Source of the DNA: Amoebophrya sp. A120 | Taxonomy: Eukaryota > Protista > Dinoflagellata | NCBI GenBank assembly: GCA_905178155.1 | Contig: CAJINV010000014.1 | Coordinates: 124,001 to 188,000 of the forward strand | Reading direction: 5' to 3' | Length of the DNA: 64,000 nt | Shown: positions 1 to 64,000 of the stretch, in pieces | Numbering within the stretch: the first letter of the stretch is position 1 | How the letters are laid out: each line of letters begins with the position of its first letter | Notes under the pieces: generated by a model | What the model saw: the letters and a program-made list of their open reading frames with translations, nothing else | Told to the model about the DNA's origin: nothing | Database searches by the model: none | Made by a program: the position numbers and the translations under genes

Positions 1-325
1 ATCGCATTCGTCGTTCGTTCGTTCGTGTGGATCGGCTCTGCCGACCGGGTAACCCATCGCCTTGCATATAAATGACCGACATAGGCGAACCCCGTTGCGG
101 GACATACAAATGGCCGCACGGAAGGGCCCTAAGCGCTACATACATAGTTCACCCTAGCGCCTACCACTTCGGTCGGGACTGAGTCAGCCTGGTCCTGGGG
201 GCTCACAGCGCATTCATGCATTACAAATTTCTTTCTCAAGTTGAATCCGCATTACAAATTCTATTTCTCATGCTGAGGTGATTTGTCATGCGGTTTATAC
301 TAGTACGATGCTTTTGCATTTCATA
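1..325. mobile_element. TIR intron family D (partial)
   Basis: Ends tagtacgatgcttttgcatttcata. Confidence 0.8.
10..208 (-). mobile_element. Retroposon 3' end with (AACG)n tail
   Basis: Near-identical to 14681-14841; target duplication cgcattc at 3-9 and 209-215. Confidence 0.75.
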
Positions 326-3300
326 CGTGCCGCTGTGGTTGTCGCTTAATTTGTACACCGCGGAGTTAATGTTCGCGTCCACGTCACTGCCGATCTGCCG
401 CCCGAAAATCACAAAGCCGGTAATGTGCCGGCTATCAAATTCTGCCTTCCACCACGTGGCTGTTCCTGCGGCTGCAGCGGCCCGAAAGCAAAAGCTGCAG
501 CCATCTTTGATACAGCGTGCCTGCTCGCACGAGGAGTCCCCCATGTTGCAGTCGACATGGTTCCCGAGGTCGAAGAGCATGTTTGGCATATGTCGATACA
601 ACACGTTGACCGGCGCATAGGTAGGATCATCACCCTCCGAGCCAGAGCCATCGTGGCCGCTCGACGTCACCCCGTTCACTAGGTCACCGCCTAGTTTATC
701 CACAGAAAAAAAAACCTCCCCTTCCCCATCCATTTTTTGCATGACAGACGCAGAATTTCATGTATGTTGGATGTGGATGGGTCTTTTTTCCTGGTGGATA
801 TATTTCAAAGCGTGTGGGATCCACAAACTGGCCCGATGTCCCGCTCGGTAGAGTGCCCACCGGTTGCTCTTTATTCTGGCCTTCACACTGCCCATACATC
901 ACCCACGGATCGGTATCTTGCCACACGAAGGGACGGGGCGGGTCAGCCGGTGACCACTTTCCCCGCAGGGCCAAGAAGCCGCCCTCGAGCTCGTTTTTGT
1001 AATGGGATACCTGGGCTTTGACTATCAAAGGCAAAAATATCTGGGTCTGGACGATTCTGGGATTTGTGATGCATATTTTGTATGATCCATGACGCATGTA
1101 ATGTATGATCTAGCATCACAGTTTTTTGGGAGGCTTCCTGATGCCTATTCCGCATGACAAATGACCTCCCCGCATAACACAAACTGGAGTCCTGTTGCTG
1201 GTCACGCAATACACATTTTTTTAGAATTCAAAGACAGCATGACAAGTTGCAATCTTCCAGACCCAGACATTTTTGCAATCCATATTGACGGTTTCGCGAC
1301 AATCGGGAGTCATGCGGGTGGTCATGGCGCCAATGCGCGGCGGTGGTATGGCGTTCTCAAATCGTTACACTTTCAGCTGTTACATAATTTGGCATGCAGA
1401 ACTACGATCAGAGCCGACGCAAGAACCGAGCTTCTTCGCATGGCAAATTCGCGAAACGCCAAACAGGCTTAGAATCTTTGTCAGAGCTGTCATGCAAGAC
1501 GCGTGAGGTCATTCCTTTCACGTTCGCCATTCTTGCATTACAAATTCATGTAACAGATGAGAATGTAACGTTTGAGGACGCCATAGGTGGTACGTGAAGG
1601 GCATGGAAGCGTCAGGATCGAAATCAATAGAATCGAAATGATTATGATTTGTGAAGACGCGGCATACAATCGAAGATGCGACCAGCTGGAGCCTCAGTCC
1701 TCTCCAAGTGGCGCGTGACAAATTCCGGCGCCACCAAAATCGAGTCCGTCGTGCTGTTTGGGCAAAGAAGACTGCTCCTGTCATGCCACTCTGGCAGCGC
1801 ATCGTCTTCCCTTAAACAGGCTTGCAATCGGTCTCATTTGCCTGCTCCCCAACACAGGCCCTACTTTCCCGACATTTAATGCATATGCAAATTTTTCGAC
1901 TTTGTCGATTTCGACCCTGCCACTTCCATAAGGGGCCCAGATTCCGTATTCTTCGTACAGGGGATCAGCCGTGTACATGTGGAAGCCGCAGATAGTGAGT
2001 CCTCCACCACGCCGCCATCTGCGACCCACGTGCAGCTGTTGGGAAATATATATTTTTTTCATATCCGGTGCAAAGATTTCTGGGTCTGGAAGGATGCAAG
2101 GTTTATTTTCATGCACAGTCTGCATGTTGTTGACCCCTGTTGACGTCTGTGATGCATGCCCTAGCATCACAGATTTTATTGTGCGGGCTTCCTCATGTTG
2201 CCTATACCGCATGAGAAATGCCCTCTCGCCGTGACAAACACTGGACCTCTTCATCTGCTGTTCATGCAACACAGACTTTTGTAGTAGTATCGAAATGCAG
2301 CGTCACAAGTTGCAACCTTCCAGACCCAGACATATTTGCATCTGATACTTCACGTTGCGGTTCAGTTGTAGCACTGTCCCTCCGCCTATCACACAAGAAA
2401 AAGCATTAACGTTTTTAACGGTTTTCACAGATTGCATTCCTGCATCACATCAATATCAATTGTAGCCCAATTATAGATACGCATGCTATGCATGACAAAT
2501 TCTGGCACGTTTTGTGATGCAACATTGCTGCATCACAAATTCCGTTAACGTGAAACACTTTTTCCTGTGATACCGCCTTTGGCACCCTTTACGGAGCCGA
2601 GCTGCAAGTAATCTCTGCCCTCCTGCATCAGTGTGTTTTTCGTTAGCTTCCACAGCTCTTTTCCTACCTCTTGTTTGTCAGCCGGATCGGCGCGGAGTTG
2701 CGGATCCAGCCACACGCGGCTGTTGTGCAGACGGTCCGGACAGCAGGAGTCCCGGTTAAAGATATCAAATGCGAATATCGATCTGGGTCTGGGAACTTTT
2801 GATGCAAGAATCGGAAAAATAGTGAGCGCACTGTAACGCGCTGCCCAGCATGTTGACAAGTTTTCTTTCCATGGTTCTGAGTTGCGTGCTCCGGCGCATG
2901 ACAAACTGCGTTCTTGCAGGACAGATCGAAGAGGAACTCTACTTCGCGGCCACGCAGTACAGTGGACCCAAGTAGGAAAAGAAACGAAAAAAACAAAGCG
3001 AAAAGCCACGCAGCCTGCCACAAAAGGCGCGCCGGCTACACAACGAAGGCGCGCGCTGGCCCCTCATTGCTAGCGACCGGACCCTCGGGGCCCGGCGCAA
3101 AAACGGCAAACGCCGAAAATCGGCCGTGTCTGCGAAGGTGTATGCTTGCGAAACACCGAACGCCGCGGGAATTTGGGCCATTGACGCCGAGGAATTCTCG
3201 GATGTGGGATCCTGGGAACTAATTTCTGTAAGTGGCGCGCGTAGGATCTGCATTTCGATCGGTAATGCCGACCTTTGAGATTCTGAAAGAAATCCTTTGA

Positions 3301-6300
3301 GATTCTGAAAGAAATCCATTGAATTTCTTTGAGACTCTAAAAGGGGTCAAGAAGTTCAAAACTTGAAAAGGTCTCGCGGAAACCCCTCTCCGAGACACTT
3401 TGGTGGACCCCTTTGGCGCAACCTTTGTACCCTCGTGATTAAGGTAGTTTGCAAAACCCTTTGCAAGACCCCTTTGCAAACTTTTTTCCGGACACTTTTT
3501 CCGGAAGTTTTCTTCTAGAAGCTGAGTTTTCTAGAAGAAAACGCAGCTTCTTCTTCTAGAAGAAGCTGCGTCCTCTTCTAGAAGAAGACGCGAAGTTTTG
3601 TCTTCTTCTAGAAGGCTGGTCTTCCTGTAGAAGACACAGCTTTGCTTTCTTCTAGAAAACGCAGCTTCTAGAAGAAGTTGCTTCTTCTTCTAGAAGAAGT
3701 TGCTTCTTCTTCTAGAAGAAGCTGCGTCTTCTTCCTAGAAGAAAAAGCTGATCGCTCTGCACATGTGTTCAGGAGCACACTTCTAGAAGGCCAGGAGGAA
3801 AAAGCTGCTGCGCGAGTTTTCTTACCTAATAACACAGCAGAGCGCGTGCGCCTACAGCTTCGGCTTTCGTGCCTCAAAGAAATGCACTCCTGCGATTTGC
3901 GTACTGTGTCTCCAGTCGCCACACTTGCACACACTGATGATCCTCGTGTCCAAGTGAGGCGATTGGAGGCGCAGCACGTAAATCCTGGGAACTAATTTCT
4001 GTAAGTCACCTGCATAAAATTTGTGCCCAGATCGGTATTACCAGCGAGAAGACAAATCTTACGCAGGTAGCTTACATAAATTATTTCCCAGGATCTTCGC
4101 TGCGTCAAGAGTTTCGTGATGCGGCGGAAATCCTGAGAGCTAATATCTGTAACTCACCTGCGTAGGGTTTGTGCTGCAATAGGTCTTGCTGATCAGACCA
4201 CAAATCTTACGCAGGTGACTTGCAGCAGTTTGCTCCCAAGGATTTTCGCCACGTCAAATACTAACTCCTGGGATGTCAGCGCACATCCGAGAACTTCTCG
4301 GATGTGAGCTGACACGCGAGGAATTCCTGAATGTGAGTTCACGCCCGGGAATTCCTCGGATGTGAAGCCCCATCCGAGAAGTTCTCGGATGTGGGATCCT
4401 GGGACCTAATTTCTGTAGGCTGCCTGCGTAACATTTGTGCCGTGGCCAGCAAAACCGATCTGAGCACCAATTTTATTCAGGTGACTCACAGAAATTCGCT
4501 CCCAGGCTTTGCGTGTTACGTCTGCAGTCGCCGCGCTTGGACACGCGGATCGAACTGTCACGCGCAAGGCACCAAAGTTCGCAAGAACAGCCGAAGTGGC
4601 GCGGCAGTTTTATTTCTGGCCCCCCCAAAGTGTTGCGTGCCTATCCCAGGAATCCTGTGATGGGCACACAATGTCAGAAAACCAGAAACAAAATCGCTAC
4701 GCCGGTTCGGCTAAACTTGCGAACCGTCGCGCTCTGCGTGTGAAAGTTTGAACCGCAACTCCAAATGAGGCAATTGGAGGCGCAACACACAAATCCAAAG
4801 AGCGCATTGCTGTAAGTCTCCCGCGTAAGATTATGCTGCGCCGTTCTTCTGACCTGCTAACTCTTGGATGTGCGTTCATAAGTGAGGAGTTCTCGGATGT
4901 GAGCTCGCATCTGAGGAGTTCTCGGATTTGAGTTCGATAGACAGATCGAAGGGGAACTCTACTTCGCGGTCACGCAGTACAGAGTTCAGAGTCTGTCAAA
5001 TGCCGGACCCGCGTGACAAATCTCGCAATCTACTCCCAGAGGACCCAGGCACTACATGATTTGCAGCTGATAATAGAGGTGGACTTGCGAAACGAAGCGA
5101 GTCGATCCATCGGTGAACTCGACGGACCATATAACCCGCTCAGGTGTAGTTACAATCTCAAACGTTACAATAGAGTTTGGAAATCTGTGACGCAAGAGCG
5201 CATGATCTAGCCAACTCTCATAGGATTTCGCATGACAAGTTCCGGAGCCCCAACCCCCACTACAATCTGGTGAAATTTGTATTGCAAAAGGTGGGACGCT
5301 CTGCGAGTCTGTCATGCTCATCATGCAACACAAGAAATGCCAGACTCTATTGTAACGTTTGAGACTGTAACACCTGAGCAGGTTATAGACCACCAGGGGA
5401 GTTTCTCACCCTTTCTTCCATGGGTGTGCGTGCATTGGTTTTTCCATATCCAGGAAAAAACACCCATCCCCATCCATTTTTTGCATGACAAATAGTGGAC
5501 TTCATGCATGTTTTGCATGACAAATTGGATGGGGATGTGTTTTTTCCTGGATATTCCACTTGGTGGAACCGCCAATCGGGTACGCTAAAGCATTTGTCGC
5601 TTTCCCGTCCCATATGAATTGCAAATGTAGTGTCTGGGTCTACTCAAAATGATTGCTGCGCTTTGCTAGTAGAAGATGAAGATGCAGTGTCAGTCTGCTT
5701 GACCCAGAGAGTGCGCCCCGCAAGGGACCTGGTATCGCAGGTCTTGCAACTACGGCTTCTCAGTGCCTGATCCGCACGGAAAGTTGTGCCTTCTTTCGGT
5801 GACAAGAGAAAAAGTCACTTTTGCTGCCCAAGCATGACAGATTTATTTTGATGTGACGAGAACGAGATGCAACTACGCATAACAAGTTCACAGGTTTCCA
5901 GACCCAGACATATTTTCATTCGCTATTCCACTTGTCCGTATCGATTTGCTCCGCATGCAGTTCGCTTCTACTATGGTGCTCGCAAATGTTATATTTTCAG
6001 CTGTTACATGAAATTGTGAGGCAACGACAACGTAAGTGAAAGGGGCAGGCTTGCAACTCTCGCATCATAAATTTGGAACAGATTTCGATGCTGTGTAGCC
6101 CTTCCCCTTGTTCGAGAATTTTTTGTCATGCGACTCGTCTGGCGGCTCGTGTTGCTTTTGCATGATAAAAAGTCATGTAGTAACTACAAATAAGGTATTA
6201 ACAGTTGAGAATTTAACGCTTCAGAGTCTATCACGAGAAAAAAGTGTTACAGTTACGCATTTGTTGGAGTTTCTGCATCACAAATTTTCTCTGTGTGGCA

Positions 6301-9300
6301 ATGCGAAGATCATACGGGAATAAAACAGGAAGGAAACGAGGCTCCCAAGCATTTCTTGCATGAGAAAGGTTGTCTGTGTTGCCGGTCTTGCATAGACTAT
6401 GTGTGTCACTGTAACACTTTTTTCTCATGATAGAATCTGATATTCATCCACTGTATGAATTGCAAAAGCATCGTACTAGTAGTAATTGCATTACAAATAT
6501 ACGCTCGCATGACAAATGAAATTTGTGATGCTGTTCTACCTTGGGATGGAGATTTGTAATGCATAATTGCAATTACTACGAGTACGATACTTTTGCACAG
6601 GATACACTGGCTGATCTACCGATTTCTCCCAGAGGTGGAAACCGCAGATGGTGAGTCCGCCACCTATCCAGGAAAAAACACCCATCCCCATCCAAGTTGT
6701 GATGCAAAACGTGCGCAATTTCCTGTGTTTGTCATGTTGGAAGGCCAAGGGCAGGGCGTCCCATTCGTTTATAAACTTAAAACGGTAGCCACCTACCCAG
6801 CAAACTCTGAGTGGAATAAGCACGGGCAAAGCGATCTCTACCGAGAGACAGTCACAAGAGCTCCTGGGACGGCTGCGGGATGAGCTTTGTAGCATGCATG
6901 CAGAAAATGGATGAGGATCATGGATGTTTTTTTCTGGATACCACCGCGACGTCGCACGTCGAGCCTTTGGGCAACGTAGATCCGCTTCAGTGGCAGCTTT
7001 GGTAGATTCTGAGGCAGGATGATTATCGGACGAAAAAAGTGTTCCACTGTAAGGATTTTGCAGGTTCTGCATGACAAGCTCGTTCTACATGTTGAGAGAG
7101 AAAATTTACCATGCAAGCCTCCTAAGGGAAAACACAGCTAAAAATCCACTTGCTTGCACGTGTAGCAAGACAAATACTTCTGTGGTCCATTTTATGCATC
7201 ACATGTTTACAGAGCACGGTTTTTTCTTGCGATATCGATTTCGGTTCCGCCGCTACCCCGTCGTCTCCCTCCACGTCGGCGTCGTCTGCCACCGTCGGAC
7301 GCTACATTCCCGAGCGGCCAAAAGTCCTCGTCCCTCGTAAGCTGGGTATTATCTGGACCGGTTCCGGAGGCCTTACCAGGTACAGACTCGATGCTCTGAA
7401 TCGTCTCATATAGCTGAGTATCAACTGCAAATATGTCTGGGCCTGGAAGATTGCCAGCATTGTCGTGCGTATTTTGGTGCACGAGCCCTGATGCCTGTAA
7501 TGCAGCGCCTAGCATCGCAGATTTTCAGAGGGCTTCCTGATGCCTACTCGTCTGCATGAGAAATGCCCTCTCCGTGTAGAACAAACTGGTCAACTACATG
7601 CAATACCAATAATTAAAAGATTTTGTTCGAATCCGAAGACAGCATCACAAGCTACAACGTTCCAGACCCAGATCGATATTTGCAAGGCATACTGTTTTCC
7701 AATTTCGTGGTTGTTGTTTGAAGTGAGTGGCGGATCCAGAAACACATACGCATTGTTGAGTCGCTCCGGACAACAACCGTCTCGATTCCACAGTTTCAGC
7801 TTCGTGGTCCAATGCGGCCTGCCATCGGTAAACTCGACGCGCCACCAGGGAAGTGCATTATCAGCCGACCTTCCGTGCGTGTGCGAGCACCGGTTTTTCC
7901 ATTTTGTTGAGGCTCCAGACACGTAGGTCAACGGCCTGCCCTTGTAACCGCCGTGCGAGGTGCTTATCTGCTGCGCAGACAACAAATTCGGCGTGACCCG
8001 TGTCTCCGTGATGCCCTGAATATGCTCTACCCAATCATCGCGCGTCCAGGACGCCAAAAGTGTCGCCATTGGGACGGGCGGTAGTTGGCGTTGCAGGACA
8101 GTTATCGTCTTCGCTGGGGCGTACAGGTGGGCCCCACAGATGCGGAGGGCGTCCGTACACGCTTCATCCGAAGCCGGGCACCGGTAGGCGCCGGTGGCAC
8201 CGTCGCGGTCTGTTTCTCCGGTGATGTATACGCGTCGCACAGGCTGCTTTTGTGCCAAAGCCTCTTGGTCCAAGTAGAGCATCTTCCCGCCGGCGCTACC
8301 GGCTGGCACGTCCTATCAAATGTAAAAATGTCTGGGTCTGGAAGATTGCGAGATTTGGCATGCACGTTTTGCATGGGCCATGATGTCTGTGATGCATGCC
8401 CTAGCATCACAGACTTTTTGAGGGCTTCGTGATTCCTATTCCGCATGACAAATGCCCTCTCCGCGTAGCCAAAATTGCATTACTTTTGCTGGTCATGTGT
8501 ATCAGTGGGGACGGAGCCCCCGTACTGTACGGGGCCCCCAGTACAAACAGGCACCTGCAAACAAATTATGCTATTGGAAAACAGCCGAAGTCTGCATTTT
8601 TTATACAAACGCATGGGCCGCCAAAGGTACCCGTTCGCACCGTACAGGGTTACCAAATACACAGGCCCGGCTGGAAACTCCGGAGGCCCCGCGATTAACA
8701 GGTCGGTCCCTTTTGTACAGGACCCAACTCTGCATGGCGACTATCTAAACACCGCGCACTGCCACTGCGCCGGCCCGTCGCCACTAAATCTACAGGCCTT
8801 TGTGAGCACGACGCCGCCATAGCCAAGCACGTCGCTCGCCTAGATAATTACCCTTGCCCCTCTTTGAAGCTATTTTGCCCTCACTGCCCCGCCCTGCTCT
8901 GCAGCGCCCGCGTTCCCACTCACATCAAGTCGCGCGCGCGCGCGCTATCCACTCACATCTTCCAGCCCTGACCTCATCTCTTTTTTCGCTATTTTCTATA
9001 CAAATCCGTGCTCGGAGGTGCCCGGTTGCACAGGACCGTCCGTATTCTCTTTTCTACAATTTCAGTCTTTCTTTGTACACTTTTCGTGTTTACTCATGTA
9101 CATTTTTTGTATAAGAGGGCCCGGACCGTCAGGGGTACCCGTTTGTACAGGTTCACATGCAATACAGATTTTTTTGGAATCCAAATGCAGCGTCACAGGT
9201 TCGGATTCTTCCAGACCCAGACATTTTTACATTTGATACGTCCCCCAACTTCACGTAGTCCTTGCCCTCTTCCATGTGTCCGCCCTTATACAGCGCGTAT

Positions 9301-12300
9301 AGCTCTGTCTATCAAATGCAGAAATGTCTGGGTCTGGAAGATTGCGAGATTTGTCATGCTGATCTGGCATGGCCCTTAAATCTGTATTGCGTGGCCACAA
9401 AAAGCCTCTCTCGCCTGTCGTGCAAAAACGCAGTTTCTCATGCGGAATATGCAGCACAGAAGCACGAAGCAACTTGTCATGCTTGGCGGCGCATTACAGT
9501 GCATTTGTATATTGACTGACTTGCGTCACAAGTTTCCAGACCCAGACATTTTTGCAATCCATACTTTCCCGATGTCAGCATAAAAAATCGGGTTGGATTA
9601 TCGTACGGAAAAATCTCCCCGCCTCCCCAGAACGGCGTGGTGATGCTGATTTGTGAACACAGTTTTATTGTCTTGCGCACAAGGCAAAGGGCAGGGGCAC
9701 CCATGTCGTGGCGCATTGGACAGCGAATCTGTCACGCGCTTTCGCCTATGTCAGGCTTGTTTCTCATGCTTAGCCGCCAGCCGGATACGTTCGTACCCAA
9801 AAAATGGGCTTAGAATTATATGCCGGCAAGCTCTTGTTGCAGCTGGAATATTACAGAGTTCATTTGTGTACACAATCACAAATCCAGCAACTACAACACT
9901 AACTGTATTTTGTTGATTTGAGTATACAATAATAAATATTATGGGGTGGGGGCTTTTTATTTTTTCACTGTTATATATCCAAGAGAAAAACTGTGTTAGT
10001 GTAACTTCTATCTTTGGCTGACAGCTTTACAAATTTGCTCTACATATACAGAGAAAACCTGTCACGCATGGCTTGTAAGGGAAATGGAAAACACACATGA
10101 AAAGAGAACTGCATGGGTGTCTCGCATGACAGGTGTAAGTCTGTTGCATGTTGTGCATTACAGATTTACACTTAATACACAGTTTTTTTTCTCTTGCATA
10201 TGATATGGATTCGTCCGCCTGGATCGGCGGGTCGAGCCAGATATGAACTGCAAAAGTATCGTACTAGTAGTAATTGCAATAGCTCAGCATGACGAATGGA
10301 ATTTGTCATGCTGTTTTGCCTTGGGATGGAGATTTGTAATGCATGGCTGCGATTACTACGAGTACGATACTTTTGCACAGGATACCAGACGGTGCCGCCG
10401 TTTGGTATGGCGCTCCTTAGCGTTACACTCTCAACTGTTGCATGAATTTGTAATGCAAGAATAGCACAGGTGAGACTGAGAGGGAGACGAGAGCCTTGCG
10501 CGTCTTGCATTACAGATTTGGCGCGGGCGGTTCTAGTGCTATTTAGGATTAGGCCTCCGAGCCTTTGTCATGCGAGGCAGCTTCATCGTCATCATGTAGG
10601 GGACACCCGCACGACCCAGCGCCACAGGTCAAGGATCGCTTTTCCGGGGGGTGGGCGAGGAAGCACTTTCGGCGACCTCATCATACAAAAAAAAGCCGTC
10701 TGGTGGCTCATGGTCATTTTGCATGACAAATCGTGTAAACACTTGAGAATGTAACGTCGTTTGAGAACCCCATACTCAGTCCAGCGTCGCCTTCGGTTGC
10801 GGGCTGATTGAAGAGGTGAAGGCGAGAGACGTAGTGCTTTTTTCTATCTTGGAACTCGACTCGCCACCAGTTGAGCCCATTCTCCGGCTTTTCACCAGTA
10901 GCGCTGGAATACTCGGTCTTCATGCAGGACGACGACGTGTCGTCGCCCAGCGTGTAATTTAGGGGTTTTTTGGGTCCGTGTAGCGCGGTGTTTCCGCCGG
11001 CAACACTGGACTGCGATGCGCCGAGCAAGTCCAGTGGAACCCGAGCCAAGGGGTCCAGCGTCTCGGCGGGCCCAAACAGTTGCACCCCGCAGATTTGCAA
11101 TGCTTTAGCTTCATTACTGGTCCCATGCGTCACGTACACACGCTTCACGGGCTGCTTCGCTGCCATCGCCCCCTGGTCCAGAGAAATGGGAAGGCTTGCG
11201 TGGCCGTTCGCGGGAATAGTGCCGAACTTGAAGTTACTAAGGGGAAAATTTCACAAATACAAAGATCTGCAAAAGTTGATGTTTAAAGGACAAAACTGCA
11301 GAGAAGCAGGCGCCCAGTTTTATGCTTTTCAGCAATTCAGGCCCTGTCGGGCATCCTTGGGAGGGGCGCCAGAGCATTCATCTCAGGCGGTCGCCATTTA
11401 ACCCGACCAAAGTCGCACCAGCGCGGGCCGCCTAGCAGGGCGGCACTAGGGCTCTTGGGGCCGCGCCATGGTGCCCGGAACTCCGGCGCCATGCGGCGCA
11501 TGCGGAGGCAGTAATAGGTCGCGGCGAATCGCCGAAAGGGGAAAATCGCATCAAAATGACGCAGAAAAATGCTCGCGGGCGACCTCTCCGGCAGGGGTCG
11601 CCGGACCCCCCTGCCTTTTCATTTGTGGAAAGTTACCAAGCGGGAATTGGGAGTTTGGTTGTTCCGAAGGGCCCCAGATCTTGGGGTCTCCGGAGGGGTC
11701 GGGTCTGTTCATTTGTGGAAAGTTACCAAGTGGGAATAGCGTTTTTTTGCTCCAATCACGAGCTAAACGACAAACCGCATCGGCGGATTCGACGAAAAGG
11801 AAAGGAAGCAGCCTTCTGATTTTGTTGTTGAAGTACATGCATGCTCGTGGTCGTCCGGTATGGCCTCCAGCGACGCCAAACCCTCCGGACCTTGCCGGAC
11901 AGAAGAACGCCGCGCACTGTTGCTGTGCTGCTGTTCGACTCGCCGGCGTTGCGTTTCGCAGACCCTGGACCCCCTCCCAGCAGCCCTGAACCCTCTAAAG
12001 GCCAATTTTTGCAGATATTTGTATTTGTGAAATTTTCCACTCAGTAGAAGTAGTCCCGGTGCTCCACGAGGTTGAAGTTTTTGGGGTTTTGGAGCAGCGA
12101 ATACAGTCGCAGACCGATCTTCGCGTAATCGGACTCTTCCTCCTCGTTGACATCTTCTGGCATAGGTGGATCCAGCCAAATTACGCCGTTGTTCAGACCC
12201 TGTGTTGACCAGCCAGATGCCGGGACAACTTCGCTGTTGACCAGGCGCAATTGGGAGATATGTAACGGGTTCACCGTATTCTGAGTAAAAACGTCCCCAC

Positions 12301-15300
12301 CCCAGAGTTGTCTGTCATGCAATTCTGCACGCCAAAAAAGTTTCTCATGCGGAGCCCTATGAGAAGCATTGCCCATTCGTGTTTTGGAATTTGTGATGCT
12401 AGAATCAGCACGCTATGCTTGATCTGTGATGCTTGTGAACTAGCTAAACAGGATTACACTACGAGGACAGATTTGTCATGCCAGACAACCAAGGCTGGCT
12501 GATTTGTCTAGGAGATTTCCCATCTTGACCCTGGTGTGGGGACGTTTTTAATCAAGATACACCGCGCCGCTATCGTCAGGCTTTGCCTCAACCCGCCACC
12601 AGTTCAGCGTGCTGACGCCATCACTTATGGAAGCGCCAGGATTGAAATCGTCAAAGTTGAAATGATTTGTCATGCATAAAATGGATGCCAGTTGGAACCC
12701 AGTTTTCAAGTGGCGCATGACAAATTTTGGTGGTCCCTGAATCCAGTTTGTCATGCTGTTTAGGCAAAGAAGACTGATTGTCTCATGCTACTTTAGCAGC
12801 TCGATCTCTAACCCCAAACAGACTCACAATCGGCCCCACTTGCCTGCTCTGCAACACACGCACCTCGGGCCATGCATTTTATGCATTACAAATTATTTCA
12901 ACTTTGACGATTTCAAACCTGACGCTCCCATATCACTAGTTTCTTGCGTAAAAACGCAGGTCAAGTGATCTTCGGCTGTGTATCAAATGTAGTAAAAGTG
13001 TCTGGGTCTGGAAGGTGGTAACTTGTGATGCTGTCTCTGGATTCCAAAAAAATCTGTGTTGCATGACTAGCAAAAGGACTCCAGTTATTTGTGCTACACG
13101 GGGAGGGCTTCTGTCATGCGGAATAAGCATCAGGAAGCCTTCTAAAAATCTGGGATGCTAGGGCATGCATCACAGGCGTTATTGGTCATGATGCAAAACA
13201 TGCATGACAAGCCTGGCAATCTTCCAGACCCAGACACTTTTACATTTCATACTGTGTACTCCGTCGACATTCCGATTTCATACTCGAGGACTTTCTCCTA
13301 TGGAAACGTCAGGATTGAAATCGTCAATGTTGAAATAATAGTTTGCCATGCATAAAATGCAGCCCACACAGTGCCTCTCTTGGAGAGTAGGCAAGTGAGG
13401 CAGATTGTAAGTCTGTTGAGGGGCAGAAACTGAGCTGCTAAAGTAGCATCACAAAGGGCGCCTTCCTTACCCAAACAGCATGACAGACTGGGTTTCGGCT
13501 CTATCCAAATTTGTCATGCGCCACTTGGAAACTGGGTCACACTCACAACTTTCATCCATTTTATGCATTGCAAGTTATTTCAACTTTGTCGACTTCAATC
13601 CTGACACTTCCATATCTCCGCCGTGTTTGACGATCCCGCAGCTTCCGCCGTGTTTATCTGGGCAGCAGCAAGATTGGCCTTTGGAATTCGAATATCCTGC
13701 GCAAAGGTAGTAGTACCGGCGCAGTCCTCGCCCTTTCTTCTTGATGTAACAACAACAAGAGCTCCGCATTTACAAATTTGTCAAGATGATCCTGAACGAA
13801 CATATTCAAATAAAACTCTGAGTTTTATTATTATTCCTGATGCAATCACTACTACGCAAGTGTATTTACAGCTTTTGCAATGCATATCGAATTCTGAATT
13901 GCAAAAATGTCTGGGTCTGGAAGATTGCGAGATTTGTCATGCTTGTCTGGCATGACCAAAAAGTTTGTGATGCGTGTCGAAGAAGAGACCCTTTTGCCTG
14001 TGATGCAAAAACGCAGTTTGTCATGCGAAAAACGCAACACAAAGAAGCGCAGATATTTATTTCTCATGCTTGCCTGCGCATTACAGAGCATTCACTATTC
14101 CCAACGCAGCATTACAAGTTTCCAGACCCAGACATTTTTACATTTGATACGAATGTTCCGATAGCTGGGCCCGGCCGCCGGGCTCGACGAGGTGCGCCAG
14201 TCGGTGTCACCTCCCCCGTGCTATGCATTTTTGCAGAAGTATCTTCGCACTTCTATATAGAAATCGTAATCGCATGACGAATTTCCTCAGCATGTTGAAA
14301 ACAAAATTTGTAATTATGCTGGTTTAACATCATTACCTTAAGAATTGGATTTGTCACGCACCATGCCTACGAATACAACTACACCTACTGCGAGTACAAT
14401 AGTACTTTTGCAAGAATGCATACGTGCAGCCCACAGTTGTCCTGCTTCACGTCCTTGCCCGTGTAATACGTCATACCGCTGCACTCGGCTATGGATTGCA
14501 AAAGTGTCTGGGTCTGGAAGAGTCTAAACTTGTCATGCAGGTGGTTTTCCATGCCCCCTGAGGTCTGGAATGCCGCACCTAGCATGACAGAGTATGTGAT
14601 GTCTCTGCCATGCCTATCCCGCATGAGAAACACTCGCCCAACTTGGTCGAAAGTCAAAGTGGACAGCTTTTGGCACTCATCGTTCGTTCGTATGGATCGG
14701 CTCTGCCGACCGGGTGACCCATCGCCTTGCATATAAATGACCGACATAGGCGATCCCCGTTGCGGGACATACATATGGCCGCACGGAAGGGCCCTAAGCG
14801 CTACATACATAGTTCACCCTAGCGCCTACCACTTCGGTCGGGGCACTCATGCAGCACAGATTTTCGCAGCAATCGGGTTTAGCATGACAAGTTGCAAGAA
14901 CCTTCCAGACCCCGACATAATTGCAGTCCATATCGGCGACGTCGGCACAAAACCCGAGGCATTCGTGGAAAGTTTTCAGCCCACCAACGAGATTGCCGCC
15001 CTCCGTGCCGGGCGATGCCTGCAGCCGCGGCGCCTCGCATGTCGTTTCTGGCTGGATCACACAGTCCTCATACAGTTTGTAGTTGAGTGCTGGCGTTCCT
15101 CCACTACCAGCTTGGTGCCCACTCCCGGCAGCGCCATCATCTGTCGTCCACCAATCAGTACTGGCGTAGAAGTTTACGCCGCATATGCTCAAGGTGTTCT
15201 TGTTCGGGGGACCAACTATGTACAAGTACCGGAACGGCCGCTTGGATGTAAGCAGGCTCAGAGTCACTTCGTGCCCTCCTATCGCATTAGAACCGTCCAT

Positions 15301-18240
15301 GCCACCTACAGGTATGTCCGAAGCTAGCTTGACCGCAGAGGTCGCGTCGGCAACGGCCAGCAACACATCCGCCTTGCTGAAGTTATCGTGTGTCCTGAGT
15401 AAAAACGGCCCCACCTCATAGTCAACAACAAGCTGGGGACTTTGCAACACAAACCGAGAAGTTTCGGGGGCCACGCAAGACAAGTTCTGCGCTCCGTAAT
15501 GTACTAGTAGAGGTTAGCAACAAGGACAGCCGCATTTTTACCAATCGAAATCAACCTGCTTATCCACCTGATTACCGCATTTGTATACAAGTTCCAAAAC
15601 ATGAATGGAATTGAATTTGGATATCGATATCATGGGGATGCGCATTTTTACAAATGTTCCTGCAATTGCAAATCTGCGTGACAACTTTGGGGTGTTTCAT
15701 GTACTGGAAAAGTTAATCTACTTAGTAGACAAGAGATTAATACAACTCTGGGGTGTTTATGTACTGGAAAAGACCAACTTAAAACGCAGAGAAACTTCAA
15801 ATTTTCACAAAGGAAAGGGGAGGAGAACAAACTACAACGAGAAGTAGAGGAGCATATTTTATGCGGCCACTGTTTAACAACATTATAAGATAGCTATTGC
15901 GATGCGCGTACGTGCAGGGGCTGGGGACTTCTGCCCTCAGGGGTGGCGACGTTTCTACACAGGATATCGTGATCGACGTAATCTGGATCCAGGACTACGT
16001 AGCCATTCGGCAGTTCTTCTCGGAATCCCTCGTCGTCACGGTTCCAAATCTCCATACGGTCAATCGAATGCTTTTTCCCATCGGCAAACTCCAATCGCCA
16101 CACGCCGCCTGCACCTGTGCTGTCGGTCTGCGTGCACAAATTTGGCCATCCCGTGGGGCCTCCCGCTACGTAGGCCAGTGGCGCGGAAGCTGCCTCAGCG
16201 TCTCCTCCGCTACTCTGCGTTGCTTTCAGTGCTTTTGTATCAACTGCAAAAATGTTCTTTGGGTCTTGATGCTAAAAGTGAATGCGAGTAGTTCCACCGC
16301 AATACGAAGCCAAGCACGTTGACACATTTTTGAGCCCTGTGTGTTGCGTGTCCCGCATGGCAAACTGCGTTTTTGCATGACAGGTAAGGGGACCTCTGCG
16401 TGCCCATGCATCACAGATTCTTGAGTCATGTCAGACAAGCATGACAAATGTAGCAATCTTCCAGACTCTGACCCAGACATCTTTGCATTTGATATGTTGG
16501 GGGAATCAAGATCGACGAGCCTGTCCCTGACCTCTCGTTCGTCTTCGTTCTTGCTCTTTGCTCTTCTTTATCAAGTGCAGAAGTGTGTGGGTCTGGATCT
16601 AGAAGATTGCCAGGCTTGTCATGCATATTTTGCATGGCCCATAAATGTCTGCAATGCATGCCCTAGCATCACAGATTTTTAGACAACTTGCTAATGCCTA
16701 TTCCGCATGAGAAATGCCCTCTCCGCTTCGCACAAACTGGAGTCCTCTTGCTGGTCATGCAATACAAATTTGTTTTGAATCCAGAGACAGCATCACAAGT
16801 TCAGAATCTTGATCTTCCAGACCCAGACATATTTGCATTTGATATTCTTTAGCTTTACCCGACACCGCTTCCTGATGCTCTGCTAGTCCTCCTGTTGATA
16901 TCGCAAGAAAAAACTGTAACAATTTCATTGTGAGCTTGTGATGCATGAAATGAAGCGCAGAACTATTTGTCTTGCTACACCTCCAACGCATTGGATTTTT
17001 AAGCGTGTTTTCCCTTGGGATGCGCGCATGGCAAGTTTTCTGTGTCATGTGTACCAAACTTTTAATGCGGATCTTGCAAAACCATCACAGTGAAACAGTT
17101 TTTTCGTGGGATAGTTGACTTTTGCTCGCTACTGCTTATTGAAGTTTTTCTATAAGAGCGTACAACTCGAACTCCCCTTCTCCGTCATTCATAGGGCCTT
17201 GATCCAGCATGATCGGCAAGAATGCAGGTAGAAGTTTTGCATGAGTGACAAACTCACTACACAAGTAGACTGTAGTGCTGTTTTGGGGCCCGAAAGAACT
17301 TGTCATGTGAATAGTGCTGCCAAGTGACAGACAAGTAGCGGATTTGGCATTTTCCATGACAAATGAGGGGGGGGGCAGGACGAGTTGCGCACTCCCATAT
17401 TCCTTCAGATTTTCCTGGTGTGACGCTTGAGTCGATCTTCGCGATTCCGCCGCATTTTTATGAAAGTGCACAAGCACAACTCGTCCCCCTCTCCCTCATT
17501 TTTCATGCAAAATATCAAACCCAGTTGATCTTGATGCCCTGAGCCACTGTCTGCATCACAAATGTTGGAACAAGCCTAAACAGTTGCACTACACTCAGGG
17601 CATGAAGTTGTCACGCACAACATCCGCCTGTGTTGGTGTTTGTATTACTCTTCATACCATAGTACAAATAAGCGGGAGACGAGGGTGGACAGGGAGGAGC
17701 TCTAGCTTCTTATGGACTTTCATAATCTAGTTGCTCGAGGTTTTTCTTTTGTTCCAATTTCTTTTTCTCGTGGCTGTTGGAAAGAATCAACAAAAGACTT
17801 TTGCTTCGCTGTAGACGTGAGGGCGCGGAGTTGGACTCTTTTCTCTTGTTGTTCCCGTCTAGTTCTTGTTGTACTTTATCGTGTATTATGTTTTCTGGTG
17901 GAAGATGAGCTTCATCATGTTCTCGCGCAGTTGCGAGAGGTGGATCACCAGCGGTCCTCGTGGTCACGCCGCCTCCAGCACCAGCGGTCCTCGTGGTCAC
18001 GCCGCTTCCGGCTCCTGCAGTCTTTTCCGGCGCCGAAACATGCCCCGCGTTGTGGTCACTCTTGGAAACTTTCTTGTTTCTTTGAACCATAGATAAGTGA
18101 CTCCGCGCTGCTGGCGTAGTTGCCAGTCCGGGGCGGCCGCGCCTGGGACGTTGTCTGGATGTTGACACACGGAAGGCGGAGGGAAACAATAATAAAAACG
18201 GGCAAGAACATTTGAAATAAACATTACCAGCCTGCAGCAT
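326..18240 (-). CDS. Gene 1 (3'-partial, multi-exon): large protein with at least 6 F-type-lectin/galactose-binding-like repeats and a PAN/apple-like module
   Basis: Exons rebuilt between 36 TIR introns; larger exons are 326-696, 801-1022, 2573-2762, 7235-7418, 7692-8313, 10775-11234, 12047-12276, 14933-15390, 15967-16237 and 17725-~18240. Motifs include CSHTHG..LPWWRVEF..WNRDGCCPERL, THTHG..LPWW|SVEF..NRDSCCPDRL, NWWRVEF, TWWKAEF and ECLGFCADVA|ECSGMTYY..C. Start codon uncertain (ATG at 18240 or about 18090). Confidence 0.85.
697..800. mobile_element. TIR intron family G
   Basis: tatccac..gtggata; DR tagtt/tattt; frame restored. Confidence 0.85.
1023..1284. mobile_element. TIR intron family A
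   Basis: tatcaaa..tctgggtctgg TIR; DR ttgac; frame restored. Confidence 0.9.
1347..1585. mobile_element. TIR intron family C
   Basis: tatggcgttctcaa TIR; DR ggtgg. Confidence 0.9.
1602..1930. mobile_element. TIR intron family B
   Basis: catggaagcgtcaggatcgaaatc TIR; DR aaggg/agggg. Confidence 0.88.
2062..2347. mobile_element. TIR intron family A
   Basis: DR tttca/cttca; frame restored. Confidence 0.88.
2387..2572. mobile_element. TIR intron family E
   Basis: tatcaca..tgtgata; DR ccgcc. Confidence 0.85.
2963..4939. mobile_element. Insert flanked by a 43-bp direct repeat
   Basis: Repeat at 2920-2962 and 4940-4982, 2 mismatches. Confidence 0.75.
3510..3790. repeat. CTTCTAGAAG palindromic short-unit array
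   Basis: More than 10 copies of ttctagaa. Confidence 0.85.
5130..5387. mobile_element. TIR intron family I
   Basis: tataacccgctcaggtgt..caggttata; DR gacca. Confidence 0.9.
5447..5553. mobile_element. TIR intron family G
   Basis: tatccaggaaaaaa TIR; DR ttcca. Confidence 0.9.
5613..5925. mobile_element. TIR intron family A (diverged)
   Basis: DR tccca/ttcca. Confidence 0.82.
5972..6442. mobile_element. TIR intron family C with a nested E element
   Basis: DR decayed (tctac/ttcat); frame still restored. Confidence 0.75.
6229..6432. mobile_element. Nested TIR element family E
   Basis: tatcacgag..ctcatgata; DR gagtc/gaatc. Confidence 0.85.
6454..6604. mobile_element. TIR intron family D
   Basis: DR cactg. 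Confidence 0.9.
6665..6940. mobile_element. TIR intron family G (long)
   Basis: DR ccacc. Confidence 0.88.
7024..7234. mobile_element. TIR intron family E
   Basis: DR atgat/tcgat. Confidence 0.8.
7419..7691. mobile_element. TIR intron family A
   Basis: DR ctgag/ctgtt; frame restored. Confidence 0.85.
8314..9238. mobile_element. TIR intron family A with a nested solo LTR
   Basis: DR cgtcc. Confidence 0.9.
8498..9155. mobile_element. Solo-LTR-like insertion
   Basis: TG...CA ends, 658 bp, 4-bp target duplication catg; empty site gctggtcatgcaatac seen in another A copy (about 16750). Confidence 0.7.
9310..9563. mobile_element. TIR intron family A
   Basis: DR ctgtc/ctttc. Confidence 0.88.
9599..10205. 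mobile_element. TIR intron family F with a nested E element
   Basis: DR tggat. Confidence 0.8.
9976..10200. mobile_element. Nested TIR element family E
   Basis: DR ttata/tgata, the host element's last 5 bp. Confidence 0.85.
10242..10384. mobile_element. TIR intron family D
   Basis: DR ccaga. Confidence 0.9.
10406..10774. mobile_element. TIR intron family C
   Basis: DR decayed (tttgg/ctcag); frame restored. Confidence 0.82.
10582..10680 (-). mobile_element. Retroposon 3' end with (ATG)n tail
   Basis: Shares ggacacccgc..gcgccacaggtcaaggatc with the copies at 31631 and 44588. Confidence 0.65.
11235..12046. mobile_element. Outlier TIR element (TAC...GTA) lying directly in an exon
   Basis: About 40-bp TIR tactaaggggaaaatttcacaaatacaaa; DR gaagt; removal gives HRDYF|KFGTIP. 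Confidence 0.88.
12277..12559. mobile_element. TIR intron family F
   Basis: tattctgagtaaaaacgtcccc TIR; DR caccg. Confidence 0.88.
12626..12932. mobile_element. TIR intron family B
   Basis: DR tcact. Confidence 0.9.
12981..13251. mobile_element. TIR intron family A
   Basis: DR ctgtg. Confidence 0.9.
13299..13614. mobile_element. TIR intron family B
   Basis: DR tctcc. Confidence 0.9.
13693..13886. mobile_element. TIR intron family D
   Basis: DR tcgaa. Confidence 0.85.
13893..14149. mobile_element. TIR intron family A
   Basis: tct...ata; DR cgaat. Confidence 0.85.
14222..14422. mobile_element. TIR intron family D
   Basis: DR cgtgc. Confidence 0.85.
14489..14932. mobile_element. TIR intron family A
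   Basis: DR tcggc. Confidence 0.9.
14681..14841 (-). mobile_element. Retroposon 3' end with (AACG)n tail
   Basis: Target duplication ggcactcat; empty site seen near 27680. Confidence 0.8.
15391..15966. mobile_element. TIR intron family F (long)
   Basis: tgtcctgag..caggata; DR tcgtg. Confidence 0.82.
16238..16494. mobile_element. TIR intron family A
   Basis: DR ttttg/tgttg. Confidence 0.88.
16569..16844. mobile_element. TIR intron family A
   Basis: DR ttctt. Confidence 0.9.
16899..17113. mobile_element. TIR intron family E
   Basis: DR gttga. Confidence 0.88.
17151..17399. mobile_element. TIR intron family H
   Basis: tataagagcgtacaactc TIR; DR ttttc/ttcct; frame restored. Confidence 0.82.
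17459..17724. mobile_element. TIR intron family H
   Basis: tatgaaagt..actttcata; DR atttt/atcta; frame restored. Confidence 0.78.
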
Positions 18241-19214
18241 CACGAGAAAAAACTGGCTCAGAGGTCTCAAACTACCTTTATTGCAGATGCATGTGGAGCA
18301 TTTTTATGCATCACATCAAAAAAGGAGCGTCTCATAGGAATTTTTAAATTGGGAAAAATCATTGCAACATTTTTACGCGCTGGGACCGAGACAATTTCTT
18401 CTCACGATATGCAGGAAGAGAACGAGCAGAAAACTCAGGGCCACAAACGCGGACCAGCTGCACCTCTTGTCGTGCGGAAAACTTGCCCTATCCTGCAGAA
18501 AAGCACACCTGTACTAGTAGTTGTAACTAGCGCAGGAGACATCAAAGACTGCGAGAATTAGAAGTGAGCTGCTGTTTATTTATCTTGCCACAACAAAAAC
18601 TCGACACTAACGCACTTTTTCGTAAAAACGCGGATGCCTGCTCCTCCAGAATGCACAGGGTCGTGCAGCGCAGCGCTGCTTTCTTCCCCACTAGTGCCAC
18701 TAGGGACGGGCACAAGGCCCCAGCGTGGGGATCTTGTTTGTCATGCTAAACAACCAAAGAGTGATACTCCACTAATAAAACTGAAAAGAAAAAACACAGC
18801 ACTCATTTCATTCAAATTCATGTTCATCCCTATATTCTGATAGATACTATACTAGGGGTGTACTTTTCTGTGGGATATGCCCACTTGTTGGTGTATCGCG
18901 TCCTCCATCTTGTTCTGGAGCTTCTGCGGGTCCCGGATTCTCGTCCGCCTCGTTTCCGCAACATGATCTTCCTGACCATAGTATCTCCAGCGTAGCCCTC
19001 CTGCCACGAGGAGAGGACCGACGACGCAGGCACAGACCCCAGCAAAAAAGTAAAACTTACGGCATGATCGTCGCGAATGCAACGAGCATTTTTAAGTTGG
19101 CGCGGCTCGTCCCGAGCGGTCTTGTTAGATAGTAGATCGCCGTTTTATTTAATACACGATCATGATAGATGATCATAAGCTGGAGCAGGTGGGGTCGTGT
19201 GCAAGAAGAAGCCT

Positions 19215-22200
19215 TTAGGTGGTCTGGTACCTATCGTTCTCACTATGTTGAGCAGCAGCACAAGCTGCAGGAGCAAGCGCTATGTCACTGATTTGAGGAT
19301 CATGATGGAGATGGTATAAGAATTTGACGGCATAAGAAACGCACGAAAGAACCATCACGCGCGTCATCCCGCAGCCGGCACCGCAAGGAACAACAGAAGC
19401 TATCCACCTTTCGCAGAGTGGTGCAAGAATGTCATTTGCTATTGCTCCGCCCGCCGTGTTATCTTCAAATGCAGAAAATATGTCTGGGTCGTCCTCTCGG
19501 TCTGGAAACTTGTGATGCAGGTTGAGAAATAATTCCAGTTGACTGCCAAACATGACAAGCTTTGGAAGTGCTAAAGTCCTCAGGAGGACGAGTGTTGTGT
19601 CTTCTGTTTCTGTATGACAATTAACCTCAGCCCGCCCCCCGTCGTGTAATTCAATTTGTGAAGCATTTTTGACGAATTTGTGAAGAAGAGCCATTTTGAA
19701 AATGGGCCTCCTACAGGTGGGAACCCCCCGAGCTTTTTCCCCTTGCCTTTCGACAACCAAAACGAGGGCGCGATGGCACACAAAGCGCGCGCAGCTTCCC
19801 GACGTGCGTGATATTTCTTCGCTTCCCGCGTCGCGCTTTGTTAGGGTGGTGGCACGCGAGAAGAGCGCGACAGGCGCCAAAGACGGCACTGCCAACGGCA
19901 AGCAGGATGCAGCCTGCAAATAAGCCTTGGATGGGCAGCCGGCTAACAAAAACGACGGCCCCCACTGGTAAACGATGGCCACATCCACACCTCCCACAAA
20001 AAGAAGGGGGCTGGTAGTCCTGTGGATGCAGCTACAGAAACACTCTTGGCGGCCCGAAGGGCCGCGCACCCCCGACCCTTTGTGCGCGATGGTCGCCAGA
20101 AGCCGAAAAGAGACGAGCGAGGCAACGTCGATTGGCTGCAGGTGAATCTTGCGAACGCCGGAACTCGAAGCGAAGTCCCGACAGGTCAAAAAAAAGTCAG
20201 GATATTTTTGAAGAAAGTCAAAAACCAGTCAAATGCAAGTCAAAATTGGCCGTAGCAGTGGGGGAAGCAAAACTTGACTTTTTTTTGACTCTCTTCAAGA
20301 GTTACTTGATTGCCGTCAAAAATTGCTTGATTGCCGTCACAAATTGCTTGATTGCCGTCAAAAATTGCTTGATTGCCGTCAAAAATTGCTTGATTGCCGT
20401 CACAAATTGCTTGATTGCCGTCAAAATATCTTGACCACTACCAAAATATCTTGACCGCCTTCAAGCGTAAGTGCCTGCCCTCAAAGATTGCCGATTTCCC
20501 TCAACATCTGCTAAGCGGCTGCACGTGCCGGCGAATCGCCTGCAGGCGTCCGCATTGAATATCCGCAACCCGCGGTAAGTGCTTCAGGATCGTCTGAAAC
20601 CAAGCTGGACGACCTTCAGGGGCTGACTCAAGGGCGAGGCGGGGCGAGGTGATGTTGCGTCGCAAGACAGCCGCGGACGGCGCGCAGTATTGCGCACGCG
20701 ATTCACTACGGGCCAGCACCAAAACACCAGCGGAGCTACGTTTTAGTGACGCCTGCAATTTCACAAGCAGCGCACTTCGAGCACGAGAAACAGCAGGCAA
20801 GAGCTTCACTTTTTCAAAAAGTGCTTTCTTCAAAAATGCCTCAGGAGGACGAGTGTTGTGTCTTCTGTTTCTGTATGACAATTAACCCTGGCCGTGCCGT
20901 CGTGTAATGCGATTTCGAACTGAATTCAAACTGAATTCAAAATGTAGCAACTTTGAAAAAAACAGAATTCGGAGAGCATGCTGAAATGCATCCTGCGCGG
21001 CCTATCTTGCCACATTTAGAAGCGCAGGGGCCGCACGCCATTGCGCAAGCAACCCCGAGCCTACGCCCCTCATTGTGGCCAGAGAGGCCACCCAAAGTGC
21101 CCCAGACAAAGAGGTCCGGCAGCCGCGCAACATTTTGCACAGATCATTGAAGAGTAGCAAGCATAGCCTCGCAATGCTTGCTGGAGGCGTAAGCGGCTGA
21201 AGGGGGTAGGAAAGAGTAGCATGCTAAAGAACGCAGCACCCCAAAGGACCTGCTCCGACTCAGTCATCCGGCCACGACAAAGACGGCGAATGAGCGAAGC
21301 CCTTGCGGCATTGGCTCCACGCTTCTAGTGCCCATATGCCTCACGGCCAAGGCCTTGCAGTCTGAGCAGAAGCGCTTCAGGGGGGCCGCCGGCTCCCCCC
21401 ACCGGCGCTTCTGCATGAGCAATGCCTCCAACTGCGCACGCCAGAAACGCCGGCGCGCACATGGCAAACATTCCAACATACAACATAGCAGGGCGGCCGG
21501 CCTGAAAAGGATCGGCAACACATGTGGCAACCCCTCAACCCAGCAAGCCTGCCTAGTGGCTGCAGTGTGGCCGGACAAAACACAGCTCACCACACCAAGG
21601 ACGACACAACACGGAATGGCGAAAAGGAGACCTGAATGACATTCAGATAATGGCGCGCGCGGCAGCGCGCGCCCAAAAATTCAAACCCTTCTTCGGGATC
21701 TCTTTCGTAATGCGGAGGCTCACGGACTTCCCCTCCGAAACCGATCCAACCAATTTCGAACTGAATCCGATTTCCATCCGTTTTTCATCCGAAGCCATTT
21801 TCTGACTAGGGAAACGGAATTCGGATGGAAATCGGATGGCATTCGGATCGAAATCGGATTCCGTTCGAAATTGATGGGGCTGCTCCACGAAGCAACGGAT
21901 CTGGTTTGAAATTGGGGAAGGGCTCACGGATTTCGTTCGAATTCGCGGGTCTCCGTTTGAATTCGCGGATTCAGTTTGAATTCGCGGATTTGGTTTGAAT
22001 TTGAAGGCTGGGCCAATCCCTTACCAAAGACAGGTCAGCGGGTATCGCATTGCCCCATGTGGCAAAAACTGGACACAGCTGCCCTGCCCTGCGAGCAGCA
22101 GGCAGCTGTGCTTCGACAGGCACACACTTCAAAAGGGCCGAACCTCTGCAACCCACGAAGAGGAGGGTCGCAAAATGTCCGATCGTGGGACGCCATTTTT

Positions 22201-23119
22201 CGCTGGCTCACAAGAAATCGAACACGGCACAAAATGGCCGGAAATACGATTGCGCGCACGCATTTCCCTTCCCCTATCAACCCGCTCCCCAGGAGAAATC
22301 AGATTCGCCGCATCCCCGGCACGCCCCATGAGAGCGTCTGGCACATGAGGAAGAGCGTCGCAGCAGGCTCAGGCAGGGAGCCTTCAATGCGCCTACTTAG
22401 CACGGTGGGCGAAGCGGGCTCCCTTGACCCTTTGAAGCCGCCCGCTCCATCCGAATCCCGCCCCATTTTCCTCGGGTCTGTACCATATCTGAGCGGGCTA
22501 ACACAGTAGAACTTTAGTTGAGTCCTCAGGAGGACGAGTGTGGTGTCTTCTGTTTCTGTATGACAAAGCGAGCAGCTTCTGCATGACAGAACAGCGAGGC
22601 AGCTTTTGGGTAACATGCGCGACACGCTTGAGAGTCATACTAGCGAAGCATGACCAGCACAGACTGGAAAGATGATCTTTCCAGACCCATACATAAGTAT
22701 TTTTTACAATGCATACGCATACTGCAACCATCTTCGTGAGGCAATTTTGTTGAAAATGTCCTTGTCCTCCGTTTCTTGGAAAGGGTATCAAATGAAAAAA
22801 TGTCTGGGTCTGGAAATTTCCGAGACTTGTCAGGCACGTTTTGCATCAGCCATGATGTCTGTGATGCAAGCCCTAGCATCACAGACTTTCTGAGGGCTCT
22901 GCGATGCCTATTCCGCGTGACAAATGCCCTCTACTCCGCGTAAGTAGCCAAAATTGCATTCCCTTTGCTGCTTATGCAATACAGATTTTTTTGGAATCCA
23001 AATGCAGCATCACATGTCTGCACTCTTCCAGACCCAGACACTTTTGCATTTGATAAAGGGTTCTCTGAAACAATTCTAATTCTGCCTCGGTCGCGCCACG
23101 GAATAGATTTTGATTTCAT
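19215..23119 (-). CDS. Gene 2: hypothetical protein with two TIR introns; ends uncertain
   Basis: Exons 23056-23119, 22716-22785 and 19215-19459 join in frame when each element plus one DR is removed: MKSKSIPWRDRGRIRIVSENP|FQETEDKDIFNKIASRRWLQYA|AGGAIANDILAPLCERW... Confidence 0.6.
19621..20838. mobile_element. Insert flanked by a 43-bp direct repeat
   Basis: Repeat at 19578-19620 and 20839-20881. Confidence 0.7.
20300..20460. repeat. 21-bp tandem repeat
   Basis: (aattgcttgattgccgtcaMa) about 6 copies. Confidence 0.9.
20882..22520. mobile_element. Insert flanked by a 43-46-bp direct repeat
   Basis: Third repeat copy at 22521-22566; starts ttaacc..cgtcgtgtaat like the 19621 insert. Confidence 0.7.
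22786..23055. mobile_element. TIR intron family A
   Basis: DR aaggg. Confidence 0.9.
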
Positions 23120-23891
23120 CTTGTTCTTGGCCGCTTGCTACGTTCTTGCTCTCATCGTTCTTACGCGGAAGAGTATGTAATCCTCAATGCTATGCTTCAG
23201 AAGTCGACCTCTCCGGACGCATTTCTGTATACTTATGCGAAGGAAGAAGTCGAAGTCTGCGAGTTGTTTTGCTGTCAGTAAAATCGTATGTGTTTGAACC
23301 TAGCGACGCCCCATGCGTTCTCTGAATCATGGGCGGCACCACAATTATTCAATCGAACTAATATCCGTCTAGGGTATGAAAAGTTTATTTGCTCATAATT
23401 TGACGAAGCCGCCTCTGCGTCTGCCCGCGGCCGCGTGTTCTTTTTTTTCCATATGTGTTTACCAACACAAGCTGACACCTGGTGAGAAGTGATAAAAAAA
23501 CGAATTACTGTAGTTGTAAGAGTACGCCTTTAGAATCATATAAGTGGAACAGGGATCCTGATCCTGCTGTGCACGTCGACATAATCTCAATCGTAAAAGC
23601 CTGAAGATCGCGGGGGCAGCTTCTGCTTCCTCGATGCTGCATATGAAGTTTTTACGCTTAGCGTTTCTTGGATACGAAAAGACACACAACACGGATGCTC
23701 TCGTAGGCGTCTTTCTGAGCGAAATTTGTTGAAGATAGTTATTGAAAAAAACTTAAACCGCGGCTGGTATTTGTTGTTGCCATAGAATTTGTTTTGATGT
23801 ATATCACTTCTGCAACTGTTGAAAATGATAATGATGAAGTGTTGAAGATGAATTATCGGTAAACATATTCGTTAAGTTTGAGATGTTGAGC

Positions 23892-24131
23892 CTACGTACA
23901 ACTAGTAGGACCTTCTACATCCAAGATTAAGTAGCCTGCTTTGTCCTCATCTATCATGGTGAAAACGAAAAGCAACATCGTCAAATCACAGGAGTCTATC
24001 GAAGAAAAAAACATTGTTGGTGTAGGATTCTCTGAAATGCGTAAATTTTTTTTTGGCGCAAAGTTGTAAAATTTTTTTAAAGCACGGCACTCCTGTCTAT
24101 TTTCCGTTTGGTGTTTTGGATTGTCTGTCAT
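23892..24131 (-). CDS. Possible exon of an unrelated gene or upstream part of gene 2; weak EF-hand-like loop
   Basis: ORF contains FTMIDEDKAGYL (DxDxxGxL); no other support. Confidence 0.2.
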   Translation of the reverse strand: MTDNPKHQTENRQECRALKKFYNFAPKKNLRISENPTPTMFFSSIDSCDLTMLLFVFTMIDEDKAGYLILDVEGPTSCT

Positions 24132-25615
24132 GGCTGAATCTAATGGCTACCCCGCTCCGGGCACTACATTAGCTAGCTGGGGAGGCAGGGCAATGCAAAA
24201 ACCTCTGCAGCGGAGCGGGCCGGTGTGTAACCTATTGCAATTGCGGCTTCTGACCCGGCCTCGCGATAAAGACTCAGCAAAGGGCAGGAAAATCCGGCGC
24301 ATTATTGAAAACAGCGCATCTTGCTGCCGGTGAGTGTGTTGTCGCTTGTCTACTGTCAGCCCATGCGGGGTGCCAGCTTGACACTTCGCAGCAAAATTAT
24401 TCTGGGGAATCATGGGCGTGCGGGCCGCCTTTGGTGCAGTATTGGGCTGCGCGGTCATTCAAAGCACGGGCGGCGAACTCGCTGCTTCGCATGATTCGGA
24501 TGAGGCTCGTTTGAGGCTTCCAAAAATGAACCAAAGGAAGAAAAATCTCGGAGTGTGGGTTTTTACAGGGGAAAAAAGAGGGGTCAACAGTAGGGGCAAA
24601 AACTTCGCTTATTTTTTTAACAATCTCCGCCGCGGCTAACAATTTACACTACTTAAAAAATTTAACGTACCATGGGGATTAGAGAAAAGAAAAAATCTAG
24701 TGTAGTTTTTAAGATTCGTGTAGCGGACCCCTCCGAGGTAGGGTCAAAAAGCACCCGTATTTTTCCAACAGTCGCCCACCCGCCTAAAAATTTACACTCC
24801 GAGTTTTTTCTTCTGTTTGGGCCAAGGGATCAACAAGAACTGGCAAGATCCGAAAGGGAGCTGCGCAAGTCCCCAAGCGTGCTCATCGCTGACCGGCATG
24901 GACGCAAGACGCTGGCTTTGCGAGATGCGGCCGGAGCTGCGGAGCTCAGAAAGCAGCTGCATGGTGACGGTCATTTTGCAGAAGGCCTTTGCGTGGTCGC
25001 GCGCCGTGTAGCTGGCGGCCGACCCGGTCGGAGGCAAGCCCGGCCTCGGGCATTAGACAGGACCAGCAATCCGCGACTGCGGGTCAGCAGACTTCGTGAC
25101 ACAGCCTCGCTGATCGTCTCCTCCCCCTCGCGGAATTGGCGAGCAGTCTAGCCTCCTTAACTATTTCATTACCACAAAAGCAGCGAAAGCAAGTTTGGCC
25201 CGCTCAGATTTATAACGCAAGCTCCCCGAGGCTGCGCGATGGCCGGTCGGGTTTGCTTTAAAAATAATTTTGATTGAACCAAGAAAAAAATCCATGCATT
25301 TTCGAAAATCCTACACTAACAATGTTTTTTTCTTCGATAGAGTCCGTAGATAATTTACTGCAGATGCAACGATGCGCGCTTCATTCACACGGTCGTGCTC
25401 GCGTTGCAAAATTTTAGTTCGCAAAAGAAGTCATCTAAAAATATTTTTGATAAACACGAGTTTATTTTCCTTTTTGCTGTTCGAGTGCGAAGATCGCCTT
25501 CTCACGCCGCTAGGCTACTTGCGACGAAAAAAGTTCTGCTCGACGCTTCCACCATTTTTTCGAACCATTCGTCAGTATGATCAAAATCCTTCCGCATCGT
25601 GCTCGTGCTCCGTGC

Positions 25616-26524
25616 ATCGCGCCTGTGAGACCAACGAGGTCCGGGGAGGGCTCGACAAGAAGCATCGCGTTCACTGAGACTAGAAGGAACCCAAGCAAAA
25701 CCCTTCTAGTTCTATTTGTTGTACTTGTAACCGGCGCATCAACGCCAAAAATAACTCACCATCTAGAAGCTCCCATACCGAAAACGCGAACGCCCTTCGT
25801 CAGGCTAATTTGCCCAAAACCCGAACAACCCTGAGAGAAGCCAGCAACCCTTGACAGAGTGCGAAGGCTGCAGCCAGTGCTGCAGGCCAAACTGAGGAAA
25901 ATACGCGGCAGATATCCTCCCGCTGGGGGAAGCCCTCACTAGCATTGCCCTCACTGGCCCCCCGCTAACGTAAGCTCCCTCCTGGTGGGGGAGGCCCCAC
26001 TAGAATTTCCCCTGCCGGGTCTCTACTACCGCAAACTCCCCCCCGCTGGGGGGGGGGCTTCACTGGTATCGTCCTGGTGCCGCAAACTTCCCCCCGCTGG
26101 GGGAGGCCCTCACTGGCATTGCCCTCACTGGCTATAGAACACCGCAAACCTCCCCCCGCTGGGGGAGGCCCTCACTGGCATTGCCCTCACTGGCTATATA
26201 CCAACGCAAACTTCCCCCCGCTGGGAGAGGCCCTCACTGGCATTGCCCTCAATGGCCCGACGCTACCGCAAACGTCCCCCCGCTGGGGGAGGCCCTCACT
26301 GGCCCTGCGCTAAGAAAAGAAGTGAATCCTTCACCGCGCAATCCAAAATCGCAAACGGCAGACAACGTCTGCTTTGGCTCCTTCCAACAACCCCACTCAA
26401 AGGGGCGGAAGACCAATAACACCGGCATTAGCTTCTAGGGATCTGCCAGCCCATATACAAACAGTTCAGGGGGAAAACTCCCTCCAGTCACTCCTCGAAA
26501 ATGATCTACCGGGGTAGATATGTC
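25616..26524. mobile_element. Insert flanked by a 36-bp direct repeat at the gene 3 stop codon
   Basis: Repeat at 25580-25615 and 26525-26560. Confidence 0.6.
25915..26310. repeat. About 60-bp tandem repeat
   Basis: ccccgctgggggaggccctcactggcattgccctcactggc, about 7 copies. Confidence 0.88.
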
Positions 26525-26525
26525 A

Positions 26526-29500
26526 TCAAAATCCTTCCGCATCGTGCTCGTGCTCTGTGCGACCGTACGTATGACAGTGCAGAGCTCGCCCCCACCATCA
26601 TTTGTCACGCAAAAGAACCCCAAGTCTTCCAGTCGCTGCCCTGTCCTGTGGCACTGTTTGCATGACAAGTTTCGGAATCCGAAGCAGTACTACATCAGGC
26701 ACTACATAAATTTGTCATGCATGGCCTACACTTGTGCTTGCGTTTGATGTATTGCTGTTCATGCCATACAAATGAGGAGAATGGGGGGGGGTGTGCACGC
26801 TCATAGTACGCCGCGAGCTCCGTGATGCGAATTTGCCGCGTTGCACTGTCCTCCGTGCTATCAAATGCAAAAGTGTCTGGGTCTGGAAGAGTCATGCTGT
26901 CTTTGCATGACACAGAAGGGCTGGCATGGAAGCTTCAGCATCACAGGTTTCGAGAAGCTTCCGCAATGCCGAATCCGCATGACAAGTCACCCACTTTGGT
27001 GACAGAAAGTGGGCAGCTTTTGCTACCTGTGCATGAGAGATTTTTCTGTGTTCTGAAATACGCATCATAAGTTTGTATTCTTCCAGACCACCCAGACATA
27101 TTTGCAATCCATACGTGCCACTCGGGAGGATGATCCACACCCACTTCGCATCCGCCACGGGCGGCGTGCAGTTCACGCGGGGCACGAACACGCTCCCCAT
27201 CTCTTTGGTCTGGAAGGCGTCGTGGGTGAGCGCCGCACCACTTCCCACCCAGTCGTTGCCGCGCCCTAGGTATCCTGTGCAAAAGTATCGTATTCGTACT
27301 GCAGTCATGCATTACAAGTCTTCTCTTTAAGGTAAATCAGCCCGACAAATTTTATTTCTCACGCTGAGGAAATTTGTAATGCATTTATACGAGTGCGATA
27401 CTTTTGCAATTCATACTAGGTCCTTGTTCACGTCCCCGTTGCTATCAAATCCCACGGCTTTCAGGGCGGTGGCCATCATTTCGGGACTGATAGTGCCGTA
27501 TCAAATGTAAAAATGTCTGGGTCTGGAAAAGTGTAGCCTTGTCATGCAGATTCTCCATGACCTATGAGGTGGGTCTGGAATGCGGGACTTAGCATAACAG
27601 ACTCTGCGAGGTCTCTGCCATGCCTATCCTGCATGAGAAACAAACTCCCATCCGACTTGGTCAAAAGTGTACAGCTTTTGGCACTCATGCAGCACAGATT
27701 TTCGCATGCTTCAGATTTACCATGACAAGTTGGAATCTTCCAGACCCAGACACTTTTGCAATTCATATGCCGCAGGTGTGCATTCCGTTGTCCGCCGTCA
27801 CCGCCTATCCTGTGCAAAAGTACTATCGCACTCGTAGTTCTTGCGTTTATGCTTTATTACTCTCTTTCTCAAGGTAAACCAGCAACATTACAAATTCAAT
27901 TTATTGTAGCGCTGGGCTAATTTGTAGTGCAATTTATACTAGTACGATACTTTTGCAGTGCATACCGCAGCGCACCCCCCGTCCTGGCTGCAGGGGGGTC
28001 GGCTGGCGGTGTATGAAATGTAAAAATGTCTGGGTCTGGAAGAATGCAACTTGTAATGCTGTCTGCGGATTCTAAAAATATCTGTGTTGCATGAGCAGCA
28101 ACAGGAGTCAGTTCTTGGCAGGTGGAGAGGGCATTTGTCATGCGTAATTAGCATCAAGAAGCTCGCAAAAAATCTAATCTGTGATGCTAGAACCAGCATC
28201 ACAGACCTCACGGGTCATGCAAAATGTGCATGGCAAGTCCCGACTCTTCCAGACCCAGACATTTACAATCCATACGGTGCTCACTCCAACAACCGCGCCA
28301 CACCCTTTTGTGGCAGCCTGGATGTCCGGGATTCCCCCCACAAGGCCCAGGTCCGGATTATGGTGCTCGCAAGTGTTACATTCTCAGCCGTTACATACAT
28401 TTGTCACGCAAAAGCACCTTAAGCCGGCAAATGATCGAGCTGCTTCGCATGACAAATTTCGGAAGGGCTAAACAGAAGCTAAATCTGCTGCGCCAGCAAA
28501 CTTGTAATGCAAAATGCGCAATCTTCCTCCTTTACCTTTCTTTTCACTTTTGCCAGTCTTGCATTACAAATTCATGTAGCAGTTGAGAATGTAACGCTTA
28601 AGAACTCCATACGCGTCCGGGACGCAGTCGCAGCTCCCGGGTTGATTCGCAGTCAGTTGCGTCAGCGCAGGGTCGTCGTCTGTGTCAAAGGTGCCCTCGG
28701 TATGCTCTGCAAAAGTATCGCACTCATACTAATTGCAGTTATGCGCCATTTCTCTCTGAAACTGAATTCAAATCCACTACAAATTCCATTTCTCATGCTG
28801 AGCAAATTTGTATTATACGTCACTTAATAATATACCAATATACCAGCACGATGCTTTGTTTTGCAATGCATACTCGGTGTCCCGTATTTGCCAAGTGGTG
28901 GCGCGGCTGGGATCGTAATCGCAAACGAGGTTCGCCGTGCCGTCGGTGCAAGGAGCGGCGCCGTCTTCGCAGTTCCCGTCGGTCGACAGTTGGTCTTATT
29001 CCCTGAAAATCAACCATCCCCATCGAATTTGTCATCGCAGGACATCGAATATGATGAGTGAGTGAATGAGTGACGCCCCCTGACACACCTCGTCCCGTCG
29101 GTCCGATCGCTTCGCCGGTTTTTCTTTCCGGTGCTTGGTCAGTCGGCCAGCGCGCAACTAGCACAAATACAGAGCGCATACATATCCACCAGCAAGCCAA
29201 GCGACTTCCCGGCCCGGCGGCCCAACTTAGTCCGGTTCTCGGAGACACACGACACGTCCTCTGTGGGTGTCCCGGCATGCCAGGCTCAAATGGACGAAAC
29301 CCCGATCGGCTGGCGAGCCACCCCCACGGCACCTGCCGACCCCTCCCTGGGTCGCTGCGCGCGATCAACAAACGCCCCTGCCCTGGTGCCTACTGTCTAG
29401 CCAAGCGAAGTAATCCATCGGGGCTGTTGCCGAAGGTGAAGCTTGGCGACTAGCAGCTGGCTTCGTGCGTAGTTGGGGGGGCTGCGTTGCCTTTTCGGAG

Positions 29501-32500
29501 TCCGGGCCGAGGGTCGAGATCTTTTTGAGAGGGGGGTCGAGTCAGCTCCCTGCCTCCTCTGCTGCGTGCAGGCACGCTCGTGACCCCGGCAGGTCAGACC
29601 CGTGCTGCTTTCAGAAATCCGGCAGGCGAGCTCCTACGTACGAGCTTCGTGACGTGGTAAGGAATTTTGGCGCGCATTCTTTCCGGCGCGACTCTTTTCC
29701 CTGTGGTCCTTGGCCTTGGCCTTCTCCCTGTGGTCCCGGGTCTTTGCACCCGGACGAAGGGGGTGCAGCACGCGACTAACAAGGGGGGGCCAAGCTGCTG
29801 CTGGCACTAGGGTTGCCACTGCTCCTGCCGCTGCTCCGATTTGCCCCTGCTGCGTGGCGCCAGTTTCTGCCACTGCTCGGGCTGCTACTACTGCCGTCAC
29901 CTGCGCGGCCTGTTTGTCCGTGCTGCTACTACTATCGGCTCCGCCGGGATTGCTCCTGCTGCTCACACCTGCTGCGCGATGCTGGCGCGTAGCACTACTC
30001 GGACTACTACTACTGCCAACATCACTCTGGCCTCTTTCTCTGTGTGCACTGTTGCCACTACACCCACTGCCCGCCCTGCCTCGTGTCCGCGCCCAGTCCC
30101 TGAGGCCCTTGCTCCTTTTCTGTGGAACTTACTGGCCCACTTTCGGAGCACCTGCGAAGGGAAAAGTCTAGAGCTGCGCGGATTCTTCAGATCGGGCGGC
30201 AAATAAAAACCGCCGAGATGGCGGAGCAGCGTATGGATCTGGGACCAGGAAAAAGCAGCGCGAAGCCAGACGCAGGCCATCCACTGGGAGACTCACGGCC
30301 TAGGTTTTTAAGCGCGCTGGCTCCTCACGCGTTTAGCGAATCAGTTCTACAGGATCCCGCCAGCCCTGCGGATTGCATGCCAGTTGATCTCTGCTTGCTT
30401 CTGAAGCTCCTACCTAGATCCACAACCAACAAAAAAAAAAACCAGGACGCAAAGGGAACAAAAAGAAAAAGAGCGAGGATCGGCCAACGCTCCATCTCGG
30501 GTTGTTCAGGTGCCGGAATGCAAAAAAACAAGCACGCATCTGGTCAGCCGGCATGCATCTGTGGTCCACTTCTCAGCTGTTACATGAATTTGTCATGCAA
30601 AACTACTACCATGAAGTAGCGTTGGCTTCATTTGTTATGCAAAAAGTATTTGATCATGGGGATCTGTAGTTTTCATGGGGAATACAAGGTCAGTTCGGTA
30701 CGTATACACTGCGGGCGCGACCAACGCAAACTGGCCCTGTATCCTGTGCAAAAGTATCGTATTCGTATAAATGCAAGCCTTGCATAACCAATATTTCTTT
30801 TAAGGTAAATCAGCATTACAAATTTTATTTCTCATGCTGAGAAAATTTGTAATGCATTTATGCGAGTACGATACTTTTGCAGTTCATACCCTGGTGATGG
30901 TATCAAATGCAAATATGTCTGGGTCTGGAAGGTTAGAAGTTGTCATGTCAGGTTTGGACTGTATATAAAATCTGTATTGCATGAGTAGCAGACGGAATGT
31001 AATTTTTGCTATGCGGGGAGGGCATTTGTCATTCGGAAAAATAGGCATCAAGAAGCCGTCAGAAAATCTGTGACGCTAGGGCATGCATCACTGACGTCAT
31101 GGCTCACGCAAAACGTGCGTGACAGGTTTCAGAATCTTCCAGACCCAGACATGTTTGCACTTGATAGATGGGGGTACACATCGATATACTCCACGAAGGC
31201 AACGTGCGTATGGAAGCGTCAGGATCGAAATCAACAAAATCGAAAGATTAATTTGTGACGCATAAAACCGATACCAGTTGGATCCTCAGTTTCCAAGTGG
31301 CGCATGACAAATTTCGGGAGCACCAAAATCCAGCCTGTCATGCTGTGTGGGCAAAGAAGGCTGCTCCTGTCATGCTGCTTCGGCAGCGCATTGCCATCCC
31401 GTAAACAGGCTCGCAGTCGGTCTTATTTGCCTGCTCCCCAACACAGGCCATACGTGTCCTACATTTTATGCATTACAAATTTTTCGATTTTGTCGATTTC
31501 GATCCTGACACTTCCATAATGCGTGAACTCGGCGTAGAGCCACGGATTCTCGGTTATGAGAGCGCTCAACTCCCCCTCCGCCTCTTTTGTCATGCTGAAT
31601 AGGAAATACCAAAACCAAACAACGGCTGTCATCATCATCATGTAGTGGACACCCGCACCCAGCGCCACAGGTCAAGGATCCCCCTCCCGGGAGGTGGGCG
31701 GAAGGCTGTCGCAGCTGTGCCTCTGCCTCTTGGCTCTTGGCACCGTTTGCGTGACAAGTTCTGGTAGCCCAAATCAAGAATAGCACTACTGACTACACTC
31801 CTGTGCAAAGTTGTCATGCAAAACCGGGATTCTTGGTTGCCCACGTTTGTTTAGACAAGGAAAATCAAGGAAGTTCATCAAAAATCGAACACCCCCCGGC
31901 CCGGGGCTCCCGGGGAATATAGTTGATGTGTGTGGGCCCCAACCATTTCGCACTTCCCCCCTGCGGAGCCCGCCCCGCCATGCGCTGCCGCTGGCATGTG
32001 TGTCGTTTTTAGTTCTCACGCCTGCGCATGTACGAGCCGAAGCGACCCCAGCATTGGCTCTGCAGCCCTGCTCCGAATCAAAGGCGCGCATCTATGGGAA
32101 AACAAGTGCAAGGGGTTCGAAGGTGGTGCGCGTTTACAATGAGTCGCATTTTTCCGAAAACGTTGCCGGCCCCCATTTCTTGTCCTGTCGCAGCGCGGAG
32201 CCCTTACAGTTTTCCACCTGAATCGCTCGCGCAACCCGAATAATGTAGAGCAACGCCGCCACATTCACCAGCAGAACCACCCAAAGCGCCAGGAACAAAC
32301 CAACAGCCGCCCAGCCCGTTTCTTTCCCCGCCCCGGCCCGGCTTTCGGAAGCGCCGGGCAAAAGCGTCACCAAAAGCGCCGCGGCCCTGTCGGAAATCGC
32401 CGGTAGGGGCGACCGCGATACCAGTGGCGTGGCCCGATGCGGTGCGTTTTGCATGTGTGGCCTCCGTCCGATGGCAGGAGGCCCCCCGAACGTCTCGCCC

Positions 32501-35500
32501 CAGTTCTGGAAGGCTTCTGGCAGATGCAAGAGCGCGCGGCCCTGAGCCCGCCTTCGCTGCGACCGGAAGCGTTGCCTGGCGGCCGGGGCGGCGGCCGGTC
32601 CGAAGGGAGCAGCCTGGCGCGCCCCGGCGTGGCTCCGGGGCCGCCGGCGTTCTCTTTGGCCAAAAGCGAAAAGGGCTGCTTCCGCGGCCGCCGGGGGCCC
32701 CGGCCGGGCAGCCAAAGGGGCCCCCTTTTTCGCAAAAAAAAGCACCCCCAAAAAGCACCCCCCTTGGGAAGCCTTTCCCCCAGCTAAAACTGGAGAATTC
32801 CGCGCCCAAAAAAGCACCCCCCTAGAGCACCCCCCTGAGGGGCCCCCCGGCTTCGCCTTCGGACAGGAGCTCCTCCCGGTTTTCCCTTCTCGCCTTCTTT
32901 GTTTTATTGCCCCCATGCCCGCTATATTCCCAGGGCAAGCACGTCCTAAGACACCCACGGCCGCGGGCTTTTGGAAGAAAGAACGGTGGGCCGCCTCGTC
33001 TTCGCAGCCAATGCGGGCACAAGGCCGCGCGCTTTTGCATCTGCCAAAAACTTTGCAGAACAGGGGCGAGGCGTTCGGAGTGTCTTCGGCTACCGGACGG
33101 AGGCCGCATGCGCAAAACGCATCGCGCCGGCCCGCGCAACTGGTATCGTGGCCGGCCTTACCGGCGAACCCCGACAGGGGGGCAGCGCCTTCGGGAGCGC
33201 ATGTGGCCCGGCGCTGCCGGCAACCGGGCCGAGGCGGGGACACGGACTGGGCGGCTGCCCGTTTGCTCCTGCGGCTCTGGGTGGTTCTGCTGGTGGACGT
33301 AATGTCGCTGCTCTACATTCTTCGAGTTGCGCAACAGATTCAGGTGACAAAGTGGGAGCGTTCTGCGCTGCGACAGGACAAAAAATGGGACCCCGGAACG
33401 CTTTCGGCACAATAGCGCCGATTTTAAACGCGCGCCACCTTCGAACGCCTTCGGGCTGTTCTTTCATAGGCGCCTACTTTTGAACCGGAGCAGGGCTGCA
33501 GAGCCAATGCTGGGGTCGCTTCGGCTCGTACATGCGCAGGCGTGAGAACTAAAAACGACACACATGCCAGCGGCAGCGCATGGCGGGGCGGGCTCCGCAG
33601 GGGGGAAGTGCGAAATGGTTGGGGCCCACACACATCATCTATATTTCCCGGGAGCCCCGGGCCGGGGGGTGTTCGATTTTTGATGAACTTCCTTGATTTT
33701 CCTTGTCTAATTTGTATTGTCGTTCCTACAATACTACAAACGAGGGGGAGGGACGGTGTGCAGTACTATTGGAAAAATTCTGGCGGACGCGGGGTTGCAA
33801 GCTACTAGTAGGAATCCTGCTAGTAGAATCGTGCTAGCAGAAAAACGGCTACTAGTAGAAATCCTGCTAGTGTTTTTAGCGTAACAAAAAAGCGCGAGCG
33901 GTACTAGTGACAGGCGCCACTAGTGAAGGCGCCCACTAGTGGAGCCACTAGTGACAAAAAGCCCGATTTTGGGGAAAGCGAAAACACTAGTGAGAAAACC
34001 CGCCAAAGTGGGAAACTCGCTCGGAGGGACCGAAACGCGCGCTGCCCGGCCCCCGGGTGGCCTTCGGCCCTGCCTGCCGTGGTCTGGGCCCTTGGCCCTG
34101 GCTTAGATGCCTGGCGGTTCGCGTTTGGCTGCCCCAGGCTGAAGTCGCTCTGCATTCTGGCGCCCCTTCCCCTTCCACCTCTGTTGCGAGGGATCTGGCG
34201 TCAGTTTCCGCCTTTCCCCGCCGCCTGTGGCCCTGCAGGCCGGGCTTGGTCGCGTGCGCACTGCCGCCAGCGGGGGGCTCTTCGGCCGCGCCGGGGCTGC
34301 CTGATTTTGCTTTGTTTCGTCCTTGCTTTGGACTGTTGAACAGCGTGCTTTCGGTTCCTTTGCGGCCCGCCTCCTTCTTCTTTCGCTTCCAACGCTTTTT
34401 GCCGCGTCCCCGGCCGTGGGTTGGCTTTCACTTGGGCCTGCTTGCTCTTTTCTTTTGGTCTTTCTCGCTTCTAGCAAGAGCCATACATAGCGGCCCCTCT
34501 GCCTTTCCGCCGCGGCCCTCCCTGCTGTGCTTTTTTTTTTATTGGTGATGGCCACGTTTCTATTTCTTGTCTTTCGGCCGTCGGCGCGCTCTTTTCGTCC
34601 TGCTTCGCGTGGCTATCCTTCCGAGCCTTCGCGAGAGGTCTGCGCACGCTCTCCGCCGGGCCTGTTTTTGGAGGCTTGGAAAGTGGCTGCGCTCTGTGCC
34701 CCATACCGTCCCTCGCGCCTAGCGGCCTTGACTCTGCCTGCGCTTCTTTCGCTCTCGCCAAGGGAGGAGGGCCGGGAGTGCCGCCGTTTCTCTTTTTCGC
34801 TTATCCCGCCAAGAAAGTTTCAGTATCTACCGGTGGTCACTGGTGGCCACACTCTTTTCCCCTCGCTCCCCCTTGCACCCCCTCGTCGCCGGGCCGGCGG
34901 GCGCGGAGCGACCGCCCGTTCTAGATACAAACGAGGGGGAGGGACGGTGTGCAGTTTCATATCGGTCGGAATACCCTCAAAAAGCGTGGCGTATTTGTGG
35001 TTGATTGCGTGTATAAATTGCAAAAGTATCGTACTCGTATACATGCATTCCTCAGCTGCATGAGAACTGGAATTTGTCATGCTGTTTTAGGTTAAGGTCA
35101 ATATTTGTCATGCATATATTGCAATTAGTACGAGTGCGATACTTTTGCACAGGATAAGGTGCGGAAAGCCGCCCTTGTTCCGGTCGAAGGCGTGGATCGG
35201 CCTCCTATGGAACGAAGCGTCAGGACCGAAATCGATAAAGTTTGTATAAAATGCATAAAATGCAATACCCAAACTAGTACCTGCATTGGAGGGCACGCAA
35301 GTGAGGGTAAGCGTAAGCCTGTTTGCGGTTGGAGGTAGAGCTGCTAAAGCAGCATGACAAAGGGCCCTGTCATTCCCCAAACCGCATGCAGTAGTGTATT
35401 TCGTAGTCTTAGGTACTAGTACCGAAATTTGATCTCTTGCGCCGGTTATACATAGGGACTCCAGCTGCCATGATCTGTTTTATGCACTACGAGTTATGTT

Positions 35501-38500
35501 TTCATCAACTTTGTCGAAGATTTCGGTCCTGAAACCCCCATGATACTTGTGGGTCGACAGATAGTCTGTGGCCACGTCGCTCCGGCTGATGGCACGCACG
35601 GAAGTTTCTAGCACATGCAGTTCCGCGAGGCCCGTATGGCGATCTCAAGTGTTACATTCTCAGCTGTTAGATGAATGTGCGATGCAAGAATGGCAAGAGT
35701 GAAAGGGGGGAGCTTGTGCGTCTTGCATGACAGATTTGGCACAGATTTAGACGCTGTTTAGCCCTCCGAGAATTTGCCATGCGAAGCAGCTTGGTCGTCT
35801 GGTGGCTCATGGTCATTTTGCATGACAAATAACGCAACAGTTCGTTGAGAATGTAACGCTTGAGAGCCCCATAGCCCGTCAGTCCACACCCTTCGGCGTC
35901 GAGGTCGACCTCTTCGCTGGTGCACGCGGACCCTACCTGATATGGGATTCTCAACTGTTTTTACATTCTCATACTGTTATACGAATTTGCAATGCAAAAA
36001 TAGAAAAAGTGAAAGGAGGAAGATTGCGCCTTTTGCATGACAGGTTTCGGACGGAATCTAGTGCTATTTAGCACGTCGAGATGTTGTCATGCGAAAAAGG
36101 CTTGATCGCGTGAAGAGTGATAGCGTTTTTGCATGACAAATTCATGTAACAATTAAGAATGTAAGAACGTTCTTTGAGAATGCCATACCTGATTGTAGAC
36201 GCCGGTGCTATTCTCCGGCGGCGTCGGTGTCAGCGCGTTGGGGTCCCACAAATACATCACGCTCCCGTTCGATGCGGCAGGAGCGGCGCTCACCTGCGTT
36301 GTCTCGCCCGCGCGGAGGTTGCTCTTGTTCGCGCGGCCGCCCGTCCGGGAAGTTGAAGTTGTCAGGCTCATGTCCGTGCGCAGCAAAGTCGTCCCGCCAC
36401 CCCCTCCCCCTGCCGAAAGCCCCGGCGGTGCGACAGTATTGTCCTCGTTTACTGTCTATGCATTGCAGACATGTCTGGGTCTGCTGGGAGATCGGGAGGA
36501 GAGTTTGTCATCCAAATTGTCCATGGCCCGCGAAGATGCCTATCATGCATGCGCTAGCTTGTTCGCAGCTTTCGCGAAGACTTGCTCATGCCTACTTATC
36601 CTGCATGAGATGAAGTGCCCTCCTTCGTCATGTGGCAAAATAAATCTGAGTGCTTTTGCTGCTCCTGCACTATCTACAGGTTTTTGTAGTCTGATCGACA
36701 GGTGTTACTTATATAATAGCATCCCGAATCTCATTCTTATCTTTCGCGACCCAGATAACATATTTGCAATGCATACTGTCTGGAACACCTCGTCGAATTG
36801 GTCCGTGTAATTTTGTATCAAATGTAAAAGTGTCTGGGTCTGGAAGAATACGAGATTTGTCGCGCACGTTTTGCATGAGCCATGATGTCTGTGATGCATA
36901 CCCTAGCAATACAGATTTTTTGAAGGCTTCTTGATGCCTATTCCGCATGACAAATGCCTTCTCAGCGTAGCAAAAATTGCACTCCCTTTGGTACTCATGC
37001 AATACAGATTTTTTTGGAATCCAAATGCAGCATCACAGGTTGCATTCTTCCAGACCCAGACATTTTTACATTTGATATTTTGAAACTTGTCCGCCATCAT
37101 TTGCTCTCGGGTCGCGTTGGTGGCCACGTCGTAGTTCTATGCATTGCAAAACAAGCATCGCACTCGTATAAATGCATCACAAATTATTTCCTCAGCGTGA
37201 GAAATAAAATTTGAAATGGGGATTTTGCTTAAGATCAAGATTAAGATTTGTAATGCATGATTGCAATACGTCGAGTACGATACTTTCGCACAGGATAAGA
37301 TCGATCCGTACACCACGACCTCTCGCAACTGCAAAACACGCGGCAGGTCCATATGAGAGTGCACCACTCCCCCTCCGCCTAATTTGTCATTCCAAACCCG
37401 GGATTCTAGTGCTTGTTCCCGGTGGCACTGTTTGCGTGACAGATTCCGGAAGGTGGTGCCCAAACAGTACTTCTACGCGAGGCACATGAAGAATTTCTGT
37501 GTCATGCACAGGCTCCATGTGTGCTGATGTTTGCATTGCTGTTCATGCAATACAAATGACGGGGAGGGGGACGAGTTGTGCACTCTCATAGTCCACGTTG
37601 GTCGCGCCGAAGTAGCTGACGGTGCTACTTTTGTTCACGCTACCGGAGGAGCTCATGAGGTCTATCCTCTCGGGGTTTACTATGGAAGCGTCAGGATTGA
37701 AATCGTCAAAGTTGAAATGAAGTTACTATCTATTATATTCATGCGAAAGTATTTGTATTGGTTTAGAGAGGGCAAACGAGAGGTGGCAGGGAGGTCAAAA
37801 AGAGGTCAAAAGAGGTCGACAGAGGTGGAGAGGTGGCGCGGGAGGTAATTCGAGAGGGTGGCCGAGAGGGGGCGCGAGTATAGCCCGCCGAACCGGTCAC
37901 CCTTTAGGGCCGCTAAGCGGCACGGAGGTGGCCGAGAGGTAAAAAAGAGGGCAAGCGAGAGGTGGACAGAGGTGCCGGGAGGTTGCGCGAATAAGGGGAG
38001 ACCTCTCGCGCACCCTCTGGGCTACCTCTCGGCCACCTTTGTAGACCTCTACCGGTGAGTATAGCCGGATTATTAGCAACACCTCTCGGAAGAGGTGAAA
38101 AAGAGGCTCTGCGAGAGGGGTAAAAAAACCCGAACCCGCCCGGCACAGGGCTGATTTTGTTGCGGCCCTTTCATGCAAAAGCCCGAACCCTCTCGCGCCA
38201 CCCTCTCGCGCACCCTCTCGCGCCACCCTCTTGCGCCACCCTCTCGCGCAAACAGTTTTACTTCCCCGGGGAATCAGGTGGGCAGGCGCGGGGTGGTGAT
38301 GAACAAAGAGCAGCGCCGGCCTCTGTCTGATTCTTTCGGCACGCACCTACGCCGGGGCGCCATCTATTCGCCCGCAAGGTTTACTGCAGCTGCCCCCTGC
38401 GCATAGGGCCTAAAGGCGCGGGAAGCGCGCAGGAGGCCCTGCGAGTTGACCTCGCGCAAAATGGCGCTCAAAGTTTCCTCGGTCCGTCACGCTGTGCCCA

Positions 38501-41500
38501 AAGCTTTTGTGTCGCGGCCCGATCCGCAAATAGTCAAACCCCAGCACAACAGCCTTGCGCTCCGGCGTTAGCCGGAGCATGGCTGGTAACTTGTAATGCA
38601 TGAAATCGATGGCAGTTGGAAGCCCAATTTTCAAGCGGCGCATGACAAATTTTCCCAGCACCGGATTCCATTTTGTCATGCTGTTTGGGTACAGACGCCT
38701 GCTTTTGTCATGCTACTTTAGCAGCTCTGTTTCAAACACTAAACAGGCTGACAGTTGTCAGCCTCCTTTGCCATCCCGGCAAGACAGGCACTTCATGCCT
38801 TGCATTTATTTTATGCATGGCAAATCATTTCAACTTTGACGATTTCAAACCTGACGCTTCCATATTTACCAGGGTGTCTTGGTTCTCCCGGACAACCTGC
38901 CGCTCCGTCTTCCCGTGCGGCAACTCGATGAAGACGTACTTGCCCAAGGCTGCGTATGAACTGTCAGGATTGAAATTAACAAAGTTGAAATAATTTGTGA
39001 TGCGTAAAATCTATACCAGTTAGACACCCACAGTTTCCAATCGGCGCATGACAAATTTTCCTGGCCTCTGAAGCAAGTCTGTCATGCTGTTTAGGGCAAG
39101 ATGGCTGCTCCCTGTCATGCTACTAAGCAGCCCAATTCTTGACCCTTACCAGCACTAGAATCTGCCTCCCTTGCGCCTTCAGCAATAGAGTCAGTCTTTG
39201 CGTCGCATTTTATGCATGGCAAATCATTTCAACTTTGTCGATTTCAACTCTGACACATCCATACTGCGTAGCAGTCCACGCGGATGCGGTAGTACTCGTC
39301 CCCCCCATTTGCCTCGTCCGGGTTTCGCGTCTCCAGCAGCTTCTCGTAGGGCTCGTCGTACACTTCGTCCTTAGCTTCGGCCTCCCTTTTCTCCTCGTCC
39401 TGTTTTGCCCACGTGACTGTCCACTGCAAATAGTTAGTCTTGGTCTGGAAATATCCAACGTTTGCCATGCACATTTTGCATGACCCATGATGTCTGTGAT
39501 GCATGCCCGAGGACCATCACAGACGTTTTGGGGACGCCTTGATGCCTATCCCGCATGAGAAATGGCCTCTCTTCGCAGCAAAAACTGGACCCCTCTTGCT
39601 GCTCACGCAATGCAGATTTTTTTGGAATCCAAAGACGGCATCACAAGTTGCACTCTTCCAGACCCAGACATACTTGCACTTGATAGTGACCAGATGGTCC
39701 TGGTTCTTTATATCCAGGCCTGGCATCGAGTACCCCTCCGTATGAAAGCCTCAGAATGGAAATCCTCAAAGTGGAAATGATTTGTGATGCATGAAATGCG
39801 ACGCAAAAAAGACTGTATTGCAGAGGACGCAATGGAGGCCGACTATTATCCTGCTAAGGTTGAAGAATTGGAGTGCTGCTTAGCACGACAGAAGGGCACC
39901 TCTTTGCCTCAGCCTGCATGACAGACACGTTTTAAGTGCCCGGGAAATTTGTCATGCGACGACTACAAATGCCGCTTCAGCTGGAGGCGTTTTTTTGCAT
40001 CACAAATTATTTCCACTTTGAGGATTTTCAACCTGAGGCTTTCATACTCCGCGCGCTTCGAGCCGCAGACGCTGTACTGTGGCGCTCTCAAGCGTTACGT
40101 TCTCAACGAAAAATACACGATCTGTTATATGCAAAAGACCGATCAGCCAATGCAGCAAGATCAACAAGCCACTTGGCATGAAAAAAAAACCTTGAAGCGC
40201 TAAACGGCATGGCACACTCTGTACTGCGGAACTCGCAAGCTAGTTTTGCATCACAAATTCATGTATTGCATTTCGTTGCGTTCCTTCCGAGAATTATCCA
40301 GAGCACACACCCAAGCGGCCCATTGGACCGCGCCTATTGGGGCTGGGTCAAGCAGGCCGTGCCCAGCTTCCGTAGCGGGGAGCGGCCCACTCCACCACCA
40401 CCTGGCCCCCAGGGCAAGACCCCCCAGAACCCCACCACCGGTGGTTGAATGGGGGGAACCGCGCCAGCGCCCCAGCCCCACTTGCCCCCATGGCGAAGAC
40501 AGAAACAAGCGAGGGAGCGTGGGAAGAAACGAAAACCCATACAAGGAAGTAAAACCCTGCTCTCCAGCACCGAGTCCGCAGTAGACAAGAAAAGAGCGCC
40601 AGCGAAAACCACCGTCTGAAGGAGAACCCGGAAGCACAAGCCTCCGCATAGCAAAGAGTTGCCGGCCCGACCATCCGGGTCAAAAATCACCGAGCGCCAC
40701 CTCCTCGCCAGAGAAAGCTAAAACCAAAGGTCGCAGTGACAACGTCGTGGCCCCGAAGAGAAACCCCCGGAACAAGCCCGAAGCCCGGAAACGTCCCCCC
40801 CTCCTAGCACGCTCTGAGAGAAAACGCCAAAGACGAAGCCGCCCTCTACGTAAGCAAGACATAGTCCAATGTGGCGGCAAGGCGTCACCATCTCCCGGCC
40901 TTGAGTATAGACGCGCTACGTACCAGTCCCCTCCCGGAACCTCCTATTTCCCCATCTAGGGAAGCAAGTCCAGCAAACCCCGCGGAACGCGGTGGCGAGG
41001 TGTCGGCGGCAGCACCCTGCCGACAGGGAGTGCCTTATCCACCACAAGCACAGACAACAACAGCAGAGGACTGCGAGGTAGTCGGCCACCCCCACGTCAA
41101 GCAAAACCTGGCTCCCTCCAGGAGCGGAACGCTAGCCAAATCCTCAGGACAAACCCAAATGAATCCAAGCAGCATGGGCAATCCTCCCCAACCGAAATTG
41201 AAACTCCCCTTCGTGGAGATGGCAAGAACCATAAACGTGGCAGCAAACTGCGCTCGAGGACAGCGAGAGAGATTGTGGCGAGCTCCACGACCCCGGGAAA
41301 GCTAGTTAAGTGCGAGACAGCAGAGAGAAAGGCAAATAGCGTTACACTAACAAGAACCTAATAGGGCGGCATGAATTCGCAGCCAGGCGTTATGTGGTCA
41401 GTTGCCAAAAGTGACACCAGACAAAACCAGTACCAGTAGCACCATCCCCCTCCGGCCGCCCCTCCGGCCGCCCCTCCGGCACCAGTACCAGTAGAGGAGT

Positions 41501-44500
41501 ACCCGCCCCTCCGGCCGCCGCAAGCGCTAAACAGCATGGCACACTCTGTACTGCGGAACTCGCAAGCTAGTCTTGCATCACAAATTCATGTAAATAAATT
41601 TCAGAGTGTAACGTTTGAGAGCGCCATATGTACTTGCCCTTCATTGTCGGGAGCTCGTTGTTATTCCAGGTTGTTTGGTTGTCCCACTCTCCCTATCAAA
41701 TGTAAAAATGTCTGGGTCTGGAAACTTGTGATGCTGTGTGGCGTATCATGAGGAGGCGACAATTGCTGGCTCAGCATGACAAGTCTCTGAGCTTCTAGGT
41801 GTTGCCTATTCTGCATGACACACTACGTTTCTGCATGACAGAAAAGTGGGGCTCTTTGGGAATGTGCATGACAGATTTAGGAGTCATGCCAGACAAGCAT
41901 GACAAACTTGCATTCTTCCAGACCCAGACATTTTTACATTTGATACTCCCACGTTCGTGTCCTGGAGAAATTCGCTTCGGAGCGTTATCCTGAGCAAAAA
42001 CGTCCCCACCAAAGAGTTGTAATTCTGATTTCTTGCAAATAAGAGAAAAACAGGAAGACTTGTAAAAATGCGCATCCCCATGAGAGCCATTTTTTCCAGT
42101 CGTGTTTTGGAATTTGTGATGCTGAAAATAGGATGAGGAGCTGGCTTTGTGATGCGGCTGTCCTTGCGAAACTGCACTACAATACAGAGGGGAACTTGTC
42201 ATGCGTGACTCCCAAAACTCCCGGGTTTGTGTTGCAGATTGCGCATCTTGACTATGGCGTGGGGACATTTTTCCTCACAATAAACGTGGTCCGCGTGCTC
42301 TCGTCGTCGCGAATGTCTTGCGGGTGCGGCATATGACAGTGCACAACTCCCCCTCCCCCTCATTTGTATAGCATGCACGGCAACGCAAGCATTAGCAAGA
42401 ATGCCGGTTTTGCATGACAAATTTGCACTGGAGTATACATAGTGCTATAATTTGGGCTACCACAACTTGCCATGCAAACAGTGTCAAGAGGCACAGGGCG
42501 GATTGGGTATTTTGCATGACAAATGAGGGGGAAGGGGAGTTGTGCACTGTCATACGGGAGGCCACACGCGTTTGCCTTCCAGCCGCCGGCCGCAAACGCC
42601 TGGCAGGGTCCCCCGCCTTTCCCTGGGGCATCGAAGTCGACGTCGGTCTTCACGCCCACGACGAGGTAGGCGTCTATGGGATTCCCAATTGTTACATTCT
42701 CAACCGTAGTTTACATGAATTTGTAATGCAAGAATGTCAGCAAAAAGAAAAAAGCAAGGCCGGAGCTTGCAGCACGTCTTGCATTACACAAATGCGGGGG
42801 CACAGATTTCTTCTATGCTGTTTAGCCCTTGATGCAAAATTTGTCATGCGAAGCAGCTTCGCCGTGCTGTGGATGCTGATGCTCATTTTGCATGACAAAT
42901 CCTGTAACAGTTGAGAATGTAACGTTTGAGAGTTCCATAGCGTCGTCTAGCTGGTCTGGGACGTCCACGTCCGCAAGATCTTCCAGATATGCACTGCGAT
43001 AGTTGTACTATCGTGCTCGTAGTCATCGTTATCATGCATTACAAATCTCCTTCTCAACCTATACCCGCACTACAAATTTCATTTTTCATGCTCAGGGAAG
43101 TATTTGTCATGCGATTTCTACTAAGTAGCTGCACGATGCTTTTGTCGATTTCATACCAGAGGGTCTGTCGCGATCGTTTCGCTCTTCTCGCCTCCGGCCG
43201 CGCTGCGACACTCACTCAGATCGGTCCATGTGAACAGGGAGGCGACGCCGCAGGCCTTGGGACTCAGCGTGACCAGGTATGCCGTGAAGATTATTAACGA
43301 TCCCCATCCAGTTTGTCATGCAAAACATGTAGCATCAAACTCTGCGCGTGTCATGCAAAATAAAGTGGATCATGGGGATGGTTAATTCCCAGGGAATACC
43401 AGGATCACCTCCACCACAATCATCGGAAAAGACTGAAGCTCCAGCTGCCACCACGCCCGGGGCATGCTGGTCTGAGAAAACGGACTTCCCGAGAACAAGG
43501 CCCCATCCAAGTAGGGGTACTCCGTGGAGTTAGGGCGGAAAAATCGGCAAATCGCATCATTTTTGACAGCGCACTTTTTGGGGGGGCAAAAAAATTGTGG
43601 CTGTTGGGGGTATCAGCACTGCTTTTTTTCCTGTTGGCCATGTAGCCGCTGGCGCCACTCTTCGTTGTCACGGTCCGCCATCCGACCCTCCCCTTTTTCC
43701 AATAGAACCGCAGTACTTTGTTGAAGTTGCACAGGCCTGCGGCTCTCCGGCGCGGGAAGCCGCGCCCCCTCTCCCGCATCCAATTCCGTACGCGCCCAGA
43801 CATCTTCTCGTCTCCCCTCTGCGGCCGGACGTTGAAAATGCGGACGCGCCAACAATCAAGTGCTTCCGGGGGGGGTGCCGAAGGGGGGGGGTAAGGGGGT
43901 CCGCTTGGGCTACCGTTGGGCTACCATTTTGGGACCTGCCAAATCAGCAGTTTCCAATGGGGATTTGGGGGTCGGCATAGGCTACCGAAAGGGTACCCGG
44001 AGGGGGTACCCGGAGGGGGTACCCGGAAGGGGTGTCCGAAGGGGGCAAAAATGCCCCCCCCTGACCACCCCCCTTGCCGGGCCTTCTTTTCCGGGCGACG
44101 GGCCTCGTCGAGCCCCGGTCACGGAGGCGGCCCGGCCACTGTTCGAAGAGCGGGCCCACGACACAGCGCCCGGCCATCTGGACGACAACGCACAGAGCGA
44201 AGGAGTTGTGGCATGCTTCTGGTCTTGGTGTTGCGACATTTCCAAAGCTCAGCTACCATGTTTCCTGTGGAAAAGATCAAGTGACATGCGAGGCGTGTCG
44301 GCTTCCAAGATGTTGCGCCCCCAACAAAAAAACTTTTTTTACCCCCCCAATAAGTGCGCTGGCAAAAATGATGCGATTTGCCGATTTTTCCGCCCTAATG
44401 GAGAAATAGCCCGGCTGTGTATGGGATTCTCAAGCATTGCAGTCAACATCTGTATGCATGAATTTGCGACGCAAGAATTATAAGCAAAAAGTGAAAGGAC

Positions 44501-47500
44501 GGAGTGTGGTCTGTTGCACCTCTACTGGCAACATTACAAACTCGGCTTCTTTCACCGTTCAGAAACTTGTCATGCGAAGTAGCTTCAACATCATCATCAT
44601 TATCACGTAGTGGACACCCGCTCCCTGCGCCACAGGTCAAGGATCCCCAGCTTCATGATCGTGTGGATGTTGTTGCTAGTTTTGCATGACAATTCATGTA
44701 TACAGTTGAGATGAGTGCAACGTTCGAGAATCCACCCATACTGCAGCTCCTCAACATCGGTTTCTGGCTTGGCCATCTGCGTTTTTTCGTCGATCCCCTT
44801 GGCGGCGCCAAAGCTGGCATCAATGTATATGGCGTTCTCAAATGTTACATTCTCAACTGTTACATGGATTTGTATATGCAAGAACAGCAACAGTGAAAGT
44901 GGCAACGTTGCAACTTTCGCATCACAGATTTTCTACAGAGTATCATACTGCTTAGCCCTTCGAAAATTTGTCATGCTAAGCAGCTTGATCAAGTGGAGGG
45001 CAATGGCAATTTTGCATGGCAAATCCATGTAACAGTTGAGAATGTAACGTTTGAGAATCCCATAATGTAGTAGGTGCCGCTGCCCTTTTGCATGGGCAGG
45101 GTGCTTATCAAATGTAAAAATGTCTGGCTCTGGGTCTGGAAGATTATAAACTTGTCATGCTGAGTTACTATCTATTATATTCATGCGAAAAAAGAGGTCT
45201 ACAGAGGGTCGAAGGGAGGTGGCCGAGAGGTCAAAAAGAGGTCAACAGAGGTCAAAAAGAGGTCGACAGAGGTGGAGAGGTGGCGCGGGAGGTCGTTCGG
45301 GAGGGTGGCCGAGAGGTGGCGCGGGTATAGCCAGCCGAACCGTTCACCCTAAAGCCGCGCCTATGGGGCCCGGAGGTGGCCGAGAGAGTCCCGAGAGGGT
45401 AGGCGAGAGGGGGACAGAGGTGCCGAGAGGTTGCGCGAATAAGGGCGAACCTCTCGCGCACCCTCCTGGCCACCTCTCGGCCACCTCTGTAGACCTCTAC
45501 TGGCGAGTATAGCTGGACTATTAGCAGCACCTCTCGGGAGGAGACCCTGACGCTGTGCGACCCACTTTCGCGAATCCGCATGCTACGGTGGACGAAACTT
45601 TTTGAACTTTTTGAACGCGTTCGTAGACAGCTCGCGTTTCGCGAGAAGGTGAAAAAAATCTCAATGGACGCGAGGGGGGCCCCGGTCTTCCCGGGGGGTG
45701 GTGCTCGCTTGGGGGGCCCCGGTTTTTCCTCGGGGGACGGTGGTTCCCGCAAGGGGGGCCCCGGTTTTTCCTCGGGGGGCGGTGATTCCCGCAGGGGGGG
45801 CCCCGGTCTTTTTCGGGGGAAGGTGGTGCTCGCTTAGGGGGGCCCCGGTCTTCCCGGGGGGAGAAGCGGTTGCGCCCGCAAGGGGGTTCCCGGTCCGTCC
45901 TCCGAGGGTACCGGCTAGGCGCGCACGGGGGGCCCGGGTCTTCCTGGGTTGCGTTCGCAGGGGGGGCCCGGTCTTGCTTTCCCCGTGTCGGGCCTGCAGC
46001 ACGGTCTCAATCTGGGCGGGGTGGTGGAGTTGTGCCGCGTGCGGGGGGCGCCGGGCTTAGGGGCGGAACGCTCCTAATCTGGGCGGTGTGGTGGGGTTGT
46101 GCCGTGTGTGGGGCCGCCGCGCCTACCGCTGGCGCGGTATACCGCCGGGCTTGGGGGCGGCACGCTCTCAATCTGGGCGGGGTGGTGGGGTTGTGCCGCG
46201 TGCGGGGGGCGCCGGGCTTGGGCGCGGAACGCTCTCAATCTGGGCGGCGTGGTGGAGTTCCTGCCCTTATTTTCCCGCCTTCCCCCGCCCAGTGCCGCCG
46301 CGGGCTCGAGGTCCTTCCCGTCCCTGAATCCATGGTCGCCCCGGAATACCCTTCTCTCCCTGGGTCCCTTCCTTTCCGTCCCTGAATCCCGGCCCGTTTC
46401 TAGATGTTGCCCCGCCTCCGAATCCTTTTCCGTTCCTGAATCCGTCCCCCTGAGCCCCTAGAGGCACCGCTTCTCCAGGGGCTGCTTTCTGCCGGTCCTA
46501 TGGCGCGGAACGCTCTCAATCTGGGCGGCGTGGTGGAGTTGTGCCGTGTTCGGGGGCGGCGCGCCTACCGGGGGCGCAGTATACCGCCGGGCTTGGGCGC
46601 GGAACGGTCTCAATCTGGGCGGCGTGGTGGAGTTGTGTTTTCTGTGGGGGCGCCGCGCCGAAGCGGAGCGCTGTACTCTACCTGCCACGGCGCGGAACGC
46701 TCTCAATCTGGGCGGCGTGGTGGAGTTCCTGCCCTTACTTCCTCCCCTTCCTCCGCCCAGTGCCGCCGCTGGCTCGAGGTCCTTCCCGTCCCTGAATCCC
46801 TGGCCGCCCCTGAATACCCTTCCCTCCCTGAGTCCCTTCCTTTCCGTTCCTGAATCCGTCCCCCTGAGCCCCTAGAGGCGTCGCTTCTCCAGGGGCTGCT
46901 ATCGGCGCGGAACGCTCTCAACCTGGGCGGCGTGGTGGAGTTTGTTGTGTTGCCTGTGGGGGCGGCGCGCCTACCGGGGGCGCAGTATACCGCCGGGCTT
47001 GGGCGCGGAACGCTCTCAATCTGGGCGGCGTGGTGGAGTTGTGTTTTCTGTGGGGGCGCCGCGCCGAAGCGGAGCGCTGTATTCTACCTGCCGCGGCGCG
47101 GAACGCTCTCAATCTGGGCGGCGTGGTGGAGTTGTGCCGTGTGCGGGGGCGGCGCGCCGACCGGGGGCGCAGTATACCGCCGGGCTTGGGCGCGGAACGC
47201 TCTCAACCTGGGCGGCGTGGTGGAGTTGTGTTTTCTGTGGGGGCGCCGCGCCGAAGCGGGCCGCCGTTTTCTACCTGGCCCGGCGCGGAACGCACGCTCT
47301 CAATCTGGGCGGCGTGGTGGGGTTCCTGCCCTTACTTCCTCCCCTTCCTCCGCCCAGTGCCGCCGCGGGCTCGCGGTCCTTCCCGTCCCTGAATCCATGG
47401 CCGCCCCTGAATGCCCTTCCCTCCCTGGGTCCCTTTCTTTCCGTTCCTCAGCCAGCCGCCACAGGATGCAACGAAAGACCCGAGGACGAGAGGAGACGGA

Positions 47501-50500
47501 TTCAGGGACGGCAACACACAGGGGCGCGGTGCTTTCAGCGACGGCAGCAGGGAAAGAGCTAAATCCTTGGCTCGAGGGCAAGAGAACGGCAGGGGATCAA
47601 CCACGCCGCTGAGGTTCAAAACATGCCGCGCCAAGGACCGGCGTCATGCTGCAGGAGCCCCTGCCGCCCTATTGCGACGCCGCTACGCGTGCCACGCCCA
47701 CGCCCAAGGGTATGCGGCGCCTCTTACTGCCGCGGCGCATACCGTTGGGCAACAGGGGCGCTCACCGCACCCCACCGCCCTGATTCAAAGCGTGCCGACG
47801 CGAGGCCTGGCCGTCGGTTGCGCCTCCTTTTGCCGCGATACCCCCTCGGAGGGTAGGAGTGCTCACCACACCGCCCGGATTAAAAGCGTGCCGCAGCGAG
47901 GCCCGCAGGTACGCGGCCACCTGGACAGCGGGAAAAAGACGAGAAGGAATCACAAAGGAAGGCGGGCGCAAGAACAGCGCTTAACACGGGGCGACAGGGG
48001 CCCAGAATCGCGACGGATTCAGGGGCGGGGGAGGGATTCAGGAATGGCAAGGGATTCAGGGACAGGAAGGGACTCAGGAACGGAAAGGGATGCAGGGACG
48101 AAAGCAGATTCAGGGACGGGAAGCTATTCAGGGACGGAAGCAGATTCAGGGACGGGAAGCGATTCAGGGACAGGAAGCAGATTCAGGGACGGAAGCAGAT
48201 TTAGGGACGGGAAGGGATTCAGGGACGGCATCGGAGGGCCTTCGTTGCAGGGGGGGAAGGAGAAGGGACATTCACCACGTCGCCGGCCGCGGTTGGACCA
48301 AACTGCTCCAAAGATCCGCGCCCAAGCGCCCCGGCGCGCTGCGTTTCCTTGTCTTTTTGCCTCTTTACAACTAAACCAACGAAAGACCACCACCACGCCG
48401 CCCAGATTGGGAGCGTTCCGCGCCCAAACGCCACGGCGTGGCGCGCTTCCCTTGCTTTCAGCCGGCACTCAGGCAGCCGGCCCCGGGCATTCTCCGAGGC
48501 TTAAAACTTGCTATATTTTTTCTAATGTCGCGAAGGAAAACAAAGAAAGAAAGTGGCGGCAATGCCGCCAAAGACAACACCCAACCCGAAGACCACCGGG
48601 CAAAAATCATGGGGGGCGGGACACCAAAAACGAACGGGGCCAAGAACTTCGCGGCCAAATACCTAGCGCCCTGGGGCTCCTCCCATCCAGAGAGAAAACG
48701 GCCCAGAAGGGAGGCGACCCCGAGGGGAGGCCAGGCGCGATGTGCAAGATTAGGGGGGGCGGCAATTCGCCCACACAAAAAACCGGGAAACCACCCGGCG
48801 AAATGATCAACAGCAACCACCTAGCCGGAAACAGACCGGGCGGGGCACCTCTTGCCCCGACTAATTCCTTGCCTAAGTCGATGCTAAGGCAGGCGACTAA
48901 CTTCGCGCCTAAGTTCCTGGCTAAATCACGGCTAATTTTTTTCATTGCAAACCCTTTCGCATTCCCTATGCTTGAATTAGAAACAAACTAGACGCGAAAT
49001 TAGACCCCAAATTAGCCCCCCCCAACCCCACCTCTGCGCCCCTCATAAACCTCGGCCGGGCGGGCCGGGGCCATTGATATGCGGCCCGAGACAAATGGAA
49101 AACACTCGCGCCGTTTCCCTCTGGGGCAAAAACTAAAATCGCAGGGGCGCAAACCTTGGAAACCCCGGGCCCCGATGCGCCACGGGCCCTGCAGACACTG
49201 GGGCGGGCAATCTTCGCCAAAAAAATTAAAAAAAATCCCCAGCGCCCCAATTTCCAAAACCTGCAAAAACTACCGACGAAAAAACCCTTGCCCGGGCTAC
49301 CTCTAGAACCCTTGGGGCCCCAGACTCGTGGGGCCACGACGAAAAGAAAAAAGGAGGGCCACAAGCCGGAACAATGTGGGCCCCACAATATTAGAAAAAA
49401 ATCGGCAGCCTTTTAGGCGGCAAATTTGCGAGCCATCGGCCGGCTGACGGCACACAACGGACGCGGCGGGCCACCACACCGCCCGGATTGAAAGCGTTCC
49501 ACAACAAGCCGGGACACCAAACACGAGCGGACTCCGCCGCCTTTTTTCGAGTCACTTAATTCGTGACGTTTCAAGGAAACCGCACGAAATGGGCGCGAAA
49601 CAGGAGCGGAGTCCAAGGCTTGCGGCGGCACTTCCCTGAATTTGGCCGCGCAGGCCTTGGCAGCGCGAATCACGGGCGGACTCCGCCACGTTTTTCCGAA
49701 TCACGGAATTTTGGGCGTTTTACGTAAACGGCAGTAAGTGAACGCGAAACAGGAGCGGACTCCACCACCGCGGCGGCAATTCACGGAATTTGCCCCCGCG
49801 GGCCTTGCCAACGCGAAACGCGAGCGGACTCCGCCACGTTTTTCCGAGTCACGGAATCGCTCACGTATTTTCCGTACGTGAAAAAGCGCCGGCGGCAAGA
49901 CGGAGAGGTCCCAAGCAAAGGCGCCGGCCGGGCCGCACCTTTCCCCGAGCGGAATCGGCCGAAAAGGCCGACAAGTAGGCCGGAAAGTACGCGGCGCGGA
50001 GTACCGCGAAACAGGAGCTAACAGGCACGAAAACAGTTGAAAAGTGCGAAAAAAAGCAAAAAATAACCCAACTTTTTTGCTGTGCCTTTCCCCGAGCGGA
50101 ATCGGGCGATTAAGATGGCAAAAACGCGGTTTGGAGTACCGCGAAACACGAGCTAACGCTCCCAGGTTTGCATTTCTGGGAATTGCGTTTCCACGAGCGG
50201 AATCTGTAAAAAAGCGGGTCGCACAGCGTCACACTCTCCTCGGGAGAGGTGAAAAAGAGGGTCTGCGAGAGGGTCAAAAAAACCCGAATCCCCCCGGCAC
50301 GCGACCGGTGTTGTTTGGGCCTTTTCATCGCGCAGGCCCACACCCTTTCGCGCTACCTTCTCGCGCTACCCTCTCGCGCCACCCTCTCGCGCGACCCTCT
50401 CGCGCTACCCTCTCGCGCCAACGATTTCCGCCGGGAAGCAAATAGGGCGGGGGCGTGTGGGTGATCAAAAAAGGGCAGCGCGGCCCCCGTATTGCTTCCT

Positions 50501-53500
50501 TCGGCGCCTATGCATGTCGAGTCAGCTTCTCTTCGCCCCCAAGCTTCGCTGCAGCTGCTCTCTGCGCATAGCCCCTGCAGGCGCGGGAAGCGCGCAGGAG
50601 GCCCTGCGGGTTGACATGGCGAAAACCGAGCCAGTAGCTCCCTCGGTCTGTAGTTGCGCTGTGCCCAAAGCTCCGGCGCTGCGGTCCAGCCCGCGCATTG
50701 TCCTGCCCCGCCACAACAGCCTTGCGCTCCGGCGTTAGCCGGAGCATGGCTGGTCCGAATAATGCAAAAATCTGTGTTGCATGAGTGCCAAAAGCTGTCC
50801 ATTTTCGACCAAGTTGGAAGGTAGTTTCTCATGCGGGATAGGCATGGCAGAGACCTCACAGACTCTGGCATGCTCGGCCCTGCATTCCAGACCGCATGGG
50901 TCATGGAAAATCTGCATGACAAATCTCGCAATCTTCCAGACCCAGACACTTTTACATTTGATAGTGCTGCTCTGCGTGGCCGTGCCCGAGAGCGGCAGCC
51001 TCTTCTGTCGTTTGTGGTGCGCAAACAGCTTTGCCTTAAAGACCGCGATCTCCTTCTTCGATTCTTTCATCTTGCTCACCAGCGTCACATATGAAATACA
51101 AAAATGTCTGGGTCTGGAAGATTCTGAGACTTGTCATGCACGTTCTGCGTGGGCCATAATGTCTGTGATGCATGCTCTAGCATCACAGACTTTTTGAGGG
51201 CTTCGCGATGTTGCCTATTCCGCATGACAAATTCCCTCTCCGCGTAGCAAAAATTGCATTCCCTTTGCTGCTTATGCAATACAGGTTTTTTTTGGAATCC
51301 AAATGCAGCATCACAAGTTCGGATTCTTCCAGACCCAGACATTTTTGCAGTTGATATCACGTGATCCGACCACTGCCGGATCGCGGTGGCTCGCTTATGG
51401 CGCTCTTAACTGCTACGCTCTCAACTGTTGCATGATTTGTCATGCGAAATCACCTTGGCTATCGACGCCATCAAGCTCCTTCGCATGGCAAATTCTCAGA
51501 CGGTCAAACAGGCTGAGAATCTGTGCCAAATCTGTCATGCAAGACGTGCGAGGTCCTTCCTTTCACTTTTGCCATTCTTGCGTCACGCATTTCATGTAAC
51601 AGTTGAGAATGGAACAGTTGAGAACGCCATATCGCTCGGTCGCCGCCTGGAGCTCCGCCTTGCGCTGTCCGACCGTTATAAGCTCTCCAGGTGTTTTTAC
51701 AATCTACTCAAGCGTTACGAATAGAAACGGAGAAATTTGTGATGCAGAAAGTGCATCATGGAGGTTTAGATTACTCTCACAGGAGGTGGAGTGATGCGCA
51801 TGACAAGTTCCGGAGCTCCAAAGAACCCCATTTGAATAAATATCTGGCGATGAAATTTGTATTGCAAAAAGCGGAACACCAACACTCTATGTGTCTGTCA
51901 TGCTGATTACTTACGCAAGACAAAGGCCAGACTCTATATGCAACTAGGTTTGAGATTGTAACATGTGATCACCAGGTCATAGCCGTCTCCAGCATCTTCT
52001 TCTCGTCCTCAGAGACGAGCATCTGCACCCGGCTCTTCATATGCTGTGCAAATGTATCGCACTCGTGGTAATTGCAATCATGCATTGCAAATCTTTTCCC
52101 TTATCGTAAATCCGCATTTACAAATTTTATTTCTCAACATGCTGAAGAAATTTGTAAATGTAAAAATGCATTTATACGAAAAATACGATACTTTTGCAGG
52201 TCATACTTCAGCGCCAGCGCTGTGCTCTCCTCCTGCCGCGTCTTCTCCTTGCTGCCTTCTTCCTGCGCCTTACGGTCCTGAGCCTCCTCGTCTTTTAACT
52301 TCCTTTCGTCTTCCGAGGCCCGCCACTCCGCCTGCGCAAGGTCGGCCGAGCTCTTTCGCAACTTTTCGGAAAAGGATATGCATTGCAAAAGTATCGTACT
52401 AGTATATTAAATCGCTATACAAATTTCTCCAGAAGGAAAAATCGAATTTGTAATGCTGATTTCGCTAAGAAGCAAGATTTGTCATGCATGATTGCAATTA
52501 GTACGAGTACGATACTTTTGCACAGGATAAAGGAGGCCTTGAGCCAATCTTCGTCTCTCTGCTTATGGAACCGTCGGGATCGCAATCGACAAAGTTGAAA
52601 GAAAAATCGGTGAGATGCTGCATAAAAGGAGAGGCAAGACGTGACTGTCTTGCAGGGATTTTTGCGAGTGAAGCCGACTGTAAGTAAGCCTGTGTCGGGT
52701 TTCGGTTTGGGATAGAGCAAGAGCTGCATAAGTAGCATGACAAAAGATGGAGATGCCTTCTTTTCCTAGAGAACATGACAGACTGGATTTACGTGATTCC
52801 GAACTTTATTGTCAACATGCGCTCCTTCGAAATTGGGCTTCAAAGAACGGGTATCAGTTTTATGCATCGCAAATGTTTTCAACTTTGTCGATTTCGATCC
52901 TGACAAGTCCATACCGCTCACCGCAAAAGTAATCCATCTTACAGGCCTCCTCCGCTGCCTGCCTCCTTTTGGCTGCGGTCTTTTCCACGCGGAACTGCAA
53001 GCGCCGGGCACCACCTCCAGCAGACGTGCCCGCAGAAGTTCTTGATGCGGCGCTTTCCTCTTTCTTTATTTCGGAGGTCGATTTCCCTTCTTGTTGTTCT
53101 TGTTGTTCTTGGCCCTCGCCTTCCTCGGCTGCATGGATTCTTGCTTTATTATGGCGCTCTCAAATGTTACATTCTCAACTGTTACATGGATTCGTCATGC
53201 AAAACTACCTGGAGCCGCCAGATGATCAAGCGGCTACGCATGACAAATCCCCGGAGGGCTAAACAGCATGTAAATTTGTGCGGAATTTGTAATGCAAAAG
53301 GAGCAATCTTCCCCCTTTCACTTTTGCCGTTCTTGCATTACAAATTCATGTAACAGTTGAGAATGTAACATTTGAGAACTCCATATTTATTCATCGCGCT
53401 CACTGCAGTAGACGTTGCAGACACGACGCTCCTGCCGGCGGATGAAGACGCGGCGGTCTTGGAGCTCTTCGCATGTTCTTGTTGTTGACCTCCACGCTGT

Positions 53501-54141
53501 TCCTGCTGTTCCGCACCGATTTTGACTTTTTGCTTCGTCGTGCTTTTCCTCCTCATTTTCTTTTTACTCAGTGAAGTTGTGCTTGATGTGGTCGTGTGCC
53601 CCCGGTGCTTCTTCGTCTTCACCTTCTCGCCTGCTTGCGCTTCCGCTCCTGCTGCTGCTCGACTGGTTCTTTTCATTACTTTATTAGCTGCAGATGAAGA
53701 AGAGGACAACTTCGAGCGGTCGACTTCTGTTGATCTTGTTCTACTTCCTTTCTTGTCTTTCCGCCGGGCGCTTTGCTCGTTTCGCCGGGCGCTTTGTGTA
53801 AGAGTCGTGGGGGAAAAGGCGGAGACAAAGAGACTAGATTCTCGGGACGGCGACGTCGACGGCGGTTCTGACACTACAGATGTAGTGGACTTGTAGTAGA
53901 GCTTGCATCTGCTACTCTGCCTGGGGAAGATGCTGCGGCTGCTGGTCTTCATCTGTAGCTCCTGCCCACAGGACGTCGTCGAACTTGGCAAGGTCGTCGT
54001 GGTCGTTCCCACAGGTCCTGCTACTTCCGATTGTAGTACCAGTCCACCGAACTGGGCAAGTACCCAACTACAAACCACCGCAAGTACGGCGAGAAGTTGC
54101 GTCGAAAAGAGGTAGTAGCACATCAGGCTGCACAAGCTCAT
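26526..54141 (-). CDS. Gene 3 (multi-exon, about 43 TIR introns): probable secreted or surface protein with an S/T/K-rich N-terminus and lectin/discoidin-like domains
   Basis: First exon 53386-54141 begins MSLCSLMCYYLFSTQLLAVLAVVCSWVLAQ (signal-like; frame stays open to 54810). Rebuilt segments: GYFS|TEYPYLDGALFSG..PRAWWQLELQSFPMIVVEVIL|VTLSPKACGVASLFTW, LQLREVVVYG, and C-terminus KWVWIILPSGT|EDSATRQIRITELAAY|GRTEHEHDAEGF* (TGA at 26526-26528). Confidence 0.85.
26570..26805. mobile_element. TIR intron family H
   Basis: DR gtacg. Confidence 0.9.
26859..27113. mobile_element. TIR intron family A
   Basis: DR cgtgc. Confidence 0.9.
27271..27415. mobile_element. TIR intron family D
   Basis: DR ctagg. 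Confidence 0.9.
27499..27767. mobile_element. TIR intron family A
   Basis: DR tgccg. Confidence 0.9.
27806..27964. mobile_element. TIR intron family D
   Basis: DR ccgcc/ccgca. Confidence 0.88.
28012..28274. mobile_element. TIR intron family A
   Basis: DR cggtg. Confidence 0.9.
28359..28611. mobile_element. TIR intron family C
   Basis: DR cggat/cgcgt. Confidence 0.85.
28701..28872. mobile_element. TIR intron family D
   Basis: DR ctcgg. Confidence 0.88.
28997..30684. mobile_element. TIR intron family G with a 1.5-kb insert; right boundary uncertain by about 3 nt
   Basis: tattccctgaaaa..ttttcatggggaata; insert starts with (gagt)n near 29055. Confidence 0.65.
30740..30888. mobile_element. 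TIR intron family D
   Basis: DR ccctg. Confidence 0.9.
30901..31166. mobile_element. TIR intron family A
   Basis: DR gatgg. Confidence 0.9.
31209..31518. mobile_element. TIR intron family B
   Basis: DR gtgcg/atgcg. Confidence 0.9.
31631..31703 (-). mobile_element. Retroposon 3' end with (ATG)n tail
   Basis: Target duplication ggctgtc. Confidence 0.75.
31851..33710. mobile_element. Foldback element (long inverted arms)
   Basis: ttagacaaggaaaatc...gattttccttgtctaa; arms about 700 bp; target duplication tttgt. Confidence 0.9.
33765..34925. mobile_element. Insert flanked by a perfect 30-bp direct repeat
   Basis: Repeat at 33735-33764 and 34926-34955. Confidence 0.75.
35012..35156. mobile_element. 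TIR intron family D
   Basis: DR gcgtg/aggtg. Confidence 0.85.
35206..35545. mobile_element. TIR intron family B (diverged)
   Basis: TIR recognisable; DR decayed; right end approximate. Confidence 0.7.
35635..35873. mobile_element. TIR intron family C
   Basis: DR gcccg. Confidence 0.9.
35941..36187. mobile_element. TIR intron family C
   Basis: DR cctga. Confidence 0.9.
36457..36775. mobile_element. TIR intron family A (diverged)
   Basis: DR ctgtc. Confidence 0.85.
36816..37077. mobile_element. TIR intron family A
   Basis: DR ttttg. Confidence 0.9.
37138..37297. mobile_element. TIR intron family D
   Basis: DR agttc/agatc. Confidence 0.88.
37352..37590. mobile_element. TIR intron family H
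   Basis: DR gtcca. Confidence 0.9.
37681..38864. mobile_element. TIR intron family B with a nested Helitron-like element
   Basis: DR tttac. Confidence 0.88.
37724..38587 (+). mobile_element. Non-autonomous Helitron-like element, short copy
   Basis: 5' tactatctattatattcatgcgaaa; 3' hairpin gctccggc-gtta-gccggagc then atggctggt; no clear target duplication; same ends as 45166-50754. Confidence 0.7.
38955..39263. mobile_element. TIR intron family B
   Basis: DR ctgcg. Confidence 0.9.
39418..39685. mobile_element. TIR intron family A
   Basis: tgt...ata; DR gtgac. Confidence 0.87.
39741..40046. mobile_element. TIR intron family B
   Basis: DR ctccg. Confidence 0.9.
40078..41628. mobile_element. 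TIR intron family C with a 1.26-kb insert
   Basis: tgtggcgctctcaa..gagagcgccata; DR tgtac. Confidence 0.85.
40266..41521. mobile_element. Insert flanked by a 71-bp direct repeat
   Basis: Repeat at 40195-40265 and 41522-41592, 2 mismatches. Confidence 0.78.
41694..41945. mobile_element. TIR intron family A
   Basis: DR ctccc. Confidence 0.9.
41986..42282. mobile_element. TIR intron family F
   Basis: DR agcgt/aacgt. Confidence 0.88.
42332..42554. mobile_element. TIR intron family H
   Basis: DR cggca/cggga. Confidence 0.9.
42675..42939. mobile_element. TIR intron family C
   Basis: DR gcgtc. Confidence 0.9.
42988..43155. mobile_element. TIR intron family D
   Basis: DR ccaga. Confidence 0.87.
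43278..43398. mobile_element. TIR intron family G
   Basis: DR ccagg. Confidence 0.87.
43530..44398. mobile_element. Outlier TIR element (TTAG...CTAA) lying directly in an exon
   Basis: About 65-bp TIR ttagggcggaaaaatcggcaaatcgcatcatttttg; DR tggag; removal gives QPGYFS|TEYPY. Confidence 0.9.
44420..44740. mobile_element. TIR intron family C
   Basis: DR ctgtg/ctgca. Confidence 0.82.
44588..44648 (-). mobile_element. Retroposon 3' end with (ATG)n tail
   Basis: Target duplication agcttca. Confidence 0.75.
44828..45064. mobile_element. TIR intron family C
   Basis: DR atgta. Confidence 0.9.
46000..47450. repeat. Modular tandem repeat
   Basis: gcggaacgctctcaatctgggcggcgtggtggagtt, about 12 copies. 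Confidence 0.9.
48015..48230. repeat. 18-bp tandem repeat
   Basis: gattcagggacggaagca-like units. Confidence 0.88.
51090..51356. mobile_element. TIR intron family A
   Basis: DR tcaca/tcacg. Confidence 0.9.
51396..51631. mobile_element. TIR intron family C
   Basis: DR tcgct. Confidence 0.9.
51677..51981. mobile_element. TIR intron family I
   Basis: Similar to 5130-5387; DR accgt/gccgt. Confidence 0.82.
52040..52205. mobile_element. TIR intron family D
   Basis: DR cttca. Confidence 0.9.
52377..52529. mobile_element. TIR intron family D
   Basis: DR aagga. Confidence 0.9.
52564..52913. mobile_element. TIR intron family B
   Basis: DR ctgct/ccgct. Confidence 0.87.
53150..53385. mobile_element. 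TIR intron family C
   Basis: DR tttat; frame restored. Confidence 0.9.
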
Positions 54142-56582
54142 CTTCACGTTGGTACCAGTGGCCCTCCTTTTGGTGCTTTTGGCTGGGCGAGGTGGGAGAA
54201 ACGTTTTACTCCTGAAATGGTCGGCGCCGACTCGTCGGCCTGGCTGGCGGTCGGACGGCGGCACAACCTCAACAACCAAAGAAGCCTTTATTCGCGGATG
54301 TTGATGATGCAAAAGGTCATCTGTCCGGCGGCGCGGAGGGAACAAGTCGACGACCCGACGTCGGCCACCGCCTCTAGTACGTCGACTCTTGCAATATTTT
54401 TCACCGAAAAAAAATATTTGTTTTCTGTACTGTTCTCGTGAGGTTGACGGAAAGTATGAGGGCCAGCAAGTACTTCTAGAACCGGATGCGTTCTTTCGTC
54501 GTGGCGGAGGTTCGGCTCCTCGTGCTCCTAGACGATGTGCAGAGGAAGACGAAGAGAGAGTTTCCGAGAAAAAAACTCCATAATTTCCCTGCATGATGCT
54601 CGCCGCAGCGGGTAAGGTGCTCCAGAAGTCGTAGACGTTGAGGGCCACGTCGTCCTTACTTCCCGAGGGATCCTCCTGCCGACCGGTCTCTCCTCGCGCG
54701 CAACTTGGTGTTGTATCATCTTCCTGCATCCGCAGGCGACCGGAAGTCCGACAAAAAAAAGGAGAACACAAGAAAAGAAGGTGCTCCTGAGTGGTTCTTT
54801 CGGGTTTCAACTGAGCCTTATTTATTGTGCGGCGGGGGCGGTCCCACGGAGGATGAGAAACAAGTACTTATCGCGGTCCTCGCCACGAGGAATCATCGCC
54901 GCTGCCAGGAGATTCTGTTCAGGGCCCCAAGTGGACGTCTCCAGGGTCAGCGACGACCTTGCTATGATCTAGGCGACCTCGAGCAATAGCAATACTATGT
55001 CGACGCCACAACTACACGACCACCTTGAAGTTGTGCATCATGGCATATTGGCACGACTCCGATCAATCGACGTCGTGCTGCAGGCCGTGTCCCTGCTAGT
55101 CGAGTAGATGAAACCCGGAGCAAGCCGAATGGTCATTTTCAATTTCAACGCATTTTTCCGTTTCATGAGCATCGCACACTTTATTTATTTCTTTTTTTTG
55201 TTTGGTGCTGTATCCAAATAAATTTTCCAAAAAGTAGGTCCCTTTTCCTTTTCCCGCTTTGTGCATCGAAAAAAGCGGCATTTGAATTTGATTTTTTGTT
55301 TCTAGTATTAATTTTAATTGATCCATCGCCAAGATTCTGGCTCATCTTCATCTTTCGTTCAGTTGAAGAAAGAAACGCAAACATTAAACCAGACCCACGA
55401 GGACGTCGACGTCGAGCAAACATTGTGAAATTTGAACCTCCGACGTTGTAGACGTCCGTCAACAAAATCAATAACGTGGGCCTGGGCATCAAGCTCCTCC
55501 TGGAACACGTTTACTGCAAAGAGAGGCGCTAATATTAAGTAGAAGAATCGCGGGACAGACGACAGAGACTCTCTTGTCGTGCGAGATTCATTCCTGAAGA
55601 TGATTCTTTACTTGTTCTTTATCCAGAAGGTCCAGTGTTCTCTAGGAGCATAAGCATATTCACCTACCCTCCAGCCTGTTCATGCGCAACGACAACAAGA
55701 GACCTGTCGAACATTGAGGGGTTCTTGTTCAACAAGTGTGCTCGTCCTGCTGAGGGTCGGCGTGACCACGACGAGGAGTTCTTGTGTCGTAGGAGCTAGG
55801 CGCTTGTTTTTAGGTCTCATCCAACTATCAAAATCTAGCGGCCTATTTGTTCATTTTCAATATCTATGATTGGTATATAGCACCATCTCTTTTTTCATTT
55901 TTCTCGTCACCAGGGGTTCAAGTTCATGCTCGGCATGAATGTTGACCAGGATTATACTCGATTCTATTATACAAGCGGCACATTATTGTTTGCTAAAAAA
56001 ACATAAAAAGGCTATAAGACATCTGTAATCGTCATGTTTCTTTTTTCACGAAAAACGTTTCAATACTACGCATCTTCAAGCAGGATCTCAGCATCCTCAA
56101 GCGTCTAGGTGGTAGTTGACTGCTGTCCATCCTGATCTTTAACTTTGGAAAGGTTTTTGCGGGTGCTTTTTAAAAAAAATGAGGAGGTATTTGAATTTGT
56201 CCAAAAGAAAAAAACTAAAGACGGTTTGCTCGAGCTCGTCCTCGTCGCTCTTGTTTCTGTGCGACTTTGCTTTAGATAAAATCTTCTTTTTTCATGATCT
56301 TTATAAAGTTCTTTACTTCGTAACTTCTTGTATGTTGCTTTTTCTTTTATTTTGGTGTCCCTTTTCGAAACAGATGCAGTAGCTGTTTAGATAGAACTGG
56401 CATGTATTTTGCACCAGCATGATGGCACTAGCGAGTTCGTTCCCGCTGCTCTCATCTTCCGATCCCCGATGCAGTTGCACCCAGCCCAGGGGTTGTACTT
56501 CCAACGGACAGTGGTAGAAGTAAGTACTACTGTGGTCCTGCAATCACTGCAAAGTGCATTTCCATTTCCTACCAGCACCTTG

Positions 56583-59500
56583 TCAGACGCTGCCAGAATC
56601 GGTGTCCTGCTGTAGGGTCGTGCGTCCAAAGACAATCACAGGAAAAAGCTGGTTGTTCGTCCCTCTGATCCTGTGACGCAGAGAAGGTGTCAAGGATAAT
56701 TCTGTCTTGCTAGGAATACGCGACATGACTGAATTTTCTGTAGTGCCGGCGTTTATTTCGTCCACCCGAGGTGGACGCACAAATGGCAGACTGTGTCTGG
56801 TGTCTTCATGCAAAGTTGCAAGCTTCACAACATGTACTGTACATGGTGCGCCGAGTTGTATTCTAGTCCAAATAAAGCATCACGGAGGTGCCAAAGAACA
56901 AACACTTTCTTCCCACGATCGGATACAGGCTGCCAGCTCGGTAATGCGGAGCTGCCTTGTCAGCTGTTCGGCTGTCCCGCTGGGCAGCATGATCCACACC
57001 CATCTGGCCTCTCCAGCGTATGAAGTTGTTCTCGAACGTTACATAGATCGCTGTTACTTACATGTGCGTAAATACTGTTATAGCAAAACCAATACCAAAC
57101 GCGAAAGCAGAGAACTTGTCGTGCGAAGTTGCTTGAAGATTTTTATGTGAAGGCTGTGGCTGTTCCAGTTCCTGCTTGTCGTAATTTTGCATGACAAATC
57201 ATCTAGCAGCGATGAGTCTAACTCTCGAGAACACCATACGACGGGTGGGTCGCAGATCACGCGTGGCAGGTTATCCAAGAAAAAACGTGTGTAAGTGTAA
57301 CTTTGACTTTCTTGGAGGAAAAGCAACACAAATGTGAGGACTCTGCATGACACAGAGAAAACCTCTCATGCGCGGCTAGTATCAGTGAAAACACGACGAC
57401 GACGGACGGAACAAACCTCTGATGCACGTCCAGCATGACAGGTGTAAGTGTCTTCCATCCTCTGCAACACAGATTTACACTTTTACAGATTTTTTCCTCA
57501 CGATACACGTGCACCGCGGCGTACGTGTCATCGTAGAATATGAGAGCTCACAACTGATGCGCCACCTCCCCCTCGTTTGTCATGCAAGATACCAAATAAG
57601 CCGCTTCCTGCCTTCTAGCAGCTCCACCGTTTTCATGTTCCGGAATGTTGACCCTCGTCCCGGGCGGTGCTTCACTCCACGCGCGAACAAGAACTCATCG
57701 TGCTGCACAAGCTCCATGTAGAAGTTGGAACTAGTTGTACTTCTATTAGTTACTATTCTTGATCGCTGGTCTACTACCTCCTGGGAAGCGTTTTTACTTT
57801 AAGAAATGCAGAACGAGGGGGAGTAGTAAGTTCTAGTTGCGCGCTCCTCTCATATAGAAGTGATTGGGGGCAAAAGCCGAGTTGTCGACTTCATTGGCGG
57901 GATATCAAGTGTAAAAATGTCTGGGTCTGGAAGATTCTGAACTTGTGATGCTATCTTTGGATTCTAAAAAGATTTGTATTGCATGACCAGCACCAAGAGG
58001 ACTCCACTCTGTGCTACGCGGAGAGGACATTTGTCATGCGGTACAGGCATCGCAAAGCGCTCGAAAAATCTGCGATGCTAGAGCATGCATCACAGACATC
58101 ATTGGTCATTCAAAATATGCATGACAAACCTGGCAATCTTCCATACCCAGACATTTTTACATTTGATACGGGATTCCCGGGACTTGCTGGGATGTCTTTC
58201 GCCAAGGTCGCAGCGGCCATTTCTTCGGGGCCGATGGTGCCGCAGGTGTGCATGCCGTTCGTGCCGTCCGGAACCAGGCACTTTCCGGTAATCTGATTGC
58301 AAGGCGGTGTAACCGCGGTGCTCACCCCGACGACGGCGCCGCACCCGTTTGTCGCTTGCGTAAAGTCCGGCGTGGTCCTATCCTGAGCAAAAACACCCCT
58401 ACGACCCATGAAAAACAAATTCAGAAGTTTTGGGAATCACGCATGACATAAACAGACTGTGCTACTGCGGATATGGGAATCACGCATGACAAGTTTTTCT
58501 TTGTATTAGTATTGTGGTGCAGGTTACTAGCAAGGAAACCCGCATCACAAAGCCATCTCCTTACAGTCCTAGTATTTACAGCAACATTATAAATGCTAAA
58601 GCATGAAGATACATAGGAAATGGCTCTCATGGGGATGCACATTACAAGTCTTCCTGTCTTTGCAACTCTTTATGACAAGTCTGGTGTGGGGAGGCTTTTA
58701 CTCAGAATAGCCCCCGACTTTTCCAAGGTCCACGTCCGGGGTGCAGTCGCAGTGACCCGCTGCGCCGGTAGGTGCGTTATGGAAGCGTCAGTATTTAAAT
58801 CATCAAAGTTGAAATAGTTTGTCATGCATAAAATGCGATACAAAAGTGACTCTATTGCAGAGGACCCACGGGAGGCAGATTATAGCCCTGGTAAGGGTCA
58901 AGTAGAGTTGGACTGCTAACTAGCATGACAGAAGGCAGCTCCTTTTCCCTAAACCGCATGACAGACGCGCTTCCAGGACCGGGAAAATTTGTCATGCACC
59001 GACTACAAACTGTAGGTCTAACTGGTATGCGTTTTAATTATGCATGACAAACTATTTCAACTTTGACGATTTCAAACCTGGCACATCCATATGCGTCCTG
59101 TTCGGAGTTGTCGCTTTTGTCAAGCATTTTCCACTGGGCGCCGTCCTTCTTGCAGACCATGTTCTCCGTACTGTCATCGCACGTCGAGTCACTCTGGACG
59201 TCGAGCTGGAGCAGCATAGTTTGGGGCACGCAATTTTGGGAAGTGGTGAGGTGTAGGTAATAGTCGGTCAGGGCGGGGTCTGTCCGGTACTTGTACAATC
59301 CCGGCGACTATGCATTGCAAAAGTATCGTACTCGTATAAATGCATTACAAATTTCCTCAGCATGAGAAATGAAATTTGTAATGCAGATTTGCCTTGGGAA
59401 CAAGATTTGTAATGCGAGATTCGCATTTATACGAGTATCAGATACTTTTGCACAGGATAGCGACACTAGCGCAAACTCCCCCGTTTTATCCGGATACACG

Positions 59501-62500
59501 TCAATGTACTCGACGCGCGAGACGCATGGAAGCGTCAGGATCGAAATCGTCAAAGTTGTCATGCATAAAATGCAACCCACAAATAAATGCCTGTCTTGCA
59601 GAGTAGGCAAGGAAGGCAGATTGCAAGCCTGTTGCGCGGTAGAAATAGAGCTGCTACAGCTAGCATGACAAAAGGCGTCTTCCTTACCCAAACAGCATCA
59701 CAAACTGGACTGCGGCTCTACCCAAGTCTGTCATGCGCCACTTGGAAACTACTTAGGCGCCAAATGGTGTCCGTTTATGCATCAACTTTGCCGATTTCGA
59801 TCCTGACGCTTCCATAAGACGTGCGAAAACTCAGCCACCAGCCACGGGTTCTGGTTGGGGACACCCTCGAACAGTCGGCGTACTTGCCGTCTACCGCTAT
59901 GGGAAAGCCGCCGCGGTTATGCACTGCAAATCCAAATAAGTCTGGGTTTGCAAATAACTTGTGATGCTAGTTTGTGAATTATCGGGGGGCGCAGGCACAC
60001 TGCATGACGCACCTACGCATAACAACTTTTTGAGCTCCTACTTACTTTATGTGTTTCGCTTTCCGCATGGCAGACTGCGTCTTTATTGCATGACAGGCAA
60101 GAGGATTTATTTATATTTTCTCTGCTCATGCGTATACAGATTTGAAAGAAGTCGTGGGAGAGAAGCATGACAAACTTGCACTCACTTTCCAAACCCGGAC
60201 ATATTTGATTTGCCCCTTTGGTAGCGGTTCCTGTCGAACGCATTGCTCGGGCTGTGGTCGTATCCTGTGCAAAAGCATCGCACTCGTATTGCAATCATGC
60301 ATTACAAATCTTTTTCTTAAGGCAAATCCCCATTACAAATTTCATTTCTCACGCTGAGGAAATTTGTAATGCATTTATACGAGTGCGATACTTTTGCAGT
60401 TCATAGGTCGTCGATGTAATCGTTGGGAAAGCCGTCCAAAATCTTGGCCTTCAGCGTGTCGTGGTGGTGCGCGTGCTTGACATGCAGCTCCACCAGGCCG
60501 GTCAGTCCGCACATTTGTGCATCCTTGGCAATCTCCGCGCTGGTGCAGCCCGAGCCTACTGCGTTGTATCTGCCCTCTGCGTAATTTATCCCACAGAAAA
60601 ATAAAACTGGCAGGGCATATTTGTTGTATGTAATGCAAAAATAAATACACAGAAAAATCTGTCATGAGCGGCCTCGTAGCGTGCTGTTTAGGATACGCAG
60701 TACTGATTTTTTTGTGTATTTATTTTTGCATTACAAATGTGACCTGCCAGCTTGAGCTTTTTTCTGTGGGATATAATTCTCCACGGGCGTCGGTGTCATG
60801 CCGTTGGGGTCGCGATCCGGGGCGGCGTCGAGGATTGCTTGGTGTTGGGCGTTAAATTCGGCATCCTTTTCATCCCGCAGCTCGTCCGCTTTTTTGGCGA
60901 TTTCCACATTGCCGTCGACTGCCGCGATATGGGAGTGTCAGGATTGAAATCGTCAAAGTTGAAAATGAAATAGTTTGTCACGCATAGAATCGATAAGTAC
61001 CAGTTGGAAGCCCAATTTCCAAGCGGTATGCATGACAAATCTCGGCACCGTCTAAATCCAGTTTGTCATGCTGTTTAGGGACAGAAGGCGTCTTTTGCCA
61101 TGCTACTTTAGCAGCTCTACTACCGCAGACCCCAAACAGGCTGACAGTTGTCGGCCTCACTTGCCATCCCTGCAAGAGAGGCACTTCATGCGGCCTTGCA
61201 ATTTATGCATGACAAATCATTTTTTCAACTTTGTCGATTTCAAACCTGACAGTTCCATACGCGAGGCTAGATCCGTACACCACTACCTCGCGCAATTGCA
61301 GGGCCCGCGGAATAGTGACCGCTTCCGATTTCATGTGCGGTAGCTCGAGGAACACGTACTTGCCGATAGCACCGTGGCAGTCGATGTTGATGCGGTAGTA
61401 GGTATCCACCGGGGTCCCGGAATCGTCCTCGACCTGCATCTCGACCAGGGTCTCCATCGGCTCGTTAAACACCATGCCTTTGTTTTCGGCGTCTTGCGTT
61501 GCCGCGTCCTGCTCCTGCTTGGTTAAAACGTGGTCGGGGTTCTTCACGTCCAACCCAGGCATGGTGGACCCCTCCCAGCGCTTGGTGCCGCACAGTGTGT
61601 ATGCAAGAAAAAAACTGTGTAAGTGTAACTCTGTAATGCAGAACAGCCAACAGAGTTACGCCTGTCATGCCAGACAGCCATGGCTTTCTCTTTTCCTGTG
61701 TGTTTTCCCTTACGGGCCACGCATGACAGGTTTTCTCTGTCATGTAGAGGAAATTTGTGATGCTGTCAGCCAAAGAAAGTTACACTAACACAGTTTTTTC
61801 TTGGATAGTGTGTACTTTCCGCGTAATACGGTGTCCCCGCCCCACGTGCTGTTATCGTTCCACACCTCCTTCGTGTCGTGCACCGTCTCCTGACGGAAAC
61901 TGGTGCGAGCGACAGTGTTCGTCGTGTTCTTGATATCGTTCGGGTGGGGCCGGTATGCATAGGAAATATGTCTTGGTCTGGAAGAACGAATGGACCTTGT
62001 GATGCTACCCTTCGACCATGCAAAAACCTGTATTGCAGGAGCAGCAAATTAATAAAGACACGGACATGCTTGCCACCCGGAGCAGGGCACTTCACATGCA
62101 GGACAGGCATGGGCCAGCTTTATTTGGAAAAGCTGTGATGCTACTAAAGCTTGCATCACTTCACAGACATTGCAGCGGGTGGTCGTGTACAAGCTGCATG
62201 AAAAGCTTCCAGACCAAGACTATATATTTGAATTTGATAGCAGGTCACAGGCAATGGCTTTCTCGTCGCCGTTGCCGATAAATTTCCGACAGGGTGCCCC
62301 GCCCGCGCCAGTTTCACCGAAGTTCGCGTCCGGTTATGAATTGCAAAAGTATCGTACTCGTATAAATCTAAATGCATGACAAATTCCCTCCGCATGAGAA
62401 AAAAAAAATGTCATGCGGATTTACCTTGGGAAGAAAACTTGTAATGCATGATTGCAAATACCACGAGTACGATACTTTTGCACATGATACCGATTTCACG

Positions 62501-63709
62501 CCGACAACAAGGTAGGCGTCGTCCACATTGTCCTCATAGGTTCCGTTCACTGCGCGGTCTTGCAGAGGATCCGTCACAATGGACAAATCCTGCTCCCCGT
62601 CGGGAGCTGTATGGCCTTCTCAACTGTTACATTCTCAACTGTTACATGGATTTGTCATGCAAAAGCACCATTATCATCCTCACGATCAAGCTGCTCCGCA
62701 TGACAAATCTGCGGAGGGCTAAATAGCACTATAATCCGTCCCAAATCTGTAATGCAAAAGGCGCAATCTTCCTCCTTTCACTATTGCCCTTCTTGCATTG
62801 CAAATTCGTGTAATAGTTGAGAATGTATACATTTGAGAACGCCATAAGCTGCGCGGCAGGCGTTGAGGTCCGTCCAGGTGAACAGGGAGGCGACGCCGCA
62901 TTTTTTATTGTGAGGAAAAATCTCCCCTCCCCATATTGAAAGCGCATCCTTCTGAAAATTTGCAATGCAGATTTGTGACCACAAATCCTGTCTGTCTTGC
63001 AAGAAGGCGAATCCTGAGAGTCCGCCGCATTATGCAGGCGGTTTGTGATGCTCTTGGGCTACTTAAAGCCTAGAGATTTGGCATGCTAGGTGCCCACGTC
63101 AAAGCCTCTGGGCAGCTCAGGCTTGGCATATGCCTGCAGTCCTCTACTGCAGCACAAATCTGATTTGTGTACGGAAATCCAGCAGCAGAAATTTCGTTCT
63201 GATATGTTGGGGAGGTGGGACTTTTCCTTTTGATACTTTTTGGGACTCAAGGTGAGGAGCTGCACCTCCACGACCACCATGGGAGAGCCCGTCAGTTCCA
63301 GCTGCCACCAAGCGCGGGGAAAGGCCGCACCAACCGCGGGCGCGCCGGAAAACATATGAGAGTGCACAACTCCACCCCCTCCCCCTCATTTGTCATGTAA
63401 AACCCCAAATCCAAGTGCTTCTCTGTGGCACTGTTTGCATGACAAATTCTGAAAGCCCAACCAGTACGACACTAGGCACATGAATTTGTCATGCACAGGC
63501 TCCACGTGTGGGTGTGCTGGTGTCTGTATTGCTGTTCATGCAATACAAATGAGGGGGAGGGGGGGTTGTGCATTTTCATAAAACAACGCGCCGGCGCTGA
63601 AGGGGTAGTTGGTGGAGAAATATCCCGAATTCACTTCCTCAATAATTTGCAATACCGTATTCCCAATCTTCTGAATGGTCGGCTGCGACTTTTGGTCCAT
63701 GCCCCTGTT
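56583..63709 (-). CDS. Gene 4 (5'-partial, 20 TIR introns): tandem paralog of gene 3
   Basis: GYFSTNYPFSAGALF|SGAPAVGAAFPRAWWQLELTGSPMVVVEVQLLTLSPKK|CGVASLFTW, RALQLREVVVYG and RWVWIMLPSGTAEQLTRQLRITELAA|(F)GRTTLQQDTDSGSV* all align with gene 3. Confidence 0.85.
56634..56925. mobile_element. Highly decayed TIR intron (E-like)
   Basis: aatcacagg..cggata; DR aagac/caggc; frame matches the paralog. Confidence 0.65.
57019..57238. mobile_element. TIR intron family C (diverged)
   Basis: DR cagcg/cgacg. Confidence 0.78.
57272..57505. mobile_element. TIR intron family E
   Basis: DR caggt/cacgt. Confidence 0.87.
57539..57854. mobile_element. TIR intron family H
   Basis: DR tagaa. Confidence 0.83.
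57903..58168. mobile_element. TIR intron family A
   Basis: DR cggga. Confidence 0.9.
58379..58709. mobile_element. TIR intron family F
   Basis: DR ggtcc/gcccc. Confidence 0.83.
58778..59091. mobile_element. TIR intron family B
   Basis: DR tgcgt. Confidence 0.9.
59309..59459. mobile_element. TIR intron family D
   Basis: DR gcgac. Confidence 0.9.
59525..59816. mobile_element. TIR intron family B
   Basis: cat...ata; DR agacg. Confidence 0.88.
59918..60223. mobile_element. TIR intron family A (diverged)
   Basis: tat...gta; DR gcggt. Confidence 0.8.
60261..60405. mobile_element. TIR intron family D
   Basis: DR ggtcg. Confidence 0.9.
60587..60773. mobile_element. TIR intron, E-like
   Basis: tatcccacagaaaaa..tttttctgtgggata; DR taatt. 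Confidence 0.88.
60928..61259. mobile_element. TIR intron family B
   Basis: DR cgcga. Confidence 0.9.
61600..61807. mobile_element. TIR intron family E
   Basis: DR gtgtg. Confidence 0.9.
61954..62239. mobile_element. TIR intron family A
   Basis: DR gccgg/gcagg. Confidence 0.85.
62335..62489. mobile_element. TIR intron family D
   Basis: DR ccggt/ccgat. Confidence 0.9.
62610..62846. mobile_element. TIR intron family C
   Basis: DR agctg. Confidence 0.9.
62906..63235. mobile_element. TIR intron family F
   Basis: DR ttttt/ctttt; exons join as SPKK|CGVASL. Confidence 0.85.
63355..63580. mobile_element. TIR intron family H
   Basis: DR aaaca. Confidence 0.9.
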
Positions 63710-64000
63710 TATGCATTGCAAACATGATACGACGTCCTGGGCCTGGAAGTAGAATGCGAGACTTCTTGTCATGCGAGTTGTCTAGCGCGACACTGAGCTC
63801 TGTCTTGCGTGGACAGCAAGAGCTTCTCTTGTCTGTCATGCGAGAACTACGCTGTTTGTCATGCGGAATACGCAACTACACGGAACCTCCACGAAAAAAT
63901 CTGTCATGCTTAGCGGCGCATGAGAGTATGCTTTTCATCACGACTGATATGCATCACAAGTTTCCAGACCCAACACCAGACATAAGTATTTGCAATGGAT
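63710..64000. mobile_element. TIR intron family A (cut by the window end)
   Basis: tatgcattgcaaa..tttgcaatggat. Confidence 0.82.

Follow-up and report, generated by a model that had tools for sequence, protein, structure and literature searches.

Elements and families in the window

The stretch of Amoebophrya sp. A120 DNA analysed here (64,000 nucleotides, hereafter the window) carries many short elements with terminal inverted repeats (TIRs), and 30 of them lie in one host gene region.

697..64000, 96 TAT...ATA TIR elements (95 plus 28997-30684), mostly 100-350 bp long, with a 5-bp target duplication (TSD)
26529..43612, minus strand, host gene region, matched by a 3640-nt transcript-like contig (run X8, RNA status presumed) that has none of the 30 elements

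The elements were classified as A1, A2, A3, B, C, D, E, F, G, H, J and singletons; these 16 groups were made in this analysis and need not equal the nine families of an earlier sequence-only reading of the same DNA. The TSD agrees at 5/5 positions in 62 of 93 elements and at 4/5 in 21, and the 5′ TA is unchanged in all 93. TAT stands at 30/30 family ends and A occupies nt 11-15 in 20-28 of the 30, while a TGT terminus occurs at one end only, in 3 window copies. The TIRs had been called unrelated, which is true in part and overstated, as the TAT and the A-run at nt 11-15 are common and the arms of D and J are related (z 17).

These elements match the published introners of A120, for which the text of Farhat et al. 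2021 (PMC7789003) gives the same inverted repeat, in which TAT is followed by seven variable bases and an A-run, and likewise describes numerous families, short direct repeats, removal outside the GT-AG rule and lack of a transposase. The same text presents introner families without a family-specific inverted-repeat motif and describes neither a shared internal motif nor a spacing rule.

Most families fail to align with one another end to end, and cross-family alignment relates D to J and F to L. A1 and A2 share one arm with different interiors, and the site layouts of C and H are largely preserved in families c12 and c13, respectively, at about 55% non-motif identity. The proposal that the outer arms are interchangeable was not borne out, since no pair of families has a clearly shared interior with unrelated arms; slow divergence from a common ancestor explains the A1/A2 arms and the C/c12 and H/c13 layouts equally well. 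Deep common descent of the families is likely.

Occurrence and conservation of the shared motif

The pattern scan for GCAT[GCT]ACA[AG]A gave 160 strict matches in the window, 82 on the plus and 78 on the minus strand.

218..63909, both strands, 160 strict motif copies, every one within elements or element fragments
23997..25339, 1343-bp TAT...ATA element with a 5-bp TSD, without strict motif, with a degenerate copy about 35 nt in from either end and no Pfam domain

The bodies of the 95 delimited elements (24.7 kb) hold 153 matches and partial element fragments (1.1 kb) hold 7, where the fragments and element N (2387-2572) were delimited after the matches had been viewed. None was found in 13.9 kb of nested foreign inserts or in 24.3 kb of other window DNA, so the claim that the motif is rare in exons and intergenic DNA holds over about 38 kb. 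Base composition is ruled out as the cause of the enrichment, as dinucleotide-shuffled element bodies gave a mean of 0.95 and a maximum of 6 matches in 200 shuffles. At least one strict copy is present in 75/95 elements and in 15/16 groups, the sole exception being the 1343-bp element with its degenerate copies, and the motif is therefore common to the element families as had been reported. By a looser weight matrix the elements have 398 sites (about 4 per element) against 25 in other window DNA.

A second assembly gave 952 matches in element DNA against 50 outside recognised elements; an Rpb1 search (best match 86%) placed it among alveolates, and it was counted as extra copies and not as an independent lineage. 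Some of those 50 matches are paired at 33 bp. A tandem-motif scan of viral contigs returned 2 near-identical AT-rich matches without elements, which were taken as chance.

In the window families the motif core diverges by 10.3% and the non-CpG flank by 21.6%, and the core is less diverged than its flanks in 77/77 copies in the window and in 353/360 in the second assembly. CpG decay was rejected as the cause of this gap, which holds against the non-CpG flank. The sequence-only reading had named two outcomes that would speak against it, a motif no more conserved than its adjacent bases and families sharing it by simple recent descent; neither was found, since the core diverges about half as much as the flanks and end-to-end alignment fails for most families, and simple recent descent was rejected. 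Window copies with a drifted TSD show a core divergence higher by 0.083 (95% CI 0.024-0.151), against 0.048 at other positions and 0.001 in TAT; the second assembly gives a weak result in this age comparison (core +0.014, CI -0.003 to 0.030).

Spacing of the sites and ancestry of the families

The layout of the sites is given below for one element of each of ten families, as nucleotide positions with their orientation.

36816..37077, family A1, sites at 41-, 73-, 91+, 130+, 184+ and 215+, in steps of 32, 18, 39, 54 and 31 bp
9310..9563, family A2, sites at 41-, 72-, 105-, 125-, 164- and 214+, with the A1 arm and another interior
12626..12932, family B, sites at 41-, 90+, 122-, 154- and 258+ (41 from the right end)
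59309..59459, family C, sites at 34+, 52+, 67- and 98-, the outermost copies facing inward
53150..53385, family D, sites at 42-, 89+, 137- and 186+ (42 from the right end)
5447..5553, family E, sites at 37+ and 69+, same strand, 32 bp apart
12277..12559, family F, sites at 35-, 65-, 114-, 147- and 196-
63355..63580, family G, sites at 35-, 83+, 131-, 169- and 186+ (32 from the right end)
61600..61807, family H in reverse orientation, sites at 45+, 63+, 78-, 138+ and 169+
5130..5387, family J, sites at 55-, 101+, 147-, 179- and 196+, with an arm related to D

Same-strand copies lie 31-33 bp apart in 11/13 families, where the null maximum was 8 in 5000, although families in these spacing tests are not independent samples. 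The best period is 10.5 bp for same-strand pairs and 10.5-10.75 bp for tail-to-tail pairs, and a model with all sites on a single face has its optimum at 10.25-10.5 bp (p < 1/1500; p = 0.0007 without the 30-34 bp pairs). A period of 16.25 bp is nearly as good in the 10-lineage set (0.467 vs 0.481 for 10.25-10.5) and fits head-to-head pairs better. Closely spaced inverted pairs, earlier described as frequent, are present tail to tail at 17-19 bp in A1, A3 and N and head to head at 15 bp in C and H; they are not universal, as motif copies in family E keep a single orientation and the three window copies of F scored only the opposite one at the family level.

Measured from the element end, the outermost motif copy mostly begins at 31-34 or 39-43 bp, and in families A, B, D and G this first copy belongs to the long TIR itself. 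Outward-facing sites at most 60 bp from the end are phased to it (p = 0.003), the phasing weakens by 100 bp (p = 0.07), and inward-facing sites show no end phasing. Segments of 31-33 bp have 0.062 indels per 10 bp against 0.070 in other inter-site segments, not a clear deficit and a comparison made without an off-lattice control, and within families 7-60% of copies already alter a 31-33 bp spacing. The spacing rule is new, and neither it nor the shared motif was found in our literature searches.

Such a layout could also be a relic of one ancestor built from a duplicated unit of about 16 or 31 bp, with motif and spacing inherited and not imposed by a present-day protein. A weak excess of non-motif identity in 7/7 cross-family pairs tested (z 1.2-2.8), the D-J and F-L relationships and the competitive 16.25-bp period agree with this, yet descent alone leaves the twofold core conservation within every family unexplained, and with so many copies changing their spacing the rule should fade along with alignability unless selected; we regard a pure relic as improbable.

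Removal, mobilisation and related systems

All 30 elements between 27265 and 43398 are missing from the 3640-nt contig, each by exactly its length + 5. RNA runs X5-X7 have no coverage of the exons of 1-18000 and X7 has none of those of 26000-45200, which says nothing about expression. Four of the 30 elements are listed here.

28997..30684, family E element carrying a nested insert, its TSD fully drifted; 1693 nt are removed (joint 28992-30686), including 1 base ahead of TAT and 4 following ATA as read on the transcript strand
28701..28872, copy of family C that lacks a strict motif and is removed all the same (skip 177)
35206..35545, copy of family B whose single strong site is not on the transcript strand, also removed (skip 345)
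36457..36775, degenerate A1 copy with core divergence of 34%, removal taken from exon-length arithmetic

A strict copy is lacking in seven of the 30; strong sites are missing from the transcript strand in 2 and from the opposite strand in 7. The strict motif is thus dispensable for removal from the transcript-like contig, and the suggestion that it serves an excision factor is disfavoured by these motif-poor elements and by its decay in older insertions. A laxer form, an RNA signal for which one degenerate copy on either strand suffices, would accommodate the finding that no removed element is without a strong site on one strand or the other, and motif matches persist in second-assembly DNA without a recognisable TIR. 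It is nevertheless very unlikely, as elements sit in both orientations within genes, the motif decays with age while the 5′ TA stays constant, and the 10.5-bp phase points to double-stranded DNA.

The proposed folding code, by which inverted copies would pair and zip RNA or single-stranded DNA into a long hairpin, fares worse and is scarcely credible. Although for 116/289 strong sites another copy is the predicted pairing partner, partner sites do not covary (1798 matches vs 1798.3 permuted), transcript-strand G-U pairs show no bias (132/1784 vs 143/1807; the arms are null too, so this count has no positive control), families E and F have no predicted motif-motif pairing, and pairing requires complementarity and not one fixed sequence across families.

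We rather favour the reading of the motif as a helically phased DNA binding site of one shared mobilising protein, probably a transposase. One conserved site across non-aligning families is best read as acting at the DNA level, and a shared phased site would make the families one system; the transposase part of this earlier proposal found no counterpart in the ORF scans. Copies of the protein would line up along a single face of B-DNA, starting about 30-40 bp in from either end, and would draw the TAT ends to each other; insertion, with a 5-bp stagger, would be the work of a DDE-type enzyme. New copies would be templated only by elements whose array is good, and such selection would let the family consensus keep motif and spacing while single insertions lose both freely. 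Splicing would use the element ends instead. What speaks against this reading is the absence of a transposase from the scans below, the competing 16.25-bp period, the end phasing that fades inward, the weak age comparison in the second assembly, the similar indel rates and the 50 second-assembly matches outside recognised elements.

The search for a mobiliser comprised 298 Pfam scans, some ORFs being scanned twice, and gave no transposase or integrase among 16 window ORFs, 137 of 204 filtered second-assembly ORFs (190 aa or longer), and 145 open stretches of at least 75 aa from long elements and nested inserts, several of whose window ORFs overlap the set of 16. The window and about 0.5 Mb of the second assembly yielded no autonomous partner with the same sites; long TIR-TSD pairs in the second assembly were nested inserts or resembled chance pairs. 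Farhat et al. 2021 (PMC7789003), in the part compared, likewise found no transposase in A120 and excluded general transposase mobilisation partly on that absence.

The same sequence evidence and the missing transposase would also suit a host DNA-binding or chromatin protein that binds the phased array so that carriers transpose or persist better, and the arm differences would fit family-specific enzymes with one common helper. We hold this to be unlikely, as the 38 kb of window DNA outside the elements, intergenic stretches among them, contain no motif copy, so that it is not a common host site, and the common TAT end, A-run and 5-bp TSD suggest a single enzyme type.

The preferred binding-site reading has a wider and more tentative form. 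One protein may move all introner families and read only the phased GCATGACAAA lattice and the TAT end, leaving the arms free to diverge. The elements would then hold two codes that can be told apart, the DNA lattice serving transposition and the end signal serving splicing; the mover would be an unrecognised integrase-like or host-derived protein, which would explain the lack of transposase matches. Introners account for about 17% of the A120 assembly. The shared phased motif could be used as a bait for pull-down of the mobilising protein and as a signature for locating a master element, and in these introns, which do not follow GT-AG, it may help to distinguish the signal for jumping from that for splicing. 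The TSD of hAT elements is 8 bp long, unlike the 5 bp of the window elements.

Subterminal transposase-binding arrays are precedents for the favoured reading and, in the accounts compared (PMC6188088, PMC1636448), likewise have multiple short repeats inside the ends, which are here kept above their flanks: Lemi1 binds subterminal repeats of the Emigrant MITE (PMC1636448), hAT repeats vary in orientation, and IS1535 of the IS607 type has helically phased subterminal repeats with a terminal sequence of little importance (PMC6188088). Helical phasing is seen here too (10.25-10.5 bp best overall, 16.25 bp a close rival). The window elements differ in that one motif spans more than 10 families with diverged arms, that the elements act as introns and that they have TIRs and 5-bp TSDs; IS607 has neither TIRs nor TSDs (PMC6188088).

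Family fam38 of A120 (Gozashti et al. 2025, PMC12130899), compared by its listed description only, belongs to the same TIR DNA class with a 5-bp TSD, TA/TA termini and a TIR of 49-53 bp, close to what a TIR extending over the first motif copy would measure, and differs in its 810-bp length and Copia/Gypsy integrase-like homology. In the published descriptions compared, Ginger2/Tdd elements have long TIRs and 4-5 bp TSDs (5 bp in TDD-4/5, as here), whereas Ginger termini are TGTNR and not TAT (PMC2836005). IS3EU elements have long TIRs and a 6-bp TSD, against 5 bp and removal at length + 5 here; their TAY..RTA termini agree with TAT..ATA, and the fungal ends TAYGG..CCRTA resemble TATGG..CCATA of window families B and D (PMC12730594).

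Elements and motif occurrence

The window DNA is eukaryotic and dense in small inverted-repeat elements. Candidate introner-type insertions were those with TAT...ATA ends, a terminal inverted repeat (TIR) and a target site duplication (TSD) of 5 bp; there were 73 of them in the window, whereas three shuffles yielded 0, 1 and 0. The candidate at 46138-47911 was discarded as a GC-rich chance pair. Degenerate and nested copies were added by family profiles, which brought the number to 95, and a 96th element (28997-30684) was revealed by the analysis of a transcript-like contig. The element ends (TAT, seven variable bases, an A-run and short direct repeats) agree with those of the A120 introner elements as described in PMC7789003. 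Long minus-strand reading frames return once each element and one TSD are deleted; one such frame of 611 aa spans 23 elements. DNA run X1 includes contigs that match the window exactly, and 44,371 X1 contigs were placed on its first 18 kb, thus the element families are abundant genome-wide. The TSD pairs mismatch at 9.5% of sites, which corresponds to about 5-9% drift per copy since insertion and is close to the divergence of the motif core.

The motif GCAT(G/C/T)ACA(A/G)A was matched strictly 160 times in the window, 153 times in element bodies and 7 times in element fragments. Nested inserts (13.9 kb) and the remaining window DNA (24.3 kb) had no match, and shuffles gave 0.95 on average; the shared motif proposed by the sequence-only reading is hence real and confined to elements. 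When all 9-mers were compared, GCATGACAA and GCATCACAA were the most widely shared, in 11 of 13 element groups (A1-A3 pooled). At least one strict copy is present in 75 of the 95 elements, and the number of sites rises to about four per element when a weight matrix is used.

A scan of a metagenome collection returned 147 loci of one assembly only (contigs JACKZZ01..., about 0.51 Mb distinct), which is alveolate, carries mostly the same element families and was counted as additional copies, not as an independent lineage. This second assembly gave 404 further elements (372 of those in 15 clusters), with 952 strict matches in element DNA and 50 outside. Strict copies, often 33 bp apart, also lie in DNA having no recognisable TIR (loci L012 7104-7146, L049 4650-4692, L055 2397-2439 and L022 2515-2722), where they are either decayed or unmodelled elements or a motif kept locally. 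The 1343-bp TAT...ATA element at window 23997-25339 has a near-perfect TIR, a 5-bp TSD and only degenerate motif copies; it gave no Pfam match and no similar copy among the retrieved second-assembly loci.

Conservation, descent and spacing of the motif

Divergence from the family consensus was 10.3% at the seven core positions, 21.6% in non-CpG flanks and 13.2% in TIR arms. With a leave-one-out consensus, every one of the 77 window copies examined (eight largest groups) had its core better conserved than the rest, as did 353 of 360 second-assembly copies, so the motif is more conserved than its neighbours. Simple recent descent, in which the families align end to end, was the other way to explain the sharing. 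Local alignment scores were about 14-43 across families among the matches listed vs mostly 50-340 within families, and after masking of the motif 14 of 91 consensus pairs stood above z 3, headed by A1/A2/A3 (26-66), D-J (17) and F-L (7); simple descent from a recent ancestor thus does not account for the shared motif. Most families do not align end to end, but to call their TIRs unrelated was an overstatement, as the D-J pair illustrates. All seven cross-family pairs tested had a slight surplus of non-motif identity (z 1.2-2.8), and from their sequences the families likely share a deep common ancestry.

The spacing of sites was analyzed with one consensus site set per family against random placement (5000 trials), and as the families are related, all p-values here overstate independence. 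A same-strand pair 31-33 bp apart occurs in 11 of 13 families (null maximum 8 for any 3-bp window), tail-to-tail pairs concentrate at 17-19 and 46-50 bp, and head-to-head pairs at 15, 32-33, 46-48 and 64 bp. Same-strand pairs fit best to a period of 10.5 bp (p 0.0003 at that value; 0.04 scanning 8-20), tail-to-tail pairs to 10.5-10.75 bp (p 0.003 when scanning), and head-to-head pairs to 8 or 16 bp (p 0.095 when scanning). When the consensus was deepened with second-assembly copies, a model placing all sites on one helix face peaked at 10.25-10.5 bp (p < 1/1500), and the peak persisted without the same-strand 30-34 bp pairs (p 0.0007). A 16.25-bp period was a near tie in the 10-lineage set (0.467 vs 0.481 for 10.25-10.5) and well behind in the 14-cluster set (0.351 vs 0.522). 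Of the 20 outward-pointing sites no more than 60 bp from an end, 18 lie at 31-34, 39-43 or 54-55 bp (p 0.003 at 10.5), a phasing which weakens by 100 bp (p 0.07) and was not found for inward-pointing sites. In the small second-assembly families c12 and c13 the sites are arranged largely as in C and H, respectively, at only about 55% identity elsewhere.

Searches of openly accessible paper text brought up no description of the motif or its spacing, and the motif string is missing from the 14 supplement files of PMC12130899. The elements and subterminal binding repeats are already known; the spacing rule is the new aspect.

Possible action of the motif

An excision factor was one of the proposed readings. 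The 3640-nt contig of run X8 (run type guessed as RNA) tracks the gene at 43.5-26.5 kb, X8 depth is zero across most of 29.2-33.7 kb, which is intronic, and the contig coordinates agree in six of six intervals with loss of all 30 elements in 27265-43398 at length + 5. Informative joints are consistent with cutting one base ahead of TAT and four bases past ATA, and the transcript-strand 5′ TA is constant in 93 of 93 elements (partly from element selection). Seven removed elements lack the strict motif, and elements occur in both orientations within minus-strand genes, which speaks against the excision factor. Strong sites are absent from the transcript strand in two and from the opposite strand in seven, and in one the array is interrupted by 3.3 kb; all 30 keep at least one strong site on one strand or the other, with which a minimal motif need for removal may be compatible.

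Two further observations concern transcripts. A 7-nt micro-exon lies between two adjoining introners (window 30889-30900), both skipped by the transcript-like contig. Raw reads from the RNA runs X5 and X7 include 69-216 in which element ends (window 8314, 14845, 12277 and 5526) are fused to other flanks, so some elements elsewhere are kept in transcripts.

The folding code fared no better, since no covariation was found between partner copies (1798 matches vs 1798.3) and no G-U bias on the transcript strand, a test which was null for the arms too. With a drifted TSD as proxy for age, older window copies showed extra divergence of 0.083 in the core (CI 0.024-0.151), 0.048 at other positions and 0.001 in TAT; in the second assembly the contrast was small (core +0.014, other +0.019), a size at which neutral decay and constraint are inseparable.

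Template conservation, decay in settled copies, occurrence in either orientation and B-DNA helix phasing make a putative protein site on double-stranded DNA, mattering during element copying, the best reading; the protein would recognise the phased array when the element is copied. There are precedents: dimers of the IS1535 transposase nucleate on 9-bp repeats that are in helical phase and lie 20-60 bp from the end, with the terminal sequence being of little importance, hAT elements carry subterminal repeats (PMC6188088), and the Emigrant MITE is a further case (PMC1636448). The TA ends and the 5-bp TSD indicate a DDE enzyme of integrase-like type. Both features recur in A120 fam38, listed by Gozashti et al. 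(PMC12130899) as a TIR element of 810 bp that ends in TA/TA and has Copia/Gypsy integrase-like homology. The proposed shared trans-factor site is thus kept as a conserved, phased, putative protein site, and its transposase part found no counterpart, as Pfam scans of 16 window ORFs, 137 of 204 filtered second-assembly ORFs and 145 open stretches in long elements and nested inserts gave no integrase-like or transposase ORF. A host helper protein occupying the phased array in place of a transposase would leave the same sequence pattern.

Other repeats and genes

Further features were recorded as follows (window coordinates unless a second-assembly locus is named).
45149-50752, 37722-38588 and L019 775-1571: another repeat family, whose copies share their ends and have a GC-rich hairpin close to one of them; nested in TAT introners in 3 of 3 cases, no Pfam domain
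2915-4985 and 40270-41520: introners interrupted by kilobase inserts, each lying between long direct repeats of element sequence (43 bp at 2920/4940; estimated by eye at about 65 bp near 40197/41523)
15-177 and 14680-14842: 163-bp repeat, 97.5% identical, second copy in an A3 element
10592-10695, 31638-31700, 44594-44648 and L026 6433-6537: small repeat (about 60-100 bp) nested in D/G elements beside ATC runs
31851-33710: 714-bp inverted repeat (84% identity) within the 3.3-kb insertion carried by a G element
63.7-57.8 kb and 43.6-26.5 kb, minus strand: two paralogous multi-domain genes
17-0.3 kb, minus strand: gene with repeated WWRVEF-type modules, which gave no match in the Pfam scan of window ORFs and which we take to resemble F-type lectin domains
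L017 378-1877: ORF encoding a C-5 cytosine DNA methylase domain (Pfam, E = 1.7e-37)
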